Virus record (IMG/VR): IMGVR_UViG_3300005675_000082
Location: 3,777-67,776 of that record
Strand: one strand, 5' to 3'
Source: a virus
Lineage: Duplodnaviria > Caudoviricetes
DNA length: 64,000 nucleotides
How positions within the stretch are numbered: position 1 is the first letter of the stretch; the number at the start of each line of letters is the position of its first letter. Under the pieces are notes generated by a model. It was not told the DNA's origin. It searched no databases and worked only from the letters and a program-made list of their open reading frames with translations. The position numbers and the translations under genes were made by a program. Shown in pieces: positions 1 to 64,000 of this stretch.

Positions 1-526
1 AGCGTTGAAGTTGGGTGTTGAGACCGTTGTAGGTTAGCCTGCTACAAATTCCCTGACGACGGAGATGCCTGATGGAGTGGAGGCGATCAGTAGCTACATT
101 TTGGAGACTGGTGTAAAGGGCACAGCGCGGGTTGATCGCCGCGCAGGTGAGAGTGCAAGCCTCTCCCCATCCACTACCTTTTATCGCAAGTAGGGTACTG
201 AATCAATCACGAACGACTGTCGCCCGACGGGGAATTATGATGTAAAGGGCAGCGGGGCGGGTTGAGGGTCGAAAGCGACGATTGACCGCGATCGGGCTTT
301 CCGTAGGGTGCGGCTCGCTGCTACGGTGGACAACATAACCGTTATGGCGTCATGGGGTGGCGCGGGGAGGGGTCTCCCTGTCTGGTCAGAACAGACTAGC
401 GGTTCATTGACTGAGGTTGCGGCGGCCCTCTCCGGCGCTGTACTCGGCAGGTGAAACCAGAGGGGTGACACCGCTGAGCGCCGGGAAAACCGAACAACAA
501 ACGCCTTTCGGGGCGTTTTTTGTTTT
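1..526 (+). ncRNA. 3' part of a large structured ncRNA, GOLLD-like (5' end outside the window)
   Basis: No credible ORF. Dense short hairpins (GCGCGG/CCGCGC 125-144, GAGAG-TGCAAGC-CTCTC 149-165, CCGTAG/CTACGG 301-326, CCCTCT/AGAGGG 426-465). Ends GGGGTGACA...CCGGGAAAACCG, which resembles the GOLLD 3' end as I recall it, followed by a terminator. Confidence 0.5.
499..526 (+). terminator. Intrinsic terminator closing the ncRNA
   Basis: AACGCC-TTTCGG-GGCGTT hairpin followed by a T-tract. Confidence 0.85.
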
Positions 527-543
527 CACCTACAGGCGAAAAC
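522..543. promoter_or_regulatory. 22-bp palindrome copy 1 (putative parS-like site or operator)
   Basis: GTTTTCACCTACAGGCGAAAAC. Confidence 0.7.
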
Positions 544-557
544 TCGCTGGCGAAACA

Positions 558-586
558 TTGAGACAATAGAATAAATGTGCTATAGT
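558..586 (+). promoter_or_regulatory. sigma70-type promoter with a LexA-like box in the spacer
   Basis: TTGAGA-N17-TATAGT; AGAATAAATGTGCT at 568-581. Confidence 0.7.
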
Positions 587-622
587 TAATCTACGCTTGA
601 TATACAATTAAGGGTTAACTCA

Positions 623-1225
623 ATGGCAACATTCACCAAGAACTTTTATGGGTCAACGGGGCCAGCGTGGACAAGCATCGGCAGTAACACGATGGTCTTC
701 TGTTCCTCCCTCACCGATCTGGCGACCAACATCACGGTGGCATCATATCAGGACGGGACGCACATCGGTAACGGCGACCCAGGCACAGACCAGTGCGGCG
801 CGAACCACGCCAACAACGTCAAGTACCTGACTTCCTCCACCATGAGCGTCAACGGCGGCGGGTCGGAAAACATCAACGACACCAATCTGGTCGCCAACGA
901 ATGCACGCTGCGTTACGACTTCGCCGATGCCGCCAGCGTCGCCATCACCAGCGCCCGTTTTTACTGCTTTAATGCCTCCGTCACGACCACACGCGCCAGC
1001 GGCTTGGATGTGCAGGCGTTTGAGCGCGGTGTGTCGGCAACGGCATGGACGCAGATCAACAACGACTCCGGGGCAACCGGAGGCGACAACAGCGGGCAGC
1101 GGCTGGATTTGGGGAATAAAAGCGCCGCCACTTCCCATAACTGGTATCTGGCGATTAGCGCTAGTCCCGAAAGCGTGGGCGCAAAAAGCGCATTCGACTT
1201 CGGGATAGCTCTTATATACAGCTAA
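623..1225 (+). CDS. Putative virion structural protein (accessory fibre/spike module)
   Basis: 200 aa, Ser/Thr/Gly/Asn-rich beta-type composition; RBS present; first gene after the promoter. Confidence 0.55.
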   Translation: MATFTKNFYGSTGPAWTSIGSNTMVFCSSLTDLATNITVASYQDGTHIGNGDPGTDQCGANHANNVKYLTSSTMSVNGGGSENINDTNLVANECTLRYDFADAASVAITSARFYCFNASVTTTRASGLDVQAFERGVSATAWTQINNDSGATGGDNSGQRLDLGNKSAATSHNWYLAISASPESVGAKSAFDFGIALIYS

Positions 1226-1233
1226 GGACACCC

Positions 1234-1671
1234 ATGTTTAACGCACTGATCCAACACGGGGCAGTCCAGCAGCATGAGGGCTGGATCGCGCTACTCAACA
1301 CAGGCGAACTGGTGTTTGAAAACGCGGCGTACACGGGCATGGCGGGCGAACTGACGAGCTGGCAGATGCTGCTGACACGCTGTCGGGCCGACAACGTGCG
1401 TATCGTCGGGCTGGCGCTGCGGCGCGCGGGGGCGTGGGTGATCGCGATGGACAATGCCGACAGCTATTTTCAGGCGCGTATGGCGACCAGCGTATTGAAC
1501 CAAACGCGTGAAGAACACTTTCAGGGCATCGGCACGGTGCTGGAAGCGCAGGGGCTTATCCAGATTACCTGGGTGAGTCAGTTTGGCGTGGTGTATCACG
1601 ATATGCAGCCCTTAAGCGCGCAGTGGGTACACACCAGCCAGCGCCAGCTAAACGATTTGTATACACCGTAG
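1234..1671 (+). CDS. Hypothetical phage protein
   Basis: 145-aa ORF, collinear in the operon, RBS AAGGA. Confidence 0.65.
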   Translation: MFNALIQHGAVQQHEGWIALLNTGELVFENAAYTGMAGELTSWQMLLTRCRADNVRIVGLALRRAGAWVIAMDNADSYFQARMATSVLNQTREEHFQGIGTVLEAQGLIQITWVSQFGVVYHDMQPLSAQWVHTSQRQLNDLYTP

Positions 1672-1678
1672 GGGGAAT

Positions 1679-2170
1679 ATGCCTACCGCATGGTATTTGT
1701 GTCCCTACAGCGCACGCAACTGGCGGCGCGTCAACGATGCGCGTTACTGCGCCATGCTGGACTTCGATGACCTGATTACGGCAGATGGCGGCGCATGGGC
1801 TGAAACGGAAGTGTTGGGCAATCATGCCATTGTCAAGGTGCGCGCGTCGGCAAATACGCTGACCACCATTAACGCGGCGGCAGGGTTTACCCGTCTGCCC
1901 AAGGATCGGTTAGACGCCCCGCTGAGCGACCTGACGACCCAACAAAAGACCGCCATTCGCAACAAGGTGCTGAGTCTGGGTTATACCAGCAAGGAAATCA
2001 CCAATCGTTTTGGCAGTGACCTGGGGGCGTACACCTTGCGCGACGTGCTGCGTTTTGTAGCGACCCGCCGACTGGAAGCGCGTTATGACGATGTATTGCA
2101 GCAGGTCGTGTTAGACGGGGCAGTAGTTACCCCGCGTTCCATTGAAAGCGTAGACGAAAGGGTATTGTAA
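1679..2170 (+). CDS. Hypothetical phage protein
   Basis: 163-aa ORF with RBS GGGGGA; stop overlaps a following ATG (TAATG). Confidence 0.7.
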   Translation: MPTAWYLCPYSARNWRRVNDARYCAMLDFDDLITADGGAWAETEVLGNHAIVKVRASANTLTTINAAAGFTRLPKDRLDAPLSDLTTQQKTAIRNKVLSLGYTSKEITNRFGSDLGAYTLRDVLRFVATRRLEARYDDVLQQVVLDGAVVTPRSIESVDERVL

Positions 2171-2188
2171 TGGCAGATAACGTGGCAA

Positions 2189-2980
2189 TTAGCTTTTTAG
2201 CCGTTCAATCTCCTGCTCTAATTCATGGATACGGGTTAAGGCAAGTTGCCATTCGTGATAATAAGTGCCATAGCCAGATGTTTCACCAGGTTGATTTTTG
2301 CCGCGAATATAAAGACGGAGGTTGGTAGGGTCGTTGTTAGTCTTGATACCATCCATATGATCGACAAGTTCATTAGATTGTAAAGGACGCTGCAATTGCC
2401 TAGCCATAACAAGACGATGTTCGAGAAGATAAGTCCGTTTGTCTTTCATAGCTTCATAAAGCCAAAGGTCTTCTTGCGCAATCGCGGCGCGACCAAGTCG
2501 GATATATCCTTTGACGGGTTCAATTTTTTTACCTTGGCCGAGATTAACCCAATCATGCTTCTTTTCAAATCCAGAGCACGGAATACATCTCCCGGTGAAT
2601 TTACCTTGTCGTATTTTTGCGGCGATAGGTCCCGGAGATTTCAAACGCTTTTGCCCACAATCGGGGCACGTAATGCGGACGTGAGTCAACCGCTGCCCTT
2701 TAACCAAAACAATCTCTGTGTCATCCCAATCAACTTGTGGATGGGCTGGTCTTTCGAGTCGATCAACCCTCACTTTATTCAGCAGCCTATCCTTGTAGCA
2801 ATATCCCGTATATGTTCCCTTGCGGATACGATAAGCAACTTGCCCCGCGTCATCGAATTGTTTTTTGTGGCAGTAAGGGCATGTGGTTTGTACCAGCAAT
2901 CGTCCATTTTCAGCGCGATAAACTGTATTCCAATCAACAGCAGGATGCGGCAAGCGTTCAAATTTTTGCTTCATTACCAT
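2189..2980 (-). CDS. HNH homing endonuclease (free-standing, antisense insertion)
   Basis: EHRLVM...VDHMDGIKTNNDPTNL HNH motif; CPYC/CPDC zinc ribbons; RBS AAGGAGG; own extended -10 TGCTATAAT; more AT-rich than its flanks. Confidence 0.85.
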   Translation of the reverse strand: MVMKQKFERLPHPAVDWNTVYRAENGRLLVQTTCPYCHKKQFDDAGQVAYRIRKGTYTGYCYKDRLLNKVRVDRLERPAHPQVDWDDTEIVLVKGQRLTHVRITCPDCGQKRLKSPGPIAAKIRQGKFTGRCIPCSGFEKKHDWVNLGQGKKIEPVKGYIRLGRAAIAQEDLWLYEAMKDKRTYLLEHRLVMARQLQRPLQSNELVDHMDGIKTNNDPTNLRLYIRGKNQPGETSGYGTYYHEWQLALTRIHELEQEIERLKS

Positions 2981-3026
2981 GTTGATCCTCCTTGTAAAAT
3001 TATAGCATTCAATGGCGGAGAATGTA

Positions 3027-3830
3027 ATGGCTGATAATCTAGGATACACAGCGGGCGCTGGTTCAACAGTAGCCACAGATGATGTAGCGGGCGTGCATTA
3101 CCAGCGGGTAAAACTGGTCAACGGCACGCTGGATGCAACGGACGCGATCCCCGGTGATGCCACCAACGGGCTTGACGTGGATGTGACGCGCGTGATCCCC
3201 GGCACCGGAACCACCAACTTAGGCAAGGCGGAAGATGATGCCCATACATCAGGGGACGTGGGCGTACTCGCGCTGGCGGTGCGACGTGACAGCGCGGCAG
3301 TAGGCACAGGGACAGATGGCGACATATCCACCCTGAACGTGGATGCGCAGGGGCGGCAGTGGGTGCGTCCCGCGCCTGTGCAGGTGCGCATCAGCGTGAC
3401 CCCTACGATCAGCACGACCGCCTATACTTCTGGCGATGTCGTGGGCGGGTTGCAGACCATCTCTAACGCGGCGCGCATCAGCGGGGGGAGTGGAATAATC
3501 CAGTCGATTATTGTCGTAGACAAAACACAAGCGCAGCGCGCGGCGATGGACATTCTCTTTTTTGACCGTTCCGTCACGGTTGCGGCAGATAACGCGGCAG
3601 TTGCCACCAGCGATGGCGACATGGCAAACATTCTTGGCGTTGTCTCTATCGGTCCGTACAACACCGCATGGCCGGGCACGCCTCTCAACAGCGTTTCAAC
3701 ACTGCTCAACGTCGGATTGCCGTTTGTGCTGAACGGGACAGATTTGTATGCGGTGGCAGTGGTACGCGGCACGCCGACCTATACCAGCACGTCAGACCTG
3801 ATTTTCATCTACACGATTTTGCAGGATTAA
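3027..3830 (+). CDS. Putative virion structural protein
   Basis: MADNLGYTAGAGSTVATDD N-terminus of a type seen in phage accessory virion proteins; RBS GGAG. Confidence 0.65.
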   Translation: MADNLGYTAGAGSTVATDDVAGVHYQRVKLVNGTLDATDAIPGDATNGLDVDVTRVIPGTGTTNLGKAEDDAHTSGDVGVLALAVRRDSAAVGTGTDGDISTLNVDAQGRQWVRPAPVQVRISVTPTISTTAYTSGDVVGGLQTISNAARISGGSGIIQSIIVVDKTQAQRAAMDILFFDRSVTVAADNAAVATSDGDMANILGVVSIGPYNTAWPGTPLNSVSTLLNVGLPFVLNGTDLYAVAVVRGTPTYTSTSDLIFIYTILQD

Positions 3831-3850
3831 AAAATAGAAAGGATTTCGCC

Positions 3851-4138
3851 ATGCCCGCGCCAGAACACATTCTTGTGTACCGCATTCAACAGGGCACGTT
3901 TCGCAGCGATGCCCCCGGCAGTCTGGTGATGGATCTGGGAATACAGGCCGGATACCTGAACGACAGCAATGAGTTTATCAAGCTGTCTATCCTGAAACAC
4001 ACCATGTCACCGCAGGGCGTAGGCGATCTGTTTACCGCCAACCCCAATAACGCCGTAACCCGCATCGAAGATTTAACCACTGCGCTGGGCACGTACCTGC
4101 TGACGAACGCCATTATTGACGGGGCGCTGGTCAGCTAA
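3851..4138 (+). CDS. Hypothetical phage protein
   Basis: 95 aa from the ATG after RBS AAAGGA; coupled to the next gene. Confidence 0.6.
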   Translation: MPAPEHILVYRIQQGTFRSDAPGSLVMDLGIQAGYLNDSNEFIKLSILKHTMSPQGVGDLFTANPNNAVTRIEDLTTALGTYLLTNAIIDGALVS

Positions 4139-4866
4139 TGAGCGTTGGATACGCTATTCATACCCACGTCGGCGCGGGGACGCTGCAAGCCTCCACGGGT
4201 GCGTCCACCGTTGCCGTTAGCCCCAACGCCTCGACGCGTCCACTGGATCTGGTGGTGGTGGTCTGTTACACCGCAGCAGATGCCACGCTGGTCAATGACG
4301 CCGGGGATGGCTGGGTTATCCTTGATTCAGGGTATGACAGCGTCAACACCTACGGCATTTTTATCGCGGCGTGTATCGCGTCTCGCAACGGCGCATCAGG
4401 GTATGCAGGGTTAACCCTGCCTTCCAGCGCCGCCTATACCGCGCAGTGTTCCACGTTTCGTATCCTGCAACCGTTTAAGTTTGATCTTGCTGTCCGCGCA
4501 CGCAGTACAGGCTGGTTTAACGCCACCGCATCCTCCACGACCAGCAGCGCCCCCGCTATTCTGCAACCCTACGGGCAAGTGCTCGACATTCTGGGACGCG
4601 GGTACAACAACGGCGGCACGACCACGACCAGCGGCAACGTCACCAGCTTTACAGAACGTTTTGACACAGGGCAGGTCAGCCCCGCGCATGGCGTGGTGCT
4701 GAATGATCGTACTGCGCTGGTACTCGGCACGCAGCAGAATGCGCTGGTGTCCGGCACGCTGGCAGTGGCCAAAACCAACCGCGCGGGGGTACGCGCCATG
4801 ATCGGGATCGTCGGCAATACGACCAATCGCGGGCGTTATATGTCCAATCGCCGCGCAGGGGGATAA
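4138..4866 (+). CDS. Putative virion structural protein
   Basis: 242 aa, Thr/Ala/Gly/Ser-rich, translationally coupled. Confidence 0.6.
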   Translation: MSVGYAIHTHVGAGTLQASTGASTVAVSPNASTRPLDLVVVVCYTAADATLVNDAGDGWVILDSGYDSVNTYGIFIAACIASRNGASGYAGLTLPSSAAYTAQCSTFRILQPFKFDLAVRARSTGWFNATASSTTSSAPAILQPYGQVLDILGRGYNNGGTTTTSGNVTSFTERFDTGQVSPAHGVVLNDRTALVLGTQQNALVSGTLAVAKTNRAGVRAMIGIVGNTTNRGRYMSNRRAGG

Positions 4867-6939
4867 ATGTCACTGCTGCTGCTGTTTAATGCGCCGCCCT
4901 CGGGGGGAACCTATTCCTTCCCTTCGACGGGCATACTGGATGATTTTAACCGCGCCAACGGCGGGGTCGGTTCCAACTGGACAACCGACCCTTATGGCTT
5001 TGGCAGCGGCGGATTGCAGATTTCCAGTAATCAGGCCAGCAGCAGCGCGGGATTTGCCGAAAGTTACTGGAACGTCTCGACGTTTGGCGCAGACAGCGAA
5101 GTTTATGTAGACATCCCCACGGTGGGATCGTCCGGTCACGAAGTCTCGCTCGGCATTCGGCTACAGCAGGTCGGCGCGGCAACTGTCGATGGCTATTACA
5201 TCCAGATGCTGAAGGCGGCGGGCACAGACACCGTCATCGTGTACCGCGTCGATAACCAGACGCCGACGCAGCTGGGGTCAACGATTAACCAGGAGTTTAG
5301 TTCCGGGGACGCGCTGGGCGTCAGTATCATTGGCTCGACCCTCGAAGTGTGGCGTAAACCCTCCGGCGGGTCGTGGACGAGCCTGGGCACGTTCAGCGAC
5401 AGCACGTACAGCAGTGCCGGATACATTGCGCTCACGATTGAAAACACCACAGCACGCGTGGACAATTTCGGCGGTGGCAAGGTCGGTTATGCTATCAGCG
5501 ATAGTTTCAGCGCGTACCTGAAGGGGCAGGCCAGCGCCAGTGATACACTCGCGGCGTACCTCAAGGGACAATCATCTGCCAGTGACAGTGTAGCCGCCTT
5601 CCTCAAGGGGCAGGCGCTTGGCACAGACGCCGTACCTGCGTATCTGCGTGGGCAGGCGTCATCCAGCGACAGTGTGAGCGCGTACCTCACAGGACAGGCA
5701 TCGCTGGCTGATGTGTTGAGTGCGTATCTGCGCGGACAATCTTCCGCCAGTGACGTGTTAAGCGCCTACCTCAAAGGGCAGAATAGCGCACAGGACAGCC
5801 TGAGTGCGTTTTTGCGGGCGCAGTTGAGTGCCAGCGATAGTTTCCCCGCCTTCCTCAAGGGTCAGCAGTCCACGCAGGACTCGTTTGCAGCATTCTTGCA
5901 GGCGCAGGCGGCAGGGCAGGACAGTTTCAGCGCGTATCTGCGGGCACAGGCCAGCGCCAGCGATGTGCTGAACGCCTACCTGATGGGCGTGCTGTCAGCC
6001 AGTGATACGCTGTCGGCCTTCCTGAAAGCAGAAGCGGCCAGCAGCGACAGTTTCAGCGCTTTCCTTCAGGCACAGGCGGCAGCCAGCGACAGCCTGAATG
6101 CGTTTTTGCGGGCAGAGGCCGCAGCCAGCGACAGTTTCAGTGCCTATCTAAAGGGACAAGCCAATAGCAGTGATACGCTGTCGGCCTTTCTGCGGGCGCA
6201 GGAAACCGCAGCAGATACGTTTGCCGCGTATCTACGGGCAGAGGCCGCAGCCAGCGACAGCTTCAGCGCCTTTACGCATGGGCAAGCGCTGGCGACAGAC
6301 AGCTTCAGCGCCTATCTGGAAGGCGTGGGATCAGGGGCGGCAGCCAGCGACACGTTTTCCGCTTATCTGCATGGGCAGGCCGCCAGCAGCGACAGTTTTT
6401 CAGCCTATCTGCGTGGGCAGGCCGCCAGCAGTGATACGTTCAGCGCCTATCTGCGCGGGCAAGCCACAAGCAGCGATGCCGTGCCTGCCTTTTTGCGTGG
6501 GCAAAATAGCGCACAGGACAGCCTCAGTGCTTTCCTTCAGGCACAGGCCAGCGCCGCCGACAGCGTACAGGCGTACCTGCGCGGGCAGCTCAGCGCCAGC
6601 GACACCTTCAGCGCGTTTCTAGCGGCACAGGGGCAGGGGACGGATACCCTCGCGGCGTACCTGCGCGGGCAGGATAGCGCGCTGGATTCTGTTGCAGCGT
6701 ACTTACACGGGCAGGGAAGCGCCAGCGACAGTTTCAGCGCCTACCTGGTCGGCGGGTTCCTGATCCGCGCGCAAGTGGAAAACACCTTTGTGGCGCATCA
6801 TCGGGAGCGAGGATACACAGCGGCAGACCGGGGGCGCGACTATACCGCCCAGGGACGTGACAGAGACTACACGGCACAGGACAGGGACCGGGACTTTACA
6901 GCAGCAGGGCGTTATCGGCGCTATCGGGTAAAAAGGTAA
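4867..6939 (+). CDS. Fibre-like protein: lectin-like head, 30 x 14-aa repeats, RDYTA repeats
   Basis: 690 aa; N-terminal DDFNRANG...beta-sandwich-like region; long tandem repeat; Arg-rich C-terminus. Confidence 0.7.
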   Translation: MSLLLLFNAPPSGGTYSFPSTGILDDFNRANGGVGSNWTTDPYGFGSGGLQISSNQASSSAGFAESYWNVSTFGADSEVYVDIPTVGSSGHEVSLGIRLQQVGAATVDGYYIQMLKAAGTDTVIVYRVDNQTPTQLGSTINQEFSSGDALGVSIIGSTLEVWRKPSGGSWTSLGTFSDSTYSSAGYIALTIENTTARVDNFGGGKVGYAISDSFSAYLKGQASASDTLAAYLKGQSSASDSVAAFLKGQALGTDAVPAYLRGQASSSDSVSAYLTGQASLADVLSAYLRGQSSASDVLSAYLKGQNSAQDSLSAFLRAQLSASDSFPAFLKGQQSTQDSFAAFLQAQAAGQDSFSAYLRAQASASDVLNAYLMGVLSASDTLSAFLKAEAASSDSFSAFLQAQAAASDSLNAFLRAEAAASDSFSAYLKGQANSSDTLSAFLRAQETAADTFAAYLRAEAAASDSFSAFTHGQALATDSFSAYLEGVGSGAAASDTFSAYLHGQAASSDSFSAYLRGQAASSDTFSAYLRGQATSSDAVPAFLRGQNSAQDSLSAFLQAQASAADSVQAYLRGQLSASDTFSAFLAAQGQGTDTLAAYLRGQDSALDSVAAYLHGQGSASDSFSAYLVGGFLIRAQVENTFVAHHRERGYTAADRGRDYTAQGRDRDYTAQDRDRDFTAAGRYRRYRVKR
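5494..6762 (+). repeat. 30 tandem ~42-bp coding repeats (consensus ASDSFSAYLRGQAS)
   Basis: Counted in the translation; one unit is 17 aa. Confidence 0.9.
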
Positions 6940-6945
6940 ACACAC

Positions 6946-7260
6946 ATGGCAAATGAATTCGACAATCAAAAAACGAAAAAAGCGGCGGAGTCGGTGGTCT
7001 ACGAAATCGACTGGCGCGGCGCGGGCAATCGCAAGGCATTACGTGACAGCGATACCATTGCGACCAGCGCATGGGCATTTGTGTCCACAGGGCACGGCAT
7101 GACCCTGGATAATGATGGGGTGGTGGGTACAAACACGGTGGCACAGGTGCGCCTTGTCGGTGGAACTGTCGGCGGGCCGTACCAACTGCGTAACACGATC
7201 ACCACCAGCGCCAGCCCTGTGGAAACGCTGGTCGAAGATTTGTTCATTACGGTGGAATAG
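6946..7260 (+). CDS. Small fibre/tail adaptor-like protein
   Basis: KKAAESVVYEIDW...VRLVGGTVGGPYQLRNTITT resembles the small adaptor family (K-D-P...Y-x-I-D-W) that follows fibre genes. Confidence 0.6.
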   Translation: MANEFDNQKTKKAAESVVYEIDWRGAGNRKALRDSDTIATSAWAFVSTGHGMTLDNDGVVGTNTVAQVRLVGGTVGGPYQLRNTITTSASPVETLVEDLFITVE

Positions 7261-7282
7261 GTTTTCGCCTATAGGTGAAAAC
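7261..7282. promoter_or_regulatory. 22-bp palindrome copy 2
   Basis: GTTTTCGCCTATAGGTGAAAAC immediately after the operon stop. Confidence 0.75.
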
Positions 7283-7318
7283 TACCCCTTATCATGAAGC
7301 GGGTAGGGAGTGTTCATT

Positions 7319-7738
7319 TCACCTTCCATCATACAAAAACAGAGCGATAACGATCAGCACACGGCGGTTGCTGCCCCCGCGTAAGTAGGGGGTATTGGGG
7401 AACCGCGCCACAAAATAAGCCCCCAGCGCGTCCAGTGCCGCAACTGTCGTTTCCTTCAGGTGAATGTGATACACCTGCCGATTATGCGCCGTGATGTCGG
7501 CATAGGCTTCGGCAGCGCGCAGATAGTCCTGTTCTGTAAGGGGGTCGCCGCGTTCAATCAGGCGGCCATACAGCGCTTTCACCGCTACTTCCACCCCCCA
7601 CGAACGCCCCGTCACAACAGGCAGTCCCAACGCCTGAAGTCGCGCCGCTGCCGCCTGCTCCACCCGCGTAAGCTGCTGCTCCATACGCGAGTGCAGCGGG
7701 ATTTGTTGTTTTAACCAGTGTGCCATTGTTGTGACCAT
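7319..7738 (-). CDS. Hypothetical protein
   Basis: 139-aa ORF with RBS AAAGGA. Confidence 0.6.
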   Translation of the reverse strand: MVTTMAHWLKQQIPLHSRMEQQLTRVEQAAAARLQALGLPVVTGRSWGVEVAVKALYGRLIERGDPLTEQDYLRAAEAYADITAHNRQVYHIHLKETTVAALDALGAYFVARFPNTPYLRGGSNRRVLIVIALFLYDGR

Positions 7739-7826
7739 CGTCTATCCTTTAACACACACTATACGTTACACAGTGCGGAAACACAAGAGTGCGCTTAACT
7801 CCGTCTTCCGCTGTCCGTTTGTGCTG

Positions 7827-8150
7827 TTAAACGCCTTTATGGAATGCCTTCCGCGTCGTGTTATGCAGTGTCCCATTTACGTGCGCTCGTTTTTTGCGTG
7901 AAATTCTGTTCCCGCGATGAGCGCGCGGCACACGATATTCAATCGACCCGTCGGGCAGCAGACGCGCCAGCGAATCGGGATGATCCAGCAGCGGCGTGAT
8001 GGTGCAGCCCCAGATCGGGTATCCGCGTTCGTGCTGGCTGATGATCTCCCAGTCGATGCGCGTGACGCACCAATCCGCATAGGGATGATTGCAGCGCGAA
8101 CGTGTCGCGTCCAGGATGGCGGGCGGTTCGTAAAAGGTAATGGGCATCAT
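7827..8150 (-). CDS. Hypothetical protein
   Basis: 107-aa ORF in the leftward block. Confidence 0.5.
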   Translation of the reverse strand: MMPITFYEPPAILDATRSRCNHPYADWCVTRIDWEIISQHERGYPIWGCTITPLLDHPDSLARLLPDGSIEYRVPRAHRGNRISRKKRAHVNGTLHNTTRKAFHKGV

Positions 8151-8185
8151 TCGTCACCTTTCAGCGCAGCCTCAGCGCGTGCGCC

Positions 8186-8416
8186 TTAATCGTCCATTAC
8201 GTCACTGGTGAAATCATTTAAATCAGGGTCAAAGCGTTGGCGGTAATGAGGTTGTGCTGCGTACCATTCCAGCGCCGCGCGAAGCCGCGCGGCTTCGCGC
8301 ATGGTGTCGAGTAGTTGGCTTGCGAGTGTTAGCGCTAAATGCGTAATTCCATCGCTACGCAGTTGCAGCGTGCCATCGTTTATAAAGGCCTCAAGTTCCT
8401 CAATCGTGTAGGTCAT
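8186..8416 (-). CDS. Hypothetical protein
   Basis: 76-aa ORF with RBS. Confidence 0.5.
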   Translation of the reverse strand: MTYTIEELEAFINDGTLQLRSDGITHLALTLASQLLDTMREAARLRAALEWYAAQPHYRQRFDPDLNDFTSDVMDD

Positions 8417-8452
8417 ATTCTCTCAACTCCTACAAATACCCATTTACAACAC

Positions 8453-8908
8453 TTATTCTTCTTCTCTGTCCGGCGCTTGAAACACAATATGATACCGATT
8501 GCGTAGCGGTGGCGTGCGCTCAATCGCAAGGCTAACAGTCCCCGCCAACAGAATTTCATCACGCGATAGCAAGCGCGAAAATGTCACATAGTAAGTGTGC
8601 TTTGATGAAACGTAGACATCCTCGACAATTGGAAACCGCAGCGTTTTAAGGCGTTGACGTAACCATGCCTCTTGTTTAATTTCCTCTTGTTCTTGGTTCA
8701 AAAAGTCGGCACGCATGTTGTCTCGACTTTTAGCGCTCGCTTCCATCAACTTGTCCTGATACTGCGCTACCAAGCCTTCAATCAGGTCATGTGTCTGCGT
8801 GCCAAATGTGACGTGCAAGCCGCTGCCGGACATCAGGATTTCAAGCTGGCGCAGCACGTCATTGGCGATCAGGTGCGATGGTTTGTCCAGGTCAAATTGG
8901 TGTGTCAT
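8453..8908 (-). CDS. Hypothetical protein
   Basis: ORF in the leftward block; start moved to MTHQF. Confidence 0.55.
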   Translation of the reverse strand: MTHQFDLDKPSHLIANDVLRQLEILMSGSGLHVTFGTQTHDLIEGLVAQYQDKLMEASAKSRDNMRADFLNQEQEEIKQEAWLRQRLKTLRFPIVEDVYVSSKHTYYVTFSRLLSRDEILLAGTVSLAIERTPPLRNRYHIVFQAPDREEE

Positions 8909-8909
8909 C

Positions 8910-9266
8910 TCATCTACGCCCCTCACGCCGATTTATACGCCGTGCGATGCGTGAGTAGCAAGTTCCACATACGAAGAGACCGTCTATAGTCACTGGTGAT
9001 ATGTTTTTGCGCGCGCAGCGTTGGCACACGATTGGGAATATCTCTCGAATGTTCGTGATTGTTTTTTGCATTGCATTCGCGCGCTGGTAGTCTTGAATCT
9101 GCGCTGCGTTATCTGCCTCACGATATAAGAAGTGTACAGCCTCAATTGGTTGTTTTTCTTCAGCATGTCCCCACAGTATCGCTATGAGTTTCTCGCCATC
9201 TGCATAATAGGCTGTGGCGGTTTCATCGCTCGATAGTCCATCATATCCTAGTAGTTTCATTTTCAT
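8910..9266 (-). CDS. Hypothetical protein with C-terminal CxxC...CxxC zinc finger
   Basis: CQRC...CGTC. Confidence 0.55.
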   Translation of the reverse strand: MKMKLLGYDGLSSDETATAYYADGEKLIAILWGHAEEKQPIEAVHFLYREADNAAQIQDYQRANAMQKTITNIREIFPIVCQRCARKNISPVTIDGLFVCGTCYSRIARRINRREGRR

Positions 9267-9472
9267 TTCACCTCATGATGTGGTTTGATATTCGCGCCAT
9301 ATGGCGCTTTAAACACTGATGGCTGGTTCATCAGGATAATGCGCTCAGGCTTTGCCAACAGCCATGCCGGAACGCCCGATTCAATCGCCAGTTCGTAGGC
9401 TCTCAGCGCACGCACATACGACTGGTCGAGTTCGGTCTGGATACGTCCAGCTTTCAGGAGCCTTCTCAGCAC
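9263..9472 (-). CDS. Hypothetical protein
   Basis: 69 aa, overlaps the next gene (ATGA). Confidence 0.45.
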   Translation of the reverse strand: MLRRLLKAGRIQTELDQSYVRALRAYELAIESGVPAWLLAKPERIILMNQPSVFKAPYGANIKPHHEVK

Positions 9473-9689
9473 TCATATAATTTCTGTCCCGCCGCGCGTG
9501 CCAGTTCGGGAGATATCTCCACTCGTTCGGGTGATTGCGCACGAATGGAACCTCTACATAGTGCAGCGTCATGTGCTGTAGCCAGCGCTTCTGGTCGTCT
9601 ATATATTCGCTGAAGTCTAACGTAATGTGAATCTTGTACATTTTCATCCTCACTTTGTACTCACTACTCGCGTAGCATTTAGGACGCAT
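9381..9689 (-). CDS. Hypothetical protein
   Basis: ORF filling the gap in the leftward block. Confidence 0.4.
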   Translation of the reverse strand: MRPKCYASSEYKVRMKMYKIHITLDFSEYIDDQKRWLQHMTLHYVEVPFVRNHPNEWRYLPNWHARRDRNYMSAEKAPESWTYPDRTRPVVCACAESLRTGD

Positions 9690-9707
9690 GATAAGCGCGG
9701 TTATCGG

Positions 9708-10277
9708 CTAGTAGTCATCGCCGTTCCAATTACCCTCTACAGCTTCTGAGGATATGCCACAGTTATAGCAATCAAACCACCAACCACGTACTTCTGCGCC
9801 GTTGGGTAGTTCGTCTATTTGACCTTCGCGGAAAGTACACGGATCACCGCACTTTGGACAAATGTAACCGTCTGTGGCAGTGAGGCGTGTGGCAAACTTG
9901 CCAATGCTTTCGCCAGTGTCAAAGCTTGACCATTCAACTGATATAGTGGACTTCATAAATGTTGGAGTGACAGAATCTTGAGCTTTTGTGAGTTCAAGAC
10001 ACCTATCTAAGCGCAGTGAATAATGCGGGTTCTTAAACGTTACCCACACTTGCAGAAATGCGTCAGATTTTATGCTGCCTACAGTGTTAAATTGCTCTTG
10101 CCGATCAGTGCGCTGGCGCTGTTGCCCAACTAAAACCCCAGCCTCTTTAGCTACTGCCTCAGCATAATCCGCAACCGCACTCTGAATATCACATCCAAGT
10201 TTGTTGTATTCGGTAAGCGCGGCCTTGCGTTGTTTATCTAATGCTTCTATATGCTGCTTCAATTCATCGACTGTCAT
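9708..10277 (-). CDS. Hypothetical protein with C-terminal zinc ribbon
   Basis: N-terminal coiled coil; CPKC...CYNC. Confidence 0.6.
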   Translation of the reverse strand: MTVDELKQHIEALDKQRKAALTEYNKLGCDIQSAVADYAEAVAKEAGVLVGQQRQRTDRQEQFNTVGSIKSDAFLQVWVTFKNPHYSLRLDRCLELTKAQDSVTPTFMKSTISVEWSSFDTGESIGKFATRLTATDGYICPKCGDPCTFREGQIDELPNGAEVRGWWFDCYNCGISSEAVEGNWNGDDY

Positions 10278-10324
10278 TTTATGCTCCTTGTTGTTTACCC
10301 TTGATAACGGCATTTATCTAAAAG

Positions 10325-10780
10325 CTATTTGCTTGCCCAATTCTTGCCTTTTAGAATGCGGTAAATAGTCGTTTCGTGAACACCATATTCACGCGACAAA
10401 GCTACTTGCAAGCCCCACTTACGCGGCGCATCTGCAAACCGTTTACGGATGGTATGCACTTGCTCAATGGTTAGCTTATGCGTGCCATAATGCCGCCCTT
10501 TGGCGACCATGTCTTGCATATTGTCTTTGGCAGTGCCTAAAAACAGATGCCTAGGATTGACGCATGATGGATTGTCGCAGCGATGGCAAACGTCTAAAGC
10601 TGCATCAAACTGCCCATATGCGAGGATGTAAGAGACACGATGCGCCCGCATAACACGCCCGCCAATTGCTATCGTGCCATAGCCGCAATTCAGTGCGCCT
10701 TGCCAGTGCCAGCATTCATCAACACCAGCTTTCGCAACCTTTGACCAAAAGCGCTGTATATCCTTATCGGTGTACATCAT
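10325..10780 (-). CDS. HNH endonuclease (HNH_3 type) with C-terminal HTH
   Basis: AHRVSY...VCHRCDNPSCVNPRHLFLGTAKDNMQDM. Confidence 0.9.
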   Translation of the reverse strand: MMYTDKDIQRFWSKVAKAGVDECWHWQGALNCGYGTIAIGGRVMRAHRVSYILAYGQFDAALDVCHRCDNPSCVNPRHLFLGTAKDNMQDMVAKGRHYGTHKLTIEQVHTIRKRFADAPRKWGLQVALSREYGVHETTIYRILKGKNWASK

Positions 10781-10801
10781 GCCCTCTCGCCTCAAGACTC
10801 G

Positions 10802-13168
10802 CTAGAGTAATACCATCTGCACAGGCACGCGCTCTGGTGCCTGCGGCATCGGTTGATCGTACACCAGCCCCGTTTCAAAACTGGCCTGCTGCGTCCCATT
10901 ACGGCGGCTGAAACACGGCCCGCACAGTGTCACGTCGCCGTTGTGGACACGCACGATAACCTCATTGTCGTTGCGCGTCGCGCGTTCCTCCGGCGTCCCC
11001 ATATCCTTGCCGCAGTCGTCACAGCGGATAGGCGTTCGCGCTGCCGTTTTCACCTTGCCCAGATGCGCCAGCACGACCGTCACGGCACGTTCTCCGGCGC
11101 TGCTCAACTGCCGCTGCCACGCATCGTTACTAGGCGACCAGTGGAAACCGTGCCGCTTTAACAGGGTGATGGACTCGGCGTCGGGTTTGCCGGGGAACTG
11201 CAACCGGATGCGGTTGTCGGTTGTGTCGCGGATCAGCGTTACATCACCGTAGGTCTCCTGCTCCGGCTGAGAGGCCGCGCGCTGCACCTGCGCCTGCAAT
11301 TCGCTCAGGCGTTGTTTCATGCGGCGAATGTTGGCGTTGTTGTTGGTGAGTTGGTAATCGGGATACCCGACACGCCCCCTGTAATCGCCTTGCAGCAGTT
11401 TGTCAGCGGTCTGCTGGCTGATGTGCAGGTGCTCAATCAGCGCAGGGGCACGCTGTTCCGCTGGCAGGCGCATCACCTTACGCAGCGCGGCATTGGTCTG
11501 TTTCATGTGCGCCTGTTCGGCTTCTGCCGCCGTGATTTTGGCTTGCAGCTTCAGTATCGCCTGCGGGTCGTCTGACGAGATAACATCGTGGTTTTCAGCG
11601 CTTGCCGCCTTTTGTTCAAGGTCTTTGGCGCGCTGTAGTTTCTCAAAGCCGCGTCGCCACGTCCGGTCAATGCGGTTGCGATAGCTGGTGTCCCACTTCT
11701 CGCTGTGGTGTCCCTTCAGGATCGGCTGGCCGAAAGGGATGATGGACGCCATCTGTTCGGCGCGGCGTAGGTCGCGTGTGGCATCGGTACGCGCGGCGTC
11801 GGCTGCTGCGTGCATCCGTTCAAGCCGTGACTGCACCCGCGTCTGGTACGCTTCGATGCGTTCAGCGCAGGACGCGCACAGGGGCTTATCGTCGCTGGTG
11901 GACGTTGTATTGCTGGCGCAGATCACACAGCGCTGCGGGGCAGGCTGCGGCTGGTCGTAGAGCGTGCCCGTGTCGAAAGCCAATGTCAACGACGATACTG
12001 GCACGAGACGATTCTTGCCGTCGCCGCCATGAACAAAAGCCTTTACCCCATAGCCACCTGTGAGCGTTCCCGCCGAATGTTCAGTGCCGACGATAGAGCC
12101 AATTTTTAACCCCGCGAACTCGGTGAGAACAACATCGGCAGCAGCCGTGATAAGCGTCAGTGTGTTTTCGGGGAGATGACCGAATGTTCCGTCCTCAAAG
12201 AGAAGGGATGCGTTGGCGTGTTCATGGCTAGGGTATGTCTTTTCGGAACGGAGAACCATTGCAGGTTTGCCGTAGCTGGTTTCAATGATGTCGCCACGTT
12301 TGAGTTTGCCGAGCATGGGGGAAGGCGTTTCGGCTTCAAAGAGAGCCGGTTGGTCATACATCATGCCCGTGTCGAAGGTCGGCTCAACCGTCAAAGATCC
12401 CTTGACAGTTGGAAAATCTTCTCGCCAGTGTTCCAGTGTCATGGGCAGGCTTTTCATGTTGCCCTTGAAGAAGATGCGAATGCCGTGTTTATCAGCCACA
12501 TCCAGTAAGGCGCGGACATCACTCTCACGCGGCGGGAAATACTTCGGTCCCGATGAAGCCGCCCCGATGACAACCCAACTGATGACGCCGTGATACTTCT
12601 CAAATAGGTCTGAGAAGTCGAATGCCAGCGGTTCGGCACTAATCCAGCGCACCTTTGCCTTCACCTTCGACAGAGACTCAAAGGTACGTTCCAGCATCCG
12701 GCGCTGCTGTTCGATGCTCAACCGCTTGCCCCACATGAACGTGGGCGGGGTCGATGCGCCGATCCATACGTTATCGGGAATGTCGAAGTGTTGAACACGG
12801 ACAGGGTTTTTGGTCAACATCTGGAAGGTGTGCCAGTGAGCGCGGCGGCACATATCCAGCACCGCTTCTATTTCCTCATTGGGAACCCAATGCCCGAATA
12901 CATCTGCCATGCTGCCGACAAAAATTCTGGCAGGGGTCTTGAGTTTCAGCGGCTCATCCAGAATAGCGGGGTTCCAGTAGTGATGTTCAAACCCATGCGG
13001 ATAGGCTTTCTGGGCGACGTTGGTTGCCACATCTTCGGCGTAGCAGTTGGCAATAGTGCCATCTGGCATCTCCCATGCACAGCCGTGTTTACATCCTGAA
13101 ATTGGATTGTGGGTGTATTGAGTCCATTCTATCCCACGCCCACCATTCGTTTTTTGTTGTCTGTTCAT
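10802..13168 (-). CDS. Polyvalent protein: DUF5131 (Gp37/Gp68-like) + SH3/KOW-like + Zn finger + DUF3560-like + Zn finger
   Basis: IEWTQYTHNPISGCKHGC...CYAE, FVGSMADVF, LTKNP, WIGAS, SAEPL, WVVIG (DUF5131); IPFGQPILKGHHSE...ISSDDP (DUF3560-like). Confidence 0.75.
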   Translation of the reverse strand: MNRQQKTNGGRGIEWTQYTHNPISGCKHGCAWEMPDGTIANCYAEDVATNVAQKAYPHGFEHHYWNPAILDEPLKLKTPARIFVGSMADVFGHWVPNEEIEAVLDMCRRAHWHTFQMLTKNPVRVQHFDIPDNVWIGASTPPTFMWGKRLSIEQQRRMLERTFESLSKVKAKVRWISAEPLAFDFSDLFEKYHGVISWVVIGAASSGPKYFPPRESDVRALLDVADKHGIRIFFKGNMKSLPMTLEHWREDFPTVKGSLTVEPTFDTGMMYDQPALFEAETPSPMLGKLKRGDIIETSYGKPAMVLRSEKTYPSHEHANASLLFEDGTFGHLPENTLTLITAAADVVLTEFAGLKIGSIVGTEHSAGTLTGGYGVKAFVHGGDGKNRLVPVSSLTLAFDTGTLYDQPQPAPQRCVICASNTTSTSDDKPLCASCAERIEAYQTRVQSRLERMHAAADAARTDATRDLRRAEQMASIIPFGQPILKGHHSEKWDTSYRNRIDRTWRRGFEKLQRAKDLEQKAASAENHDVISSDDPQAILKLQAKITAAEAEQAHMKQTNAALRKVMRLPAEQRAPALIEHLHISQQTADKLLQGDYRGRVGYPDYQLTNNNANIRRMKQRLSELQAQVQRAASQPEQETYGDVTLIRDTTDNRIRLQFPGKPDAESITLLKRHGFHWSPSNDAWQRQLSSAGERAVTVVLAHLGKVKTAARTPIRCDDCGKDMGTPEERATRNDNEVIVRVHNGDVTLCGPCFSRRNGTQQASFETGLVYDQPMPQAPERVPVQMVLL

Positions 13169-13196
13169 CAGCTTGCTCCTGTGGTCTGGCCGGGGT

Positions 13197-13901
13197 TTAC
13201 TTGTTCAACGCATCTACGTAGTAATTCGACTGAATGAGCGCATCACCAGCGATTGAGGCGGGCGTTCTGTCGCCAACGTAGTTACTCGCAATCGCCTCTA
13301 GCGCCTTCTGCGTAATCGCGAGGTTCGCCCGTGCCGCCGCCAACTGTGCGCGTAACGTCTCGTTCTCGGTACGCAGCGCGTCGAGTTCGGTAGGTTCCGG
13401 TTCCGTGTGAATACCCGTTCCGTAGCATTCAGGGCACGGCACGATATACAAACCGCTGCTAGTTACTGTGCCGCTACCATCGCAACGCTCACAAGGACGC
13501 TCAAAACCGTCTTCCGGCGTCGGTTCGCTTGTCGCGTCCTGTGGTTCAACGACGGCGGCGGGCGCTGCAATCGCACGCACATCCGACACCTTAACGCTGT
13601 ATTCCTCATCACCTGTCGCCTTGTGGGCAAGGATATAACGCCCGCGATAGTAGCGAATAATGGTGTATCCATCTTCGCCAGCGTCTAACCGTTCAACCGT
13701 TGCGCCGATGGGCAGGTCAAATGTGTTGGGGCTGAAGCGCGCTAGTTCGTAACGGTAGATTTCCTCATCCGTTAGACGGTGGTCATAGTCGATTGTGCCG
13801 TAGGCAAACTCTTTGTTATCCTGTGCGTTGGTGAAACCTGCCGGAACTGCGCCGTACATGGCGGGGCGATTGAATAAGCCGTAAGTGAATGTTTCTGCCA
13901 T
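13197..13901 (-). CDS. DarA-related domain protein with DnaJ-type zinc finger
   Basis: YGLFNRP..YGAVP..G...YGTIDYDHRLTDEEIYRYEL; CERCDGSG...CPECYGTG. Confidence 0.55.
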   Translation of the reverse strand: MAETFTYGLFNRPAMYGAVPAGFTNAQDNKEFAYGTIDYDHRLTDEEIYRYELARFSPNTFDLPIGATVERLDAGEDGYTIIRYYRGRYILAHKATGDEEYSVKVSDVRAIAAPAAVVEPQDATSEPTPEDGFERPCERCDGSGTVTSSGLYIVPCPECYGTGIHTEPEPTELDALRTENETLRAQLAAARANLAITQKALEAIASNYVGDRTPASIAGDALIQSNYYVDALNK

Positions 13902-13939
13902 TGTCGTTACTCCTGCTGCCTCTGTTCAATTGGTCATAC

Positions 13940-13975
13940 TACTATACATTGTATAGTATTTTACCTAAAAGTCAA
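13940..13975 (-). promoter_or_regulatory. Leftward promoter with palindromic operator
   Basis: Minus strand TTGACT-N16-TACAAT; palindrome TACTATACATTGTATAGTA at 13940-13958. Confidence 0.7.
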
Positions 13976-14040
13976 CCTTAAGATTTTCTTGTGATTTGGC
14001 TGCTTTATACAGCCTACTTTTGTTTGTCTTAATTCTAGTG

Positions 14041-14073
14041 TATAATCCGAGAAACAATCAGCACAAATGTTCG
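14041..14073 (+). promoter_or_regulatory. terS promoter -10 with LexA-like box
   Basis: TATAAT at 14041; AGCACAAATGTTCG at 14060-14073. Confidence 0.65.
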
Positions 14074-14082
14074 TGAGATGCT

Positions 14083-14673
14083 ATGAGCGAAGAACCTAAA
14101 GGACGCAGACCACGCCAGCGGCGCACACCCAAACGCCGTGTGCGGGACAGACTGCGTATCTCTCAGATGTACGTCTACGATGGCAAGACGCAGGGCGAAA
14201 TTGCCAAAGCACTCGGCCTGTCGGCGGCTACCGTCAACCGCGCTTTGCAGGAACTGGAAACAGGCTGGAAGGCGGAAGCGGCGCAGCATTACCGCGTGTG
14301 GAAACAAACGCTGGTGGATGAGGCGCTGTATCAACTCGAAGAATGGTACGCCGCGTGGCAAAAGAGCAAGCTGCCGCGTGAGGTGGACAGCACCAAACAG
14401 AGCGCCGGGGCCGATGGCAAAAAGGTGGAAGTCAGCAAACGCACCGAGGGACGCGCGGGGAACCCCTCGTTTCTCAATGGTGCGGGGCAGACGCTGGATC
14501 GCCTGATGAAACTGACGGGGCTGGATGTGCAGAAGATCGCGCCCACCAATCCCGATGGCACGCAGGAATACAAACCCTTCAGCCTTGAGGATTTCGGGGC
14601 CATTATCGCCAAAGCGCGCGAGTATGAGGAAACAATAAAGGATGGTCGCAGCGGCACAGACAACGGAGCGTGA
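14083..14673 (+). CDS. terS: Terminase small subunit
   Basis: N-terminal HTH (TQGEIAKALGLSAATVNRAL), AGNPSFL motif, directly upstream of terL. Confidence 0.8.
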   Translation: MSEEPKGRRPRQRRTPKRRVRDRLRISQMYVYDGKTQGEIAKALGLSAATVNRALQELETGWKAEAAQHYRVWKQTLVDEALYQLEEWYAAWQKSKLPREVDSTKQSAGADGKKVEVSKRTEGRAGNPSFLNGAGQTLDRLMKLTGLDVQKIAPTNPDGTQEYKPFSLEDFGAIIAKAREYEETIKDGRSGTDNGA

Positions 14674-16072
14674 ATGGATCGTCGCTGAAATTGGCAAGTG
14701 TGCGACCTCTCCTATCTACTTCGTGAATGAATACGTACAAATCTTTGACCCACAGGTCGGAAGCTGGTTTGCCTTTAAACTGTGGAAGGCGCAGGTAGAA
14801 GTGCTGCACCTGATGCACACGCGGCGCTACATTGTCGGGTTAAAGGCGCGTCAGATCGGCATGACGACGCTGGCCCTCGCCTATGCGCTGTGGGAAATTC
14901 TGTTTCGCCCGATTGCCTCCGTCATGATGTTTTCGCGGCGCGATGAAGAAGCCAAGGACATGCTGCTCAGGCTAAAGGATATGTACCTGAAACTTCCGAC
15001 GTGGTTACAGGCGCGGTATATCGACACGGACAATGCCCACCTGTTAAAACTTTCCAACGGCTCAATGGTGCGTGCGTTTCCCACAACAGGCGGCGACGCC
15101 TACACTGCCACGACGGTGGTTTGTGACGAATCGGATTTAATTTCCGATTTTGGGGCGCTGATGCGTTCGGCAAAACCAACAGTCGATAATGGCGGTAAAT
15201 TGTTTTTGCTGGGGCGGCCCAACAAGGATAAACCCAACAGCATTTTTAAGGCGATTTATCGTGCCGCCAAGCAGGGGTTAAATGAATATACACCTGTGTT
15301 TTTATCGTGGACAGCAAGGCCCGACAGAGACGCGGTATGGTATGAAAAACAGAAGGCCGACTCTCTGGCGCTGGATGGCACGCTGGATTCCTTGCATGAG
15401 CAATATCCGGCGAACGATGCCGAAGCATTGGCATCCAAGACGTTGAATAAACGTTTTCCGCCCGCCATGCTGCTTAGTTGTTATGAGGAAGTTGCTCCCA
15501 TCCCTCTGGAGCGCCTGCCCGAAAAATCACCTGTGATCCCCGGTTTAACCGTGTACAAGCTGCCGGAACAGGACGCCCGTTACTGTTTAGGCGCTGATCC
15601 AGCAGAAGGCAATCCCACGTCAGACGACAGCGCGGCGGTGGTTTTAAATGCCAAAACAGGGGAGCAGGTTGCGGAGCTATCGGGCAAGTTCCAACCGGAT
15701 ACGTTTGCGGCACACATCGCTGCCCTTTCGCAGTGGTATAACAATGCCCGCGCGATGGTGGAGCGTAACAATCATGGTCATGCGGTGCTGTTATGGCTGC
15801 GTTCGTTTCGCCCAGGGGTGCAGCGCGCATGGGGGGCGGACAAAAAAGAGGGCTGGCTCAGTAATGGGCCGGGGAAAACAATGCTGTATGACAAGGGCGT
15901 AGAAGCGGTGAAAGACCGGTGGACCATCATCCACAGCTTTAAAGCCTACACGCAGATGAGCAGTATCGAAGGCTCGACGCTGCGCGCGCCGGATGGCGAT
16001 ATGGACGATGTATCAGACGCCTACATGCTGGCGTTACAACTGGTGGGCAAATTAGGGGTTTTTGCGGGATAG
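14642..16072 (+). CDS. terL: Terminase large subunit
   Basis: LKARQIGMTT Walker A variant, VVCDE Walker B, GADPAEG and DDVSDA nuclease motifs. Confidence 0.92.
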   Translation: MVAAAQTTEREWIVAEIGKCATSPIYFVNEYVQIFDPQVGSWFAFKLWKAQVEVLHLMHTRRYIVGLKARQIGMTTLALAYALWEILFRPIASVMMFSRRDEEAKDMLLRLKDMYLKLPTWLQARYIDTDNAHLLKLSNGSMVRAFPTTGGDAYTATTVVCDESDLISDFGALMRSAKPTVDNGGKLFLLGRPNKDKPNSIFKAIYRAAKQGLNEYTPVFLSWTARPDRDAVWYEKQKADSLALDGTLDSLHEQYPANDAEALASKTLNKRFPPAMLLSCYEEVAPIPLERLPEKSPVIPGLTVYKLPEQDARYCLGADPAEGNPTSDDSAAVVLNAKTGEQVAELSGKFQPDTFAAHIAALSQWYNNARAMVERNNHGHAVLLWLRSFRPGVQRAWGADKKEGWLSNGPGKTMLYDKGVEAVKDRWTIIHSFKAYTQMSSIEGSTLRAPDGDMDDVSDAYMLALQLVGKLGVFAG

Positions 16073-16080
16073 GGGCATAC

Positions 16081-18909
16081 ATGGGCATTTTAAACCAGAT
16101 CGGGCAGTTTGTAGGGCAGGTGTTTAACAGAACTGCCGCCGCGCAGTATATGGTGGGGGCGGATGGCAGTATTGTCCCCCTGTCTCCCAGCGCGGGGGAA
16201 AAAGCCGCGTCCCGTCCAGCCTCCTCCTCCATGATGTTATTCCCGTCATGGCGCGATGGACAGCCGCAGTGGAACCTGCTGAATTTAGACGCCTACATCG
16301 AAGAAGGTTACAACCTCAATACACTCATCCACAGCGCGATTGCCTACAAGGGACGGGCATACATGTCGGCCCCACAGCGCGCGTTTGGTGAGTCGATGGA
16401 AAATCCTGTGCGGATGCTGCCCAATCACCCCCTGAGTAAACTGCTGGCGCGGCCTAACCCGTACCAGTCCACAGCGGAATACCAGCAGTTACGCATGACG
16501 TACCTGAATCTGGCGGGCAACGCCTATACCTTTTTGCAGCGCGATCGCACTGGGGCCTTTCCCAAAGCGCTGTGGCTGCTGCGTCCCGATTGGGTCTACA
16601 TCATCCCTGACGACGGGCACGGCATCAAGGGCTACCTGTACCGTCCCGACGGCTACACGACACAGGACGGGCTGCCCATCCTGCCAGAGGACATGATTCA
16701 CATCAAATTCCCCAACCCCGGCGACCCGCTAGGGGGCCTGGGCTACGGCCTGTCGCCGATGACACCGCTGGCACAGTCGGGCGATGTGGATAACGATGTC
16801 ACCCACTTTTTAAAGAAGTTTTTTGAAAACAAGGCGATGGTGGGCGGCGTGATTAAATACAACATGCCCATCGACGAGGCCACCGTTGGCCTCATCCGCA
16901 ACCGTTACAAGGAAGTCTACGGGGGCAGTGAAAACTGGGGCGACGTGCTGATTCTGGATCAGTCCGCTGAATACCAGCGTATCGCCATGAACTTTGAGGA
17001 AATGAAGTTTGATGCGCTGGACAAACGTAACGAGAGCCGCATCCTCATGCCCTTCGGTGTCCCCGGCATCCTCATTGAAACGCTCAGCGGCTTGGAAAAG
17101 AGTTCTTACGCCAACAAACGCGAGGCGCGGATCATGTTCTGGGAAGACACCATGCGTAGTGAAATGCGTCTGATGGAATCGGATGACCAGTATTACCTGA
17201 CGTACCCCGATGATGGCGCGTTCCCCATGCACGACCTGAGCGAAGTCCCCGCGCTGCAAAAGAACATTCCTGAACTGGTGAATGCGGCGCATAAGATGTG
17301 GAGCATGGGCACGCCGCGCGATGACGCGTACCGCACGGTGGGGTTAAACGTCCCGTCCACCGCAGATGGCGGCGTGGGGTATGTGCCGGGCAGTATGCTG
17401 CCGGTGGGCACGCCGCGCGCAGGGGTACAAACGCCAGACACAGCAGCGCAGGATGCACAGGATACGCTGGACGCACAGGCAGAACAGACCGCGATGGAAG
17501 ATGCGGCAACGGTGGACAATGAGGGGGCAAAAGCACGGCCCGATTCTGTTCGCAGCGTGAAAGCGGCGGAACAGGCGGGATACGTTTACCTCTCGCTGGC
17601 ACATGAGCCGCAGTTACTTGCCCTTCAGCAGTTGGCGAAAGCGGCTAATCCCGCGCTGGAACTCACACCGCCCCAACAGCTTCATATCACACTGGCGTAT
17701 GCGCCGGATGTGGATGAAACAAGCTTCGACACGGTTTTCCGCGCCTGTACGCCGGAAGATTTAAACCTTGTCGTCACGGGAACATCCTTTTCCACCTTTG
17801 AACCGGAACAGGGACAGCCGACGCCGTTGGTTCTGAATATCCAGTACGACGACACGCTGGCACAGTTCCAGCGCCGTGTCTGTGAGGCGTTACAGACGGC
17901 GGGCATTGCGGTGAGCGAATACACGTTAAAGTGGGTTCCCCACATCACACTGGGATACTATGCGGAAAAGGTGGCGCTGCCTGCCACCTCGGACACTGTA
18001 ACCCTGCGTCCATCTGCGGTCTGCTGGGCGCGTGAGGATTACAGGGTTGTCCATGAAACAGTGCTGCCCAACAACAAATCTGGTTATACCCATGAAGAAA
18101 AAACGCTCATCTGGAAGGCGCAGGATAACATCGCTCAATCTCACGAATCAGCATTCGCCAGCGAAGCGCGCAAACAGTTTGAAGCGGACAAACGCGCGAT
18201 ACTGGCGCTGGTGACGGATGCCAAAACCAAAGCGCTGGAACGTAAGGCCAGCATCGACTGGAAAGACCTCATTCCGCTGGTGGGTGCGTATCTGGCGACG
18301 GAAAGCATTCCGGCATGGCAGGATGGGTTTACGCCGCTGGTGGGTGCGGTGGCGCTGGATGTGGGCAATTACTGGGCGGGTCGTTTGGGGCGTGAGCTGG
18401 TGGTGGATACCGTGTTTCCGTCTGAGTGGTTAAGAACATACACGCTGGTGTTTGCAGACCCGATTTCACGCACGACAGGCGACGCGATACGCGCCATTCT
18501 GGAACAGGCGGCAGATGAAGGGTGGAGCATCCCGCAAATGCAAACGCGTATGGGGCTGGTGTTTGAGCAGTGGATGGCGGGAGGGGTATCCGCAGAAGAT
18601 TTTGACTTCCTGAGCCAGCGGATGCCGCCGTATCGGACTGAAAACATCGCACGCACAGAAACGACGAGGGCGGCATCTGCCAGCGCAGACAGAACCTACC
18701 GTCAGTGGGGGGTGGCAAGACGCGAATGGATTCCCACGAACGACGACCGCACGCGCGACAGCCACGCCGCCGCCGATGGGCAAATCAAACCTATGGACGA
18801 GCCTTTTATCATCGGCGGCTATCAAATGAACTACCCAGGCGACATGAGTTTAGGAGCGCCATTAAGTGAAGTCGCGGAATGCAGATGCACCATCGCGGCT
18901 ATCGCCTGA
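16081..18909 (+). CDS. Portal protein fused to a 2H phosphoesterase and a MuF (head morphogenesis) domain
   Basis: HK97-type portal (LLARPNPY, GNAY, GYGLSP); two HxT motifs (LHITL aa535, PHITL aa621); MuF C-terminus (IARTET, W...DDRTRDSH, PGD...CRC). Confidence 0.88.
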   Translation: MGILNQIGQFVGQVFNRTAAAQYMVGADGSIVPLSPSAGEKAASRPASSSMMLFPSWRDGQPQWNLLNLDAYIEEGYNLNTLIHSAIAYKGRAYMSAPQRAFGESMENPVRMLPNHPLSKLLARPNPYQSTAEYQQLRMTYLNLAGNAYTFLQRDRTGAFPKALWLLRPDWVYIIPDDGHGIKGYLYRPDGYTTQDGLPILPEDMIHIKFPNPGDPLGGLGYGLSPMTPLAQSGDVDNDVTHFLKKFFENKAMVGGVIKYNMPIDEATVGLIRNRYKEVYGGSENWGDVLILDQSAEYQRIAMNFEEMKFDALDKRNESRILMPFGVPGILIETLSGLEKSSYANKREARIMFWEDTMRSEMRLMESDDQYYLTYPDDGAFPMHDLSEVPALQKNIPELVNAAHKMWSMGTPRDDAYRTVGLNVPSTADGGVGYVPGSMLPVGTPRAGVQTPDTAAQDAQDTLDAQAEQTAMEDAATVDNEGAKARPDSVRSVKAAEQAGYVYLSLAHEPQLLALQQLAKAANPALELTPPQQLHITLAYAPDVDETSFDTVFRACTPEDLNLVVTGTSFSTFEPEQGQPTPLVLNIQYDDTLAQFQRRVCEALQTAGIAVSEYTLKWVPHITLGYYAEKVALPATSDTVTLRPSAVCWAREDYRVVHETVLPNNKSGYTHEEKTLIWKAQDNIAQSHESAFASEARKQFEADKRAILALVTDAKTKALERKASIDWKDLIPLVGAYLATESIPAWQDGFTPLVGAVALDVGNYWAGRLGRELVVDTVFPSEWLRTYTLVFADPISRTTGDAIRAILEQAADEGWSIPQMQTRMGLVFEQWMAGGVSAEDFDFLSQRMPPYRTENIARTETTRAASASADRTYRQWGVARREWIPTNDDRTRDSHAAADGQIKPMDEPFIIGGYQMNYPGDMSLGAPLSEVAECRCTIAAIA

Positions 18910-18914
18910 TGTGA

Positions 18915-18934
18915 TATAATGGCACACATGTTCT
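18915..18934 (+). promoter_or_regulatory. Promoter -10 with LexA-like box
   Basis: TATAAT at 18915; GGCACACATGTTCT at 18921-18934. Confidence 0.7.
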
Positions 18935-18935
18935 A

Positions 18936-18957
18936 GTTTTCACCTATAGGAGAAAAC
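18936..18957. promoter_or_regulatory. 22-bp palindrome copy 3
   Basis: GTTTTCACCTATAGGAGAAAAC overlapping the RBS of the gene at 18961. Confidence 0.75.
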
Positions 18958-18960
18958 CTC

Positions 18961-19365
18961 ATGGCTAAACGTAAACTGACTGAAGAACTGGCAGGCACAG
19001 CGCCCGAAACGCCCGTTGAACCGTCCTATACGGCGCTTTTTGCCAGCGGTGACAGCGTGGAAGCATACGTCGAAGACCTGTGCACCCCTTTGTATCTTGC
19101 CCCCTTCTATGAGGCTAGAATCGCCATTGCCTACGAGGGCAAGCGCCTGACCAGCATGGCGCGCGATCATGGTATCTTCCGTCTGGTGCTGGAAGATGAG
19201 ACGCGCGTGTCCGTCGTCAGTCGCCAACTGCTGACGGTGACCCACACGCCGCTTGTGGAAGATGCGGCAGTGGAAGTGGTTGTCCCATTGAACGCAGTGG
19301 ATGCTGATGGGGATGTGCTCAAGGCTAACGCCATTGAGTCTCAAGACGGGGACGCAGTAGGATAG
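18961..19365 (+). CDS. Hypothetical protein
   Basis: 134 aa after the promoter, RBS AGGAG. Confidence 0.65.
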   Translation: MAKRKLTEELAGTAPETPVEPSYTALFASGDSVEAYVEDLCTPLYLAPFYEARIAIAYEGKRLTSMARDHGIFRLVLEDETRVSVVSRQLLTVTHTPLVEDAAVEVVVPLNAVDADGDVLKANAIESQDGDAVG

Positions 19366-19368
19366 CCG

Positions 19369-19698
19369 ATGGCTGACATTCCGGTGATACGCGGCAGATT
19401 GCCCTACGAACAGGAGCGTGGCATCACGGGCATGGTGACGGTCTCCGAAACCTACGATGATGCGGGAGATGTAATAGACGCTACGGCGATATGGCAGGGC
19501 GGGGACAAGATACAGATTTACGCCCCGATGCTGGATGACCTGAACGCGCGTTATGCAGCAGTGAACGGGGACATCCTCACCGTCTGCCAGTACACGCTGA
19601 AACTTTTGGCCTATTATCCCGATGAACACCTGTACATCGCGCAGCGTATCGCGCCGCCGCTGGACGCCCCGACCACGATTGATGAGATTGAATTTTAG
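19369..19698 (+). CDS. Hypothetical protein (YYPDE paralog A)
   Basis: MADIPVIRG...LLAYYPDE. Confidence 0.6.
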   Translation: MADIPVIRGRLPYEQERGITGMVTVSETYDDAGDVIDATAIWQGGDKIQIYAPMLDDLNARYAAVNGDILTVCQYTLKLLAYYPDEHLYIAQRIAPPLDAPTTIDEIEF

Positions 19699-19709
19699 GG
19701 GGGGGATTA

Positions 19710-20108
19710 ATGAGTGACATACCCATTCTTAAAGGCAATATCCCTAGCAGTATCGCGGGTGGGCGCATGGTCATCCATGACAATGTATTCCGTTCCCCGA
19801 AAAGCAAAAGGAGAGTAGCTTTTCATTGGTTAGGTGGGGAAATCTCGGCACTTCCAAAATGGGAGATTGAAGGAAGCCGATTTGCAGCACTAGAGGCTAA
19901 CAGATTGACTTATTTTGAATTTACCTTTGAAGTGGTTGGATACTATCCCGATGAAGAATGTTATGCCGTGCGCCTGTTAACGGCTCCGCATGTTGTGAGG
20001 GTGACTTATAACGATGATACGGTATACGTTCAACGACGGGGGACTTACCGCCGTGAGGTGATCGCCAATAATCGACAGAGAGAACGCGATGGACGCGCTC
20101 ACCCTTAA
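19710..20108 (+). CDS. Hypothetical protein (YYPDE paralog B)
   Basis: MSDIPILKG...VVGYYPDE; more AT-rich. Confidence 0.6.
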   Translation: MSDIPILKGNIPSSIAGGRMVIHDNVFRSPKSKRRVAFHWLGGEISALPKWEIEGSRFAALEANRLTYFEFTFEVVGYYPDEECYAVRLLTAPHVVRVTYNDDTVYVQRRGTYRREVIANNRQRERDGRAHP

Positions 20109-20442
20109 CCGCGCCATTGGGGAACTATTTGGTTACCGTGTGGCACAGCGCCAGTATCTTGGACGCAGCGCCTACATCATTGAACGCAACGGACACAAGG
20201 AACCCTTTTCCGACTGCTGGCTGATTGAAGAACCATTGGCATGGGCAGAGTATTCCCCCAACTGGGCATTTGACGAACACGGCGCGGTGCAGCTTATTGC
20301 GGGAAACCCGCGCTTTGGCATTCAGGTGGTGGCAGGAGGCTTTCGGGTCACGGTGGCTGATACCGCTATTGTGGTCGAGCAGGTAGCGTTTGCCCATGCG
20401 GTGAGCGAGGCGTGGTACATGTTTGTGAAGAGTGAGGTGTGA
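20089..20442 (+). CDS. Phage ABA-sandwich-like domain protein
   Basis: LNRAIGELFG...YSPNW...A..HAVSEAW pattern; similar to 59906-60379. Confidence 0.45.
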   Translation: MDALTLNRAIGELFGYRVAQRQYLGRSAYIIERNGHKEPFSDCWLIEEPLAWAEYSPNWAFDEHGAVQLIAGNPRFGIQVVAGGFRVTVADTAIVVEQVAFAHAVSEAWYMFVKSEV

Positions 20443-20913
20443 GTGACAAGCCAATACCTGACCAACAAAACAGACCTCGCTATTGACGGGCAGTTTGTGT
20501 ATCCCGCTGGCACGCTGCTGCGGGTGACGGGGCATGATGGCGACAGCGTGCGCGTTTCCGGGCATGTCTCAGGCGAACGGCGTAAACGCTGGCTGCACAA
20601 GTCGTTGGTGTGCGAACTGCCCACCGCGCCGGACGGGGAATTCTGGCGTGTGATATTCCCGCACGCTCCCGCAGATCGGGCGCAGTTATATCGCCCTGAT
20701 GGCAAAACCGGACTGTTTATGATCTACAGCGAGGATGCTAAACGGCTGGTTGAATGGGTGCGGACACATCCCACACACGCCGACTCTGCGACTGGAATGC
20801 GCATTAGCGAACAGGGGTACGTGCTCACACTGCGCTATCTGAAGAATGAATTTAAGGGCGGGGGCTGGTTGTATTTTTTCGATTTTAACCTTAAGGCAAC
20901 AGCGCATGAATAA
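20443..20913 (+). CDS. Hypothetical protein
   Basis: 156-aa collinear ORF. Confidence 0.55.
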   Translation: MTSQYLTNKTDLAIDGQFVYPAGTLLRVTGHDGDSVRVSGHVSGERRKRWLHKSLVCELPTAPDGEFWRVIFPHAPADRAQLYRPDGKTGLFMIYSEDAKRLVEWVRTHPTHADSATGMRISEQGYVLTLRYLKNEFKGGGWLYFFDFNLKATAHE

Positions 20914-21250
20914 CAAACGCCCCAAAAAGACCAGTGCGCCCCCAACGGTGATTACGGTTGCGGAATTTGTGCGGGATGGCTGGCAGGCCAATATCGACAA
21001 TGGCATCTGTGATGTGTATCGCCACCACCTGCTGAGCGGTATCTGGCGCTTGCCAACGGATCTTGTGCTGGCGGTTATTCCTATCGACCCGCCCGATCCT
21101 CCCTGTTATCTGCTGTCGAACGAGTGGGGGCAACATGCCGTACAGGCCGCCACGAAACTGGATGTGGTCTTTCGCCAGCCCAACAGCAAACCCGACACCC
21201 TGCCCGAAACACTCCCGCCGCTTTTCGAAACACAGTCAACGAAACGGTAA
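20846..21250 (+). CDS. Hypothetical protein (probable start 20906)
   Basis: Collinear ORF coupled to the upstream gene. Confidence 0.5.
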   Translation: MNLRAGAGCIFSILTLRQQRMNNKRPKKTSAPPTVITVAEFVRDGWQANIDNGICDVYRHHLLSGIWRLPTDLVLAVIPIDPPDPPCYLLSNEWGQHAVQAATKLDVVFRQPNSKPDTLPETLPPLFETQSTKR

Positions 21251-21266
21251 GATTGCATAATGCACT

Positions 21267-21295
21267 TGCACATTTGTTCTGTTATATGCTACAAT
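21267..21295 (+). promoter_or_regulatory. Head-operon promoter with LexA-like box
   Basis: TGCACATTTGTTCT at 21267-21280; extended -10 TGCTACAAT. Confidence 0.7.
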
Positions 21296-21342
21296 TCCAA
21301 GAATTAACGAAACGTTGATTATTAAGATGCGAGGCTTAACAC

Positions 21343-21753
21343 ATGGCTCCAGTAGCACTCGGCACATCCATCACCCCCGGCGCGAACGCTGTTTTTGACA
21401 GCGGGCATATCGCAGGGGAAGCGCTGACCAACGGCAATCTGGTCTACCGTGACCCTGCCGACAGCAACAAACTCAAGAAGGCAGACCAGACATCGGCCAC
21501 CAAGGCGCAGGTGTTTGGCGTCGTTATCGGCACGGTGGCCAGCGGGTCGCAGGTGCTGGTACAGACGAAGGGCACGGTGACAGGCACGGCAACGCTGGTT
21601 CAGGGCGAGCACTACGGCATCTCTGGCACAGCGGGCAGCATTGAGCCTGCGGCAGATGAAGGCGCGGGTGACTTCTGGACGTATGTGGGATACGCGCCCA
21701 CCACCACGTCGCTGGAACTGGCGATCCACCACGCAGCGGTGGCGCGTGCCTGA
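21343..21753 (+). CDS. Capsid cement/decoration-like protein
   Basis: AGEALTNGNLVY...KAD...VFGV...V.T.G.V pattern; position in the head module. Confidence 0.6.
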   Translation: MAPVALGTSITPGANAVFDSGHIAGEALTNGNLVYRDPADSNKLKKADQTSATKAQVFGVVIGTVASGSQVLVQTKGTVTGTATLVQGEHYGISGTAGSIEPAADEGAGDFWTYVGYAPTTTSLELAIHHAAVARA

Positions 21754-21944
21754 TGATGGACGTGCGCTGTCCGAAGTGTAACAAAAAGCTCGGTGAGAGC
21801 GATGGGCGCGGCACAGTGGAAATCCTGTGTCCCAACTGCAAACATATCGTGCGCAGTTATCCATCGGTCGCCACTGAGATTGTTACGAGCGATGAACGGC
21901 TGAACACGCGGCGCTTCGAGCCACAGGAAATCAAACGCCGCTAA
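21753..21944 (+). CDS. com: Mu Com-like zinc-finger RNA-binding regulator
   Basis: DVRCPKCNKKL...VEILCPNCK; followed by Com-type target hairpins. Confidence 0.8.
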   Translation: MMDVRCPKCNKKLGESDGRGTVEILCPNCKHIVRSYPSVATEIVTSDERLNTRRFEPQEIKRR

Positions 21945-21952
21945 CCGCAGTT

Positions 21953-22024
21953 GAAGCGCCCTGAGCGCAACTTGCAGAACACACCGAATGCCCTGAGCAT
22001 CCTTTGCTCCGGGTGTTTTTGTTT
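21953..22024 (+). promoter_or_regulatory. Two Com-type RNA hairpins overlapping a terminator-like hairpin
   Basis: GAAGCGCCCTGAGCGC (21953) and GAATGCCCTGAGCATCC (21986); alternative GAGCA-TCCTT-TGCTC stem followed by TGTTTTTGTTT. Confidence 0.7.
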
Positions 22025-22033
22025 GGAGAGGGT

Positions 22034-23173
22034 ATGAAAAAACAATTCGAGCGTTTAGATAAAGCCTTTCACGCCCACATCACAAAAGCCGATGCCGGGG
22101 TTGTGGAAGCCATTGTGAACGTCTTTGGCATTCTGGACTATGGCAACGACATCGTTCAGAAGGGCGCGTTTGCCAAGACCATCTCCGAACGCTGGTCAAA
22201 AATCCTTGTGCTTGACCAGCACAACACCGACAGCACGTTAAACGCCATCGCCAAGGTGCTGGCCATTCGCGAAATGGAAGCCACTGAACTGCCGATGGAA
22301 ATCACCGCTGAGTACCCCGAAGCCACTGGCGGGTTGTGGGTGCGGATGCAGTTTATGGTGGACGATGAAAAAAGCAACGCCATCTTTAACCGCATCAAGG
22401 CGGGTGTCATCGGTGAATACTCCATCGGCTTTGACATCATTCGTCAGCACTACGAAAAGATTGAATGGCGCGGGCAGAAGGTGAATGCCCGTTTTATTGA
22501 CGAAATTCGCCTTTTTGAGTGCTCACCAGTCCTGTGGGGAATGAATCAGGCAACGGCCACTGTCAGCGCCAAAGAGTACATGCCGGATGGCAGCGCAACG
22601 CAGCGGCTTGGGGATTATCTGGCGGCGTGCCTGTTTAAAGCGGGCAACTACACCAATGATGATTTCCTTGCGGTGGGACTTACCAACAACGATGAACACG
22701 CGGCGCTGTTGAGCCTGCTTAAAGTCAGCATCGGCGCATTTCTGGACGCCATTCCAGAAGACCTTGCCCTGCGTCCAATGGACATGGGCTTTGGGATGCT
22801 GTGGTGGGCGGCGGCGCTGACGGAAGAAAGTAAGGCGCTGGTCAAAGAGGGGCGCGTGATCAGCGCGTCCAACGCCGAACGCTTACGGGTGGCCTACGAA
22901 GCGCTGACCGATGTGCTGATGGCCGCCGGACTCATCGAACATCCCGACGATGAAGATACAGAAGACTACGCAGGCGAAGGCGCGGATAACGCCAAAGCCA
23001 GCGACGAACCAAGTGAACAATCAGGGCGTGACGATGCCCTGTTGGACAATCCAGCACAACCCCCCGCGTTGGTCGAGCCGCAGGCGAAACAAGTTTCGCA
23101 AGCACTCACCGCAAACGAGCGGCAGCGGTTACTGGCGCAAATCAATCTTGAACTTGAAACCTTAGGAGGATAG
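22034..23173 (+). CDS. HK97-family prohead maturation protease with C-terminal extension
   Basis: DYGNDIVQKGAF, LDQH, YSIGF, LFECSPVLWGMN; KEGRVISASN motif. Confidence 0.9.
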   Translation: MKKQFERLDKAFHAHITKADAGVVEAIVNVFGILDYGNDIVQKGAFAKTISERWSKILVLDQHNTDSTLNAIAKVLAIREMEATELPMEITAEYPEATGGLWVRMQFMVDDEKSNAIFNRIKAGVIGEYSIGFDIIRQHYEKIEWRGQKVNARFIDEIRLFECSPVLWGMNQATATVSAKEYMPDGSATQRLGDYLAACLFKAGNYTNDDFLAVGLTNNDEHAALLSLLKVSIGAFLDAIPEDLALRPMDMGFGMLWWAAALTEESKALVKEGRVISASNAERLRVAYEALTDVLMAAGLIEHPDDEDTEDYAGEGADNAKASDEPSEQSGRDDALLDNPAQPPALVEPQAKQVSQALTANERQRLLAQINLELETLGG

Positions 23174-23175
23174 GC

Positions 23176-24453
23176 ATGGTTGCCTTACGTAATGATGTAG
23201 ACCTCCTGACAGGGCGTGCGGTGCAGCTCTACAAGGACGCGGGCGAGATCATCCGTAATCTGGATGCGTCAGCGGACGACGTGGAAAAAGCCAACCGTAT
23301 GATGGAAGAAGCCAAGGGCCTGAAGGATCGGGCCGCGAAGCTTGCTGAAATCAATGCGGCGGGCGGTGAACTGCAAAACGACACGCACCTGCGGGGAGAA
23401 CAGCAGAAGGAAGAAGGCTTTAAGTCGTGGGGTGAATTCACCTCCGCTCTGGCTCAGGAAGTACTGAGCAAGGGCAAGGTGCGCGACCCGCGTCTGAAGG
23501 TCTTCGAAGACCGCGATTTCTCAAATCGCAAGGACATGACCGGTGCGACAGGCGGCGCGGGTGGGTACATCATCCAGACCGAACATCTGGCGCAGCTCAT
23601 GGCCGTAGCCGCCCCGATGTCCGCCATTCGCGAGGGCGCAACAATTGTGAACATGGGTTCGCGTCAGGTCGATATGCCTGTCGTGGATCAGGCGACGGTT
23701 CCCGCCAGCGGCGTCCCCACCTTCTTCGGTGGTGTGCGCGTCTACTGGCAGCAGGAAGCCAGCGCCATTACAACCAGCGATGCAGGCTTTAAGCAGGCGG
23801 CGCTGGTGGCCAGCGAACTGGTCGGCTTGACCTACGTCGGCAATTCGCTGCTTCAGGATGCGTCGGTGTCACTGGCGTCATTCCTGGGCGGGCGTATGGG
23901 TTTCCCCGGCGCGATTGCGTGGGCGGAAGACTACGCCTTCATCATGGGCGATGGTGCAGGCAAACCGCTGGGGATCGTGAACGCCCCTTGCACCAAGACC
24001 GTCACCCGTACCACCACTGTCACCGTCAAGTACGATGACCTGGTGGGCATGGAAACGGCCTTCTGGGGCAACGATGGCGTGTGGGTCATCAACAACTCGC
24101 TCAAGAGCGTGCTGATGCTGATGAACGGCCCATCGGGGAACGCAAGTTACCTGTGGGGCAACACCGCGCAGGGCGTGCCCAACACGCTGCTGGGGCGTCC
24201 CGTCATCTGGACGGACAAACAGCCTGCGGTGGGCACCAAGGGCGATATCCTGCTGGTGGATCGCAGCATGTACGTCATCGGCGACCGTCAGGCCACTTCC
24301 GTCGAGAGCGACCCCTCGGTGGGTTTTGGCTCGAACAAGACGGCATTCCGTGTCATTCACCGCGTAGACGGGCAGCCGTGGCTTTCTGGCGTCATCACGC
24401 TGGCAGGCGACAGCAGCACCGTGTCGCCGTTCGTCGCGCTATCGACGCTCTAA
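23176..24453 (+). CDS. Major capsid protein (HK97 fold) with N-terminal scaffold domain
   Basis: Coiled-coil N-terminus, K|DMTGATGGAGGY, FIMGDGAGKPLGI, LLGRPV, F...TAFRVIHRVDG. Confidence 0.92.
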   Translation: MVALRNDVDLLTGRAVQLYKDAGEIIRNLDASADDVEKANRMMEEAKGLKDRAAKLAEINAAGGELQNDTHLRGEQQKEEGFKSWGEFTSALAQEVLSKGKVRDPRLKVFEDRDFSNRKDMTGATGGAGGYIIQTEHLAQLMAVAAPMSAIREGATIVNMGSRQVDMPVVDQATVPASGVPTFFGGVRVYWQQEASAITTSDAGFKQAALVASELVGLTYVGNSLLQDASVSLASFLGGRMGFPGAIAWAEDYAFIMGDGAGKPLGIVNAPCTKTVTRTTTVTVKYDDLVGMETAFWGNDGVWVINNSLKSVLMLMNGPSGNASYLWGNTAQGVPNTLLGRPVIWTDKQPAVGTKGDILLVDRSMYVIGDRQATSVESDPSVGFGSNKTAFRVIHRVDGQPWLSGVITLAGDSSTVSPFVALSTL

Positions 24454-24465
24454 GGATGGTGTGAA

Positions 24466-24918
24466 ATGGCAGTGAAGACTCAGGCACTAACGGAACAGAT
24501 TGCACTGGTCGGGCGCGTCTCGCCACAGCTCATCGACAACAACACGGGCGATACCGCATGGGTGGACATCAGCAAGTTCCGCCGTGTGGCGTTCCTGCTG
24601 CTGTTGGGCGCAACCGATATCACGGTGGACTTTAAGCTGCGTTCGGCAACGGACAGCAGCGGCACCAGCGCAGCCGACATCAGCGGTTACGCGATTACAC
24701 AATTCTCCGCAACCGACGACAACAAGGAAGCGTGGATTGAAATCGACGAAAACAAGATGGCGGCCCTGGGGCGTCGGTACGTCTCGGCGCGCGTGACGGT
24801 GGGCGATGGCACGCTGGGCGGCAACGTCGCAGTGGCAGCGCTGGCTGGCGTGGCGCGTTACGAACCCGCTTCGGACAATGATCTGGCGACAGTCGCTCAG
24901 ATCATCCGCAACGTCTGA
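24466..24918 (+). CDS. Putative capsid decoration/head protein
   Basis: Directly after the MCP; beta-rich WVDISKF...RYV..R pattern. Confidence 0.55.
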   Translation: MAVKTQALTEQIALVGRVSPQLIDNNTGDTAWVDISKFRRVAFLLLLGATDITVDFKLRSATDSSGTSAADISGYAITQFSATDDNKEAWIEIDENKMAALGRRYVSARVTVGDGTLGGNVAVAALAGVARYEPASDNDLATVAQIIRNV

Positions 24919-24960
24919 CGGGCATTGTTAGGCATGGGAGGGGTGTCCTCTCTGGGACAC

Positions 24961-24982
24961 CCTTTCACCCAGAGGCGAAACC
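24961..24982. promoter_or_regulatory. 22-bp palindrome copy 4 (degenerate)
   Basis: CCTTTCACCCAGAGGCGAAACC before the ATG at 24983, after the hairpin GGGTGTCC-TCTCTG-GGACACCC. Confidence 0.5.
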
Positions 24983-25654
24983 ATGAGCGATACGACCTAC
25001 GCCACCATCGAAGAACTGCGTTCGCAGTTTGGCAGTCTCAGCAGCGATAAGGATGATTTTATCCAGCGCTGTTTGAATGCCGCTGCGGAAGCGCTGGATA
25101 TGATGTGCAACTGGAACGTACCGCTGGAAGCCGCCGCCACCGCCAGCGCGCGCATGTACGCAGGCACAGGGCTAGCGTATGTCATGACTGACCCGTTTGT
25201 GTCGCTCTCGACGGTGGAAATTAAAGAAAGTCCCACCGATGCGGCGTGGACAACCGTGACAGCAGGCACGTATCTGCCCTTTCGCGGTGACCCGCGTTTC
25301 CCCGACTTTAACAAAACGCCATACAACGGCGTGGCGCTGCTGGGCAGCGGACGCACCTCCTTCCCCAGCGGCAAACTGGAATCGGACAGCGGGACGGGAT
25401 TGGCACAGGCGGTATTGGGTTATGGTCTGCCTACGGTGCGCATTACGGCGCGTTTTGGCTATGCCGCAAGCCTGCCGCCAAACGCCAAACAGGCGGTGCT
25501 GACACAGGCGACACGCTGGGTGAAACGCGGCGAAGCAGCCTGGGCGGACACCATCTCCAAGGGCGACATGGGGCAGTTACAGTTCCGCAAGGCACTCGAC
25601 CCGGATGTGGCGGCGATGATCGTACAGGCGCGGCTGGTGAAACCAACGATTTAG
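24983..25654 (+). CDS. Head-tail adaptor/connector
   Basis: YATIEEL...AA...D..C...VRITARFGY...P...KQA pattern; position. Confidence 0.75.
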   Translation: MSDTTYATIEELRSQFGSLSSDKDDFIQRCLNAAAEALDMMCNWNVPLEAAATASARMYAGTGLAYVMTDPFVSLSTVEIKESPTDAAWTTVTAGTYLPFRGDPRFPDFNKTPYNGVALLGSGRTSFPSGKLESDSGTGLAQAVLGYGLPTVRITARFGYAASLPPNAKQAVLTQATRWVKRGEAAWADTISKGDMGQLQFRKALDPDVAAMIVQARLVKPTI

Positions 25655-25663
25655 GAGCGATGG

Positions 25664-25987
25664 ATGTTTATTCAACTTACCAACACACACGGCGAAGACA
25701 TTCTGGTCAACTCGGATCATATCCTTTGGGTTGAACCGATAGGCGGCGACCGCCCTTACCGCAAACTGCATCTGAGCAGTGGCGAACTGGCGGTGCGTCA
25801 AACGGCTGAAGAAATTGTCGCGCTGTGTCAGGTGGCGGCCATCAGTATTGAACCCGCTGAAATCGTCATCGGGCCGAGTGAAATCAAGGCTGATGTGTCG
25901 TTTGTGCAGGATGCGGCAGACAGCCCGGCGCAGACGGTAGCCGATGCTTTGCAGGCCGAACGGCGCGGGGGACGGGTGCGTAAATAA
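25664..25987 (+). CDS. FlbD-like small protein
   Basis: MFIQLT...ILVNSDHI..VE...L.VRQT.EEI. Confidence 0.55.
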   Translation: MFIQLTNTHGEDILVNSDHILWVEPIGGDRPYRKLHLSSGELAVRQTAEEIVALCQVAAISIEPAEIVIGPSEIKADVSFVQDAADSPAQTVADALQAERRGGRVRK

Positions 25988-26448
25988 TGGTCGCCAGCGT
26001 CAGGGAGATACGGGGCTTACGCGAGACTCAGCGCAAACTGGAACAGACCATTGCCGATTTGGAGGGCGATGCGTTTCTGGAAGGCTTGCGCAGCGCGACG
26101 CTGCTGGTACAGCGGGACGCTAAACGCCTTGCGCCTGTGGACACCGGACGCTATCGCGCCTCTATTACGCCCGAAATTCGCCAGCGCGGAACCACCATTC
26201 AGGGGATTGTGGGCACGAACGTGATTTACGCCCCGCCCATTGAAACGGGCAGTCGCCCACACCGTCCGCCTTTAAGCGCTTTACAAGTATGGGCACGGCG
26301 GCATGGCATGAACGCCTTTGTGCTTCAGCGTGCGATTGGCAGACGCGGCACGCGGGCGCATCGTGTGTTTGCGCGGGCGCTGGAACAGAACCGTGATCGG
26401 ATTGTCGCGCTGGTCGGGGATAACGTGGCAAGGATTGTCAACCAATGA
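25987..26448 (+). CDS. HK97 gp10-like neck protein
   Basis: APVDTGRYRASI...VGTNVIYAP.IETG. Confidence 0.85.
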   Translation: MVASVREIRGLRETQRKLEQTIADLEGDAFLEGLRSATLLVQRDAKRLAPVDTGRYRASITPEIRQRGTTIQGIVGTNVIYAPPIETGSRPHRPPLSALQVWARRHGMNAFVLQRAIGRRGTRAHRVFARALEQNRDRIVALVGDNVARIVNQ

Positions 26449-26891
26449 CGATGACCATCACGCAGCTTACCACCGCAGTACGCGATACGTTAGGCGCAGC
26501 AGCGTCCATCGTGCAGGCACAGGCCGGACGCGAAATCAGCGAGTCCGTTCCCGATACGCCCATGATGCAGGTGTATCTGCAAAAGTATCAGGGCAGCACC
26601 AATAGCAACACAGACCGCACGACCTTTCGCGGCGGCAAACGGCACAAGCTGTACGCGGTGAATGTGGATGTGTATGTCCACACCCGAAGCACGCTGGGCG
26701 ACGAAATGGCGCTGCTCGAAACGGTGCTGGATGAACTGATTGACATTCTGGAAGCGCAGGATACACAGCCCTATTTCGGGCTGGCAGTGATCAGCGCGTT
26801 TAAGGTCAATGACATTGAGCGCGCCATCATTGAAAACGCAAATCAGGAGTTTGCGGGATACCGCATTCCTATCGACTTTCATGTGATTTAG
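26445..26891 (+). CDS. Tail terminator/completion protein
   Basis: Position and size before the tail tube gene. Confidence 0.6.
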   Translation: MTMTITQLTTAVRDTLGAAASIVQAQAGREISESVPDTPMMQVYLQKYQGSTNSNTDRTTFRGGKRHKLYAVNVDVYVHTRSTLGDEMALLETVLDELIDILEAQDTQPYFGLAVISAFKVNDIERAIIENANQEFAGYRIPIDFHVI

Positions 26892-26903
26892 TGAGGTGTA
26901 GAC

Positions 26904-27347
26904 ATGGCAGATACAACTACCGCTTTTACCGCCTGTGATGTCGTTGTCGAACTGGATGACGCGGGCGGTACACTGCGCGATATTTCGGGCAGTTCCAGCA
27001 AGGTCGAAGCCAACTTCGACAACAACATTGGCGAATTCCGCACGCTGGGCGGGTCGCAGTGGAAAAACCGCCTTCAGTGCGGTAAGGATGCTTCGTTTAA
27101 GGTGACGGGGATCGCCTCCACAGGCACCAACGAAATCCGCGACATCATCCTGGCATGGTTCTTTTCCGGTTCGGGACTGCGCACGTTCCGCTTTTCTGAA
27201 CCCGCTGGCACGGCAGGCTCCAAACGGTTTGCCGCCGAATGCGTGCTGAAGAGTTTTAAATTCTCAGATGACGCGTCAGATTCGAACCCCGTGGCCTATG
27301 AAATTGAGTTGCAGCCGTCAGGCGCTGTCACTATGACCGGTCTCTAG
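26904..27347 (+). CDS. Major tail tube protein
   Basis: 147 aa with tail-tube-like pattern, followed by chaperone and tape measure genes. Confidence 0.8.
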   Translation: MADTTTAFTACDVVVELDDAGGTLRDISGSSSKVEANFDNNIGEFRTLGGSQWKNRLQCGKDASFKVTGIASTGTNEIRDIILAWFFSGSGLRTFRFSEPAGTAGSKRFAAECVLKSFKFSDDASDSNPVAYEIELQPSGAVTMTGL

Positions 27348-27351
27348 TAAA

Positions 27352-27368
27352 AGGGGCAAATTGCCCCT
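27352..27368. terminator. Hairpin between the convergent tail tube and nuclease genes
   Basis: AGGGGCAA-A-TTGCCCCT. Confidence 0.55.
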
Positions 27369-27376
27369 CTTATTTA

Positions 27377-28699
27377 CTACGCTTTCCAGTCGTCTAAAAT
27401 CACTTCAACATAAACCTCCCCGCCAATGATACGCGCGATTGCAGCTTCCAATTGTTCAGCGGTTGGGGTCATGGCGTCTGATTTCACATGCACAATTCGC
27501 CACCCATCATCCATAATGGATTGAATGCGTTCTCTGTCTGTATCAAGTTGATCCTTGTGCCAATACCACCCATCATATTCAATGCCTATGGCAATATCAT
27601 TTCGGGAAATAGCAATATCCAGTGAATACTTCCCAACGGGAATATTTAATGCTCCCCCAAGCATTTCACTAATTGCGCGCTGAGGTTTTGAAACCTTTAC
27701 CCCATTCACCATATCAAAACAATAAGGACACCCTACACCAACTCGCATCTGTACGTAAGTTGCTTCCCAAAGATGCCCCTTTGGACATTCAAATGTGGTC
27801 TTTGTTTTTACGCCGCGAACCTCCGGCCCTAACCATTTAAACCCACGACTTTCAGCGATCCACTGAAAGTCAGCGGGGGTGCGCATCACTGGTTCTGAAT
27901 ATTTGCCAGTTTTCCGAATTTCAGCACTACACACTGGACAATTTTGGCCCCGATAGACATTGCTATAGGTTGCGTAAAAACGATGCCCTTCTGAACATTC
28001 CCACCATGTTTTTTCTGAGGTTCGGGCTAACGTTTCTCCCATCCATCGAAACCCCCGACGCAGCGCAACAGCATGATAATGAGCCTCCGTTAACGCCTTC
28101 CCCGCGATTGTTCGTTTTCGCCCGCAAGCTGGACATCCTGACCCCATTTTTACACTTGTATATTGAGCTTCCCACTGGTGTCCACAGGTATTGCATTGCC
28201 ATTTTGTGTGCTCGTGTGCGCTAATCGCTTTTCCCCCAAGCCATGTGTACCCGCGAGACTCCGCTAAAGCAATATACTCTTCAGCTTTAATACGATGAAA
28301 TTCGGCAACTCTTTTTTGGGCACATTGATGGCAACCTGCTCCATTGAGAACAGTGTTGTATGCTGTCTCCCATTCGTACCCGCAGGCCTTACAGCGCCAA
28401 AGCGTTTTTATCTTTGTGTTACCAGAGTATTCTCCTATCCACTCCATGTTGCGTTCTTTGGCGAGCTTCTCATAAGCCTCCGGTTGAACACGGCGCGGTT
28501 GGGGAATGTTCTGTCGGTAACAAACAGGACAGCCCGTTCCTCTTGAGACGTTATTGTAGGTTGCTTGCCAAACATGATTCAGTGGACATTCCCAACTTGT
28601 AGGGTCTTGAGAGTGCAGTGGGAGTTTATCCCCACGCCATAAAAACCCCCGACTCAAGGCTAATGTTTTATAATCCTCTGCTGATTTGCGACGCGGCAT
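27377..28699 (-). CDS. Multi-zinc-ribbon endonuclease with C-terminal Vsr/PD-(D/E)xK-like domain (putative homing endonuclease)
   Basis: Five W/F-x-C-x2/3-[GN]H/Y-x-W-x-A-x-Y...G-x-x-C-P-x-C repeats; YSLDIA...IGIEYDGWYWH; antisense and AT-richer than its flanks. Confidence 0.8.
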   Translation of the reverse strand: MPRRKSAEDYKTLALSRGFLWRGDKLPLHSQDPTSWECPLNHVWQATYNNVSRGTGCPVCYRQNIPQPRRVQPEAYEKLAKERNMEWIGEYSGNTKIKTLWRCKACGYEWETAYNTVLNGAGCHQCAQKRVAEFHRIKAEEYIALAESRGYTWLGGKAISAHEHTKWQCNTCGHQWEAQYTSVKMGSGCPACGRKRTIAGKALTEAHYHAVALRRGFRWMGETLARTSEKTWWECSEGHRFYATYSNVYRGQNCPVCSAEIRKTGKYSEPVMRTPADFQWIAESRGFKWLGPEVRGVKTKTTFECPKGHLWEATYVQMRVGVGCPYCFDMVNGVKVSKPQRAISEMLGGALNIPVGKYSLDIAISRNDIAIGIEYDGWYWHKDQLDTDRERIQSIMDDGWRIVHVKSDAMTPTAEQLEAAIARIIGGEVYVEVILDDWKA

Positions 28700-28815
28700 G
28701 ATATAATCCTTTTCGACTGTCTGAGCAAGATTGTCGCCACGCCTATGGTGTCTGTCGCACTATAGGCGTTCCTTTTAGACCCCCCTATTGTACCTCATTT
28801 AGCCTCAAATCTCAA
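28700..28815 (-). promoter_or_regulatory. Promoter and two-hairpin structured leader of the nuclease gene
   Basis: TTGAGA-N17-TACAAT; CGCCTATAGTG/CACCATAGGCG stem; AAGGATTATATC-ATG. Confidence 0.65.
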
Positions 28816-28822
28816 CTTAGAT

Positions 28823-28852
28823 TTGCCATTCTGCGAACACTTGTGCTACAAT
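28823..28852 (+). promoter_or_regulatory. Tail-chaperone promoter with LexA-like box
   Basis: TTGCCA-N18-TACAAT; CGAACACTTGTGCT at 28834-28847. Confidence 0.7.
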
Positions 28853-28885
28853 ACTTAAGACTTCGTAAAGAACGATAAGGATTAA

Positions 28886-29224
28886 ATGCACATGCCTCAA
28901 CGCAATCGTGAAAAGACGGTGAAATTTCCACTTCAGGGCGACGATGCCTTCATTAAGGTGCGGATGCCGACGCTGAAGGAAATGCAGTTCCTGCAAACAC
29001 TGCAAACCGACTACGAAGAGACAGCGGATCAGGAACAGGCCGCGCGTAAGTTTCTGGCAGAATTTTTGCTGGAATGGAATCTGGTGGACGATTACGGCGT
29101 GGAACTGGCACAGCCGCACAGCAATCCCAACATCTTTGAACAACTGACGAACGAGGAAGTGAAGTTCATCTACAAGGCGCTGGCTGGACAGGATGAGCCG
29201 ACCAAGGCCGCGAAAAAAAAATAG
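28886..29224 (+). CDS. Tail assembly chaperone (G)
   Basis: Between tail tube and TMP; WNLVDD..G motif; ends in an A9 run. Confidence 0.8.
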   Translation: MHMPQRNREKTVKFPLQGDDAFIKVRMPTLKEMQFLQTLQTDYEETADQEQAARKFLAEFLLEWNLVDDYGVELAQPHSNPNIFEQLTNEEVKFIYKALAGQDEPTKAAKKK

Positions 29225-29466
29225 CGGATGATTATTTTGCAGCGCTGCTCATTGGCAAAACGTTTGAGGATACACCGTGGCAACTGACAGAGCTTTTCCT
29301 CTGCGAACGTTTCCACAAACTGCCCAGCGAATTGCAGAATGAGGACAGCGAAACGATCCAGTTTATGCTGGAACTGATGAACGTGCGCGCAAAGGTTGAG
29401 AACTTTAAGGCCAAACCCGCCACAAAAGCAGCGGGCGGCAAGGGGACAACGCTGGGGAGCAAGTAA
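29221..29466 (+). CDS. Tail chaperone -1 frameshift extension (GT-like)
   Basis: Open -1 frame from ATA at 29221 (IADDYF...LCERFHKLPSEL...) with no start of its own; slippery GCG AAA AAA AAA TAG. Confidence 0.75.
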   Translation: MADDYFAALLIGKTFEDTPWQLTELFLCERFHKLPSELQNEDSETIQFMLELMNVRAKVENFKAKPATKAAGGKGTTLGSK

Positions 29467-29492
29467 CGCTCCCTTTTTTGTTTTTGTGACCT

Positions 29493-29511
29493 AGAACATT
29501 TGTGTTATAAT
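29493..29511 (+). promoter_or_regulatory. TMP promoter with LexA-like box
   Basis: AGAACATTTGTGTT at 29493-29506 overlapping TATAAT at 29506. Confidence 0.6.
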
Positions 29512-29525
29512 TGTTTTCAGCGTAT

Positions 29526-29600
29526 GAACGCCTAGAGCGTCAACGGTTTATTAATGCAATCATGAGCGCCGCGAGTGCCTTTACTCGCGGCGTTTTTGTT
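29526..29600 (+). promoter_or_regulatory. Com-type hairpin and terminator-like hairpin in the TMP leader
   Basis: GAACGCCTAGAGCGTC; CGCCGCGAGT-GCCTTT-ACTCGCGGCG-TTTTTGTTT. Confidence 0.7.
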
Positions 29601-29613
29601 TGGGGCAGGTGCC

Positions 29614-32115
29614 ATGGCCAACGTGCTGGAAATCATCATCCAAGCGGACAATCAGGCGTCAGGCGTCCTCAGCACGGTGCTGGGGAACGTCGAAAGTCTG
29701 GGCGGTAGCGTCGCCCGGACTGGCATACAGATGGGCCTTGTTGCCGCGCCGTTTGTGACAGCACTGACCACTGCTACCTACGCTGCGGTTGACTTCGACA
29801 AAACCATGACGAACACCGCGGCGGTGTTGGGACAAACGCGCGAAGAAACAGCAGCACTTTCACAAGAAATCCTAGACATGGGGGCAACCTCCATTGTTGG
29901 GCCGCAAGCCCTGAATGAAGCCTTTTACGATGTGGTTGGCGGGGTAACGGATGCTGCCTCTCGTATGGACATCCTCGAAACATCCATGCACGTCGCCCAG
30001 GCGGGAGCTGCCGATATGGGCGCAACTACATCCGCAATGATTTCGGTGATGAATAGCTATAGCTTCAGTGCGGAACAAGCGGCATTTGCCGGGGATGTGA
30101 TGACGCGCGCTGTCGGGATGGGCGTCGGTTCAATGGAAGAACTGGCAGGCGTGATGCCGATGGTCGCAGGCACAATGAATGCGATGGGCATTGGTTTCGA
30201 TGAAGGCGCAGCACAACTGTCGTACATCACAACCAAAGGCTATAGCTGGAGTCAAGCCGGGACGATGATGAACGCCATGATGGGCGCGCTGATGAGTCCT
30301 ACCGCTGACCTTGCCGATTTAATCCATTCACTTGGCTACGAAAGTGGTCAGGCGATGGTCGATCAATATGGATTAGCAGGCGCATATCAAGTCCTCGCTG
30401 AAGCAAACGGCGGCAGCGTAGCAGGGATTATTCAGAATCAGGAGGCTTTGCGTGGTGCTCTCGCCCTCACGGCAGATGGTTTTACCGAATACGCTGACAC
30501 CTTCATTGGGGGCATTGAAGGCGCAACAGCGGCGGCAGAGGAAATTCAACTTTCATCTCCAGCAGCACAAATAGCACAGCTTCAAAACGCTATGGGGGCG
30601 CTGTCCATTGAAGTCGGCACGGCGCTGCTGCCCGCGATTAACGACATTGTGCAGGGCGTGCGTCCCCTCATCATTGGCTTTACGCAGTGGTTACGCGCCA
30701 ACCCGCAGGTCGTGTCTACGGTGATTGCGGTTGTGGGCGCGGTGGCAGGCTTGGGCACGGCGCTGGTGGGCATTGGCGGCGTGATTAGCGGCGTGGCGGG
30801 GGTGTTTGGCGCGCTGCTCAATCCTGTGACGTGGATTATTGGCGCGATTGGGCTGCTCGGCACGGCGTTTGCGACCAACTTCATGGGCATTCGCGATGCG
30901 GTGGAACCTGTGATTACGGGGATCACCACAGCGGTTCAAAACTTTTTCAATTTTCTCAGCGGGGGCAGTGAACCGCTTTCCGCTTTAAGCGCGGCTATTG
31001 GGTTAGCCTTCGGCCCGGAAGTGGGCAGCGGGGTTGCCAACTTTGTTCAAGGCATTGTGACGGGTATTGGCGGGGTCGTTTCGTTCATCACAGGAACGGT
31101 GCTCCCCGCTTTAAGCCAACTCGTCTCATGGTTCATCACCGATGGCCTGCCTCTCGCTGTGAACTTCGTGACGGGCGTCGTTGTGCCTGCCGTGCAGGGG
31201 TTCATCACCACGCTCGGCAACATCTGGGCAGTCGTCGGCCCCGTGCTGTTTTCGCTCATCGACTGGTTCATCACCACAGGACTGCCAGCGGCGGTGAACT
31301 TCGTGCAGACGGTAGTCGTGCCTGCCGTCGAAGGGTTCATCGCCACGCTCGTTCGCGTGTGGAACGATGTTTCGCCCTTCCTTGTGAGTTTGTTCGACTG
31401 GTTTATCAATACCGGACTACCCGCGATTTCGAGTTTCATCACAGACACGGTTGTCCCTATCGTGCAGGACTTTATCAGCTTCCTGAGTGACCTCTGGTTA
31501 GCGGTACAACCGCACTTGGAAGAACTCTACAACTGGTTCGTAGTCGATGCGCTTCCGGCCATTCAGGAATTTATCGAAGGGCCAGTCACCACCGCCATTG
31601 AGGGGATTACAACGTTAATCTCCGGCATATGGGACGCTGTGCGCCCCGCGCTGGAAGGGTTTTACAACTTCTTTATCGACAACATCGGCACGATTGTGGA
31701 TGTTGTCATTACGCCGCTCAAAAACGCATTCGATGAGGTGCTAAACATCGGCGGCGATGTACTGGAATTTATCGGTGATGCCGCTTCCCAATTTGGTGAT
31801 TTTGTGTCCGGCGTGTTCGGCGGCGGGTCGAATGTAACAGCACAAGGATTGCCATCGCGCGACTCTGGTGGCATGGGCGTAGCAGGACAAGCCTACTACA
31901 TCGGCACAGGCGCACAGCCGGAATTGTTTGTGCCGCAGACCGATGGCACGTTCCTCACCCCCGCACAGTACGGAGCAGGGGCAGGCGGCGGGGGCGGCAT
32001 GACGATTAACGGGCTGACGATTAACGCCAACAGTTACGCCGAAGGGCAGGCGGCAGCAGACGGGTTCCAGACCCGCATGAGCCAGCTTGAAGAAGAACGA
32101 CGCAGGAGAGGATAA
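29614..32115 (+). CDS. Tape measure protein (TP901-like core)
   Basis: DFDKTM.N..AVLG; amphipathic W/F repeats with ~44-aa period; GELFVP-like C-terminus. Confidence 0.92.
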   Translation: MANVLEIIIQADNQASGVLSTVLGNVESLGGSVARTGIQMGLVAAPFVTALTTATYAAVDFDKTMTNTAAVLGQTREETAALSQEILDMGATSIVGPQALNEAFYDVVGGVTDAASRMDILETSMHVAQAGAADMGATTSAMISVMNSYSFSAEQAAFAGDVMTRAVGMGVGSMEELAGVMPMVAGTMNAMGIGFDEGAAQLSYITTKGYSWSQAGTMMNAMMGALMSPTADLADLIHSLGYESGQAMVDQYGLAGAYQVLAEANGGSVAGIIQNQEALRGALALTADGFTEYADTFIGGIEGATAAAEEIQLSSPAAQIAQLQNAMGALSIEVGTALLPAINDIVQGVRPLIIGFTQWLRANPQVVSTVIAVVGAVAGLGTALVGIGGVISGVAGVFGALLNPVTWIIGAIGLLGTAFATNFMGIRDAVEPVITGITTAVQNFFNFLSGGSEPLSALSAAIGLAFGPEVGSGVANFVQGIVTGIGGVVSFITGTVLPALSQLVSWFITDGLPLAVNFVTGVVVPAVQGFITTLGNIWAVVGPVLFSLIDWFITTGLPAAVNFVQTVVVPAVEGFIATLVRVWNDVSPFLVSLFDWFINTGLPAISSFITDTVVPIVQDFISFLSDLWLAVQPHLEELYNWFVVDALPAIQEFIEGPVTTAIEGITTLISGIWDAVRPALEGFYNFFIDNIGTIVDVVITPLKNAFDEVLNIGGDVLEFIGDAASQFGDFVSGVFGGGSNVTAQGLPSRDSGGMGVAGQAYYIGTGAQPELFVPQTDGTFLTPAQYGAGAGGGGGMTINGLTINANSYAEGQAAADGFQTRMSQLEEERRRRG

Positions 32116-32118
32116 CCC

Positions 32119-33000
32119 GTGACGATTGCGCGTTTTGGCACAGGCACCAATACCTATACCTTTTACAACATCACCGCATGGAGCGATAACTTTGGCGCGT
32201 ATGTGCCCAGCGTATCGCGCCTGATGGGTGTCTCCGGCGGGGTGTCGCAGTACGGCAGACGCCCTGCCCCGCGTGAAGTGGGCAACGTCAGCGTGACGAC
32301 CATGCTCACCGCCACCAGTCCGCGCGATATGCAGACGCAGTTGGATAACATCCGTAAGATGGGATCGTGGGGTGTGCTGGATTTGTGGTTATACCCCGAC
32401 GACCCGACACTGCCGCCGCGTTTCTGTTTTGCCACCACCAACGGCATCCCCGTGATTCACAACGCGGATCAGTTCAGCGAAACGCTGCTGTCGGTGACGC
32501 TGGCCTTTCAGGTGGCAGACCCGCGCTGGCTGTCGTGGCCGGGCACGCCCTGGTATTGGGACGATGGCACACTGTGGGGCGCGAAAAGCTGGGTGTCTCC
32601 GCGTTATTCGTCCACAAGCGTCAACGCCTCGACAACGATCTCACTGACCAACAACGGCAACACGCCGACGCCGCTGGTGATGCGTATCGCGGCCACCGCC
32701 GATGTCACCAACTTCGAACTGGGGCTGCTCAGTGCGACGGGGGCGGTGCTGAACGGCTTCCGTTATGAGACGACACTCGCCAGCGCCACCAGTGATTTGC
32801 TGACGGTGGATGGCGAAACGCTTTCGGTGTTACACGACCAGCGCACCGGGGCAGGCATCGCCAGCGGTTACAACTACTTTAAACGGTTGGGCGGCAACGG
32901 CTTTATCGCCCTGCCCCCCGGCACATGGTCACTGGATGTGAACGGGACATTCACCAGCAACGTCACCGTTGAAATTGACTATTACGATGCATGGAGTTAA
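32119..33000 (+). CDS. Distal tail (Dit)-like protein
   Basis: After the TMP; F...DPRW, N.GNTPTP, F..L.PG...L.V pattern. Confidence 0.75.
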   Translation: MTIARFGTGTNTYTFYNITAWSDNFGAYVPSVSRLMGVSGGVSQYGRRPAPREVGNVSVTTMLTATSPRDMQTQLDNIRKMGSWGVLDLWLYPDDPTLPPRFCFATTNGIPVIHNADQFSETLLSVTLAFQVADPRWLSWPGTPWYWDDGTLWGAKSWVSPRYSSTSVNASTTISLTNNGNTPTPLVMRIAATADVTNFELGLLSATGAVLNGFRYETTLASATSDLLTVDGETLSVLHDQRTGAGIASGYNYFKRLGGNGFIALPPGTWSLDVNGTFTSNVTVEIDYYDAWS

Positions 33001-33003
33001 CTG

Positions 33004-33909
33004 ATGACGACCAATTTTCATACCGACCTCAGCGCCGGAACCGCCACCACTGCCAGCGTCAACACCGCCGACGGGCAGCTTGATGACGCCATTACCAAGT
33101 TTCGTGATGGGGTCAACAGTTTTGTGCAGGTGAACGTCGGCACTGATACCACGCTGACCATTAGCGCAGGCGCGATTACGATCACCCGTTCACGCCACAT
33201 CGTCGATACTGAGGCGGCGGTAGCAACTGACGACCTGACGGACATCAACGGCGGCGCGGAAGGTGATCTGCTGCTGCTGAGCATTGTCAACGCCGCGCGG
33301 CAGGTGGTGGTGAAACACAACACCGCCAAAATTTATCTGGCCTCGCAGACCGATTTCACCTTCACGGCGGTACAGGAACAACTGCTGCTGGTGCATGATG
33401 GTACGCGCTGGTGTGAAGTGCAGACACGCACGGTCATCGTCACCACGCCCTACTTCCGCGTCGAGGATGTCAAAGCCAAAAACACGCCGGGCGGAACCTC
33501 GGTCGTTGGCTGGCAGACGCGCACCTTAAACACGGAGACGCAGGACACGGCCAATGTCTGCAGCCTGGCCTCCAACCAGATCACGCTCATCCCCGGCACC
33601 TACGACATTCGCGCCAGCGCGCCGGTCTATCAGTCGCACCAGCATCACATCGTCCTCTGGAACGACACCGACAACACGCTGGCGCTCAACGGCACCAGCG
33701 AAATCGCCGCCACCTCCGACTCGTCTCAGACCCGCTCCTGGATTCAGGGACGCATCACCCTCGCCAGCGCCAAAGCCTTTTCCATACGCCATTACTGCAT
33801 GGCGGCGCTGGTCACTTACGGCCTGGGCATCGCCAGCAACGCCAATGACCCTTCCGGCGCGGCCATGAGCGAGGTTTACACCATCGTCGAAGGCTGGAAG
33901 GTCGGCTGA
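33004..33909 (+). CDS. Tail fibre/receptor-binding-like protein
   Basis: LTISAGAIT...DTE...TDDL N-terminal module; C-terminal beta domain (RTLNT...QITL.PGTY.I.A). Confidence 0.6.
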   Translation: MTTNFHTDLSAGTATTASVNTADGQLDDAITKFRDGVNSFVQVNVGTDTTLTISAGAITITRSRHIVDTEAAVATDDLTDINGGAEGDLLLLSIVNAARQVVVKHNTAKIYLASQTDFTFTAVQEQLLLVHDGTRWCEVQTRTVIVTTPYFRVEDVKAKNTPGGTSVVGWQTRTLNTETQDTANVCSLASNQITLIPGTYDIRASAPVYQSHQHHIVLWNDTDNTLALNGTSEIAATSDSSQTRSWIQGRITLASAKAFSIRHYCMAALVTYGLGIASNANDPSGAAMSEVYTIVEGWKVG

Positions 33910-35711
33910 TGCTGTCTGAAACCCGCCTCTGGGCTGATGTCTACGACGCTCTCTGGAACCGCTTAGGCGACGGCCCTGTGCCGCTCACCAGCGCGTCCAT
34001 TACGCGCGCCTTCGACGGGGCAGGTTCCATTTCCTTTGAAGCGCCTGCCAGCGATGAACGCGTGATCGCGCTTTTGAAAAACGAACGGCGCGTCAAACTC
34101 CTGTACCACGACCCGCACACGGACGTGGTGCGCACGATTGGCAGCGGCATCATCCGCAAGCGCGGGCGTAAATACAGCGCCAGCGGCTTCCAGAAGACCT
34201 TTTCCGGCCCCGATGTGCTGGACGAACTCAAACGCTGGAACACGCTGCTGGGGCGTATTTTCACCAACACAGCGGTTTCGGATGTGGCTTCTCAACTGGC
34301 GGTCTTAGCGGGCTGGCAGGCGGAAACCGAAAGCCTGCTGGATGGAAACTTAATCACCGCGCGTTTCGATGGAGCCAGCATCCTGAAAGCGCTGCAAACC
34401 ATGACGGAGCAGATCGGCGCGCATATCCGTGAAAAGGTGGACGTGCCCAGTGACCGTGACCATGTGATTGAAGTCGGGCGCTTTGGCACCGACAGCGGTT
34501 TGTGGATTATGAACCCGGAGCAGGTCACGCCGCGTGCCTACACGAACACCGACATCGCCTTCATTGACTCGCTCACCATCATCCATGAGAGTGAAGCGAT
34601 GTTCAATTGGATCATCCCGATTGGCAGTGGCGAAGGCGAAAGCGCGCTGACGCTGGAACAGGCCACACGCCTGACGGGTTATGACCGCCTGACGACGACT
34701 GTTGGCACAAAAACGCTGTACTACAAAAAGAATGACGCTTCCATTGCGGAATACGGCATCATCCAGAAAGTGGTCACGTTTAAAAATATCGCCCCCGTCG
34801 GCAACAGCGATACCAACATTGAATACGCGGCTAACGCGCTGGACGAGGCAGCAGACGCGGCGCTGGACAGGAATGGCACGCCGCAGACGGTCTACAAGCT
34901 GTCGATCCAAAAAGGGTCGCGCCTGATCCGCTGTGGCGACGTGGTACATCTGCGCTTTCGCGGGGCGGTGCGGGGACTGGATGGGCTGGAACTGGACGAT
35001 GAGACGGTGGAAGGTGATTTCTACGTGTTGAAGGTCACCGAAAATGTGAGCGCCAGCGGCGTGTCGCTGACACTGGAAATCAGCGATGTGGACAAACTGC
35101 CCGACAGCGAGGCCGCGTATGTCCTGAGCGCGATTGAGGATATTCAGCTTGCCAACACCAAACCTGCGCTGATCAATTTCCGCCAGTCCTTCACCGACGA
35201 AAAACCGGTGCAGCAGTGGAACGGCCAGCCCACCTACATCCGTTATGCCGACTTCCCCATCAAACTCGACAACACCGTGACGGATGTGTCACTGGTGCGG
35301 GTGCGGTTTGTCTCCAAGCCCTTGTATTCCTATACCATCGGCCAGTACAGCGCGACCGGGCCATCGGTGCTGAACCAGTTTAACGTCGCCATCGGCGCGA
35401 ATTACCCGCAGGACATCAGCCTCTACATTGACAACGTGGATCGCAGCGCTGAGTTTGGCGGCCCCTGGAACGCGGCCCCTGCCAATGCCGCCGTAGACCA
35501 GACGATTGACATCACCGATTACATCCGTGATGCGGCGGGCGGGCTGCGACAAAATCACACCCTTGAGTTTCGGGTCAGCGAACAGACGCGGGATGTGCGC
35601 GTTCCCGGATACGGCGGCGCGTCTGCGATTAACGCCATCTACGGTAATCAGGGCATCATCCGCTGCGAAATCATCGTCCAGGGCACATCGCAGTCGATTG
35701 CGGTGACATAG
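33909..35711 (+). CDS. Tail hub/Tal-like baseplate protein
   Basis: 600 aa after Dit; G.GEG, CGD.V.L hub-like motifs. Confidence 0.7.
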   Translation: MLSETRLWADVYDALWNRLGDGPVPLTSASITRAFDGAGSISFEAPASDERVIALLKNERRVKLLYHDPHTDVVRTIGSGIIRKRGRKYSASGFQKTFSGPDVLDELKRWNTLLGRIFTNTAVSDVASQLAVLAGWQAETESLLDGNLITARFDGASILKALQTMTEQIGAHIREKVDVPSDRDHVIEVGRFGTDSGLWIMNPEQVTPRAYTNTDIAFIDSLTIIHESEAMFNWIIPIGSGEGESALTLEQATRLTGYDRLTTTVGTKTLYYKKNDASIAEYGIIQKVVTFKNIAPVGNSDTNIEYAANALDEAADAALDRNGTPQTVYKLSIQKGSRLIRCGDVVHLRFRGAVRGLDGLELDDETVEGDFYVLKVTENVSASGVSLTLEISDVDKLPDSEAAYVLSAIEDIQLANTKPALINFRQSFTDEKPVQQWNGQPTYIRYADFPIKLDNTVTDVSLVRVRFVSKPLYSYTIGQYSATGPSVLNQFNVAIGANYPQDISLYIDNVDRSAEFGGPWNAAPANAAVDQTIDITDYIRDAAGGLRQNHTLEFRVSEQTRDVRVPGYGGASAINAIYGNQGIIRCEIIVQGTSQSIAVT

Positions 35712-35719
35712 GAGCGCGT

Positions 35720-36061
35720 GTGAAAAATTTACCTCAGGATACAACCGAAGCGCTGTTCTGGGAGATGTGCGCCTTTATCACCTCTCAGGTGGATGATGCG
35801 CGCCTGATTCTGTGGACACAGGACGGGTTTTGTCAGTTTTTAAAGACCTACCCTGATGGGACACAGACCATCATTGAATGGCAGTTTGATAAGGCTGATT
35901 TTAAGGCGTATACCGAACGCTCTAACGAAACACAGCGGGCGGCGTATGTGACGCAGATCGGGGCGCTGCTTCAGGGCGCGACCGACACCCACGAAAAACT
36001 GGATGCTCTGCCTTTAGCCGTGCGCAGGGTGGGGTATCTACCCAAAAAGGAACTGTCATGA
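35720..36061 (+). CDS. Hypothetical protein
   Basis: 113 aa, RBS AGGAG. Confidence 0.55.
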   Translation: MKNLPQDTTEALFWEMCAFITSQVDDARLILWTQDGFCQFLKTYPDGTQTIIEWQFDKADFKAYTERSNETQRAAYVTQIGALLQGATDTHEKLDALPLAVRRVGYLPKKELS

Positions 36062-36468
36062 GACTACTACCTGTCGCGGTGCTGATCGTTACCATATCCC
36101 TGTTTGGGGTGCTGCTGTTTTCATTTGCGCAGTCACAGCCCGATTGTTACAGCATATCACTCGGTTTCACCGTCACTGACGCGGCACAAAACATCATCGA
36201 CGCGCAGGGGCTGTCGCTGGTTGAAATGCAGGTGGATGTGACCAACAGCCTGAACCGCTATCAGCAGATGACGGGGCGTTGTTTTACGGGCGAATTGGGG
36301 CTGATTTACGGCACACTGTCAGCGCGTGTCTTTGTCGTGTTTGCGTCCTCTAATCCCGACTACGGGTTAACCCGCGTGCTGACGGAAACGGAATACTACC
36401 CTGAGCCGTTTGGGGTCAACACCGTTGGCTGGCAGCACAGCACAGACTTAGAGTTGTCAGCACCTTAA
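36058..36468 (+). CDS. Exported or membrane hypothetical protein
   Basis: Hydrophobic N-terminal signal/TM segment. Confidence 0.55.
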   Translation: MRLLPVAVLIVTISLFGVLLFSFAQSQPDCYSISLGFTVTDAAQNIIDAQGLSLVEMQVDVTNSLNRYQQMTGRCFTGELGLIYGTLSARVFVVFASSNPDYGLTRVLTETEYYPEPFGVNTVGWQHSTDLELSAP

Positions 36469-36484
36469 AAAAGGTGTAAGATTT

Positions 36485-36503
36485 TGTACATCTGTTCTAT
36501 AAC
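36485..36503 (+). promoter_or_regulatory. Lysis-cassette promoter with LexA-like box
   Basis: TGTACATCTGTTCT at 36485-36498 abutting TATAAC. Confidence 0.65.
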
Positions 36504-36601
36504 ACTTAACGAACCCTCCCGCATGGCGCGAACCACCGGGAGGCGGCAAACCGCGTTGGAGGCGGCTTACATGGACAAGTATAACAGAATGTGTAACCGA
36601 G

Positions 36602-37504
36602 ATGGAAACTGAAACCCTGAATGCCGTGCTGGGCATTATAGGGACATTCGCTACAGGGATTGTCACTTATCTCGGCATCAGCATTAAAATGCGGCGTGAA
36701 AAAACACGCGATGAAGCCAGACAGAAAGCGCGGGAACAGGAATTGATTGCGACCACGCAGCAGGCGGCGCAATCGCTGATTAATGACGCCTTCGATGAAC
36801 TCAATAAGGAACGCGAGTTTAACAAACAACAGTTTTTACTGGCACAGAAAGACCGCGATGAGCAGCGTGAGAAAAACGAACTGGCGAACGCGCGAATCAG
36901 TGAATTGATCGTGAGCAAGGGCGACATGAAGGATACGCTGGATAAAACCACAACGGAACTTCAGCAGACCCGCACCGACCTCGCCGAAGCCAAAGAGGAA
37001 ATCACGCGCCTGATTAAACGCCTTGAAAAGTACGTCGAACACGGTTCGCGGCGGGACACTGAACTGGAAAAACTACAGGCCGAAGTGCTGAAGCTGCGCC
37101 CGCTGCGTGAGGAAGTGGCGGATCTGCGTGCCCAATTGAAGTCGATGAATGACCAATTAAAAATGGCAAATGCCGAACAGCACAGCCTGGTATCGCTGCG
37201 GGAACGTGACCAGCAGGAATTTGAACGTCAGCGCGACGAATGGCGCGCACGCATCTCAGAACTGGCGGAACGCGTGCGCCTGCTGGAAAGTGAAAACAAG
37301 ACGCTGAAGGCGGAAAACTCGCAACTGAAAGAGGAAGTGGAGATGTTAAAAGCGGCCAAGGACAAAAGTGCGCTGCCCGCCGGAACGCTGATGTTTGAAG
37401 ATGTGAAAAACGCCAGCGGGGAGACGGTGATTAAAGCCGAAATCATCCCCGCCAGTGGTGAACATGAAACCGATAGTTTAGCCGATAAGGAGAAACCGAA
37501 ATGA
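36602..37504 (+). CDS. Membrane-anchored long coiled-coil protein (lysis cassette)
   Basis: One N-terminal TM segment followed by ~230 aa of heptads. Confidence 0.65.
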   Translation: METETLNAVLGIIGTFATGIVTYLGISIKMRREKTRDEARQKAREQELIATTQQAAQSLINDAFDELNKEREFNKQQFLLAQKDRDEQREKNELANARISELIVSKGDMKDTLDKTTTELQQTRTDLAEAKEEITRLIKRLEKYVEHGSRRDTELEKLQAEVLKLRPLREEVADLRAQLKSMNDQLKMANAEQHSLVSLRERDQQEFERQRDEWRARISELAERVRLLESENKTLKAENSQLKEEVEMLKAAKDKSALPAGTLMFEDVKNASGETVIKAEIIPASGEHETDSLADKEKPK

Positions 37505-38040
37505 GACTTGTACGCCTGTTGATTGCCCTACTGTTGTTTGTGGCGCTGGTGAGTTTTGCCCGCGCTGAAGATGCCGCGCCGGACGCCACGCCCGAAGGGG
37601 CGCAGGACGCTGCGCCCCTGGTCGATGAAGGAACGGAATCGGTGATGATCATCGATACCACCGCAGCCCCTGCCGAAGTGACGGAAACTGCGCCAATTGT
37701 TGATGAACAGCCCGTGACCGTGGTCAATAATGGCTTTTCGTTCGAGCAGGTTTTGATTACCCTGCTGGCGTTCATTCTGACGATTTTCGCGGGTATTCGC
37801 ATGTTTGTTGTGCCTGTGTTGAAGGCCAACGTTGAACTGGCAAAAGCGGCGGGTGACCTCGTCCCACAGCAGTCCTTTGATAAGCTTGTCGGCATTACGG
37901 AAAGTCTGCAACGACTGGCTGAAGCTCTCACCCCTAATTTTAAAGGCGATGATGAAGCCTTTAAGCGTATCCGTCAGGAAGTCGTGGATTTAGGCGAAGT
38001 GCTGCATCCTAAACCGGACAGCGGCGAAGCAGTAGGCTAA
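37501..38040 (+). CDS. Membrane protein, holin candidate
   Basis: Signal peptide, acidic linker, second TM segment; directly before the lysin. Confidence 0.5.
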   Translation: MRLVRLLIALLLFVALVSFARAEDAAPDATPEGAQDAAPLVDEGTESVMIIDTTAAPAEVTETAPIVDEQPVTVVNNGFSFEQVLITLLAFILTIFAGIRMFVVPVLKANVELAKAAGDLVPQQSFDKLVGITESLQRLAEALTPNFKGDDEAFKRIRQEVVDLGEVLHPKPDSGEAVG

Positions 38041-38042
38041 CG

Positions 38043-39572
38043 ATGCCAAGTCTGCTGACCGCATGGGTAGAACCAGCGCACATCAATAACAAACAGTGGG
38101 TGCTGGACTGGTTCACCCGCCTCAACCCCACCACCGCTAAAGTCTGCGGTTCGATTGACCCCGTAACAGGGGCTTTTCGTTTGGAATTCCCTGACCAGCT
38201 TCAGGCACGTCTGCCCAATGCGGACATCATCTACCGTCCCTACGCCGAAAACGAAAACAGCCAGTGGAAACTGATGCCCGCTAAGGTGTGGGTAACCAAT
38301 GCCAGAGCGCGGCTTGAGGGGCGTCCCTACCGTGTCACGTTCTGCTGCGAACCAGCCCCGTCTCCTGCCGAATTTGGCGATTTTATGCGCTACAGCGTGC
38401 AGGTCATGGAAGAAGCGGACAGGCAGGGCTTAAAGGTGGATATGTGGGGGTTTCCCGCGCAATTCCTGACGATGTTCACCGATGACCCGCGCGACATCCG
38501 TAAGGGCGGCTGGGCCGATGCGCTGAAGGTCGCCGGAGCGCTGCGCGGGACGGTGCAAATTGACATCCACGATTACACCGGACTGGTCGCGCCTGCGGGC
38601 ACGTATGACGATGCCTACATGCGTTCCATCATGACCGATCCTGATCTGCTGCGTTACGAACAGGACTGGCCGACCTTTGAGGACATTGAATCGCGCCCCT
38701 ACCAGACGCGTCATCTGTTCCGCGATATGTGGCTCAACCGCTACGCGCTGGAACTCGGGATCCCCGAACATGACATGTTCATTGGCGAATGTATCTACGA
38801 TTATTTTGGCGATGAATGGGATTTACGCGACACCTGGGCGCGTGCCAATGCCATTGCCGGGGATGATCTGAATGTCTGCGTCGGGGAACGCAAGGTCGGC
38901 GGCATTCGCACCCTGCCCAACGTCACGCGCTGGAAGTTCCCACACCTGACGTTTAAAGACGCGATTGTGGCCCAACTGCGCTGGCATGGGCAAATCCGCG
39001 CCAGAAACCCGCGTATCAAGGGCTACGCGCTGTACATGCTGTCCGATAAAGATGGCGACCAGCGGCCCCATAACTGGCTGGCGCACACGGATATTTTGGA
39101 CGCGTGTATCGGGCTGAACCCTGTCGTGGTAACGCCAGCACCAGCACCGAAGCCCACACCTGTTCCCGTGCCAACACCCGCGCCAACACCCGCGCCGCTG
39201 TACCTGCGTGCCGACAGGGATTATGTGAACCTGCGTCCACAGCCGACGCTGAACAACACGCCGATCACCACTGTCACCCCCGCACAGCGTCTGAAGGTCG
39301 TGGGGCCGGAAAATGCGGAAGCAATGGTCGGGCATATCGACATGTGGATACAGGTGCAGACGCCGGAAGGGATTACAGGCTGGATCGCGGCATGGCTGCT
39401 GCGTCTGGAAACGACACCGCCTACGCCCCCACCTGCCCCAACGCCGTTACCACCACCGCCTAAACCGTCATGGCGTGGCGCGTTTGATGCCAGCGAATTA
39501 GCATGGATTGACCGCGAAGCAGCACGCGACACAGGCGGGGTGATTGCCAAACTGGTGACCCTGCTGCAATAG
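38043..39572 (+). CDS. Putative endolysin: glycoside-hydrolase-like domain + Pro/Thr linker + SH3b
   Basis: IDIHDY and FIGE motifs; VNLRPQP...W.QVQT.EG.TGWIAAWLL SH3b. Confidence 0.65.
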   Translation: MPSLLTAWVEPAHINNKQWVLDWFTRLNPTTAKVCGSIDPVTGAFRLEFPDQLQARLPNADIIYRPYAENENSQWKLMPAKVWVTNARARLEGRPYRVTFCCEPAPSPAEFGDFMRYSVQVMEEADRQGLKVDMWGFPAQFLTMFTDDPRDIRKGGWADALKVAGALRGTVQIDIHDYTGLVAPAGTYDDAYMRSIMTDPDLLRYEQDWPTFEDIESRPYQTRHLFRDMWLNRYALELGIPEHDMFIGECIYDYFGDEWDLRDTWARANAIAGDDLNVCVGERKVGGIRTLPNVTRWKFPHLTFKDAIVAQLRWHGQIRARNPRIKGYALYMLSDKDGDQRPHNWLAHTDILDACIGLNPVVVTPAPAPKPTPVPVPTPAPTPAPLYLRADRDYVNLRPQPTLNNTPITTVTPAQRLKVVGPENAEAMVGHIDMWIQVQTPEGITGWIAAWLLRLETTPPTPPPAPTPLPPPPKPSWRGAFDASELAWIDREAARDTGGVIAKLVTLLQ

Positions 39573-39578
39573 CTGAGA

Positions 39579-39604
39579 ATGCCCCAAAACGGGGCATTTT
39601 TATT
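39579..39604 (+). terminator. Terminator of the late operon
   Basis: ATGCCCC-AAAAC-GGGGCAT-TTTTATT. Confidence 0.8.
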
Positions 39605-40112
39605 ACGGCGTGAGCAGCACGTTAAATTCATAACCGTAGACTCTGGTGGGCGGAATGGCGTCGTAAATCGTGACGCGCACCTTGCCCTCAGCGTCCGGCC
39701 CGACGTTTACTTGCAATTCCCCTGTCGTCAGTTGATACACGTTCACCTCACCCCAATAGGTTGTTTCTGTGCCTGTAGCGATGAGCGTATTTTCTTCAGG
39801 CGTTTCAGGCAGCGCGGCCAGTTCTTCTGCGGGCAGGGTCACGACTGCAAATCCGGTTGCGCCATCCAGCCCGACACCAAAGAGCGTAAAGGCGTCCCCC
39901 TCCGGGGCGATGCTGATCTGGATGCCGCTGCTGCTGTAGGTGAGGAACGTCGCAAGCTGTGCCACCAGCACATCGCGGGCATCGTCCACTTCAAACGGTG
40001 TGGGGTATGCCTTCGTTTCAGCGCTGGCAAGGCGAAAGGCGTGCGCCTCGATGGTCTGGTCTAATTCGGACAGCAGCAGGTACATGGCGGCGCGTTGTTT
40101 GGGGGTGAGCAT
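39603..40112 (-). CDS. Hypothetical protein
   Basis: Start MLTPKQ after RBS AAGGAG. Confidence 0.6.
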   Translation of the reverse strand: MLTPKQRAAMYLLLSELDQTIEAHAFRLASAETKAYPTPFEVDDARDVLVAQLATFLTYSSSGIQISIAPEGDAFTLFGVGLDGATGFAVVTLPAEELAALPETPEENTLIATGTETTYWGEVNVYQLTTGELQVNVGPDAEGKVRVTIYDAIPPTRVYGYEFNVLLTP

Positions 40113-40113
40113 G

Positions 40114-40932
40114 TCAGTCTCCTTTAGGCAGCAGGGGTTTACCCGTAGCAAGGTCGATTCCGAGTGTGGATTGCATTTGCTGTACCGTTGCGCCAACACT
40201 TCCGGCACACTGGCGCATAGCGGCGTAGAGTTCATCGCGCGTGAGTTTGCTCCCGCGCTGTTTCAGCAGTTCTTCAAAAGCGGCTTCCGTCCATTCGATA
40301 GCGATCAGGGCAAGGCGGGTCATGGAGTCGCGCGGGTTACGTCCGCCAAGCTGCGATTTCAGTTCAGCAGCCTTGCGTCTGAACAGTTGCACGTATTCAA
40401 TGTTGGTCAGTTCGCCATAAGAAAATTGTTCAGCGGCATGGAGCGCGGCGGCGTCCATTGCGGTCTTACGTTTCAGAATGCCACGCTGGCGACTTTCAAT
40501 CCACGCATCATCCTTCCCTTGCTTGCGATAAACTGTAGATGCGAAATCTACAGATCGTTGCACGCCTAATTCGGGGTCTGCCTGTTGTTCGAGGCGCTCA
40601 ACGGCTAATGTCGCAAGCCACTGGCGAATAGGTTCCGCTTTCGGGGAGGGGATGGATTGAATGATGCGCAAGCAGGTATGTGCGTCTGCGAAATCAAAGT
40701 AGCGCAGTTTGCCATCTTTGGCGGGAGCTTTCAAACTCAAGATTTTTTCTTGACTTTCAAACCCCTCTTTTTGAAGACGTTTTTTGGTGTCGCGCCAGTA
40801 TTGTGCAGCATCTTTACTGCCTGTGATTTGCGCAATAATGTCAACGATAGAATAGACAGTCTTATCACGCTGTTTGATGCTGCGGATACTCTCATCAAAA
40901 TTGGGGTCTAGGGGGAACATCTCAAGAGTCAT
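40114..40932 (-). CDS. Bro-N domain antirepressor-like protein
   Basis: YSIVDII...YWRDTKKRL...LRIIQSIPSPKAEPIRQWLA...ERL...DPEL. Confidence 0.85.
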   Translation of the reverse strand: MTLEMFPLDPNFDESIRSIKQRDKTVYSIVDIIAQITGSKDAAQYWRDTKKRLQKEGFESQEKILSLKAPAKDGKLRYFDFADAHTCLRIIQSIPSPKAEPIRQWLATLAVERLEQQADPELGVQRSVDFASTVYRKQGKDDAWIESRQRGILKRKTAMDAAALHAAEQFSYGELTNIEYVQLFRRKAAELKSQLGGRNPRDSMTRLALIAIEWTEAAFEELLKQRGSKLTRDELYAAMRQCAGSVGATVQQMQSTLGIDLATGKPLLPKGD

Positions 40933-41019
40933 GATACAATCCTTGTGTCTAACCTTACGGGGCTAGGCTGAGCCTGATTGCTTTTGCCGCCAAGCTGTTG
41001 GCAATCAGGCTCGAACCCT

Positions 41020-41307
41020 TTAATAAACCTTTGCAATGTCCTCAAGCGCATACCAGCGGGCAGTCCAGCGCCCTTCGATCTGGTACGCCACGCGGTATGA
41101 CAGTTCGTGTTCGTAGTCCACATCAATGACTTCACCGCAGATGTCCCCATACGCGGGGTGTGTCGTCAGCACCAGCACCACATCCCCTTGCAGGATAATG
41201 TCGTCGTCAATGTCGCCATCGCTGTAATCGGCAATGTCTTCAGAAGGGGCAATAAACCACTGCGTAATTGTTGAAACAAGGGGGAAGGTTGAAAGATTGA
41301 TAGCCAT
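41020..41307 (-). CDS. Hypothetical acidic protein
   Basis: 95 aa, RBS AGGAG. Confidence 0.55.
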   Translation of the reverse strand: MAINLSTFPLVSTITQWFIAPSEDIADYSDGDIDDDIILQGDVVLVLTTHPAYGDICGEVIDVDYEHELSYRVAYQIEGRWTARWYALEDIAKVY

Positions 41308-41338
41308 TTTCGGTTACTCCTGATGCCTCTAAGGTGGG

Positions 41339-41641
41339 CTAGTCTGCCCACCAGCTAACGGTCTGTTCCTGATCGGGGTCGCATTCCGGCTCAACCGTGA
41401 AAATCACGGTGTTGTATGCCGACTTGCTAATCTTGTGACGCAGCGTATAGGCAAACCCGCCAACATGGGCGCTGTAAGCGGACTGTGTACCGCAGTCGCG
41501 ATACTGCCCATTAGCGGCAAACCACTTGCGCACATCGGCTGCCATCTTCGCAGGAAGTGTGCCGTTGAAAACGCGAAGTCCTGTTTCGCTGTATTCGGCG
41601 GCTACTGTCTTGCTGGTCAACCAATTAATTGCTGCGTTCAT
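41339..41641 (-). CDS. Hypothetical protein
   Basis: First gene after the promoter at ~41680-41707. Confidence 0.55.
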   Translation of the reverse strand: MNAAINWLTSKTVAAEYSETGLRVFNGTLPAKMAADVRKWFAANGQYRDCGTQSAYSAHVGGFAYTLRHKISKSAYNTVIFTVEPECDPDQEQTVSWWAD

Positions 41642-41677
41642 GTTCGTGTCTCCGTGTGCGTCATTTGACTATGTATC

Positions 41678-41708
41678 TAATATATCACTCATGCGTGATA
41701 TTGTCAAT
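41678..41708 (-). promoter_or_regulatory. Leftward promoter with palindrome in the spacer
   Basis: Minus strand TTGACA-ATATCACGCATGAGTGATA-TATTAG; ATATCAC-N6-GTGATAT. Confidence 0.6.
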
Positions 41709-41739
41709 AAATAAAAACCCCCAACAACAGGGGGTTCGT

Positions 41740-41940
41740 TTAGCGGTTGCGTTTGGTGTACGGTTTGCGCGGTTTAGGCTGGTGGGTTTCTGCCCATCGC
41801 ATCAGTTCAGACTCCTCGATGAACAAATCTCGTCCGCGCTTGTTCGCTACCAGTTCGCCGCGTCGTATAGCATGACGAATGGTAGACGCGCTTTTCAGGT
41901 TCAACTTTGCGGCGGCTTCATCTGTCGTGTATTCAGGCAT
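41740..41940 (-). CDS. Excisionase/MerR-like HTH DNA-binding protein
   Basis: YTTDEAAAKL...STIRHAIRRGEL.A.KRGR..FI.ESEL. Confidence 0.8.
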   Translation of the reverse strand: MPEYTTDEAAAKLNLKSASTIRHAIRRGELVANKRGRDLFIEESELMRWAETHQPKPRKPYTKRNR

Positions 41941-41966
41941 AATCAACTCCATGCCCCGATTGTACA

Positions 41967-42503
41967 TCATTTTAGTTCCTTCCTTACACGGCGATACACC
42001 AGCGGCACGCCCATAGTTCGTTGTTCGTCGCATCGCCTGTACGCGGCAATCGTGCGCGACTTCCACTTTGCAGGTAAGTGCCAGTTGTAAATACCAGACC
42101 ATTGGCAGTCATTAGACCGGACGCGTACAGCGCTCTCAAAATAGTTTCCAATGAGGTAACGTACTGGTGGGTCGTCCAGATAACGAACATCAATGATTTC
42201 CCCGTCACCCATCAGCCAGAAATGAGTGTGAACCGTAAACCCGCGTTCAAACTGCACCGCGCCGCGCATCATTTTCAAATGGGGATAGGTGGCTTTAATG
42301 GTTTCTGCCATGTACAGACAGTCCCCTTTGCCGATCAGGTTTAGCTGTTTGCCGATCTCTCTCGACTTTTCCACATTGAGCCACAGCGCTGCACTTAACG
42401 CGGCGGCAAGAGGAACATCCGGCGAATAGGTAGACTGTCCCTTCAGGTAAGACGGCATTCCAGAAAAGCCTAACGAGATAGACCCCTGTATCAGTCGCGC
42501 CAT
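41967..42503 (-). CDS. Hypothetical protein
   Basis: ORF with HFW motif; RBS GGAGGGG. Confidence 0.55.
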   Translation of the reverse strand: MARLIQGSISLGFSGMPSYLKGQSTYSPDVPLAAALSAALWLNVEKSREIGKQLNLIGKGDCLYMAETIKATYPHLKMMRGAVQFERGFTVHTHFWLMGDGEIIDVRYLDDPPVRYLIGNYFESAVRVRSNDCQWSGIYNWHLPAKWKSRTIAAYRRCDEQRTMGVPLVYRRVRKELK

Positions 42504-42507
42504 ATTG

Positions 42508-43062
42508 TCACCCCTCCTGCACACTCAGCACATCGGCGCAGTAACACAGCGCCACCAGCGCCGTCGCTTTGAAGTTCGGCACGACCTCCCCCACCTTGCC
42601 GCGCACGCTGTCCTTTTTGTTGACGCTCGACAGCTTGAACCCCGCATCTTCCAGCGCGCGGGCAATCGTTTCCACAGCCGCCACGCTGTCCTCGTTGCGC
42701 AGTTCGACGTAACGCTCCCCGGCGTGTGAGGCTTCAGGATCAGGGGCCAGCGCGGCATTGGCTTCCAGACTGCGATTGTCCAGGTAAAACTGTACATAGC
42801 GCTTCAGGGTGTCGTGGTCGATGCGTTGAATGTCCCATGCGGTTTTTATGAGCGCGCCTTCCAGCAGCAGCGAGACGTTGTATTCCCCTGTCCCTTGCCA
42901 TGACAGTTTCAGGTTCGGCATCAGGGCAGGCAGCGGAATAGGCAGCGGCAGCGGCGTGCGGATCATATGCGCCGCCAGCGCATCCCCGATAACCCGTACC
43001 AGCGCTTCGATGCGTGGGTTGTAGGGAATCATTTTGTGGTACAGATGGCTTCGTTTTGCCAT
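42508..43062 (-). CDS. Hypothetical protein
   Basis: 184 aa with RBS. Confidence 0.6.
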   Translation of the reverse strand: MAKRSHLYHKMIPYNPRIEALVRVIGDALAAHMIRTPLPLPIPLPALMPNLKLSWQGTGEYNVSLLLEGALIKTAWDIQRIDHDTLKRYVQFYLDNRSLEANAALAPDPEASHAGERYVELRNEDSVAAVETIARALEDAGFKLSSVNKKDSVRGKVGEVVPNFKATALVALCYCADVLSVQEG

Positions 43063-43859
43063 GTTGGCTCCTTCTCTTTTTCATTGTAGCGCGCGTGATT
43101 ATCGACTGCCACCTGTGCATTAATTGCCCGTTCCAGCGCATTCACGCGCCGTTCCAGTTTGGCGATGTGCGCCTTATCGCTGCCCTTACGCGCGGTGTCT
43201 AACATCTGCTGCTGGAAGCGCAAAGACTCCTGCCAGTGTTCCGGCTGCGGTGGGGTCAGATGAAACACAAAGTCAAGGTCGTGCCGCGCCCGTTCCAGTT
43301 GGCGTAAGGCCAGGCGGAAGCGAATTTCCCCCTCTGGCAGTTTCTTTTCACGCAGCACGTAGTCCAGCAGTTCATCCGAGGAGCGCCAGACATGCCAGCC
43401 ATCCAGCGGCTTGGGGTACAGCACGCCATCCACCACCACCTCAAACAATTTGTAGCGGTCTGCCATCTCAAAGGCGCGTGCCTGTCGTTCGGGCAGCGAA
43501 AGCGTATCCACGTCCATGTAGACCGGGGCCAGCGCTTTGGCGTTTTTGCCCGTCCCCAACCAGCGCTTGCGCAGCATCGTGCCTTCGTACACATCGCCCC
43601 AGCGCGCCGACAGGCTTTTTATTTGCGCTGTGGATTTGCGCATCCATTCGCTGTCGTTAAAGGCTGACGCCCCTTTTTTGGCGTTTTGAGACGCCTCAGG
43701 GGACTTTACAGGCGTAGTCTGCCGAACCACGTCTAACGCCTGTTTTGCGCCTTTTGCGCCGCGCTGCACACGGCGACGGTACGCCGTGATTTTGTGTCCA
43801 TTTTTGCAGTATTTACGACTGGCGGCAATAGGTGTGCCGCAGACAGTACAGGTATTCAC
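43029..43859 (-). CDS. Hypothetical protein with N-terminal zinc finger
   Basis: CTVCG...YCKNGHK..AYRRR. Confidence 0.6.
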   Translation of the reverse strand: MNTCTVCGTPIAASRKYCKNGHKITAYRRRVQRGAKGAKQALDVVRQTTPVKSPEASQNAKKGASAFNDSEWMRKSTAQIKSLSARWGDVYEGTMLRKRWLGTGKNAKALAPVYMDVDTLSLPERQARAFEMADRYKLFEVVVDGVLYPKPLDGWHVWRSSDELLDYVLREKKLPEGEIRFRLALRQLERARHDLDFVFHLTPPQPEHWQESLRFQQQMLDTARKGSDKAHIAKLERRVNALERAINAQVAVDNHARYNEKEKEPTWQNEAICTTK

Positions 43860-44107
43860 GCCACCACCTCCCAGCGCGCGGGCTTCCAGCCGCTTTGCAG
43901 CAGGCGCTTATGCATCAAACACTGCGAGTCGTAGTCCACTGGCATCCACCACGAACGTTTGTGTTTGCGGTAGGTAGCCTCGCGGCGGGTCACGGCGGGC
44001 GCTACAGGGACGATAGCGCTTGGCGGCGGGGTGTAGAGGATAATCACCGCTGCACCTCCTGACACCTGGCGCGTATTTTTAACAGCGTTTCGATGGGCGT
44101 AAGCCAC
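43856..44107 (-). CDS. Hypothetical protein (probable start downstream of 44107)
   Basis: Small collinear ORF. Confidence 0.35.
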   Translation of the reverse strand: MAYAHRNAVKNTRQVSGGAAVIILYTPPPSAIVPVAPAVTRREATYRKHKRSWWMPVDYDSQCLMHKRLLQSGWKPARWEVVA

Positions 44108-44253
44108 TGGTCGCGTGTCAGCGTGCAGATGTCGGCCAGCACAGACTCAAGGCGGGTTACTTCGCGTTCCAGTTCCACGACGCGCGCATGATCGGCCATC
44201 TGCTGTGGGCGTTCGATGGGTGTGAAGCCTTCGCTGCGGTAGTTGTGGGTCAT
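44044..44253 (-). CDS. Hypothetical protein
   Basis: 69 aa, coupled to the MTase gene. Confidence 0.5.
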   Translation of the reverse strand: MTHNYRSEGFTPIERPQQMADHARVVELEREVTRLESVLADICTLTRDQWLTPIETLLKIRARCQEVQR

Positions 44254-45383
44254 AACCCCTCCGCTGTTTCAATCTGCGCGGCTTGGTGCTGTTCTAACAG
44301 GTCGAATAATGTTGGTTGAGCGACCTCAATTTCTGCCTGTGAGCAATATTTAATTGCCCCTTTCCAGTAGGACTCCTTAAGTTCAATGCCAACGGCGCGA
44401 CGCCCCAAACGCACCGCTTCATAAGCGGTTGAGCCAATTCCGGCAAAGGGGTCAAATACCACGTCCCCTTTATTGCTCCACAGGTCAATGCAGCGGCGAA
44501 TGACATCCAGTTGAAGCGGGCAGATGTGTTTTTCGTCTTTGGCGTCTTTAACCTGCTCATAATTCAGGACATTTGTCTGTTGCACGTCCATCCAGACGGG
44601 TGAGGCGTAACGCTGCCACACGGCAATGCTGTAGTTATTCTCGCGTGTCCGTTTGTTGGGGCGAATTTCCCATTCTTCGGGCGCTTTCCCTCCGATGTAA
44701 TCCCCCATAACACGGCGCTGTTGGACCGGAACTTCAAATGTTTCATCTCCACCCCATTTGCGGAATACAATGAGATAATCTGCCATCCCCTGCCGACAAA
44801 CTTCTGTATTGGAGACAAAATTCCGATGTAGAAGCCCGTTGTTCTTCGTGCGCTCCATTTCAATCACAGGGTCTTTCCAGATCGTCACGCGACTATGGAA
44901 TTGCCAATTGGGGGACTTCTTCCACTTAGCAACGGCCTCTTGATGGGCTTCGAGTAGAGCGCGCACGGCTTCGATGCTGGGCGCGGATTTAAGAGCTTCG
45001 GCGTCTAATTTAGGTTCAGGATTCACTGCGTTTTCAAAGGCGCGAATGATCTTGCCGGGGAAATCAATTAACCCCATCGCGCCATCGCGATTACGGAACG
45101 CTGGGAGGTCTTTGCAGTGAACCACATTCAATCGCCCCGGACGAGTGGCGCGATACATTTCCTTGATGAGGAATTCATAATGCGTGAAAAACTCATCGTC
45201 ATTGGCGCTGTTGCCCATGTCAGCTTCAGAATCGCTATAGATATAAAGCTGTCCAAACGGGGGACTGGATACTGTCAGGTCAAGCGAATTGTCTGGAATT
45301 CCTTTGATAACCTGCACACAATCGCCCTGATACAGCACCCAGTTATTTCCCTGAGCCTGATTAATGACCTTCACATCGTTCAT
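44250..45383 (-). CDS. DNA methyltransferase (N4C/N6A, beta class)
   Basis: YQGDC, SSPPF (motif IV) before DPFAGIGST (motif I). Confidence 0.9.
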   Translation of the reverse strand: MNDVKVINQAQGNNWVLYQGDCVQVIKGIPDNSLDLTVSSPPFGQLYIYSDSEADMGNSANDDEFFTHYEFLIKEMYRATRPGRLNVVHCKDLPAFRNRDGAMGLIDFPGKIIRAFENAVNPEPKLDAEALKSAPSIEAVRALLEAHQEAVAKWKKSPNWQFHSRVTIWKDPVIEMERTKNNGLLHRNFVSNTEVCRQGMADYLIVFRKWGGDETFEVPVQQRRVMGDYIGGKAPEEWEIRPNKRTRENNYSIAVWQRYASPVWMDVQQTNVLNYEQVKDAKDEKHICPLQLDVIRRCIDLWSNKGDVVFDPFAGIGSTAYEAVRLGRRAVGIELKESYWKGAIKYCSQAEIEVAQPTLFDLLEQHQAAQIETAEGL

Positions 45384-46828
45384 GCCGATAACCCTTCTTC
45401 CAATTCCGAGTAACTCTTAAGCCACGCGGGTAAAATGATTGATTTTGCGCCCTGTGCCGATGCCAACACGGGCTTTTTACTGCTGCGAAACAGCCCATGT
45501 TCGAGCATCGCGGCGTTCATCTTTTGCTGCTGTTCAGCAAATGCACGTTGTTTCGCTTTTAAAATCGCCAGCACGCTCCCCTCTGTTTCGGCGTAGATCA
45601 GGTGTGCATTCACAGGTTTAGTCTGCCCAAAGCGATAGGAGCGGCGCAGCGCCTGATAGGTTTTCTCAAAAGAGAAGGACACACCGACAAACACCATGTC
45701 AGCGCAATGCTGCCAATTCAGGCCGAAGCCTGCGATCTCTGGCTTGGTGATAAGAAGGCGTTCCTTGCCCATTGTGAAGGCGTTTAGACGGTCTTCCTTC
45801 TGTTCAAGGGTGTGAGAGCCGCGCACCTCAATAGATTGTGGCAGGGCCTTCATCAGCGCATCCGCTTCGTAGTTGGTGTCACACCACACGATACACGGCG
45901 CATCAGTGGGCAGCGCTTCAACCAGCTCAAGAGCTTTGTGAACGCGATCCTTGAGGCTTTCACGCTTGACCTTATGTAGAGTCGTCGAGTTGGGATTGGT
46001 GTCAGGCAGCAGCATCCCTTCCCGATGAGCGCGGTCAATCGTATCCTGACTGGCAGATAACCGGTGCTCTAGTAAATGCAATGGCGGGAGATCATATCCG
46101 TGCATCGCATATTCAGGCCCCAGGTCGGCGGGAGTAGACAAACATACAGCCCAACTGGTTAACCAGCGCCAGAAATCAGCTTCAGCATGTTTTTTCAGGA
46201 TAGCGCTGCGGGCAAGTTTGCTATCTCCCATGAACCAGCGCGCAAGCACTTCTTTAAAGTGCATGATGCCCAAAAAGGTTGACTGATTGCTGAACTCAAC
46301 AAAGTCGTTCGGTGCAGGGGTTGCTGTTGCGACCAGCTTAAATCGGGTATCAGCAAACGCGCGCACGAGTCTCCAGAAGGTCTTGCCCCCTAGATTTTTC
46401 AGGATTGAGGCTTCATCCAGCACAACACCTGAAAACCGCGCGGGGTCAAAGAGGTGCAGGCGTTCATAGTTGGTGACAACAATCTGCGCGCTGCCAACTT
46501 CATCCTGCGATCTGGCATATTGAACATCTGCCTGAATATCGAACTTCCCCGCTTCGCTCACAGTTTGTTGTGCAACGGCCAGCGGTTCAAGGATAATCAC
46601 AGGGCGCTTTGTGTGCTGTGTTACATGCCGCGCCCATTCAAGTTCCTGCAGACTCTTGCCCATGCCGCACTCCTGAAAATAGGCGGCGCGGGCAAGGTAC
46701 AAACCCCATCGGATCGTGGCGTTTTGAAACTTAAACGCCTTTGGGTTGATGTCACTTTCTGAAACCTCAAAGCCGATTGGTTTAGCGGTCTGGAATTTGT
46801 TGATTAAAAATTGTTGATAATCGCTCAC
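45380..46828 (-). CDS. SNF2/DEAD-like helicase
   Basis: ECGMGKS, VVLDEAS, ATATP, GFGLNWQ, QALRRSYRFGQ. Confidence 0.88.
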   Translation of the reverse strand: MSDYQQFLINKFQTAKPIGFEVSESDINPKAFKFQNATIRWGLYLARAAYFQECGMGKSLQELEWARHVTQHTKRPVIILEPLAVAQQTVSEAGKFDIQADVQYARSQDEVGSAQIVVTNYERLHLFDPARFSGVVLDEASILKNLGGKTFWRLVRAFADTRFKLVATATPAPNDFVEFSNQSTFLGIMHFKEVLARWFMGDSKLARSAILKKHAEADFWRWLTSWAVCLSTPADLGPEYAMHGYDLPPLHLLEHRLSASQDTIDRAHREGMLLPDTNPNSTTLHKVKRESLKDRVHKALELVEALPTDAPCIVWCDTNYEADALMKALPQSIEVRGSHTLEQKEDRLNAFTMGKERLLITKPEIAGFGLNWQHCADMVFVGVSFSFEKTYQALRRSYRFGQTKPVNAHLIYAETEGSVLAILKAKQRAFAEQQQKMNAAMLEHGLFRSSKKPVLASAQGAKSIILPAWLKSYSELEEGLSA

Positions 46829-47052
46829 GGTACTCTCCTCATTTCCAAACGCACGTAATACTGCGACCACGCTTCCAGATCGCACCCGCGCCGCGTCACC
46901 CTGTACTGATGCTGGCGGGCAAGCGTTTCCAGCGGGTCAAACACGGCGATGGGCGCATGGTGGCGAATGCTGACGACCTCCCCATCTGCGCTGATTTCCA
47001 TGCCCTGAAGCGGCTTGAGGCGTTTCAGGGCGGCGGCGCATTCGTCGCTCAT
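46825..47052 (-). CDS. Hypothetical protein
   Basis: Small coupled ORF. Confidence 0.45.
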   Translation of the reverse strand: MSDECAAALKRLKPLQGMEISADGEVVSIRHHAPIAVFDPLETLARQHQYRVTRRGCDLEAWSQYYVRLEMRRVP

Positions 47053-47267
47053 TAGTCCATCCTCACAGCGACAATTGCCAGTGCTTTGCCGTGATAGTGT
47101 CCACCACCAACACATTCAAACGTTGAGCCTCTCAGGGCAAAGGCCACGGCCTTACGGCTGAACTTACCCTTCAGCCACACCTGATACCAGTGCGTGTTGG
47201 TGACCTGTTCCACTGCTGTCACGCTGATGTGATTGGTTTCTAAGAGCGCCCTGATCTGCTCACTCAT
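47052..47267 (-). CDS. Hypothetical protein
   Basis: 71 aa, coupled. Confidence 0.5.
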   Translation of the reverse strand: MSEQIRALLETNHISVTAVEQVTNTHWYQVWLKGKFSRKAVAFALRGSTFECVGGGHYHGKALAIVAVRMD

Positions 47268-48319
47268 ACGTTTGCCAGTTTCTTATTCCAGCCCTGTCCA
47301 GCCCACGCATTAAACAGCGTGTTCAGCGTGTCGAGTTTGCGCGGTCTGACTTCATAGGCCAGCGGCCCATCCAGCAGCAGCAGCGTGCCATCCCACAGCA
47401 GCACCAGCGCCAAACGCGACGACCAGCGCCCCACCGTCCAGTAGCGACCATGTCGGCGGTTGTGGACACGGACTGCTGTCGTCACCAGCCCGCGATGCGC
47501 CTGTTTGAACATGGCGGGGGTTACGTCCACCGCTGGCAGCAGCACCGCACGCCGTTCCCGCAGCGGCGTCACCGAGGGCAGCAGCGTGAATTCGGCCAGC
47601 CCGTCGAAGATGTCTTCCTGCGGTTCGGGTTGTGCTTCAGCCTGCGGTTCCGTCAGCATCGCGTGAATGCGCTCGGTGACACGGTGCGCCAGTTCCGCGT
47701 TCACCATACGCTCCCAATTGGCGACATCAATCACCAGCGGGAACATGTAAGGCACGACTTCAGTAAACGCGGCATCCTCGATGCCGTTGTGCGGGATGGT
47801 CTGCGGCTGGTCTTCGATGCCGAAGACTTTCTTCAGCGCCAGTTTCGCCAGCGCGTCCATCGACGTTTCAGGTTTGGGCATGACGATCTGCCCTTGCACT
47901 GCGGCAGGTTTGGCGACCTGCCCATCCAGTGAACGCACAGCCCACGCGGGTTCGGAGATGCCACCGAAGCGGATCATGTGCAGCTTCGGATTGCCTGCGT
48001 ATACGCCCCAATACACACCCTCATACCACGTCGTGTCCTTCGCAGCAAACGCCTTCTGGAACGCGACTAACATCCCCTTACGCGGGACAAATTCGGTTTC
48101 AGGCTCGACGGGCACAACGGCAGTTGCCTCCTGTGTTTCGGTTTCCTGCGGCATGGCGAACCATTCAAAATCATCTTCGCCCGCGCGAAAATCGACCAGG
48201 CTCAGACTGCGCAGGTGGTGGAGCGTGTTACGCTGCGGCGGGTTGGTCTTACTGTGCGGCAGGATACCCGACTGCACGCGGGACAAAATGGATTGCTGGA
48301 ATGCTGTTAATGTGGTCAT
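47264..48319 (-). CDS. Hypothetical multidomain protein
   Basis: 351-aa ORF with RBS. Confidence 0.6.
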   Translation of the reverse strand: MTTLTAFQQSILSRVQSGILPHSKTNPPQRNTLHHLRSLSLVDFRAGEDDFEWFAMPQETETQEATAVVPVEPETEFVPRKGMLVAFQKAFAAKDTTWYEGVYWGVYAGNPKLHMIRFGGISEPAWAVRSLDGQVAKPAAVQGQIVMPKPETSMDALAKLALKKVFGIEDQPQTIPHNGIEDAAFTEVVPYMFPLVIDVANWERMVNAELAHRVTERIHAMLTEPQAEAQPEPQEDIFDGLAEFTLLPSVTPLRERRAVLLPAVDVTPAMFKQAHRGLVTTAVRVHNRRHGRYWTVGRWSSRLALVLLWDGTLLLLDGPLAYEVRPRKLDTLNTLFNAWAGQGWNKKLANV

Positions 48320-48327
48320 GGTTCCCC

Positions 48328-48825
48328 CTATGCCAGCACTAAAGAACGTACATCGAGCAGATCAAGTTCAGTGACATGACTGGTGATCGTCAGCGGGCGC
48401 AGGCGTAAAAAGCCCTGCGTCTGCAAACGGCTGTACCAACTGGTATTGCAGTACACCACTGCCTCACGTAACTGGCGTTCGCTGGTGAATGCGGTGATGT
48501 GGCAGAAGTCGTGCGACAGTCGCGCAAACGGGCGGTAATAATCGCTGTACAGGCGGCGTATCCCGATGGGCACCCAGCCGCCGATGTTGGCGGTGTAAAA
48601 GACCGCTTCGACAACAGGCGTATCCCGCTCGACCTGTGCCACGCGCACCAGATTCGGCGCGGGGACTTCCACCACCAGCGCGGGGGCGTAGTCATGATCG
48701 CGATGCGGCGCAATCGTCAGACGGTAGCCGGGGACAAAAAAGTCAAAATAACTCTCCGCGTGTCCGGCATTGTGTGCCTGCACGATCATGTCCAAACGTG
48801 CTGTGAAGTAGTTGGCGGTAATCAT
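48328..48825 (-). CDS. Hypothetical protein
   Basis: 165-aa collinear ORF. Confidence 0.55.
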   Translation of the reverse strand: MITANYFTARLDMIVQAHNAGHAESYFDFFVPGYRLTIAPHRDHDYAPALVVEVPAPNLVRVAQVERDTPVVEAVFYTANIGGWVPIGIRRLYSDYYRPFARLSHDFCHITAFTSERQLREAVVYCNTSWYSRLQTQGFLRLRPLTITSHVTELDLLDVRSLVLA

Positions 48826-48826
48826 G

Positions 48827-49372
48827 TTAGACCCCCATCACGCGGTAGGCCCCGATGCGGGCAGGATGCAAACGGCGGGTGTAGGAGCGCGTGAAAGTGG
48901 GAGTGTCCTCATACACTTCCTGATCGTCGGTTTCATCCACACGCGAACCGGGGATGATAAAGCGGGAGCTACGGCCCTGTCGCCAGTTGCGCAGTCCCTT
49001 GAACACCGCCGCGTCCCGTTCGTAACCCCAGCCAGCAGCGCGGCGCATCTCGCCGTAGGGCGCTGACCAGTACCAGAGTTCACACCACCACAGGCCGCGT
49101 GTCCAGCGCGGCGCATCCACGCGGATCAGCGCGCCATGCAGCAAACGGTATCCGTCGCGGTGCAGTTCGCCAATCGTGCGCAGCGCCTGCCAGAACGCCA
49201 GCATCCCATCGGGGTTCGCTTCCAGTTCGGCAGTGTCTGTGCCTTCCGGCGTCACGGTCTGCTGCGAGTCTTCCGGCAAAGGCTGCTCGACGCTGGTTTC
49301 ACCTGTAGGTGAAAACTCCGGTTCAACGCGGCGGCGGTCTGTGCCTTCCTTGTGTGTCGTGCGTGTTGTCAT
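48827..49372 (-). CDS. Hypothetical protein (contains palindrome copy 5)
   Basis: First gene of the leftward operon, RBS AAGGA. Confidence 0.6.
   Translation of the reverse strand: MTTRTTHKEGTDRRRVEPEFSPTGETSVEQPLPEDSQQTVTPEGTDTAELEANPDGMLAFWQALRTIGELHRDGYRLLHGALIRVDAPRWTRGLWWCELWYWSAPYGEMRRAAGWGYERDAAVFKGLRNWRQGRSSRFIIPGSRVDETDDQEVYEDTPTFTRSYTRRLHPARIGAYRVMGV
49295..49316. promoter_or_regulatory. 22-bp palindrome copy 5 (intragenic)
   Basis: GGTTTCACCTGTAGGTGAAAAC. Confidence 0.7.
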
Positions 49373-49434
49373 AGATTTAATCCTTACGCTGATGTTTAAA
49401 CGGTGGTCATCGTTATGGTGTTACCTTCATTTAC

Positions 49435-49464
49435 AATAGTACTATACAATGTATAGTATTGTCA
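49435..49464 (-). promoter_or_regulatory. Leftward promoter with palindromic operator
   Basis: Minus strand TTGACA-N18-TACTAT; TACTATACAATGTATAGTA at 49440-49458. Confidence 0.7.
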
Positions 49465-49505
49465 ACAAGCAAAATTGACACCCCGCGCCAATTGTGGATA
49501 ATAAA

Positions 49506-49585
49506 AGATGCATGGGTGTAACCATGCATCTGATGTTTGATTGGTCATCGAACAGCCAACAGCGCTCCGAAAGGGGCGTTTTTGG
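49506..49585 (+). ncRNA. Candidate small RNA (three hairpins)
   Basis: TTGACA-N16-GATAAT at 49475-49502; perfect 10-bp stem, 8-bp stem, GAAA-loop terminator with T-tract on the + strand. Confidence 0.55.
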
Positions 49586-49942
49586 TTACAGCAGCGGCAT
49601 CTGCTCCGGCACATCCTCAGCGACAATAATCATGGCGTGCGTCTCAAATTCAAAGTCGGCTTTGGCCTGTTTCCATGACTTCGTGCGCAGGCGTCCGGTG
49701 AAGCGCTGCCACGCCCGTAAATAGGCGGTTCTGCTGGTGACGGTAATGGTTTTTTCTGCCAGTCTGATGTCCTCATGCGCCAGTATCTGCCAGACGTGAA
49801 AGCCGATACTGTCCGCCGGAATGAACACGGCATACGGTTCCTGTTTAACCGCCAGCGGGTAGCCGTAATCGTGCAGCCGCAGCGCATCGTCCCCTGTCAC
49901 CACATGATACTGAGTATCAAAACGATAGAGCGTGATGGTCAT
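49586..49942 (-). CDS. Hypothetical protein
   Basis: 118 aa, coupled to DnaB. Confidence 0.6.
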   Translation of the reverse strand: MTITLYRFDTQYHVVTGDDALRLHDYGYPLAVKQEPYAVFIPADSIGFHVWQILAHEDIRLAEKTITVTSRTAYLRAWQRFTGRLRTKSWKQAKADFEFETHAMIIVAEDVPEQMPLL

Positions 49943-51306
49943 AACAGCGCCAGGTCAATATCACGGACAGCGGCATTGGCAAAACGGGTGAGCGTCTTCT
50001 CGAAATACAGTGTTACCGTCCCCTCGCCACCGTCGCGCTGCTTGGCGACGATCAGTTCAGCAGTATTCGGAAACTCCGATGCGGGGTTATAGACCACATC
50101 ACGATACAGAAACATCACCACATCGGCCTCAGCTTCCAGATCACCCGACTCTTTTAAGTCGCTCAACACAGGGCGTTTATCCTTGCGGTCATCGACGCCG
50201 CGCGATAACTGATGCGTCGCCAGTATCGGCACGTTCAATTCACGTTTGCCCGTCATGTCTTTCAGTTTGGAAGCGATGTGTGAGACCTCAAGGCGGCGCT
50301 CCCCGATGCGTTTGCCCGGTGACATCTTATAAATGCCATCGACGATCAGCAGGTCTAAATCGCCATGTTTACGGGCAATGCGGTTGGCTTTCACTTCCAC
50401 CTGACGCGGGGACAGCGCTTTGGAGTCGTCGATAAAAAGTGGTAGCTTGCCACCTTCGCCAATGGACTCAACAAACCGTTCCCACAACGTTGTATCCAGA
50501 TCGCCGTGCGTAATGGTGCGGGACGGGATGCCGGAAATCATCGAATAGAGGCGGCTCATGATTTCCTCGACTTCCATCTCCATCGACAGAAATAGCACTC
50601 TTTTACCCATGCGTGCGACATGCAGCGCAATCGCCAGAAACAGCGCGGTTTTACCCATGCGCGGGCGTCCACCGAGGATATAAAACTTACGCTGAAGCCC
50701 GTCCAGCAGCGTATCCACTTCGGTAAAGCCTGTCGGGATGCCCTTCAGCCCGTGAATGGGATTGTTCACCTGCTGTTCTATCTGGTTGTAAAAGGCGATA
50801 GAGGCTTCACGCATGGTGACGGTATCGTTGGGCAGCGCGTGTTCGGTAACGGTGAATAAACGTTCCTCAGCCTTGCTCACGATCTGCTCTACGGGCATGG
50901 TTTCGTTGAGCGCCAGCCCGCGTATTTCATCCGACGCGCTCAGCAGCTTACGGCGAATGGACGCGCGTTCCACCAGGCGGGCATAGGTTTCGGCGTATAC
51001 TGAACTCGGTGTATTGCGAAACAGGCTGATGAGATAGGTATCGCCACCGATAGCCTCAAGCTGTTTAAAGGCTTTCAGTTCTTCGACCACTGTCAGGTAA
51101 TCAATCGCTTTTTTCTGTTCCAGCAGTCGCAGCATAGCCTGCCAGATGTAGCGGTGACGGATCAGGAAAAAATCCTCCGGCTTGAGGATCGCGGCGATAT
51201 CGGGCATCACAACAGGATTGACCAGCACCGCGCCAATTACGGCTTCCTCGGCTTCCTGGCTGAACGGCACATTTAATGCCGGGGCGGGAGTAGGTTGTTG
51301 AGTCAT
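49939..51306 (-). CDS. dnaB: Replicative DNA helicase DnaB
   Basis: PFSQEAEEAVIG, GGRPRMGKT, LSMEM, QLSRGVDDRKDKRPVLSDLKESG, IVAKQRDG. Confidence 0.95.
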   Translation of the reverse strand: MTQQPTPAPALNVPFSQEAEEAVIGAVLVNPVVMPDIAAILKPEDFFLIRHRYIWQAMLRLLEQKKAIDYLTVVEELKAFKQLEAIGGDTYLISLFRNTPSSVYAETYARLVERASIRRKLLSASDEIRGLALNETMPVEQIVSKAEERLFTVTEHALPNDTVTMREASIAFYNQIEQQVNNPIHGLKGIPTGFTEVDTLLDGLQRKFYILGGRPRMGKTALFLAIALHVARMGKRVLFLSMEMEVEEIMSRLYSMISGIPSRTITHGDLDTTLWERFVESIGEGGKLPLFIDDSKALSPRQVEVKANRIARKHGDLDLLIVDGIYKMSPGKRIGERRLEVSHIASKLKDMTGKRELNVPILATHQLSRGVDDRKDKRPVLSDLKESGDLEAEADVVMFLYRDVVYNPASEFPNTAELIVAKQRDGGEGTVTLYFEKTLTRFANAAVRDIDLALL

Positions 51307-52502
51307 GAGAATAAGGTCGCTTTCTTTTCGGCCATCTTACGGGCAAGTTCGGCGCGTTCATCGGCGCTGATTTCACGAGTTGCAGGCGCGGGCTGCTGGG
51401 ACGGGCGTGCTGGCGCTGGCGCTGTAAATTCTTCCCATGCGGAAATAAAGGCTGCGGGATCTTTGGGCGGGTCGGCGTTGGGTTTATTCACCTTCCACTG
51501 CGCATATACAGCCCGTACCCGCTGGGCAATCATGGCGTCTTCGTTCACTTCGTTGTAGGTCTTGCCCAGATGTTCGGCAAGGCAGGTAATCACCTTACCC
51601 ACACGTCCCGCGTTACCGTTTAAGACTTCAGGACTGAAGCCGGGGCGCATGTGCCAGCCGCACTCGGCAATCGCGTCAAAGGTCGGGCTGCGTTTCGCGG
51701 GCGGTTTGGTCAGCTTGTAGGTCGCATACTTCGCATCAGCATTGAGTACACTGCCCTTCACAGGAACGATGCCATGTTTCGCCCATGCTTCCAGCAGTGG
51801 GGCGTAGTCCTTTGGCGTGTAGGTCTTGGCGTACACCTCCTGTTTTGCTTCATTCACCGGATAATACTTGCTGGCGGTGAACCGTCCCTTGGCCGCTGGG
51901 ACTGCGGTTGTATTCTTTTCGTTTGCAGCGCTGGGATCTGTCCCTGTTTCTCCTGAAGGCGAAACGGTTTCGATTTGACGAAAGTCATCCTGTGAGATTG
52001 CCGCAGGCAAAGAATCTCTATTCTTTGTAGTTATCTCTGTAGTACTCTCTGTTATGGATTTGACGATTTTCGTTAAGTCCATTTGACGATTTTCGTCAAA
52101 TCCAATTTGCGGATTCTGTAAAATCGACTGCACACGATTTTTAAATTCTGGCCAGTTAATGCGCAGGTGAGTCGTCGGGACATCATTAAATTTCCATGTC
52201 CTGACAATGATTAACCCACGCTTGGCAAGGCGTTTAATACAATCGCGGGAATAGCGCTCAGTAATGCGGCATTCATCCCACCAGTCCTTTGCACGTTTCG
52301 CCAGCCATAATTCCCCATCGCGCTGGATCGTCATGCGCGGTTTACCCGTTTCGAGATTAAACCCATGCCAGAACATAATCTGACTGAACATAATGCCATC
52401 AATCAAATCACCATCGTTAATGTCTACATAGATGCGCTTCACGGCGATAACATCCCGCTGCGCATTTTCGCTGGCTAACCAGCCTTTGACCCACTCATCC
52501 AT
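51303..52502 (-). CDS. Phage replication initiator (O/DnaD-like)
   Basis: N-terminal wHTH-like region (DGIMFSQIMFW...W..E), ITESTTEIT linker, internal iterons, coupled to dnaB. Confidence 0.75.
   Translation of the reverse strand: MDEWVKGWLASENAQRDVIAVKRIYVDINDGDLIDGIMFSQIMFWHGFNLETGKPRMTIQRDGELWLAKRAKDWWDECRITERYSRDCIKRLAKRGLIIVRTWKFNDVPTTHLRINWPEFKNRVQSILQNPQIGFDENRQMDLTKIVKSITESTTEITTKNRDSLPAAISQDDFRQIETVSPSGETGTDPSAANEKNTTAVPAAKGRFTASKYYPVNEAKQEVYAKTYTPKDYAPLLEAWAKHGIVPVKGSVLNADAKYATYKLTKPPAKRSPTFDAIAECGWHMRPGFSPEVLNGNAGRVGKVITCLAEHLGKTYNEVNEDAMIAQRVRAVYAQWKVNKPNADPPKDPAAFISAWEEFTAPAPARPSQQPAPATREISADERAELARKMAEKKATLFS
51946..51965. promoter_or_regulatory. Palindrome copy 6 (intragenic, 20 bp)
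   Basis: GTTTCTCCTGAAGGCGAAAC. Confidence 0.5.
52058..52101. repeat. Iteron-like repeats, putative replication origin
   Basis: ATTTGACGATTTTCGT at 52058 and 52081; ATTTGACGA-TTT-TCGTCAAAT palindrome; partial copy near 51973. Confidence 0.6.
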
Positions 52503-52568
52503 AGCTCATCTGTTCTTTGGTTATAACGAATGTTTGACAAACCCACACGCCTCCGCTAGACTAAAGGC

Positions 52569-52662
52569 GTGTGGTGAGACTGTGACGCTGCGCGTTCGCA
52601 CCGCTGAGCGTCCCGATGTTATAGCTACCTACCAGATGCCCCGGAAACGGGGCGTTTTTATT
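52569..52662 (+). ncRNA. Candidate antisense (counter-transcribed) RNA in the rep leader
   Basis: TTGACA-N17-TAGACT at 52534-52562; terminator TGCCCCG-GAAA-CGGGGCG-TTTTT on the + strand. Confidence 0.6.
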
Positions 52663-52747
52663 TCCACCCCACTCAATTGAGCTGCGTTATTTTTAACGCA
52701 TCTCCGACAAAATTACAACCGTCATCTGGCAGGTAGGATGTTAAAGA

Positions 52748-54211
52748 TCAAAACGGAATCTGATCGTCCGGTATCTCCACAGTCCCCGCCGCAACGGGCG
52801 CAGCTTCGGCGGGCGTCTGCTGCCCCTTGTCGCTGATGTAATACGACTTGTCGCCTTCACCCTTCACTGCCCACTTCAGACGCACAGGGGCCACCGCCTT
52901 CGGCTTGTTATCCGTGACCCAGGACTCGATGTGGTTGGCGCTGTAGTAGGCTTCCCCCACCGACTTTTTAAACTCAGTCGAGCGCCCATAGACGCGGATC
53001 ATGCCGACAGCAGTTTTGAAGTCGATGTACTGCCCGTTGTAGAAGGCAACCGTTGAACACACGTCCCACTGCTCCTGTGTCGCGCGCTGGACGATGGCGT
53101 GTGTAGCGTCTATCGGGGACTTGTACGCGCTGTAGAATGTGACTTCCATCTCGCGCTCGACCTGCTCCACCGACTTGCCGAAGTTGTCCATGATCCAGTT
53201 GGCGAAGATCGCCTTTTCGTCTTCGGTCCAGCCCTTCGCTGGCGGCTGCGCATCCACTTCCCACGATTTCAGGATGTGCGCTACAGCTTCTTTCCCGCTG
53301 TTAAACTTGGCGTTCCATGCCTTTTCGTTGTTCCACTTATCGACCGACGCATAACGCAGGATTTCGCTGTGGCTAATCCCCTCAATGCGCTTGGCTACCG
53401 CTTCATAGAGCTGATCCAGCGTCGTGGGGTTTGCCCACTGCGTCGAGCCGTTCATATTGCTGGCGTCAGTCACAATGCGGCGGTTCGTGCCGTTGCCCAG
53501 CGTTTCCTTCGCTTCCTGCGTCGTGATGACGGGATGCGGCGGTTCTTCCGGCGGTGTAGGCAGCGTGACAACCTTCTCAGGTGTAGGCTGCTGCTTCATG
53601 ACCTGGATTTCACCTTCGATGATCTCCCCAACAGGCGCACCGTTTTCGTCCAGTTCGGTGTTGGGGGCCAGTTCTTCAACCGTGTACAACCCGCCGATGA
53701 TGTCACTGCACAGAGCTTTGGCGGCAATACTGACCGCGCGCCATGTCCACATCTGCGCCGGATATTTGTCACGGTTGCTGTTCAGTTTGGCGCGGGCGTC
53801 ATCGTCCCGGCCCCAGATCGCCGTGTATTCATCGCCGCTGTCAAGGCGTTTCATGCTGACCACTGCCTTGCCATTTTTCAGCGTTTCAGCGTTGTCACTA
53901 ATCGATACCCGCACCTTACCAGAGCGGCGAATGAGCGCCAGCATCGCCTCACCGGAGCAGGTCGGCACGCCACCGGAAACGCTGTAAATCGTGCGCAGGG
54001 ATGTCATGGGGGGAATGCCAAGCTCAAGCCCGTACATCGCGATAAAGAAGGCATCCTGTGCCGTTTTCGCCTTGCTCATGCCGGACTTTGACGCCAGTTC
54101 TGCCAGCTTCCAAACCGCCTGAATGGTGTCGAGGTTGGGAACGTTCGCGGATAGATTGCTGGATTGCGCGGGGATAATTGCACTTGTGACCATAGAATTT
54201 ACTACCTTCAC
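52748..54211 (-). CDS. RecT-like single-strand annealing protein with acidic SSB-like tail
   Basis: YGLELGIPPMTSL..I...G.P...GEAMLALI; Y...M..WRA.S..AK..C.D.IGG.Y..EEL; ends DDQIPF. Confidence 0.7.
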   Translation of the reverse strand: MKVVNSMVTSAIIPAQSSNLSANVPNLDTIQAVWKLAELASKSGMSKAKTAQDAFFIAMYGLELGIPPMTSLRTIYSVSGGVPTCSGEAMLALIRRSGKVRVSISDNAETLKNGKAVVSMKRLDSGDEYTAIWGRDDDARAKLNSNRDKYPAQMWTWRAVSIAAKALCSDIIGGLYTVEELAPNTELDENGAPVGEIIEGEIQVMKQQPTPEKVVTLPTPPEEPPHPVITTQEAKETLGNGTNRRIVTDASNMNGSTQWANPTTLDQLYEAVAKRIEGISHSEILRYASVDKWNNEKAWNAKFNSGKEAVAHILKSWEVDAQPPAKGWTEDEKAIFANWIMDNFGKSVEQVEREMEVTFYSAYKSPIDATHAIVQRATQEQWDVCSTVAFYNGQYIDFKTAVGMIRVYGRSTEFKKSVGEAYYSANHIESWVTDNKPKAVAPVRLKWAVKGEGDKSYYISDKGQQTPAEAAPVAAGTVEIPDDQIPF

Positions 54212-54249
54212 ATTTCCGTAATTCGGGATGGGCGATTTCGTGTTAAAAT

Positions 54250-54549
54250 TCAGGCAGGCACGAAACAGGTTAGTTTTGTGTCTGCTGCAAGGAAAAGTTC
54301 CGAGCGCTGGCAGGCGCCTTCAACACTCACCAGCGCTCGGAATGAACCATCGTCCAGACGCGTAAGCGCCCGGACTCGTTTGTCGCCTGCAAAGGTCGGG
54401 CTGTGGAAACTGGCATACGCCCGACTGTCGCAGACCTCGGCGATGTCTCTGACGACTTCACGCATATCAGCGACTACTAAAAACCACTGCCAGCCTAACA
54501 TCGCCAGTCGCTTCACAATATCCTCAGGTGGTGCTGCATACGTGGACAT
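54250..54549 (-). CDS. Hypothetical protein
   Basis: First gene of the leftward early operon, RBS AAGGAG. Confidence 0.55.
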   Translation of the reverse strand: MSTYAAPPEDIVKRLAMLGWQWFLVVADMREVVRDIAEVCDSRAYASFHSPTFAGDKRVRALTRLDDGSFRALVSVEGACQRSELFLAADTKLTCFVPA

Positions 54550-54579
54550 TTTTTACTCCTTAAGTGTATCATAATCTTC

Positions 54580-54593
54580 AGAACACATGTGTT
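54580..54593. promoter_or_regulatory. LexA-like box upstream of the leftward early operon
   Basis: AGAACACATGTGTT, flanked by TTAAGTGTATC direct repeats (54560, 54601). Confidence 0.55.
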
Positions 54594-54732
54594 ACGTGGG
54601 TTAAGTGTATCTCAATTTTTGTCGTTGGGGTGTATCCTTTCGCTCGGATATTTTCATCGCAGTGCGTTTACTGGTATCCTCTATTTGTAAATAAATCATA
54701 TTATGGAATTGCGGAATTGTCAATCAAACAAT

Positions 54733-54761
54733 TTGACAACAATTCAGAACACATGTACAAT
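54733..54761 (+). promoter_or_regulatory. Consensus promoter with LexA-like box
   Basis: TTGACA-N17-TACAAT; AGAACACATGTACA at 54746-54759. Confidence 0.8.
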
Positions 54762-54773
54762 ATAGGGGAAAAT

Positions 54774-54995
54774 ATGTCTAGGAAAACAACGGAGGGGTAT
54801 GTGAACGTTCAGGTGAAACGCGAGGTTCACGCGATGCTCGAATTGCTCAAAGAACGAATGAACGCCAATAGCTTTTCCGAAACGCTGGAGGAATATATTC
54901 GTGCGCACAACCCTGAAATTCCAGAAGCCGTGAATGCCATTGAAGAAGCAAAGCGACGGGCACTGGGACACGGGAGACGATCCGAATCGCAGTAA
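54774..54995 (+). CDS. Small RHH/CopG-like regulator
   Basis: 73 aa; YVNVQVKREVHAMLELLK...SFSETLEEYI strand-helix-helix pattern. Confidence 0.6.
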   Translation: MSRKTTEGYVNVQVKREVHAMLELLKERMNANSFSETLEEYIRAHNPEIPEAVNAIEEAKRRALGHGRRSESQ

Positions 54996-55056
54996 GTTGG
55001 CGTGCTGAGTAGACAGCGGTATAGTGTTCTCACCGTTATCAGAAAGGTGGAGAACA

Positions 55057-55254
55057 ATGGGAAGCTCAAAAGACATCAAGCGCCAGCAAAAGAAAACACA
55101 GAAGACGATGAAAGCGCTAACGAAGATGATTCCGCGCGTAAAGGTTCGGCGCGTAAAACGTACTGGCAAAAGCGGCGCGGGCTGCCCCTGCTCGGTTTTA
55201 ATGCTGGCGGGGATAGTCGGAACCCTTGTGCTATTGGCGATCTGGTTTACCTGA
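55057..55254 (+). CDS. Small basic membrane protein
   Basis: Lys/Arg-rich N-terminus, C-terminal TM segment; RBS GGTGGAG. Confidence 0.55.
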   Translation: MGSSKDIKRQQKKTQKTMKALTKMIPRVKVRRVKRTGKSGAGCPCSVLMLAGIVGTLVLLAIWFT

Positions 55255-55274
55255 ATCGCAGAGGAGTGATTTGA

Positions 55275-55703
55275 ATGATCTATTTTCTTCAGCGTGCCGA
55301 TGGCGCGATTAAGATTGGGTTGACAACCAATAAGCGTACTCTTGACTCGCGCATAATAGTGCTTGATAAACAATTTGATGGGATAAGACTTTTTGGTGTT
55401 ATCCCCGGTTTTATTAAGCATGAAAGAGAACTTCACGAGAAATTTTCCAATTATCGAATAAGGATGGAACCAAAGAGGATTGGGTATACCGAATGGTTTT
55501 TTCCGTATGATGAATTGACTTGTTATATCCAGAGGTTTGCAACATCTAATATCATGTTGTGTGTGAGGTTTCAGTTGCAGCGCAAAAAAAGCGACAATCT
55601 CCTTGAGGAATGGCAAGACTATGTAAAATCTTGCACTCAATTTTTTAACGCACGAACCAATTTGGGTCGATGGAGCTGTGGGTTTTCTACATTTCCACAT
55701 TAG
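55275..55703 (+). CDS. T5orf172/GIY-YIG-like nuclease domain protein
   Basis: MIYF...IKIG.T...R...E..LH..F...R...EWF. Confidence 0.75.
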   Translation: MIYFLQRADGAIKIGLTTNKRTLDSRIIVLDKQFDGIRLFGVIPGFIKHERELHEKFSNYRIRMEPKRIGYTEWFFPYDELTCYIQRFATSNIMLCVRFQLQRKKSDNLLEEWQDYVKSCTQFFNARTNLGRWSCGFSTFPH

Positions 55704-55885
55704 AGCATTGTCGCGATCGGCAAAATATGTCCAATGCATACGAATTCTTTTGCGTTTTAGCGATGCGCAGGGGTCGATGGTAGGAGGCGTGAAAAAACAG
55801 GCTTTAAATGTCATAACGGCAGCGCTCGATGTAACAATAAACAAACGTTCTAATCAGTGTAACACGAGTCCCAACGGGATAAAGA

Positions 55886-55911
55886 TATAATCTGGTTAGA
55901 ACTTCTGTTCC
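55886..55911 (+). promoter_or_regulatory. Promoter -10 with perfect LexA-like box
   Basis: TATAAT at 55886; AGAACTTCTGTTCC at 55898-55911. Confidence 0.7.
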
Positions 55912-56077
55912 ACTACGATTAAGTATAGGGTTGTGACGTATCGTTATATTACGGGATATTTAAGCGTGTGTACACTGGAATACCGTGAATGTTTGGTTAT
56001 AAGTCAGTTGTTCAGTAAGTGTTAAGTGAAGGCGTTGACAGTCTGTAACAGCGGATAGACAGGAGGTTGTAAGTGAG

Positions 56078-57028
56078 ATGAGCGACAGCATCGTCCTGAT
56101 CCCCATGAGCGCAGAGGAAGCGCGTACCTGCGTGACGGACATCCGTGAGCATATGCGCGTGTCAGATGAACAGCATCAACTGGCGCGCAAAAAAGCACAT
56201 GACCTGTGGCAGCGCGAAGGCTGGAAAGCGCTGGGGTACAGCAGTTTCCTCAAATGCGCACAGGCTGAGTTTGGTAAGTCGTTCCAGCATGTGTACAGAC
56301 TCAAGGATGCGGTGGAAGTCGAACAGCAGTTGACTTCGTTTTCACCTCTAGGTGAAAAGTTTGCCCTGCCTGAAACACACGCCCGCAAGCTGAAGTCACT
56401 GCCCACAGCGGAAAGCCGCTACGACGCGCTGAAAGTTGCCGAGCAGATGGCGTCCAGCGAGGGCAGCGATGTGGTGGCACAGCGGCACATTGAGGCGGCG
56501 GTAAACGTGACCGCGAAGAAGCTGCGGGTGTTTGCCAGCCGTTACGCCCCACTGTCGCAGATGGTGACAACAGGGGCGCTCAGCGTCGAAGATGCCGAGG
56601 ATATTGCGGTACGCATTGACAGACTGAAACCGCAGGCGAAAGGTTTTGTGTTGCAGCATCTGGTACGTGCTGGCGGAATGCGCGGGGATGTGCTGAGTTT
56701 CATCGGGGAGCAGTATCAGCGTGGAGATGACCCAATTGCGGCGCTGATACTACAGACGGTGAACGCCACTGGCTGCCTGGATGGGACGCTTTTAAAGAAT
56801 GCCAACATGGATAATACCAAACGCGCATTGTATGAGGCGCGACTGGAAGTGGAGAGCGAGCAGGCGCAGCACGAAGAAGATTACGGCCCCGTCAACCTGA
56901 CGCTGTGGGAGCGTGACGTGGAACGTTCAGCGGCGGCGCTGGTGACGATCATTGATAAAGCGTGGGCACAGCTATTGTGGTATCGGCTGGGTGAAGCGCT
57001 GGGAGTCGGGACAGATGGCGCGCGGTGA
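56078..57028 (+). CDS. Phage DNA-binding protein (WKALGY.SF...HTH-like), contains palindrome copy 7
   Basis: W..LGY.SF...F..S..HVYRL..A..V and PE.HAR.L motifs. Confidence 0.6.
   Translation: MSDSIVLIPMSAEEARTCVTDIREHMRVSDEQHQLARKKAHDLWQREGWKALGYSSFLKCAQAEFGKSFQHVYRLKDAVEVEQQLTSFSPLGEKFALPETHARKLKSLPTAESRYDALKVAEQMASSEGSDVVAQRHIEAAVNVTAKKLRVFASRYAPLSQMVTTGALSVEDAEDIAVRIDRLKPQAKGFVLQHLVRAGGMRGDVLSFIGEQYQRGDDPIAALILQTVNATGCLDGTLLKNANMDNTKRALYEARLEVESEQAQHEEDYGPVNLTLWERDVERSAAALVTIIDKAWAQLLWYRLGEALGVGTDGAR
56338..56359. promoter_or_regulatory. 22-bp palindrome copy 7 (intragenic)
   Basis: GTTTTCACCTCTAGGTGAAAAG. Confidence 0.7.
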
Positions 57029-57218
57029 CATCACCACTACCATTCGCTGCGATGTCTGCGGACATCAGTGGTTTGGCTGCACCGACAGGCGCGTGAACAT
57101 TCGCGCGGCACGCCAGCATGTGCAGCGAGCCAACGGATTCAAACGCCTGCGCCTGGCGGGCAAAATGGCAGATGTATGTTCGATGTGTCAGGAGAAGATG
57201 GCACGCTTAACGGTATAA
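57015..57218 (+). CDS. Small zinc-finger protein
   Basis: CDVC...CSMC. Confidence 0.5.
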   Translation: MARGDITTTIRCDVCGHQWFGCTDRRVNIRAARQHVQRANGFKRLRLAGKMADVCSMCQEKMARLTV

Positions 57219-57241
57219 ACTGAGATGACCAACAACAGAGG

Positions 57242-58030
57242 ATGCAAACCATGAAAGTGATTACACTGGCCAATGAAAAAGGCGGCGTCGGCAAGACCAC
57301 GCTGGCCATTCACATCGCGGCAGGCTTAGCCATTCGCGGTGCAAAGGTTCTTTTAATCGACGCCGATGGACAGGGGCACGCGACATTCGGGATGGGGCTG
57401 AACAAAGCGCCCGGTTTCTATGACATGGTCGTGCGCGGCGCGGCATGGGCAGACATTATTCGCCCGCTGGCCCCTGAGAGTTACGAACCGCCCACAGAAG
57501 CCTCTAAGGGGTTTCTGGCGGTGCTGCCGGGGAACAGTGAAACCATGCTCATTGGGCAGAAGGTAGAAAATTCACTGACGATCAACGCCCGTCTGGAAGA
57601 ACTGGCGGGACTGTTTGATGTCGTGCTGTTTGACACTTCACCCACGCCGAGTCTGCTGCATGGCATTATCTACATGGCGACAGACGGCATCATCTACCCC
57701 ACCGAATGCGAAACCTACAGCCTGCAAGCGCTGACCGCGACGTATAACAACCTGAATGTGTTTAGTCGCCAGCGCCAGAAGCTGACAGGCGTCGGGGTTG
57801 ATACGCTGGGTATTGTGCCGATGATGCACAAAAACACGATTGAACACAACGAAAACCTTGCCGATCTACGTACCAATTTCGGCGACATGGTGACCGCGCC
57901 TATTCCCAACCGTGTGACGTGGGTCGAAGCATCGAACCGCCGCACGCCCGTCTTCCGCTACGCGCCACGTTCGGCTGCGGCGCGTGAGGCATGGGCGCTG
58001 GTCAACGGGGTGCTGGCGTATGTCGGATAA
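57242..58030 (+). CDS. parA: ParA/Soj family Walker ATPase
   Basis: [38 protein letters not shown]...EA...TPVF.YAP.S. Confidence 0.95.
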
Positions 58031-58790
58031 GCGCAGCGGACGCACTTCAGCCATTACAGGCGTTGGCGACGAAACCGCCAGCGCATTAAGTCCTGAGCAG
58101 CTCGCGCTGATGGGCTACCAAATTCCGACGACGCGGCATATGGTGGCGGAAACGACATTACCCGATGGCGCGATTGTGCCGCAGGGCGATGGATCGTGGC
58201 TATTGTCTGGCTTCAGACTCACAACCACAGGGGTTGATATTCCGGCAGATACTACCGAAGCACAGTGGACTGCATTAGGCGTGATGATCTGCAAACTCGG
58301 TGCGTCGGTCCAATGGCTCATCGGGGACTGGCTGGCATTCGGGGATCGGCGCTGGGGCAAGACGTATGAGCAGGTTGCAGAACTGACGGGATATGAGGTG
58401 CAATCGCTGCGGGATATGGTCTATGTTGCCAGCAAAGTATCGGTGCGCACCGATAAACTCAGTTTTGCGCATCATAAGGTGGTCGCAGGATTAGCGCCTG
58501 AAGATCAACAGGCATGGCTGGAATGGGCAATCGAAAACGGCGCGTCGTCAAAGATGCTGCTTGCTGCAATCAGAGAATGGCGTAGGCCGACTCCCCTATC
58601 AAGCGGTGCCGATGGGTCGCAGGTGCAAAAAGTGTTGATTTCACGCGAAAAACCGCGCGAATTTCGCCAATTCCTGAAACTGGCCTCCAAAGCAGGGCAG
58701 GGGGATGTTAAAGCGAAACAGCGCGCGCTGGGGCAGATTGTCCAGTATCGGCAGTGGTTGGATGAGATGGAACAGTGGTTGAAGGGGTAG
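58020..58790 (+). CDS. LmbU-like HTH protein, putative ParA partner (no ParB CTPase box seen)
   Basis: [11 protein letters not shown]...TG..QSLR..YVA...LSFAHH..VA.L...Q..WL..A; basic N-terminus (KRSGR); overlaps the parA stop. Confidence 0.7.
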
Positions 58791-58793
58791 AAG

Positions 58794-59063
58794 ATGGCAA
58801 TACGAAACATGACGCAACCCAAACTGTACGCAACCATTGTGCTGCCCAACGAACAGACCATTGAGGTTCCGGTATCGGTGACGCTGGAAACACCGAACGC
58901 TGTCACCCTTGAGCCGGGGCGTATCGCAATCAGCATCGACGTCAAACTGCTGACTGTTCGCGATGATACCGGACGCGTGTACACCGTCATGGTAGATGAC
59001 GCGCCGCTGGTATTTGTCGCCCGTAGTAATGCCGTGACGCAGATTATGGCGAGGGTTGAATGA
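58794..59063 (+). CDS. Hypothetical protein
   Basis: 89-aa collinear ORF. Confidence 0.5.
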   Translation: MAIRNMTQPKLYATIVLPNEQTIEVPVSVTLETPNAVTLEPGRIAISIDVKLLTVRDDTGRVYTVMVDDAPLVFVARSNAVTQIMARVE

Positions 59064-59353
59064 GCGACGGCATTGACCTGACTCCTATCGTCAAAGGGCA
59101 TTTTGTCTCCGGTGATGGCATCTTGATCGACATTGGTGAAACGATTATCAAGCTGTATCGCAAGCGCGGCGCGGCGGAGATGGAACTTGTGGCAACGGTA
59201 ACACGTCCACAGAAGTCCAGCGTTAGACTAGACGGGTTTGGGCGTGCTGCGTTGGACGATTTCAGCGATTGGCCTACCCAATGGGCAGAGGACGCGGATT
59301 TGTTTACTGGCGAGTTCGAGATACAAGTATATCCAAAGGGCGGTGACGAATGA
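59060..59353 (+). CDS. Hypothetical protein
   Basis: 97 aa; ends EIQVYPK. Confidence 0.55.
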   Translation: MSDGIDLTPIVKGHFVSGDGILIDIGETIIKLYRKRGAAEMELVATVTRPQKSSVRLDGFGRAALDDFSDWPTQWAEDADLFTGEFEIQVYPKGGDE

Positions 59354-59688
59354 TACCCACAGCGATTATCCACGAATTAAACTGCCGTGCCGCGATTCGA
59401 GCCTCGCAGTTTGGGCAGGCCACCTATCAGGCATACATTCCGCGCCAATGGTGGACAGAAGACATGCTATTGAGATATGAAGCTGAAGCCGTTGCCATTA
59501 CAATGTTTGTCGAAGAACCTGACTTTACACGCGATGGCGGCAGTGTCACACTTGATGAATTGACAATCAGGCTGCCGTTAATGCATCCCTCGTTGGACAA
59601 CTTTGGAGACGTGCCAAATCCCGCTGTTGAGAGATGGTTAGGGGCTGATATAGAGATACAAGTATATCCAAAGGCTAGTGCCGAATGA
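59350..59688 (+). CDS. Hypothetical protein
   Basis: 112 aa; ends EIQVYPK. Confidence 0.55.
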   Translation: MIPTAIIHELNCRAAIRASQFGQATYQAYIPRQWWTEDMLLRYEAEAVAITMFVEEPDFTRDGGSVTLDELTIRLPLMHPSLDNFGDVPNPAVERWLGADIEIQVYPKASAE

Positions 59689-59909
59689 CACCACAACGAC
59701 CCCCACAACCCTATTTACGCGGCTTTACGATGTTTGACGTGGTGCGCACGATGGACGGGCGCGAAGGTGTGATTCTCGACCTGTTTACCCGTCAGGAGGC
59801 GACGGTGGGCTTCTGGAACGAACCACTGCGCGCGGGGCTGGAAACCGCCAGCGCCACAAAGGAACACCACCCGTTAGACGATCTGACGTTTGTGAGGACG
59901 CTGGAATGA
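59685..59909 (+). CDS. Small SH3/KOW-like protein
   Basis: FDVVRTMDGREGVI..L....A.V. Confidence 0.45.
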   Translation: MTPQRPPQPYLRGFTMFDVVRTMDGREGVILDLFTRQEATVGFWNEPLRAGLETASATKEHHPLDDLTFVRTLE

Positions 59910-60379
59910 CTGACTACAGCACATGGCCTGATGCGCGCATCAATTACCACATCGCTTGCATGACGGGGTGTAAACTAGAGGTGACCCCTGAATACGGCTC
60001 CTTGCCCTGGCTGCGACTGGTGGATAAAAACGACAGTCACATCAAGGACACCGATGTGACATGGGGCAGCATGGAAACACGCCGCCAGTTCTGGTCGTGG
60101 GGCTTGTGGGCGAATGATGCAAACATGGCGCTGAAGCTGCTGACCGACATCACAGTTATTGAGTGTCACCCCACCACTAAACCCCCTTTAACATGGTACA
60201 TGCAATTTGTTTACTATCCGGCGCGCGAGGTGGTCGGGTTTGAAACGCATGTGTTTGCCAAGTCGTTTCCCCGCGCGCTTTGCGAATGCTGGCTCATGTG
60301 GCAGGACGCCCTTAATCCACTTCGACAATCCGCAGATCAGCCGTTGCCACGCACGCCACGACGCCACAGGGCGGGTTAG
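59906..60379 (+). CDS. Phage ABA-sandwich-like domain protein
   Basis: INYHIA...W..DAN.A..L...PRALCECWL. Confidence 0.5.
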   Translation: MTDYSTWPDARINYHIACMTGCKLEVTPEYGSLPWLRLVDKNDSHIKDTDVTWGSMETRRQFWSWGLWANDANMALKLLTDITVIECHPTTKPPLTWYMQFVYYPAREVVGFETHVFAKSFPRALCECWLMWQDALNPLRQSADQPLPRTPRRHRAG

Positions 60380-60593
60380 CCACCATCATACGCTGTGCAT
60401 ACCACAGCGCATAGATTTTCGCCTCATGCTCCGGCTTGGAATAGCAGATGATAATTTGTAATGCTGGATATTTGTCGTTGAAAAGTTCGATACGAGAAAA
60501 AGGTCCATCAGATTCAATGGTGGGGGCGAGGTAGGGATAACCATGTTCTCTCAGTTTGGAATACACAGTTTTAGCGATTTGTTTTGTGTCCAC
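60312..60593 (-). CDS. Hypothetical protein
   Basis: 93 aa with its own RBS region. Confidence 0.45.
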   Translation of the reverse strand: MDTKQIAKTVYSKLREHGYPYLAPTIESDGPFSRIELFNDKYPALQIIICYSKPEHEAKIYALWYAQRMMVANPPCGVVACVATADLRIVEVD

Positions 60594-60657
60594 TTATGGT
60601 TATCCAGTAGTTAAAATGAGATATGTATAATGTAACATAGTTCAAGATACAAAATCA

Positions 60658-60782
60658 AGAATATTTGTTCTACGAACGAAAATGAGATATAATTGGGGGA
60701 TTAAAAGGGATACCCAAGATGCTTGACCATCTTGGGTATTGATCGACTTACTTGAGGGCAAGTCAGAAGGATTATACCACTT
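60658..60782 (+). promoter_or_regulatory. LexA-like box, promoter and two-hairpin leader of the GIY-YIG gene
   Basis: AGAATATTTGTTCT overlapping -35; TATAAT at 60688; perfect 12-bp stem 60710-60739; AAGGATTATACC before the ATG. Confidence 0.7.
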
Positions 60783-61640
60783 ATGTCTCCTAAACACCCA
60801 TTGTCTACTGCTGGGATATACATCATTACTTGTACTGTGAACGGCAAAATCTATATTGGAAGTAGCGTCAACATAAAACGGCGTTGGTCACAGCATGTCA
60901 GTGATTTAAAGACAAGGACGCACGACAATTGTTATCTACAAAATGCATGGAATCGACATGGCGAAAAAGCTTTTAAGATAGATGCTCTTGAGCTATGCGA
61001 TAAAAGCATATTAGTAGAACGTGAGCAATTTTATCTTGATACCATGAAACCGTTTAAAAGCCGGGGGTTTAATATCGCAATTACCGCACAAAAATCTCAA
61101 TTGGGAAGACCTGTGACGCCTGAGCATCGTGCAAAAATAAGTGCGGCACGAAAAGGGCACTCAGTATCAGAAGAAACACGTGCAAAACTTAGCAAAGCAC
61201 AAAAAGGGGTTGCTCGGCATTCCGAAGAAACAAAGCAAAAAATAGGGGCAGCAAGCCGAGGGCGAAAAAAGTCTCCAGAGACAGTAGAGAAAATGCGCAT
61301 AGCACAAAGGAACAGATCCCCAGAGAGAAATCTCAAAATATCTATGGCCCTTAAAGGGAAAATGCACCTCCCTAAAGCTTTAGAAGAAATGAATAAAGCC
61401 CGCAAGGGGGTGCCTTTACCCCTTGCGCAAAGAGCAAAAATTAAAGCGTCCTGGAAGCCGGTGGGGTACGCGATTCCTAAAAAGTGGATTGTAACATCGC
61501 CAGATGGGATACGCATTGAAATAGTCAATCTTGCTAAATTTTGCCGTGAACATGGGTTAGATAGCGCTACAATGAATGTGGTAGCGCGGGGGAAAATGAA
61601 ATCACACAAAGGATGGAAATGTGAGCGTTTAGATGAATAA
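60783..61640 (+). CDS. GIY-YIG homing endonuclease with NUMOD3 repeats
   Basis: GIYIIT...KIYIGSS...RW..H; repeated S.ET+.K.S.A.+G. Confidence 0.92.
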   Translation: MSPKHPLSTAGIYIITCTVNGKIYIGSSVNIKRRWSQHVSDLKTRTHDNCYLQNAWNRHGEKAFKIDALELCDKSILVEREQFYLDTMKPFKSRGFNIAITAQKSQLGRPVTPEHRAKISAARKGHSVSEETRAKLSKAQKGVARHSEETKQKIGAASRGRKKSPETVEKMRIAQRNRSPERNLKISMALKGKMHLPKALEEMNKARKGVPLPLAQRAKIKASWKPVGYAIPKKWIVTSPDGIRIEIVNLAKFCREHGLDSATMNVVARGKMKSHKGWKCERLDE

Positions 61641-61656
61641 AGCTGTACTGCAATAA

Positions 61657-61683
61657 AAAGACGCGCTATCACAACGCGTCTTT
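61657..61683. terminator. Bidirectional terminator between convergent blocks
   Basis: AAAGACGCG-N9-CGCGTCTTT. Confidence 0.7.
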
Positions 61684-61710
61684 GGCTTTTTCTGCGGCGG
61701 AAGTGGGGAG

Positions 61711-62040
61711 CTAAGCTATCGTCCCATCTTCGCCGCTTTCCAGAAAATGATTGAGGTAAGCGCTGTTGCCCTGATACTCATCTTCTGGCGGTTCCTGCCC
61801 TGCGGGAACGTCGATAAAGCCACCTTCCCAATACACGCGGGATGGGTCGAAGTCCTCTATTTTGTAGATACGATTTGTAAGCGTGTGGTCGAAGACCGCC
61901 AGCAAAACATCTCCAACAACATCGCTCCAAAAGATGCGCTTAATCTCATATACGCGACCATCTGAGCAGATGCGCCGGAACCCGACATGCAACCCATGTT
62001 GCGCGGCGGTAGCAATGGCTTGTTCGTTATTCATGTTCAT
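61711..62040 (-). CDS. Hypothetical protein
   Basis: 109 aa. Confidence 0.55.
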   Translation of the reverse strand: MNMNNEQAIATAAQHGLHVGFRRICSDGRVYEIKRIFWSDVVGDVLLAVFDHTLTNRIYKIEDFDPSRVYWEGGFIDVPAGQEPPEDEYQGNSAYLNHFLESGEDGTIA

Positions 62041-62378
62041 TTCTGCCCTTTGAAACTACCTTTAAGCTGCTCCCACTTATCCAGTTCCGTCTGCAACGTG
62101 GCTTTCACGCCTGCAACCGTAGTTGCACGATCTGGCATCATTTGTCCAGGATGAACACACAGATCTGCGATTCGGTCTATGCCGTACTGGGTGCAGACAC
62201 GTTCCATCATGGACTGGTTATTACGCAGCAGCCAGAGAAATAGCTGATGAAAGTTGTATCCATCAAGGCTCAGGATGCGCAGGATTTCAAGCTGTGATAT
62301 CAGGCTGTTGGTGCCGATAATCCCTTTGATCATCGTGTCGTTAGCCGCTTCGAGGATGCGGCGCTGTTCGTCATTCAT
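62037..62378 (-). CDS. Hypothetical protein
   Basis: Start MNDEQ, coupled. Confidence 0.5.
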   Translation of the reverse strand: MNDEQRRILEAANDTMIKGIIGTNSLISQLEILRILSLDGYNFHQLFLWLLRNNQSMMERVCTQYGIDRIADLCVHPGQMMPDRATTVAGVKATLQTELDKWEQLKGSFKGQK

Positions 62379-62709
62379 GGCTGATAATCTCCCCATCATC
62401 TCCAAGCTCCCACACTTCGGGCGCGGCGGCCACATCCTCGACCCATGCGCTGCGGTCAATCGGTGTGTTAGACAACTGGCGCATCGCCTCCTGAGCCTGC
62501 GCCATGTTGATGAACGCACGATTAGCTGCCTGTGTCATCATCATGTTTGCGTCATGCAGTTCACGAAGGCGTTTATCGACAAGGTTGCTCTTCATACTCA
62601 AATCGTCTTTGAGTGTCGATTTAAGAACAGCCAATGTCCGTGTTTGCCACCAGATCATGCAACCGAGAGTAATGATAATGATTAGAAGCAAGGCTTGTAT
62701 CACGCCCAT
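62371..62709 (-). CDS. Membrane-anchored coiled-coil protein
   Basis: N-terminal TM segment. Confidence 0.5.
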   Translation of the reverse strand: MGVIQALLLIIIITLGCMIWWQTRTLAVLKSTLKDDLSMKSNLVDKRLRELHDANMMMTQAANRAFINMAQAQEAMRQLSNTPIDRSAWVEDVAAAPEVWELGDDGEIISHE

Positions 62710-63101
62710 TCCCCCTTCAACACACCAGTTCCCTCGCACACTGGGCACGGCTCGAAATAGCCCTGCTCATTCAGTATAAAGCCTTCTTCATGGCAGTGGC
62801 TACAATTCCATGCGCCTTCCTCACGAAAGCGTGGTTTGCCGTTTTCGTCCTTCGGCAGACGGGCCAGCGTTTCGAGGATGGTCTTTTGACGGTCTGCTGT
62901 GGTCATGAAAGGATAGACCACGAACGTCCAGCCCTTGTCGTTGACTTCCGTCAGCAGTGCAGCGTCCCGGATCGCGCCTGAGAGGTTGCCATACACGCGA
63001 CCAGGCGCTACACGCGCACGCCTGCACCACGCGCCTGCGTAGCCCTTGCCACCGAGATAGTAGCCGCGCTGCTGGATGATGTACTTGGTTTTCGTTACCA
63101 T
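62700..63101 (-). CDS. Hypothetical protein with DnaJ-type zinc finger
   Basis: CSHC...CPVCEGTG. Confidence 0.55.
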   Translation of the reverse strand: MVTKTKYIIQQRGYYLGGKGYAGAWCRRARVAPGRVYGNLSGAIRDAALLTEVNDKGWTFVVYPFMTTADRQKTILETLARLPKDENGKPRFREEGAWNCSHCHEEGFILNEQGYFEPCPVCEGTGVLKGEWA

Positions 63102-63123
63102 GTTATCGCTCCTGATGAAATGG

Positions 63124-63357
63124 TCACAGTTCAAGTTTCAACTGACGTTCTTCGTGTGGGCAATCTTCAAACAGCGATGCAATACCACCGCTGGCGTCGA
63201 AGGCTTCACAGGTCATGCGCTCGACAATTAGACCATCGCAAATCATCTCGTACACCCGTTTAGCGGTTGATTTACTGCGATGGTCAAGACTCACAGCGCG
63301 GACGCATCCGCAGTCCTTGCGCCCGATGTAAACATGCGTGGGTTTCTGGTCGGTCAC
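63124..63357 (-). CDS. Hypothetical protein
   Basis: 77 aa; ends QLKLEL. Confidence 0.55.
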   Translation of the reverse strand: MTDQKPTHVYIGRKDCGCVRAVSLDHRSKSTAKRVYEMICDGLIVERMTCEAFDASGGIASLFEDCPHEERQLKLEL

Positions 63358-63686
63358 GGCTTTTGCTCCATCAGGTCTATCACGGGTTGAAGCGCTGCCT
63401 GCATCCGTTCCTGCACCTGCGGCGTTAAAAATGGCATCATCGACTGGATTGCGTCCAGCAGCGCATTGTTGATGGTCACGGCGCGGGACTCAATCTCTTG
63501 CAAGCGTCGCACCTCAGCCAGCAGCGCGCGAATATCTGTCAACGACTTACCTAGTACCACGTCGCTGTCTGTTGATTGCACAGGAATGCACATGCGCCAT
63601 TCATGTTGACGCTGGCACAGGGCGTACAGTTCATTCTCTGAGGCAGCGGCACGTTGTTCAATAGCTTGTAGTTCCTGTTCGTTCAC
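63354..63686 (-). CDS. Hypothetical protein (Ead-like)
   Basis: EL.AIEQRA...DI.ALLAEVRRL. Confidence 0.55.
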   Translation of the reverse strand: MNEQELQAIEQRAAASENELYALCQRQHEWRMCIPVQSTDSDVVLGKSLTDIRALLAEVRRLQEIESRAVTINNALLDAIQSMMPFLTPQVQERMQAALQPVIDLMEQKP

Positions 63687-63949
63687 AATTCCTCCTCAGC
63701 GCCACCGAGCGCTATTAGAATAATCTGCTGTGCCATCTGGATTGAACCTTTTAGCGAAATGTCCAATTCAAAGAGTTCATATAACGTCGGGTTTGAAGGG
63801 GCTGTTCGCGACATTGCATCTTCCAGCAGTTTATCGACACGTTCCAGCGCCGCGCGGTAGCTGTCAGGCAGATGCAGCGCACGCTTGGCGTTCGCCAGAT
63901 CAAGGCGGCAGGCGTTCAGCGTGCCTTCCAGCCACAGTTCGTAGCTCAC
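63683..63949 (-). CDS. Hypothetical protein
   Basis: 88 aa, coupled. Confidence 0.5.
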   Translation of the reverse strand: MSYELWLEGTLNACRLDLANAKRALHLPDSYRAALERVDKLLEDAMSRTAPSNPTLYELFELDISLKGSIQMAQQIILIALGGAEEEL

Positions 63950-64000
63950 AGGCGAATAATGCCGCGCACGCTGCTCGGCGCAGTACGCGGCGTAGTCGGC

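Follow-up and report, generated by a model that had tools for sequence, protein, structure and literature searches.

Dispersed 22-base palindromes in a phage-plasmid-like virus genome and their co-occurrence with the gp56078 protein family

Results

The element and its genes

The window analysed here, a stretch of 64,000 nucleotides, comprises bases 3777-67776 of a 67.8-kb virus record that is ~98% complete. As the initial annotation had proposed, the genome has the look of a phage-plasmid: no integrase was found in the virus record, and ParA, Rep, DnaB and primase are present (Table 1). ParA matches Pfam AAA_31 (2.5e-29), CbiA (5e-18) and the ParA-like phrog_164. A six-frame search of the whole record for the ParB N-terminal domain (PF02195) returned no match; run on 14 control genomes, the search hit 11.

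Table 1. Positions of the palindrome copies and associated genes in the window
Feature	Position	Strand	Description
Copy 1	522..543	no strand	GTTTTCACCTACAGGCGAAAAC
Copy 2	7261..7282	no strand	GTTTTCGCCTATAGGTGAAAAC
Copy 3	18936..18957	no strand	GTTTTCACCTATAGGAGAAAAC
Copy 4, degenerate	24961..24982	no strand	CCTTTCACCCAGAGGCGAAACC
Copy 5	49295..49316	no strand	GGTTTCACCTGTAGGTGAAAAC
dnaB	49939-51306		after initiator/loader gene
Replication initiator / helicase-loader gene	51303..52502	-	DnaD-like and O-like PHROG hits; holds copy 6
Copy 6, degenerate	51944..51965	no strand	CTGTTTCTCCTGAAGGCGAAAC
gp56078, 316 aa	56078..57028	+	first gene of the rightward parA-containing operon; proposed palindrome binder
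Copy 7	56338..56359	no strand	GTTTTCACCTCTAGGTGAAAAG
Small Cys-rich ORF, 67 aa	57015..57218	+	CxxC...CxxC; between gp56078 and parA
ParA, short Walker-type partition ATPase	57242..58030	+	KGGVGKTT
gp58020 (LmbU-like), 256 aa	58020..58790	+	overlaps the end of parA
TGCAAC-N4-GTTGCA palindromes	61988..62127	no strand	61988 (1 mismatch), 62112 (perfect), half-like 62092

The LmbU-like protein gp58020 consists of a basic N-terminal peptide, whose position is conserved in six relatives, a ParB/Spo0J/Noc DNA-binding fold at residues 76-190, and a C-terminal helical hairpin. Residues 76-190 align with 4umk_D (Spo0J-parS; Z 11.1, rmsd 3.1, 111 aligned), 6t1f_D (ParB-parS; Z 11.0) and 6y93_B (Noc-NBS; Z 10.5), and the GxxRxxA box of ParB CTPases is absent from alignment A3. 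These fold matches and the empty PF02195 search agree with its earlier description as a ParB-type DNA-binding domain without a CTPase domain. The protein has no Pfam match at E 0.1; a cluster named LmbU stands among the structural neighbours of its atlas model (TM 0.47 / 0.65), and LmbU is a DNA-binding homodimer (PMC6510168). The parA and LmbU-like genes form a conserved pair in at least 10 elements, and gp58020 is likely the partner of ParA.

The operon is headed by gp56078, an all-helical protein whose N-terminal helix-turn-helix domain shares the layout of the ParB DNA-binding domain, albeit by weak matches only: the best fold matches are to Raf1 (Z 8.1) and Spo0J (Z 6.4), a range rated unreliable for helical proteins by the fold-matching tool. 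It matches no Pfam family at E 0.01, the DUF3102 (PF11300) profile included; the DUF3102 label comes only from its neighbours in a language-model atlas (score 0.95), and it matches phrog_464, of unknown function, at 5e-8. A profile match to the ParB-like gp58020 family is weak as well (probability 4%). Relatives of both proteins occur mostly in Anaerolineae MAGs.

A conserved palindrome scattered through the genome

The sequence GTTTTCACCT-NN-AGGTGAAAAC is a conserved 22-base palindrome scattered through the phage genome. With up to 3 mismatches, the full 22-mer has 5 matches in the window (522, 7261, 18936, 49295 and 56338), each with exactly 1 mismatch, and none in 100 dinucleotide shuffles. 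The 16-base core TTCACCTNNAGGTGAA, with up to 2 mismatches, has 7 matches against 0.14 expected, the additional ones at 24964 and 51948 marking two degenerate copies (24961 and 51944). This motif scan and the shuffles bear out the number and coordinates of the seven dispersed palindromes in the initial annotation, save that the degenerate site listed at 51946, which does exist, is better placed at 51944-51965. One further weak copy, TCTTTCACCTCCACGTGAAACA, lies at genome position 2835 in the 3,776 bases to the left of the window; a look-alike at genome position 3526 was dropped, since it belongs to an odd tRNA-like gene, of which it forms the anticodon arm.

The copies differ mostly at position 7 or 16, in one arm only and never with compensation in the other, which is the pattern of a protein-binding site and not of an RNA hairpin. 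The half-sites TTTCAC and GTGAAA resemble parS as had been described, matching 6 of the 8 bases of TGTTTCAC and standing 6 bp apart; the CT..AG between them is itself conserved, so that each arm of the palindrome is 10 bp long. TTTCACC half-sites number 30 where 8.5 are expected, part of the excess being ordinary ribosome-binding sites.

Four copies (522, 7261, 18936 and 24961) are intergenic and three lie within ORFs, both as originally claimed. Copy 1 has a terminator-like hairpin (499-518) on one side and, on the other, a promoter-like TTGAGA-17-TATAGT (558-586), with an inferred transcription start ~60 bp downstream of its centre. Copy 2 begins directly after the stop of ORF 6946-7260, within a 58-bp gap between convergent genes, and no promoter-like site was found near it. 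Copy 3 sits in the gap that separates the portal-MuF fusion gene from the following head-region gene (ATG 18961), whose AGGAG ribosome-binding site is supplied by the right arm of the copy; an extended -10, TGATATAAT, was read by eye ~15 bp upstream, and the promoter scan found no full promoter there. Copy 4 immediately precedes ATG 24983, its right arm overlapping the ribosome-binding site.

Within ORFs, copy 5 occupies codons 19-26 of ORF 48827-49372 (- strand; EFSPTGE), and a promoter region with another palindrome family lies ~120 bp upstream. Copy 6 (VSPSGE) is in the initiator/loader gene adjoining dnaB, with counterparts in the corresponding gene of two relatives (C26 at 41902, G427 at 25006), and copy 7 covers codons 87-94 of the gp56078 gene (SFSPLGEK). 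An SPxGE coding sequence (TCN CCN NNN GGN GAR) is palindromic by the genetic code; given the peptides and the codon usage of this phage, the chance of finding each of the two strong in-gene copies is ~2e-4. Relative to promoters, the positions of the palindromes are mixed, with copies at ~-60 and ~+10, within genes and in a gap between convergent ones.

The palindrome class follows gp56078 homologues

Five dispersed copies of TTTC[A/G]CCTATAGGCGAAA, at 0-1 mismatch, are present in the relative C26, a 57,557-bp contig of an Anaerolineae MAG. C26 and this phage have just 7 of 101 genes in common, namely those for the tape measure, two tail proteins, DnaB, gp56078, ParA and the LmbU-like protein; no counterpart of the small Cys-rich ORF was found in C26. 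Across the two elements, 7 of 7 in-ORF copies are in the SPxGE reading frame. The other ~6 Mb of the bin holds no copy at 0-1 mismatch, and the motif is therefore element-specific, as had been suggested. The gp56078 homologue of C26 is 45% identical over residues 40-115 and keeps the helix-turn-helix (KSFQHVYRL / ISWQHAYRL; LPETHARKLKSLP / IPEVHARELKTLP). It carries APDDT instead of SPxGE, with no in-gene palindrome at that position, indicating that the SPxGE peptide is not needed by a gp56078-type protein. The DNA-binding core of the LmbU-like protein, on the other hand, is 32% identical in this distant, motif-keeping relative, against 56-58% in phages with different palindromes.

The association extends beyond C26. 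In at least 8 phages, by crude gene calls for these relatives, the motif class tracks gp56078 homologues, most of them without ParA, and it often lies inside the homologue's own gene; in L185, L182, L196, L183 and G005, the homologue's SPxGE/D codons coincide exactly with a palindrome of this architecture. The palindrome variants shift from phage to phage in step with the homologue. G427, a complete 71-kb genome with terminal repeats and a homologue 34% identical to gp56078, has no ParA by profile or tblastn, yet it holds nine dispersed TTTCRCCC-NN-GGGYGAAA sites (0 for the reversed-pattern control), so that dispersal is independent of partition. Among 65 viral loci encoding the gp56078 N-domain, none has a ParA or LmbU-like gene within 10 kb. 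This phage, C26 and G005, though they differ greatly in other respects, nonetheless all have the order gp56078-like, parA, LmbU-like.

Conversely, four phages with parA and the LmbU-like gene, and without a detectable gp56078 homologue, do not contain the 22-base palindrome and have others instead. Each pair-carrying relative has its own over-represented palindrome, as in the MAG contig L161, where six TTCGGTACGTACCGAG copies follow directly after the LmbU-like gene at ~140 bp spacing. In this phage, the palindromes at 61988-62127 resemble those dispersed in two other phages, the ones with the LmbU-like proteins nearest to gp58020.

Discussion

Which protein reads these palindromes? The initial annotation favoured a centromere for ParA and the LmbU-like protein and offered the protein encoded at 56078 as an alternative. 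It is the alternative that fits the distribution of the motif, and comparisons with related phages place it ahead of the centromere reading. From co-occurrence in a few mosaic genomes, we infer that gp56078 binds the palindromes; that they are its recognition or genome-wide docking sites, with a roadblock or silencer function, has in our judgement about an even chance of being correct. We posit that gp56078 would act as a dimer in reading both of the 10-bp arms. Members of the family have a site of this class within or close to their own gene, in many cases on the codons of a conserved SPxGE loop, with further sites dispersed over the genome and many of these inside other genes. When the phage is carried as a plasmid-prophage, bound gp56078 could then form a roadblock or silencer across the whole genome: copy 7 might throttle the gp56078-parA-gp58020 operon from within its first gene, copy 6 might do the same for the replication genes, and protein at 18936 and 24961 would mask head-gene leaders together with their ribosome-binding sites. 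The mixed positions relative to promoters make a classical repressor a poor fit.

A role in partition is worth keeping in mind, since in three elements the parA operon begins with the gp56078 gene. Perhaps, in this phage, C26 and G005, the gp56078 complexes double as partition anchors. In a stricter form of this idea, partition would have three parts, with gp56078 reading the palindromes as centromeres and gp58020 bridging to ParA. The shared gene order, the palindrome within the first gene of the operon, the element-specific sites mostly distant from promoters, and the need of an integrase-less genome for partition all speak for such a system, but most phages of the gp56078 family are without ParA, nine dispersed sites being retained in at least one such phage, and we consider it unlikely.

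The originally favoured reading, in which the dispersed GTTTTCACC palindromes are centromeres bound by gp58020 and handed to ParA, in the manner of the N15 sop sites or the RK2 OB sites, we consider unlikely too. It draws on the close fold matches of residues 76-190, the parS-like half-site TTTCAC, the overlap of gp58020 with parA, the basic N-terminal peptide conserved in all relatives, the pairing of the two genes across elements, the missing integrase, and the palindrome that each pair-carrying relative has of its own, the L161 array included. However, the four motif-free phages with the pair go some way towards refuting it, and the motif occurs in phages lacking both the pair and ParA. Moreover, the DNA-binding core of the LmbU-like protein is least conserved in C26, the only relative to share the motif, and the palindrome does not co-occur with the ParA partner in the manner of a type I ParABS centromere. 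gp58020 is probably not the reader of the 22-base palindrome, although its solid ParB-type DNA-binding domain means that it could read it too, as few residues can fix specificity. The TGCAAC-N4-GTTGCA palindromes, through their likeness to those of the phages with the closest gp58020 relatives, may instead be the site of gp58020 itself; we offer this as a lead only.

Two further readings seem very improbable. Were the palindromes to act as RNA, in hairpins formed between TCACCT, an anti-Shine-Dalgarno, and the Shine-Dalgarno AGGTGA and so control translation or RNA processing, the occurrence of AGGTGA in arms on both strands, the right arms serving as ribosome-binding sites at 18936 and 24961, and the excess of TTTCACC, itself partly due to ribosome-binding sites, would be accounted for; yet the differences between copies break pairs without compensation, most copies have no suitably spaced start codon and one lies between convergent genes, the 2-base centre would require the stem to have a 4-base loop, and the motif varies in concert with a family of DNA-binding proteins. 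A reader supplied by the Chloroflexota host, be it a ParB/Noc-like factor or a global regulator, would suit the parS-like half-site and the apparent Anaerolineae link of both motif-sharing elements and of the relatives of both proteins, but sits badly with a MAG otherwise free of the motif at 0-1 mismatch and with variants that change together with the gp56078 homologue.

Returning to gp56078 as the preferred reader, how do its putative sites compare with known systems? Canonical parS, the site of chromosomal ParB/Spo0J, is a contiguous 16-bp palindrome, TGTTTCAC-GTGAAACA, of which one copy lies inside spo0J. The half-sites, the dispersed copies and the placement of one site within the presumed reader's gene are alike; here, however, the half-sites are 6 bp apart around a conserved CT-NN-AG and there is no CTPase ParB, and the likeness may be due to chance.

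Many copies of one repressor site over a whole phage genome are also found in the dispersed C1 operators of the phage-plasmid P1 and in the stoperators of cluster A mycobacteriophages, the sites of the L5 gp71 repressor reportedly described by Brown et al. in 1997. Some stoperator-type sites lie downstream of promoters, where the bound protein blocks elongation and silences the prophage, and copies 18936, 49295 and 56338 are compatible with this as far as position goes. The sites of both systems, though, are asymmetric, oriented with transcription and mostly confined to short intergenic gaps, whereas the sites described here are symmetric 22-mers, many of them in coding sequence, and the repressors of both systems are unrelated to gp56078.

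N15 is likewise an integrase-less phage-plasmid with dispersed inverted repeats, including in late regions, and no single centromere array. Its system pairs a type Ia SopB of the ParB CTPase family with a long SopA; here ParA is short, its partner has no CTPase domain, and comparison ties the palindromes to a third protein, gp56078, and not to the ParA partner.

The IncP plasmid RK2, in which KorB acts with dispersed OB operators and IncC is the ParA (PMC11790492), offers a further parallel, and KorB-type sites can be scattered across a genome (PMC5016525). KorB is a ParB CTPase clamp, whereas this genome has no detectable ParB N-terminal domain, the proposed reader belongs to another, uncharacterised family, and most phages with that family are without ParA. 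Both elements nevertheless have a short palindrome scattered over a mobile element, a reader gene in an operon with ParA, a reader with a ParB-type helix-turn-helix (here only resembling one) and sites at varied distances from promoters, and in both, regulation and partition may be combined.

Palindrome copies in the phage genome

As the initial annotation had described, the window holds seven dispersed palindromes, four of them intergenic and three inside coding sequences that specify SPxGE (EFSPTGE, VSPSGE and SFSPLGE). Five copies match GTTTTCACCTNNAGGTGAAAAC with one mismatch each, against matches in 0/100 dinucleotide shuffles of the window, and the 16-base core adds degenerate copies at 24964 and 51948, bringing the total to seven against 0.14 expected. 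Variation among the copies is concentrated at position 7 or 16 and affects a single arm at a time, the other arm never changing to compensate; because the CT..AG flanking the centre is conserved, each arm is counted as 10 bp. The 3.8 kb to the left of the window hold one further weak copy (genome 2835). A look-alike at genome 3526 was left out of the count, as it is the anticodon arm (CGTTTCTCCTAAGGGAGAAAAG) of an odd tRNA-like gene called by ARAGORN in an ORF-poor stretch, with an undetermined two-base anticodon.

A de novo palindrome statistic was also computed for 20 viral contigs other than this one and for six phages that carry the par pair (parA plus the LmbU-like gene). The two top scores were those of this phage (9 sites) and the related phage G003 (8 sites), with controls at 7 or fewer in a small sample whose contigs at 7 include two GC-rich low-complexity motifs; the base-rate excess of dispersed palindromes in these two phages is thus suggestive only.

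Palindromes and neighbouring features (window coordinates for this phage; L106, whole-record coordinates; otherwise as given)
Feature	Position or number	Sequence	Context
Copy 1	522	one mismatch to GTTTTCACCTNNAGGTGAAAAC	centre ~60 bp upstream of a promoter-like site, just past a terminator-like hairpin
Copy 2	7261	one mismatch	between convergent genes
Copy 3	18936	one mismatch	overlaps ribosome-binding site of a head-region gene
Copy 4	24961	degenerate	overlaps ribosome-binding site of a head-region gene
Copy 5	49295	one mismatch	~120 bp into a transcription unit
Copy 6	51944	degenerate	within initiator/loader gene adjoining dnaB
Copy 7	56338	one mismatch	within gp56078 gene, upstream of parA
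tRNA-like gene	L106:3502-3575		left of the window
Iteron-like repeats	51990-52050	tctctattc, tatctctgtag, tactctctgtta	inside initiator gene, ~40 bp from copy 6
Second palindrome	13940-13958, 49440-49458, L106:3345-3363	TACTATACANTGTATAGTA	between -35 and -10 elements, by eye
Length difference	55233-55747		inside ORF 54744-55844
40-base direct repeat	59318-59357, 59653-59692		before two small rightward genes
TGCAAC-N4-GTTGCA pair and half-like copy	61988-62127		within leftward ORFs
G001 palindrome	4-6 sites	TGGGGATATATCCCCA
G002 palindrome	3-4 sites	TGGTTAAATTTAACCA	near rep-par genes
G003 palindrome	11-13 sites (L097-L100)	ATGCAAAG-NN-CTTTGCAT	dispersed, about half at gene boundaries
G004 palindrome	7 sites	ATGCAACA-NN-TGTTGCAT
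L185 homolog gene		AATTTCGCCAATTGGCGAAATT	on SPxGE/D codons
L182 homolog gene		TTTCCCCCATGGGGGAAA	on SPxGE/D codons
L196 homolog gene		AGTGTCTCCTATAGGAGACACT	on SPxGE/D codons
G005 homolog gene		TTCCCCCGTGGGGGAA	on SPxGE/D codons
C26 second palindrome	21679, 34521, 41935, 44961 (L173-L175)	TAAATCA-N5-TGATTTA	one copy 13 bp from a shared-motif copy
Anaerolineaceae MAG array	L161:3378-4390	six TTCGGTACGTACCGAG	~140 bp apart, directly after parA and LmbU-like pair; interrupted by an N run

Genome and par operon

The record, of which the window spans bases 3777-67776, is linear, comprises 67,776 bp in which no terminal repeat was found, and is rated ~98% complete. It encodes a terminase, a portal-MuF fusion and tail genes, the replication genes for a primase, DnaB, a DnaD/O-like initiator and a RecT-like protein, and further a helicase, a methyltransferase, and HNH and GIY-YIG endonucleases; six-frame searches of this phage found neither a tyrosine or serine recombinase nor a ParB N-terminal domain. 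This gene set is that of a phage-plasmid, a lifestyle predicted from gene content. The iteron-like repeats near copy 6 may be a replication origin.

A rightward operon begins at an AT-rich divergent region with the gene of gp56078, a helix-turn-helix protein of 316 aa, and continues with a small Cys-rich ORF, a short ParA (KGGVGKTT), gp58020, an LmbU-like protein and the likely partner of ParA (256 aa), whose gene overlaps the end of parA, and several small genes. A repeat search of window 54500-61800 found no local centromere array adjoining the par genes. The 40-base direct repeat (88% identical) beyond them appears to be a shared leader of two small genes. To their left, ~515 bp are missing from a near-identical metagenome contig (L005), which has ~32 other bases instead, an indel that distinguishes copies of this phage. 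The three copies of a second palindrome family, TACTATACANTGTATAGTA or TACTATACA(T/A)TGTATAGTA, probably serve another regulator as classical operators, and the 49440 copy, at least, is placed between TTGACA and a -10-like element; TACTATACANTGTATAGTA differs from a LexA box in having no CTG...CAG.

The motif follows gp56078 among relatives

Several routes to relatives yielded little. An initial genome scan gave no match; searches of phage and plasmid records with the par-region DNA and with gp58020 returned nothing useful, nor did IMG/VR scans with single proteins or with an alignment, A1, whose words came from the C-terminal half. A metagenome scan returned one near-identical 3.1-kb fragment, and searching IMG/VR for the exact motif yielded 31 loci with a single copy each, about the chance number; two of these, L022 and L026, are pieces of this phage itself. 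Alignment scans were more productive: that with the gp58020 family found 54 viral loci, with parA directly upstream in five (the related phages G001-G005), and a broader one with gp56078 found 65 viral loci, of which 0/65 have a ParA or LmbU-like gene within 10 kb. A species-representative genome scan placed ParA and an LmbU-like gene on several Chloroflexota MAG contigs. Amongst 401 Anaerolineae genomes, a gp56078 profile search retrieved, beyond the contig already known, just two weak homologs, neither with SPxGE.

The initial annotation had read the palindromes mainly as centromeres of the ParA and LmbU-like pair, and alternatively as operators of gp56078; their distribution in relatives favours the second reading over the first. 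Co-occurrence of the motif with parA-lmbU does not hold: G001-G004 carry the pair, yet no gp56078 homolog was seen in them and no excess of GTTTTCACCTNNAGGTGAAAAC-type motifs, each having a palindrome of its own. G003 (60.6 kb) has 12 genes in common with this phage; it carries the par pair and lacks a gp56078 homolog. C26, by contrast, is a distant relative: this 57.6-kb contig of an Anaerolineae MAG, one of those from the species-representative scan, has only 7/101 genes in common with this phage. It encodes the par pair and a gp56078 homolog (34% identity) with the gene order preserved, and at 0-1 mismatch TTTC[A/G]CCTATAGGCGAAA occurs in it at five dispersed places; elsewhere in the 6-Mb bin there is no match at 0-1 mismatch, and matches at two mismatches are at chance level only. 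The recognition region of gp56078 is kept there (45% identity over residues 40-115; KSFQHVYRL against ISWQHAYRL in C26). C26 also has a second palindrome of its own, in four copies.

G427, a phage of 71 kb that is complete and bears terminal repeats, encodes a homolog 34% identical to gp56078 and no ParA by profile or tblastn; TTTCRCCC-NN-GGGYGAAA sites are dispersed over it in nine copies, against 0 for a reversed-pattern control. By crude gene calls, sites lie inside ORFs in 4/5 cases in C26 and 9/9 in G427, and the position of copy 6 in the initiator/loader gene recurs in both (C26 at 41902, G427 at 25006). Because G001-G004 lack the motif, and from the evidence of C26, the 65 loci and G427, we conclude that the motif class, as predicted from these genomes, goes with gp56078 and not with the par pair.

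A palindrome written into SPxGE codons

The codons for S-P-x-G-E (TCN CCN NNN GGN GAR) form a palindrome by the genetic code once their third positions agree. This phage uses TTT TCA CCT xxA GGT GAA, mostly rare codons, and their joint probability given the peptide is ~2e-4 for each of two strong in-gene copies. All seven in-ORF copies of this phage and C26 translate as (F/V/H)SPxGE. Within the gp56078 family SPxGE is conserved at one position, down to 27% identity, and in L185, L182, L196, L183 and G005 the homolog's SPxGE/D codons coincide exactly with a palindrome of the same build; the C26 homolog has APDDT at this position, and no palindrome there. We infer that in many family members the peptide is retained because its codons are a putative docking site of the very protein they encode.

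Two candidate readers

The AlphaFold model of gp58020 (mean pLDDT 77, >85 over residues 51-190) aligns over residues 76-190 with Spo0J-parS (4umk_D; Z 11.1, rmsd 3.1, 111 aligned), Caulobacter ParB-parS (6t1f_D; Z 11.0) and Noc-NBS (6y93_B; Z 10.5), ahead of KorB, SopB, P1 ParB and VirB. Its N-terminus is disordered and basic, a trait common to all relatives, and with the ParB-type DNA-binding domain this marks gp58020, as modelled, as a ParB-like adaptor without the CTPase domain. The gp56078 model is all-helical and confident in its N-terminal 150 residues (pLDDT 80-92), with weak structural matches to Raf1 (Z 8.1), Spo0J (Z 6.4) and a ParB DNA-binding domain (Z 6.2). A weak profile-profile alignment of the two families pairs W..G, the helix-turn-helix, a loop and (L/I)PE.HAR. 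From these matches and this alignment, both proteins are plausible DNA binders. PDB sequence searches with both family profiles found no match, Foldseek with gp56078 returned designed helical proteins only, no Pfam family was found for it, and the literature held no functional study of DUF3102, the label of its language-model neighbours.

Function and alternative readings

As the sites lie upstream, between convergent genes, on ribosome-binding sites and inside genes, a promoter-bound repressor is unlikely; such positions would rather fit DNA-sitting roadblocks or nucleation points. On the best reading, gp56078 would act as a genome-wide silencer with autoregulation. A broader proposal, which we hold tentatively and think improbable as a whole, is that the family represents widespread, undescribed phage DNA binders whose helix-turn-helix is ParB-like and which lack the CTPase domain. 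The recognition palindrome would be written into gp56078's own frame as SPxGE and also stamped into unrelated genes across the genome as FSPxGE peptides, gp56078 bound at these dispersed sites would keep the carried phage silent, and in a few phage-plasmids it would have been combined with ParA and a further ParB-like adaptor into a three-protein partition system whose centromeres are dispersed.

Perhaps the sites are partition anchors too. A gene of the gp56078 family heads the parA operon in three elements (this phage, C26 and G005), where such anchoring is possible; a three-part system of gp56078, ParA and gp58020 nevertheless seems unlikely, the sites of G427 being present without ParA. 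Slightly less probable is that gp58020 itself reads the palindromes as centromeres. Its ParB-like fold would suit that role, but of all its homologs the one in C26, where the motif is shared, has diverged furthest (22% identity overall and 32% across the DNA-binding core), whereas G003 and G004, with other palindromes, keep 56-58% of the core. G003 and G004, whose LmbU-like proteins are closest to gp58020, both have TGCAA-N6-TTGCA palindromes. This phage has similar palindromes ~3.2 kb beyond gp58020: TGCAACCGTAGTTGCA is perfect at 62112 (~0.004 expected in the window), accompanied by a copy with one mismatch at 61988 and, at 62092, a half-like one. TGCAAC-N4-GTTGCA at two mismatches occurs 7 times against 5.4 expected, not above chance overall, so only the local pair counts; it may be the cognate site of gp58020. 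In an Anaerolineaceae MAG, the array of TTCGGTACGTACCGAG behind a gp58020 homolog has the layout of a classical centromere, here for this adaptor family. RNA-hairpin and host-factor readings of the palindrome were considered and rejected.

Comparison with known systems

Dispersed-site systems include the N15 sop sites, the stoperators of L5-like phages and the P1 C1 operators. Only a few well-studied examples are known in which dispersed binding sites organise or silence an entire mobile element (RK2 KorB, N15 SopB, P1 C1 and L5 stoperators), and phage genetics is almost absent for the Chloroflexota, whose Anaerolineae appear to be the hosts of phages of the gp56078 site class. If true, our reading would extend these systems by a protein family and a class of sites that are both new, with a conserved peptide seemingly retained for its codons, the putative docking site of its own protein. 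For annotation, the lesson is that ParA beside a ParB-like gene does not tell which nearby protein reads a dispersed palindrome; and if binding is confirmed, the 22-mer and gp56078 could serve as an orthogonal operator/repressor or DNA-labelling pair.

Among the nearest arrangements is KorB/OB/IncC of RK2 (PMC11790492; PMC5016525), without a family match. The dispersed sop sites of N15, the L5-like stoperators and the P1 C1 operators are also among the nearest, and again no family matches. This phage has no CTPase ParB, its sites are symmetric, and the proposed reader, gp56078, belongs to no Pfam family; what is new here is the protein family and the code overlap.

Follow-up and report, generated by a model that had tools for sequence, protein, structure and literature searches.

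A near-palindromic box recurs across the promoters of the tailed phage analysed here, and its most likely binder, a reading that we hold with moderate confidence, is the LexA of the host, possibly together with a cofactor. The boxes would be operators of this host SOS repressor, of the Cheo-box type CGAACA-NN-TGTTCG, in at least 11 sigma70-type promoters, and most of the genome is probably silenced by host LexA, as is GIL01, though at many more promoters. The motif, its enrichment, its overlap with promoters, its conservation, its match to the operator of the host clade and the lack of a phage LexA or CI are all directly visible.

The window, by which we mean the whole stretch of 64,000 nucleotides, covers most of a 67.8-kb, 98%-complete IMG/VR phage record; among contigs with an identical terL, the longest measures 69 kb. 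About half of the phage ORFs received no label in annotation, megablast returned no close annotated relatives, and capsid-based relatives were found neither in genome contigs nor in viral contigs. The terS-like, terL, portal, protease, capsid, TMP, Dit and tail labels hold up, confirming the terS, head, tail and TMP names that the first-pass annotation had given to the box-carrying operons; its "lysis" label for the operon behind 36485 was overstated, the sole signal being an SH3_3 domain in 38043-39572. The record also encodes parA and a plasmid-like rep:

57242-58030, plus strand: ParA-like partition ATPase
49939-52502, minus strand: replication module, DnaB-like helicase and DnaD-like initiator

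Neither an integrase nor a resolvase was found in the record. ParA, the rep module and the absence of an integrase suggest an extrachromosomal (phage-plasmid) prophage, and the phage is probably non-integrating; it is from ParA, the plasmid-like rep and the missing integrase alone that we infer lysogeny.

The first-pass annotation had listed 11 boxes resembling GAAC-N4-GTTC. A 14-bp near-palindrome is indeed present at all 11 coordinates, listed here without strand, while the exact core occurs in only one of them:

568-581: AGAATAAATGTGCT, in the spacer of TTGAGA-N17-TATAGT
14060-14073: AGCACAAATGTTCG, 13 nt 3' of TATAAT and 10 nt 5' of the terS-like gene (14083)
18921-18934: GGCACACATGTTCT, directly 3' of TATAAT, between portal-MuF (16081-18909) and gene 18961
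21267-21280: TGCACATTTGTTCT, overlapping the -35 of TGCACA-N17-TACAAT, 5' of 21343 and the protease/capsid genes
28834-28847: CGAACACTTGTGCT, in the spacer of TTGCCA-N18-TACAAT (TGn extended -10), 5' of 28886 (+)
29493-29506: AGAACATTTGTGTT, fused to an extended -10 (TGTTATAAT), 5' of the tape measure gene 29575-32115
36485-36498: TGTACATCTGTTCT, abutting TATAAC, 5' of operon 36602-40064 (one SH3_3 protein)
54580-54593: AGAACACATGTGTT, 31 nt before gene 54250-54549 (-)
54746-54759: AGAACACATGTACA, in the spacer of the consensus promoter TTGACA-N17-TACAAT
55898-55911: AGAACTTCTGTTCC, the sole listed box with a perfect GAAC-N4-GTTC core, 6 nt 3' of TATAAT
60658-60671: AGAATATTTGTTCT, right half usable as a -35 (TTGTTC-N17-TATAAT)

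Weaker candidate boxes in the window:

8446-8459: ACAACACTTATTCT, 30 nt before gene 8186-8416 (-)
52503-52516: AGCTCATCTGTTCT, abutting the start of the DnaD-like initiator gene 51303-52502 (-)

A further candidate, at -381, falls in the 3.8 kb that precede the window. Many copies of one operator, 11 to 15 sites, are spread over 61 kb; the candidate at 52503 is doubtful, as judged by its low host-PWM score (7.9). At 568, G12 of the box makes a TGn extended -10, and operon 623-2170 (+) lies downstream. The box at 28834 adjoins the divergent promoter of the HNH gene 27377-28699 (-), the promoter containing 54746 serves a 73-aa RHH-like gene (54774-54995) along with genes for a small membrane protein and for a T5orf172 protein, the box at 55898 lies upstream of the DUF3102-like gene 56078 and parA (57242), and that at 60658 upstream of a GIY-YIG homing endonuclease gene (60783-61640).

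Exact GAAC-N4-GTTC is at chance level (two observed against 1.03 expected), its occurrences being 55898 and 23649, the latter inside the capsid gene. What is enriched is AGAACA-NN-TGTTCT with one half-site degenerate (13 against 2.05 expected, a count reached in none of 100 shuffles), and this enrichment appears when the inner ACA/TGT is included in the pattern. GAACANNTGTTC with at most one mismatch was found 11 times against 2.04 expected, and AGAACANNTGTTCT with at most two mismatches 13 times against 2.05, neither count being reached in 100 shuffles. The GAAC/GTTC core is perfect in one of the 11 sites, has one mismatch in seven and two in three. Every listed site except 568 keeps at least one perfect GAAC half, and nearly every box pairs a consensus half (GAACA) with a degenerate one, most commonly GTGC, which is why the sites would be weak. 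Together they form a sub-motif, G-N-ACA-NN-TGT-N-C, in which ACA/TGT is near-invariant and position 3 is free, tolerating C or T; A6/T9 is conserved at 95%, compared with 55% for A in the host. In leave-one-out scoring a phage-specific PWM fits 10 of the 11 sites better, by a mean of 2.8 bits.

Intergenic DNA makes up 8.1% of the record and holds all 11 sites (P about 1e-12), which lie 10-170 nt upstream of a gene start. All 11 overlap or abut -35/-10 elements, and this includes 54580, which the first-pass annotation had set apart as an exception: it sits just upstream of the TATGAT -10 of gene 54250-54549 (-) and is flanked by two TTAAGTGTATC repeats, and the box-less promoter 54695(-) lies about 100 nt upstream of it. 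The hexamers are of the standard sigma70 type, and the position of the box relative to them varies, from the spacer to the -35, to +1 and up to +20; a varying position inside sigma70-type promoters is operator behaviour. Such overlap is what occlusion of RNA polymerase by LexA would be predicted to look like. The box-carrying promoters serve both early-type and morphogenesis operons, comprising the control region (54580, 54746, 55898) and the terS, head, tail and TMP promoters. That nearly every promoter carries a box was an overstatement, since several strong sigma70-like promoters have none: 13948(-), 28787(-), 41679(-), 49436(-)/49475(+), 52534(+) and 54695(-).

The terL relatives of the phage lie overwhelmingly in Anaerolineae MAGs, which points to an uncultivated member of Anaerolineae (Chloroflexota) as the probable host. 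Planctomycetota are disfavoured as hosts, their lexA promoters having no such box. The operator of the host clade was worked out de novo, and independently of the phage, from the lexA promoters of 36 Anaerolineae genomes. In 32 of these 36, a perfect GAAC-N4-GTTC stands 5' of lexA, between TTGACA and TATAAT, and such a perfect box stands 5' of uvrB in five of 30 genomes; the recA upstream regions of 30 genomes showed none. Primary host operators have an invariant GAAC/GTTC core with a variable R/Y at positions 6 and 9, and secondary boxes at the host lexA promoters have GTGC or ATTC/TTTC halves. Applied to the phage, the host-only PWM gave 13 matches at 10 bits or more against 5.0+-2.5, eight against 2.25 at 12 bits or more, and four against 0.65 at 14 bits or more, and nine of its ten best matches are promoter boxes. 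The phage sites score 8.8-16.2 bits, compared with a host range of 10.8-20.7 (median 17.7) for a host clade that is itself deduced from terL, and three fall below the host minimum. The phage boxes thus match the lexA operator of the presumed host clade, yet in the weak half of its range. Like the Anaerolineae operators of lexA and uvrB they are 14-bp palindromes placed between TTGACA and TATAAT, and the uvrB boxes are near-identical to 55898; the host primary boxes combine a perfect core with variable R/Y at 6/9, whereas the phage boxes combine an imperfect core with fixed A6/T9.

In close relatives the boxes are invariant while the flanks change: 14060 is unchanged in L003, L004 and L005 though its flanks carry indels, 18921 is kept in L004 as GACACATATGTTCT, and in G086, a 79% relative, the 12-bp core of 568 is kept and the 12-mer of 36485 occurs as its reverse complement. 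The loose pattern GNACANNTGTNC with one mismatch did not discriminate on G086 (15 matches against 21 in the reversed control). Perfect LexA boxes also occur in distant relatives (terL identity 40-56%), both in the terS promoter and immediately behind portal (the latter in L065, L068, L069 and L073), at positions that correspond to 14060 and 18921. Eighty such relatives hold 46 perfect boxes against 13.4 expected, 13 of them within 2 kb upstream of terL (0.096/kb against 0.012/kb by chance) and embedded in TTGACA...TATAAT/TATACT promoters. Had the boxes served a phage-specific repressor, one would not predict the host LexA consensus to persist among phages whose terL identity is just 40-56%. 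Truncated LexA homologues, made up of a wHTH and a coiled coil, are also encoded by related Anaerolineae elements; phage-type boxes, e.g. AGAACACTTGTGCT, stand in the promoters of these genes, one of which sits in a DnaB-helicase-methylase module syntenic with the phage.

The absence of an S24-type, CI-like repressor, noted earlier for the window, extends to the whole record: six-frame translation of the 67.8 kb revealed no S24 peptidase (PF00717) and no LexA_DNA_bind domain (PF01726), and a clade-specific HMM (hmmsearch --max), which detects GIL01 gp6 at 1.4e-13, found no LexA-like ORF. The wider search for a phage LexA or CI that had been suggested thus ended without a candidate, and within annotation and six frames the phage resembles GIL01 in having no dedicated CI/S24 repressor. 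Pfam and PHROGs on about 60 proteins, all control-region ORFs included, recovered no repressor, and hhalign on ten candidates no LexA-like domain. For the 316-aa protein, a PDB sequence search gave nothing useful and Atlas only a DUF3102-like label; for the 99-aa protein Atlas gave nothing. Homologues of gp1 and gp6 were not detectable in the phage, nor was a sequence homologue of gp7 (phmmer --max, E above 1), though a non-homologous analogue of gp7 may exist, and no truncated, gp6-type LexA was found, though related Anaerolineae elements have one.

Under the LexA reading, intact LexA would bind the boxes, whether these lie in the spacer, on the -35 or at +1, and block RNA polymerase at the operons for packaging, head, tail and tape measure, at the post-tail operon promoters and in the divergent control region at 54.5-56 kb, whereas genes with box-less promoters (the helicase/methylase block, the Bro-N block and the 7.3-13.9 kb block) would stay on. 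DNA damage would then trigger RecA-stimulated self-cleavage of LexA and derepress all box promoters at once. Weak sites would favour early derepression with little titration of host LexA; alternatively, binding may need a phage cofactor, as gp7 is needed at the half-site boxes of GIL01. Indeed 10 of the 11 boxes break an invariant position of the host core and follow a sub-motif of their own, so LexA alone may not suffice. Silencing by host LexA, as first proposed, thus gains from the operator match with the presumed host, the lack of a phage CI or LexA and the boxes of relatives, and loses from the weak, imperfect boxes and the box-less promoters.

That same sub-motif could also reflect a protein of the phage itself with the specificity G-N-ACA-NN-TGT-N-C, either a repressor or, in a purely lytic phage, a temporal regulator, the likeness to LexA boxes then being ancestral or convergent. 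We consider this rather unlikely, though it draws on several observations: the boxes are coherent and distinct from those of the host, 10 of 11 favouring the phage PWM, with position 3 free and ACA/TGT near-invariant; two stand in a divergent, immunity-like promoter region beside small putative DNA-binding genes; the truncated LexA homologues of related elements have phage-type boxes at their own promoters; and the many unannotated ORFs could include an unrecognised DNA-binding protein. Candidates would be the 99-aa product of 54250-54549, the RHH-like 54774-54995, the DUF3102-like 56078-57028 and genes behind box-less promoters, but none has a repressor or LexA-like domain by Pfam, PHROGs, the clade-specific HMM, hhalign or Atlas. 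Moreover, immunity specificities evolve fast, whereas the corresponding promoters of distant relatives still match the host LexA consensus exactly, and 55898 is a canonical LexA box like those of host uvrB.

The intermediate character of the boxes could also reflect host LexA and a phage factor sharing or competing for them, timing late expression rather than silencing it, as LexA and its truncated homologue gp6 do at GIL01 P3 (PMC6182141). Truncated homologues in related Anaerolineae elements agree with such joint action, but the phage has none detectable with a profile that does find gp6, and we think it improbable. Most improbable is that the boxes are a promoter element read by a sigma factor or RNA polymerase specific to the phage, or that they arise from chance or base composition. 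Promoters do always accompany the boxes, and exact GAAC-N4-GTTC is not enriched; yet the box is palindromic, its enrichment and intergenic placement go far beyond chance, and it is kept in relatives. The promoter-element reading was rejected on the varying distance between box and hexamers and on the standard sigma70 type of the latter.

One operator dispersed genome-wide, late regions included, is familiar from the C1 operators of P1, the CIR sites of phiC31 and the gp71 stoperators of mycobacteriophage L5, the last being asymmetric and acting inside transcription units; P1 is in addition a ParA/ParB plasmid prophage with a DnaB-like helicase. These systems have a dedicated phage repressor whose operators are unrelated to the host LexA box. 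The present phage shares with them the many copies of one operator across the genome, but here the operator is the host LexA consensus and no repressor gene was found. The closer parallel is GIL01, a Bacillus thuringiensis tectivirus in which LexA and gp7 maintain lysogeny and gp6 is a truncated LexA acting as activator (PMC4551915, PMC6182141). Its non-canonical or half-site boxes need a phage cofactor (PMC4551915, PMC6182141), and LexA-gp7 represses its late promoter P3 too (PMC6182141); LexA control of late genes therefore has a precedent, and the earlier statement that phages use host LexA at one or a few early promoters was incomplete. Both appear to be non-integrating, prophage-type elements without a CI-like repressor (here judged from genes alone), with Cheo-type LexA boxes in early and late promoters, some of them non-canonical or half-sites. 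The tectivirus GIL01 is linear, measures 15 kb and has three promoters; five boxes are named (dinBox1, 1b, 2, 3 and another in the literature), and its late boxes are of high affinity. Here, by contrast, nearly all boxes are weakened in one half, and a 68-kb tailed phage with ParA and a host from Chloroflexota has 11-15 boxes at as many promoters and no detectable gp1, gp6 or gp7 homologue. Beyond GIL01, a literature search turned up no report of LexA boxes on terminase or late operons.

To our knowledge the regulation of Chloroflexota phages is essentially unstudied, because their hosts are mostly uncultivated. A more far-reaching version of the LexA reading, which we offer tentatively and which could well prove wrong, is that host LexA is the sole global repressor of a 68-kb Anaerolineae phage-plasmid, acting through 11-15 operators that are weakened on purpose, probably aided by a corepressor of a new kind with no relation to gp7, and that LexA gating of the terminase/packaging promoter is conserved in a whole Chloroflexota phage family, some members adding truncated wHTH-coiled-coil LexA homologues. 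If LexA directly gates the packaging, head and tail promoters, prophage induction in Chloroflexota would occur without any phage repressor, and the GIL01 principle would hold not just for a 15-kb Bacillota tectivirus but also for large tailed phage-plasmids in a second phylum. The systematically weakened half-sites would then be a case of a multi-operator mobile element that avoids titrating the host repressor, or exploits it, and the LexA box recurring in the terS promoter of distant relatives would serve as a simple marker by which to recognise SOS-inducible elements in metagenomic sequence.

Each of the 11 window coordinates at which the first-pass annotation had placed SOS-like boxes holds a 14-bp near-palindrome, so the observation itself is real, but its plain description as GAAC-N4-GTTC did not survive and had to be replaced, since exact matches to that core occur at the level of chance (2 versus 1.03 expected, one of the two within the capsid gene). 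The enriched motif is AGAACA-NN-TGTTCT. In a scan against shuffled sequence, GAACANNTGTTC with at most one mismatch gave 11 matches versus 2.04 expected and the 14-mer with at most two mismatches gave 13 versus 2.05, and none of 100 shuffles reached either count. A position weight matrix (PWM) scan set ten sites above 15 bits apart from all else, followed in rank by 52503, 55898, -381 (in the 3.8 kb preceding the window) and 8446. All 11 sites are intergenic, in a record of which only 8.1% is intergenic (P ~1e-12), and lie 10-170 nt upstream of a start codon. Every box overlaps a sigma70-type promoter, and its place within the promoter differs, which is the behaviour of an operator and not of a promoter element.

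Position of the boxes within their promoters
568, 28834, 29493, also 36485 and 54746: in the spacer, G12 of the box making a TGn extended -10
21267, 60658 and 54580 (minus strand): over the -35
14060, 18921 and 55898: at or after +1

The earlier statement that nearly every promoter is boxed was too broad, as strong box-less promoters are found at 13948(-), 28787(-), 41679(-), 49436(-)/49475(+), 52534(+) and 54695(-). At 54695-54765 two consensus promoters stand back to back, their -35 hexamers forming the inverted repeat TTGTCAA-N8-TTGACAA, and the rightward one controls the genes of a 73-aa RHH-like protein, a small membrane protein and a T5orf172 protein; a 366-aa greedy minus-strand ORF across this interval is spurious. 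A second motif, TTAA[GC], follows 6 of 14 boxes at a distance of at most 45 nt, against a chance expectation of 0.66; it lies 7-26 nt from boxes 568, 21267, 28834, 36485, 54580 and 55898, with locations at 54560-54611 and 55919; TTAAGTGTATC is found twice, on both sides of box 54580, and TTAAGTATA comes after box 55898. This second motif may mark a conserved start of transcription or bind a second regulator. A hairpin-like recurring element, TTTTCACCTATAGGNGAAAAC, adjoins some boxes (7255-7285, 18935-18960 and ~520-545).

The boxes are carried by a 67,776-bp single IMG/VR virus record (the window being its bases 3777-67776), ~98% complete according to CheckV and with a GC content of ~55%, for which no annotated close relatives were found.

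Gene content of the phage
14-40 kb, plus strand: terS-like HTH protein, terL, portal-MuF fusion, prohead protease, major capsid, adaptor, major tail protein, tape measure, Dit and fibre protein
40-54 kb, minus strand: RecT, DnaD-like initiator, DnaB, helicase and DNA methyltransferase
57242: ParA gene

Several HNH, GIY-YIG and T5orf172 nuclease genes are dispersed over the genome; five of this homing-endonuclease type lie at 2189-3076(-), 10325-10795(-), 27377-28699(-), 55275-55703(+) and 60783-61640(+), those at 27377 and 60783 adjoining boxed promoters. A 788-aa DUF5131 and DUF3560 fusion protein is encoded at 10802-13168(-), in a box-less minus-strand block. No tyrosine or serine recombinase is present in the record, and the identical terL has been found on 15 contigs, of which the longest measures 69 kb, so that no integrated copy of the element has ever been seen. 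The element is either a lytic phage or a phage-plasmid, the latter being favoured by its ParA and plasmid-like rep.

The host can be approached through terL, whose named homologues (54-56% identity) come from Anaerolineae MAGs. The 80 best genome loci of a terL-profile search are nearly all from Anaerolineae (Anaerolineales, Caldilineales, Aggregatilineales and Ardenticatenales), with a few Planctomycetota. When the regions upstream of lexA in 36 Anaerolineae genomes were scanned for any tetramer palindrome, GAAC-N4-GTTC was found in 32 and no other palindrome came close. TTGACA and TATAAT flank this box, which is of the Cheo type shared by Bacillus subtilis, and a second, weaker one often follows ~25 bp downstream. 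Among 30 genomes each (recA and uvrB loci, L126-L155 and L156-L185), no LexA box lies within 300 nt of recA, and uvrB is boxed in only five, two of them reading CGAACTTCTGTTCT/G, nearly identical to phage box 55898; the Anaerolineae SOS regulon therefore seems small or variable. Planctomycetota lexA promoters are without the GAAC-N4-GTTC box, and in Gemmataceae (L186-L189) it is replaced by a conserved element, roughly TGTGTACG...TAATATACT...GTTCA, possibly their LexA operator.

A PWM built from host boxes alone, the clade being that of the terL relatives, found 13 phage matches at 10 bits or more versus 5.0+-2.5, eight versus 2.25 at 12 bits or more and four versus 0.65 at 14 bits or more, and promoter boxes make up nine of its ten best matches. 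The fit to LexA is imperfect in three ways: phage boxes score 8.8-16.2 bits, host boxes 10.8-20.7 (median 17.7); half-site position 3 is A in 59%, C in 32% and T in 9% of phage half-sites versus an invariant A in primary host boxes, while A6 reaches 95% in the phage versus 55% in the host; and in leave-one-out scoring 10 of 11 sites are closer, on average by 2.8 bits, to a phage sub-motif than to the host PWM. These departures are softened by secondary boxes with a GTGC half in host lexA promoters (L086, L111, L120 and L125) and by the core-breaking G, which at three phage sites is the G of the TGn extended -10.

Host LexA, possibly with a cofactor, is on this sequence evidence the best-supported binder, and we hold it to be somewhat probable; that a separate repressor of related specificity binds the boxes appears unlikely, yet deserves weighing. 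Conservation bears on both. The terS box and its six preceding bases are invariant in three close relatives (L003, L004 and L005), even in L005, where 12 nt are lost upstream and 8 nt gained downstream, and a 79% relative (G086) keeps boxes with the 12-bp sequences of sites 568, -381 and 14060, and that of 36485 in reverse complement. Across 1.12 Mb of sequence from the 80 distant loci, 46 perfect GAAC-N4-GTTC boxes were counted versus 13.4 expected, and 13 of them lie no more than 2 kb upstream of terL, a density of 0.096/kb versus 0.012/kb by chance. The terL-upstream boxes (L042, L044, L045, L047, L053, L054, L058, L061 and L085) lie inside TTGACA...TATAAT or TATACT promoters, with host-PWM scores of 18-22 bits; others lie just after portal (L019, L065, L068, L069 and L073), and the two positions are those of window sites 14060 and 18921. 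That phages so divergent have retained the consensus of host LexA at corresponding promoters is as a host factor predicts and is hard to square with a phage immunity repressor. In one Anaerolineae MAG (L081), the identical box GGAACGGCCGTTCT occurs in at least seven copies between -3451 and +2835 relative to terL, several of them immediately upstream of an RBS, which suggests a further phage that carries a LexA-core operator or repeat in multiple copies.

The separate repressor draws some support from truncated LexA homologues encoded by Anaerolineae genomes, which combine a LexA wHTH with a C-terminal coiled coil and no S24 peptidase, like gp6 of the Bacillus thuringiensis tectivirus GIL01.

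Truncated LexA homologues in Anaerolineae genomes
L092/L198:575 (G003:C626): phage-type imperfect box AGAACACTTGTGCT in its own promoter
L095/L192:11631 (G001:C97): phage-type imperfect box AGAACACTTGTCCT in its own promoter
L193:9694-10521 (G001:C42): between DnaB and helicase/methylase genes 43-55% identical to those of the phage, a syntenic module

The phage genes in the slot syntenic to the L193 homologue have no similarity to it. The absence of an S24 repressor, reported earlier for the window, extends to the whole record, whose six frames contain neither Peptidase_S24 nor LexA_DNA_bind and only sub-threshold HTH_3 matches. An HMM from 36 host LexA proteins, run with --max on 920 phage frames, gave a best E of 0.18, whereas the same N-terminal LexA profile detects GIL01 gp6 at 1.4e-13. 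No homologue of GIL01 gp1, gp6 or gp7 was found in the phage. In the control region, neither the 99-aa protein (54250-54549) nor the 73-aa protein (54774-54995), called RHH-like solely from its sequence pattern, matches a family, and a 316-aa protein is DUF3102-like. These two small proteins, together with a 100-aa (41339-41641) and a 118-aa protein (49586-49942), are among the candidates for a gp7-like cofactor or for a binder acting independently.

In GIL01, the early promoter P1 and the late promoter P3 are each repressed by host LexA acting with the 50-aa gp7, stable LexA binding of the half-site dinBox1b requires gp7, and P3 is activated by gp6, a truncated LexA (PMC4551915, PMC6182141). 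The earlier background that such phages place only early promoters under LexA is thus incomplete, and it was already known that LexA can control the late genes of a non-integrating prophage that has no repressor of its own. Beyond GIL01, a full-text literature search turned up no description of LexA boxes at terminase or late operons. Compared with GIL01, what is new in this phage is the scale (a tailed phage of 68 kb with boxes at 11-15 promoters), the inferred host phylum, a 'one good half' design that runs systematically through the boxes and the lack of gp6 and gp7 homologues, and what is new in its family is a LexA box on the packaging promoter family-wide.

What the first reader, a model, noticed from the sequence alone, without database searches (positions are those of the whole stretch)
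16081..18909. Portal-2H phosphoesterase (Acb1-like)-MuF triple fusion, possibly cut by the prohead protease
Seen: one 942-aa ORF containing an HK97-type portal, an acidic linker, a ~165-aa domain with two intact HxT motifs (LHITL aa535, PHITL aa621; DNA ~17578-18075) and a MuF domain. The junctions contain Lys sites (SVK|AAEQ, NNK|SGY) similar to the capsid K|DMT site. Known: 2H phosphoesterases include anti-CBASS Acb1 and LigT-type enzymes; MuF proteins are packaged and can carry enzyme cargo; HK97 protease cleaves after Lys. Inference: about 12 copies of a cyclic-nucleotide-degrading or RNA-end-healing enzyme are built into the head through the portal, released at maturation and co-ejected with DNA, giving counter-defence before gene expression.
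Basis: partly seen in the sequence, partly recalled or inferred. Interest (0 to 1): 0.85.

Follow-up and report, generated by a model that had tools for sequence, protein, structure and literature searches.

The report
Phage portal carrying a 2H phosphodiesterase
An uncultured phage makes its only portal protein as one chain with an intact LigT-like 2H phosphodiesterase and a MuF head domain, probably to carry the enzyme inside the capsid; the fusion is real, but this design and its likely counter-defence role were already predicted in print in 2017 and 2022.

Summary
ORF 16081-18909 encodes 942 aa: an HK97-family portal, an acidic linker, a 2H phosphoesterase with both HxT motifs (H535/T537, H621/T623) and a MuF domain. 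It holds the only portal, MuF and 2H matches in a 67.8-kb, about 98% complete virus record.

An alignment-based AlphaFold model (pLDDT 92) has a 2H fold. It is closest to bacterial LigT/ThpR-type RNA 2',3'-cyclic phosphodiesterases (Z 17-18). Acb1 is a weaker match (Z 12.8) and scores below Pfam's threshold.

The 2H domain is a cassette inserted at the junction of a common portal-MuF backbone. Most relatives lack it, and it was gained or lost at least twice. In some relatives portal and MuF are separate genes.

Cleavage by the prohead protease is unproven. I did find that a Lys followed by Ala, Asp or Ser lies 4-11 residues before the 2H domain in 68 of 129 diverse relatives, against 19-21 in control windows. 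Published virion mass spectrometry of Gordonia phage GMA2 holds a peptide spanning the second HxT motif of a 2H-like domain.

Iyer et al. (2017, 2022) already described 2H-portal/MuF fusions and proposed the same function. This scan has 79 similar notes. Verdict: a new member of a known but untested kind, of modest interest.

The parts
16081..18909 (+). Single 942-aa ORF: portal, 2H phosphoesterase and MuF fused. It holds the only portal, MuF and 2H matches in the genome.
   Evidence: The start agrees with relatives that begin MG(I/V/L).
16231..17412 (+). HK97-family portal domain (aa 51-444)
   Evidence: Pfam PF04860 E 3.7e-46. The PDB profile's best match is the Rhodobacter capsulatus GTA portal 6tba, E 7.8e-59. 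Clade HMM envelope is aa 51-444.
17413..17571 (+). Acidic, low-complexity linker (aa 445-497). Stand-alone portals of relatives end within the equivalent stretch.
17560..17565 (+). K494-A495, a candidate processing site 4 residues before the first strand of the 2H domain
   Evidence: It fits the Lys-[Ala/Asp/Ser] motif enriched before 2H cassettes in 129 representatives. Cleavage is not shown.
17572..18069 (+). 2H phosphoesterase domain (aa 498-663), LigT-like
   Evidence: AlphaFold model pLDDT 92.1. VIA Z 17.7 to 5h7e and 17.4 to E. coli LigT. Foldseek E 1.4e-7.
17683..17691 (+). First catalytic HxT motif (H535-I-T537)
   Evidence: His invariant in 66 aligned relatives and Thr kept in at least 90% of them; both invariant in a second set of 50
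17941..17949 (+). Second catalytic HxT motif (H621-I-T623)
   Evidence: His and Thr invariant in both alignments
18076..18081 (+). K666-S667 at the 2H/MuF boundary, a candidate processing site
   Evidence: In 16 of 20 fused relatives without the 2H domain I read a Lys followed by Ala, Ser, Gly or Thr at the start of the MuF half in the printed alignment. Cleavage is not shown.
18082..18906 (+). MuF / SPP1 gp7-like head-morphogenesis domain (aa 668-942)
   Evidence: Pfam PF04233 41.1 bits; phrog_2468 E 2.4e-36; conserved R-x-E, D-x-R-x-R-x-x-H and C-R-C columns
14642..16072 (+). Large terminase subunit, immediately upstream
   Evidence: PHROGs
22004..23173 (+). Prohead serine protease (Peptidase_S78, HK97 type) with a long C-terminal extension
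23176..24453 (+). HK97-fold major capsid protein with an N-terminal delta region of about 120 aa
23533..23538 (+). Predicted capsid maturation site K120|D121
   Evidence: The Lys is kept in 23 of 25 clade capsids, 14-15 residues before the GG(F/Y)L(V/I)P motif. The next residue is Asp in 14, and Gln, Ala, Val or Ser in the others. The analogy to HK97 K103|S104 is from my own knowledge.

Best explanation
This is the phage's sole portal gene. It encodes an HK97-family portal whose C-terminus runs on, through an acidic linker, into a catalytically intact LigT-like 2H phosphoesterase cassette and then a MuF (SPP1 gp7-like) head domain.

In solved HK97-family portals the C-terminal crown faces the capsid interior. 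Every one of the 12 portal subunits would therefore place one 2H-MuF module inside the procapsid. The 2H domain is a mobile cargo cassette dropped into the portal-MuF junction.

Its most likely role is that of a virion-carried phosphodiesterase, present at the very start of infection. It would open 2',3'-cyclic phosphate ends or 2'-5'/cyclic oligonucleotide linkages, which makes it a counter-defence enzyme.

Shown here: the single ORF, the domain identities, the intact HxT pairs, the 2H fold, the cassette behaviour, and the absence of any second portal gene.

Inferred: the position inside the head, the copy number, the catalytic activity, the substrate, release by cleavage after Lys at the cassette boundaries, and ejection with the DNA.
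For: Domains and motifs.

Fold: model pLDDT 92.1; Z 17.7, rmsd 4.2 over 170 aligned residues to D. radiodurans CPDase; Z 17.4, rmsd 2.9 over 162 residues to E. coli LigT.

Catalytic residues: His of both HxT motifs and Thr of the second are invariant in both alignments (50 and 66 relatives); Thr of the first is invariant in one and kept in at least 90% in the other.

Gene content: the genome has one portal, one MuF and one 2H-bearing ORF, all the same ORF.

Cassette behaviour:
- The insert is absent from 30 of 37 backbone relatives.
- It sits in two separate places on the backbone tree, so at least 2 changes are forced.
- The window's 2H is 47% identical (39-40% in the MAFFT alignment) to the 2H of a different portal lineage (P0041/42), but only 21-23% identical to the 2H of the other 2H-bearing subclade.
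- Portal and MuF are separate adjacent genes in some relatives.
- A stand-alone 2H-MuF protein exists (P0072).

Spread of the class: 38 of the 50 nearest 2H representatives carry a Pfam portal domain.

Virion presence by analogy: the MS table of Gordonia phage GMA2 (PMC4524720, Table S5) lists a peptide that contains the second HxT motif of Orf10's 2H-like domain.

Published prediction of the same role: PMC5512222 section 20 and PMC9503650 section 3.4.5.
Against: No enzymatic, proteomic or structural data exist for this protein or its close kin.

If the chain is not cleaved, the enzyme stays tethered to the portal and cannot be ejected.

The junction Lys residues are not universally conserved: relatives L011, L016 and L045 lack one before MuF, and P0020 lacks one before its 2H. 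A loose Lys-small motif occurs 9 times in the protein.

The substrate cannot be read from the fold. LigT, Usb1, AKAP18, viral 2'-5' PDEs and Acb1 all match at Z 12-18.
Confidence: 0.6

Rival explanations
1. The domain is an Acb1-type anti-CBASS nuclease. The HK97-type protease cuts it free at K494 and K666, and it is co-ejected to destroy cGAMP or cA3 before any gene is expressed.
For: The 2H fold is shared with Acb1 (7t26: Z 12.8, rmsd 2.5, 135 of 137 residues aligned, 21% identity). An Acb1-annotated marine phage protein ranks third in the viral fold library. A Lys followed by Ala, Asp or Ser is enriched just before 2H cassettes: 68/129 against 21/129 and 19/129 in control windows, Fisher p about 9e-10, with the caveat that the sequences are related. 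The clade's capsids keep a Lys at the HK97-like maturation position.
Against: Pfam Acb1 scores 17.9 bits, below the cut-off of 27, and only 4 of 50 relatives hit it at all. The PDB profile search finds LigT-type enzymes (E about 1e-6) and a poxvirus cGAMP PDE (E 0.0018), but no Acb1 at E up to 1. The residues after the Lys differ between the capsid (mostly Asp-Leu/Met) and the junctions (Ala, Ser). No general Lys site follows the 2H domain in the wider family. Cleavage and ejection are untested.
Confidence: 0.2
2. RNA-end healing. The enzyme opens 2',3'-cyclic phosphate ends left by host anticodon nucleases or other metal-independent RNases, so that a ligase can repair tRNA or mRNA early in infection.
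For: The closest solved structures and profiles are RNA 2',3'-cyclic phosphodiesterases: E. coli LigT/ThpR, drCPDase and PH0099. NCBIfam's best family is TIGR02258.
Against: TIGR02258 scores 36-40 bits against an equivalog cut-off of 65.7. The 67.8-kb genome has no Rnl-type (PF09414) or RtcB (PF01139) ligase, although a host ligase could serve. Iyer et al. 2017 note that the portal/MuF-linked 2H versions never associate with RNA ligases.
Confidence: 0.2
3. The enzyme is not delivered. It stays covalently on the portal, or on unassembled portal protein, and works in the producing cell late in infection, for example by removing defence signals triggered by structural proteins. Fusion would only guarantee co-expression and dosage.
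For: The extension is in frame with no slippery site or internal start at the junction, so all portal protein carries it. No cleavage evidence exists. Relatives work with portal and MuF either fused or split, so the tether itself is tolerated.
Against: The broader MuF-cargo and polyvalent-protein literature, and the GMA2 virion peptide, point to packaging. The motif ahead of the cassettes suggests processing.
Confidence: 0.2
4. The 2H domain is a catalytically dead structural spacer, or the ORF is a chimeric assembly artefact.
For: None beyond the absence of experimental data.
Against: The HxT motifs are kept in both alignments of relatives. An independent contig and six homologues show the same continuous frame.
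Confidence: 0.03

Closest known systems
2H domains fused to portal or MuF in phage 'polyvalent' / head-packaged effector proteins (Iyer, Burroughs, Anand, de Souza, Aravind 2017, PMC5512222; Iyer et al. 2022, PMC9503650)
   Same: The same domain combination and the same proposed logic: packaged in the head, injected, acting as an RNase or degrading 2'-5'/cyclic oligonucleotide defence signals, and not linked to an RNA ligase.
   Different: Those papers give architectures only. Here the 2H lies between portal and MuF in a Chloroflexota-associated phage clade. The cassette's gain and loss and a Lys-small motif ahead of it are documented here.
E. coli LigT/ThpR and Deinococcus radiodurans CPDase (RNA 2',3'-cyclic phosphodiesterases; PDB 5ldm, 4qak, 5h7e)
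   Same: Best fold matches (Z 17.4-17.7). Two HxT motifs and a similar size of about 170-180 aa.
   Different: Only 16-19% identity. The score is below NCBIfam's equivalog cut-off. Those are free cellular enzymes, not parts of a virion protein.
Acb1 anti-CBASS nuclease (phage T4 / FBB1; Hobbs et al. 2022, PMC9117128; PDB 7t26)
   Same: A phage 2H phosphoesterase. The whole Acb1 core superposes (135 residues, rmsd 2.5, 21% identity).
   Different: Acb1 is a small free early protein with a C-terminal lid. This domain fails the Pfam Acb1 threshold and is nearer to LigT. Its substrate is untested.
MuF proteins and MuF polymorphic toxins (SPP1 gp7; Jamet et al. 2017, PMC5576092)
   Same: The MuF module sits next to the portal, binds the portal in SPP1, and carries variable enzymatic cargo.
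   Different: Classical cargo is C-terminal to MuF, as in relative P0032 with an ADP-ribosyltransferase. Here the cargo is N-terminal to MuF and the whole unit is fused to the portal.
'Portal and MuF-like fusion proteins' of actinobacteriophages, and the portal of Geobacillus phage GBK2
   Same: Portal and MuF are in one chain.
   Different: None of the portal-MuF matches from cultured phages covered the 2H stretch, and a tblastn of the 2H domain alone against 50,697 phage records found nothing.
Gordonia phage GMA2 Orf10 (883 aa, 'putative structural protein'; PMC4524720)
   Same: A long head-module protein next to the presumed portal, with a 2H-like domain carrying both HxT motifs. A peptide from that domain was found in purified virions.
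   Different: Its 2H is C-terminal. No Pfam portal or MuF domain was detected in Orf9 or Orf10, and the Pfam 2H scores are below threshold. The kinship is distant.

Membership tests
2H phosphoesterase superfamily | Two H-x-T/S motifs, one in each lobe | tested here: met
   H535-I-T537 and H621-I-T623. Both His residues and T623 are invariant in alignments of 50 and 66 relatives; T537 is invariant in one and kept in at least 90% in the other.
2H phosphoesterase superfamily | Bilobed alpha+beta 2H fold | tested here: met
   Model pLDDT 92.1. Z 17.7 / rmsd 4.2 / 170 aligned to 5h7e. Z 17.4 / rmsd 2.9 / 162 aligned to 4qak and 5ldm.
2H phosphoesterase superfamily | Profile match above the curated threshold | tested here: met
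   PF13563 32.7 bits (cut-off 27) and PF02834 26.8 bits (cut-off 23.3)
2H phosphoesterase superfamily | Phosphodiesterase activity | not testable with these tools
   Needs an enzyme assay.
ThpR/LigT equivalog (TIGR02258) | Score above the NCBIfam equivalog cut-off | tested here: not met
   36.3 bits (whole protein) and 40.4 bits (domain) against a cut-off of 65.7
Acb1 anti-CBASS nuclease (PF23474) | Score above Pfam's gathering threshold | tested here: not met
   17.9 bits against 27. Only 4 of 50 relatives match at E <= 0.001, the best at 26.3 bits.
Acb1 anti-CBASS nuclease (PF23474) | Compact 2H core superposable on Acb1 | tested here: inconclusive
   Z 12.8, rmsd 2.5, 135 aligned, 21% identity. 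This is lower than LigT, but Acb1 is a smaller protein.
Acb1 anti-CBASS nuclease (PF23474) | Cleavage of 3'3'-cGAMP, cA3 and similar signals; a C-terminal lid over the ligand | not tested
   No assay was possible, and residue-level comparison of the lid was not done.
HK97-family portal (PF04860) | Profile match above threshold, and kinship to solved HK97-type portals | tested here: met
   158.2 bits against 39.1. The PDB profile matches 6tba at E 7.8e-59 and further HK97-type portals.
MuF / SPP1 gp7 family (PF04233) | Profile match above threshold; position next to the portal | tested here: met
   41.1 bits against 29.6; fused to the portal. The narrower TIGR01641 domain model scores 30.1 bits against 39.65, which is not met.
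Head-packaged / polyvalent phage effector proteins (Iyer et al. 2017) | An enzymatic effector domain in one chain with a virion-anchoring module (portal or MuF), encoded in the packaging/head gene block | tested here: met
   Architecture. Context is terminase - this ORF - protease - capsid.
Head-packaged / polyvalent phage effector proteins (Iyer et al. 2017) | Physical presence in virions and delivery into the host | not testable with these tools
   There is only an analogy: a GMA2 Orf10 2H peptide in purified virions.
Substrate of the HK97-type prohead protease | Cleavage at defined sites during head maturation | tested here: inconclusive
   Lys-[Ala/Asp/Ser] is enriched before 2H cassettes, and Lys-[Ala/Ser/Gly/Thr] lies before MuF in 16 of 20 relatives as read from the printed alignment. 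However, there is no shared extended motif with the capsid site, and a covariation test was impossible because a capsid match was found in only 5 of 79 loci.

The most novel reading that the evidence does not exclude
The portal gene works as a small polyprotein. A short Lys-[Ala/Asp/Ser] tag in front of each cargo cassette (K494-A495 and K666-S667 in this protein) would be a prohead-protease site. Assembly would then load exactly one 2H-MuF, or one free 2H, per portal subunit, and maturation would release them for ejection. This would be a general, sequence-readable rule for portal-linked cargo in many phage lineages.
Probability: 0.3. Interest if true: 0.6.

Novelty: new member of a known kind. 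Interest (0 to 1): 0.3.

Why it matters
If the enzyme is packaged and released, it would act before any phage gene is expressed. Free anti-defence proteins such as Acb1 cannot do that. The class is widespread: 241 clusters at 50% identity match this 2H domain, and most are long proteins in which the domain follows about 450-650 residues. It has been predicted in print for years but never tested. This example has clean domain boundaries, a confident model and candidate cleavage sites, so it is a usable template for an assay. It does not open a new question.

Tried and rejected
- Single-sequence AlphaFold of the 2H domain gave pLDDT 40 and was discarded. The alignment-based model was used instead.
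- A tblastn of the 2H domain against 50,697 cultured-phage records found nothing at E 1e-3.
- A sequence-only PDB search with the single domain was not significant (E 0.48). The profile search was used.
An independent contig (L002) served as the check.
- Frameshift or internal-start production of shorter forms: there is no slippery heptamer and no Shine-Dalgarno-preceded in-frame start at aa 440-700 apart from chance hits inside domains.
- RNA ligase partners were not found in the genome.
- I looked in open papers for proof that the S78 protease of T5 cleaves its portal, and found none in the texts available. Precedents for portal processing (lambda gpB, Mu gpH, P2 gpQ) are from my memory only and are not used as evidence.
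Full report
**The object.** The window is bases 3777-67776 of a 67,776-bp IMG/VR virus record that CheckV rates 98% complete. ORF 16081-18909 (+) is open for 942 codons. It follows the large terminase gene (14642-16072) by nine bases. Its start agrees with relatives that begin MG(I/V/L).

Pfam finds Phage_portal (aa 114-411, E 3.7e-46), 2_5_RNA_ligase2 (32.7 bits, cut-off 27), LigT_PEase (26.8 bits, cut-off 23.3) and Phage_Mu_F (aa 827-938, 41.1 bits, cut-off 29.6). Acb1 scores 17.9 bits, below its cut-off of 27. PHROGs agrees on the portal and head-morphogenesis parts. The stretch aa 445-510 (the linker plus the first residues of the 2H domain) is acidic, with 12 Asp/Glu against 5 Lys/Arg.

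**Is the fusion real?** An independent metagenome contig (L002) is 99.45% identical over 4548 nt and reads through portal end, 2H and MuF in one frame. It has a separate in-frame TAG at codon 128, inside a patch of clustered mismatches. Six more proteins at 40-63% identity have the same portal-2H-MuF order with both HxT motifs kept. The genome has one portal match, one MuF match and one 2H-bearing frame, all in this ORF. Unless the chain is processed, every portal subunit therefore carries the extension. I found no slippery site and no Shine-Dalgarno-preceded internal start at the junctions. Read mapping could not be done.

**Fold of the middle domain.** A single-sequence model failed (pLDDT 40). 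A model built on a 66-sequence alignment reached pLDDT 92.1. The fold matches are:
- Foldseek top hits: E. coli LigT and related RNA 2',3'-cyclic phosphodiesterases (E 1.4e-7 to 2e-7).
- VIA-align: Z 17.7 (rmsd 4.2, 170 aligned) to D. radiodurans CPDase and Z 17.4 (rmsd 2.9, 162 aligned) to LigT.
- Then Usb1 (Z 15.7), AKAP18 (15.2), viral 2'-5' phosphodiesterases (about 13), Acb1 (12.8; rmsd 2.5, 135 aligned, 21% identity), a Burkholderia phage BCSR5 phosphodiesterase (12.4) and penguinpox cGAMP PDE (10.7).

A PDB profile search matches LigT-type enzymes at E about 1e-6 and the poxvirus cGAMP PDE at E 0.0018. It finds no Acb1 at E up to 1. NCBIfam's ThpR model scores 36-40 bits against a cut-off of 65.7. 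The domain is therefore a bona fide 2H phosphoesterase of the broad LigT-like kind. It is neither a ThpR equivalog nor a member of the Acb1 family by the curated thresholds. The fold does not reveal the substrate. The His of both HxT motifs and the Thr of the second are invariant in alignments of 50 and 66 relatives; the Thr of the first is invariant in one and kept in at least 90% in the other. That argues for a working active site.

**The domain is a cassette in a portal-MuF backbone.** Most relatives are portal-MuF fusions of 706-760 aa without the 2H domain. In the alignment the 2H is a clean insert of about 165-210 residues at the junction. I built a tree on portal and MuF columns only. 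On it the seven 2H-bearing proteins fall in two places. One clade holds the window protein with P0003-5 (support 98). P0012, P0014 and P0020 are interleaved with 2H-less proteins. Starred branches force at least two changes, and the best tree needs four.

The window's 2H is 47% identical (39-40% in the MAFFT alignment) to the 2H of a different portal lineage (P0041/42). It is only 21-23% identical to the 2H of the other 2H-bearing subclade. This fits repeated acquisition. In IMG/VR relatives, portal and MuF are either fused or encoded as adjacent separate genes. Other relatives carry cargo after MuF, such as an ADP-ribosyltransferase in P0032. A stand-alone 2H-MuF protein also exists (P0072).

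Searching 1.84 billion cluster representatives with the 2H domain gave 241 hits at E <= 0.001. Most are 850-1400-aa proteins in which the domain follows roughly the first 450-650 residues. Of the 50 nearest, 38 have a Pfam portal domain and 10 a Pfam MuF domain. Genome-derived relatives of the backbone are nearly all in Chloroflexota MAGs (Aggregatilineales, Anaerolineae, Dehalococcoidia), including a 5.2-Mb scaffold. That is the best guess at the host. None of these carries the 2H.

**The cleavage idea.** The protease downstream is Peptidase_S78, the HK97 type. The capsid protein has an N-terminal delta region of about 120 aa. In 25 clade capsids a Lys is kept in 23, at 14-15 residues before the GG(F/Y)L(V/I)P motif. 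It is followed by Asp in 14, and by Gln, Ala, Val or Ser in the others.

For the portal fusion the evidence is mixed.
- In favour: in 129 representatives (at most 50% identical to each other, with the window's near kin left out) a Lys occurs 4-11 residues before the first 2H strand in 68. Two control windows of equal width further upstream have 21 and 19 (Fisher p about 9e-10; the sequences are related, so this is approximate). The next residue is Ala in 33, Asp in 10 and Ser in 10, against a background Ala frequency of 12%. K494-A495 fits this pattern. It lies in the low-confidence N-terminal tail of the model, not in the fold.
- In favour: in 16 of 20 fused relatives without the 2H I read a Lys followed by Ala, Ser, Gly or Thr at the start of the MuF half in the printed alignment. 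K666-S667 fits.
- Against: several relatives lack these Lys residues, namely L011, L016 and L045 before MuF and P0020 before its 2H. The residues around the Lys do not resemble the capsid site. A loose Lys-small pattern occurs nine times in the protein. No Lys enrichment follows the 2H domain in the wider family. Some separately encoded MuF proteins keep the same Lys, so it may be structural.

I put cleavage at about 0.3.

**Is such a domain ever in virions?** The viral fold library matched long structural proteins of cultured actinophages. One is Gordonia phage GMA2 Orf10 (883 aa), which lies next to Orf9. Both are annotated 'structural' in that record. Its C-terminal region has both HxT motifs, though its Pfam 2H scores are below threshold. 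The published virion mass-spectrometry table (PMC4524720, Table S5) lists 18 Orf10 peptides. One of them spans the second HxT motif. This is distant kin with a different domain order. It does show that a 2H-like domain of a head-module protein can be physically present in purified particles.

**What is already known.** Iyer et al. 2017 (PMC5512222, section 20) describe 2H domains fused to MuF or portal domains and note that they lack RNA-ligase partners. They propose that the domains act as RNases or degrade 2'-5' oligoadenylate or cyclic-nucleotide defence signals. Iyer et al. 2022 (PMC9503650) state that such fusions suggest packaging into heads and injection to counter SMODS, cyclic-mononucleotide and CRISPR signalling. 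Jamet et al. 2017 describe MuF proteins as carriers of variable toxin domains next to the portal. 'Portal and MuF-like fusion protein' is an existing annotation in mycobacteriophages. I found no experimental test of a portal-linked 2H domain. The phage here, like those in the 2017 survey, has no Rnl-type or RtcB ligase. This scan itself holds 79 notes on portal/2H/MuF fusions in at least 76 genomes, with the same conclusion from other follow-ups.

**Most likely mechanism.** The portal dodecamer nucleates the procapsid with its C-terminal crown inside. This follows from solved HK97-family portals, to which this one is clearly related. Twelve 2H-MuF modules are thereby enclosed. MuF may keep its usual portal- and DNA-associated role, as established for SPP1 gp7 and cited. 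The 2H enzyme is carried along and, if freed by cleavage after Lys at the cassette boundary, could leave with the DNA and act at once on cyclic-phosphate or 2'-5'/cyclic oligonucleotide substrates. The rivals are a late, non-delivered role in the producing cell and RNA-end healing with a host ligase.

**Verdict.** The finding is a real, well-formed member of a described but untested class. Novelty is low and interest is modest.

Noticed in passing
window 18961-21944: About 3 kb holding eight small + strand ORFs (63-156 aa) lies between the portal fusion and the protease. The seven I scanned have no Pfam hit, and the six also put through PHROGs have none. In many relatives the protease gene follows the portal-MuF gene within a few bases, while others have inserts of 1-5 kb here. 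This looks like a hot spot for accessory genes.
   Followed up: partly
window 10802-13901 (- strand): Just upstream of the packaging genes and divergently oriented are a 234-aa protein with a DarA_C domain (defence against restriction A, 32.6 bits) and a 788-aa DUF5131-DUF3560 protein. Both domain families are linked in the literature to polyvalent or anti-restriction proteins.
   Followed up: partly
L036:780-4145 (IMG/VR relative): A 1121-aa portal-MuF protein of a relative is interrupted inside the portal domain by an intein (Intein_splicing plus a LAGLIDADG homing-endonuclease domain).
   Followed up: yes
L002:3148-3562: A 99.45% identical contig from another metagenome has an in-frame TAG at codon 128 of the portal, inside a patch of 13 clustered mismatches. 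It is probably an assembly error or a defective variant. The 2H and MuF junctions are intact.
   Followed up: partly
Proteins P0054, P0088, P0075, P0066, P0076 and many others (after their 2H domain): In many portal-2H proteins of other lineages the 2H domain is followed by a conserved module of about 35 aa: E-L-x-x-W-x-R/K-K/R, then a Gly, then Phe, then L-P. It matches no Pfam family. The window protein lacks it and goes straight into MuF.
   Followed up: partly
window 27377-28699 (- strand): A 440-aa protein with four treble-clef zinc-finger repeats (DUF4379), a CapR homology domain and a REase_MTES_1575-like nuclease domain sits on the opposite strand among the tail genes. It looks like a selfish nuclease insertion.
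   Followed up: no
window 18098-18103: A run of six A's (codons for Glu-Glu-Lys) lies at the very start of the MuF half. A slip here would end the chain within about 10 codons in the -1 frame and give portal-2H without MuF. It is probably just a consequence of the conserved E-E-K residues.
   Followed up: no
window 57242-58030, 49939-51306, 44250-45383: The phage encodes a ParA-type ATPase, a DnaB helicase and an N6/N4 DNA methylase. I saw no integrase among the ORFs scanned, so a plasmid-like prophage state is possible.
   Followed up: no
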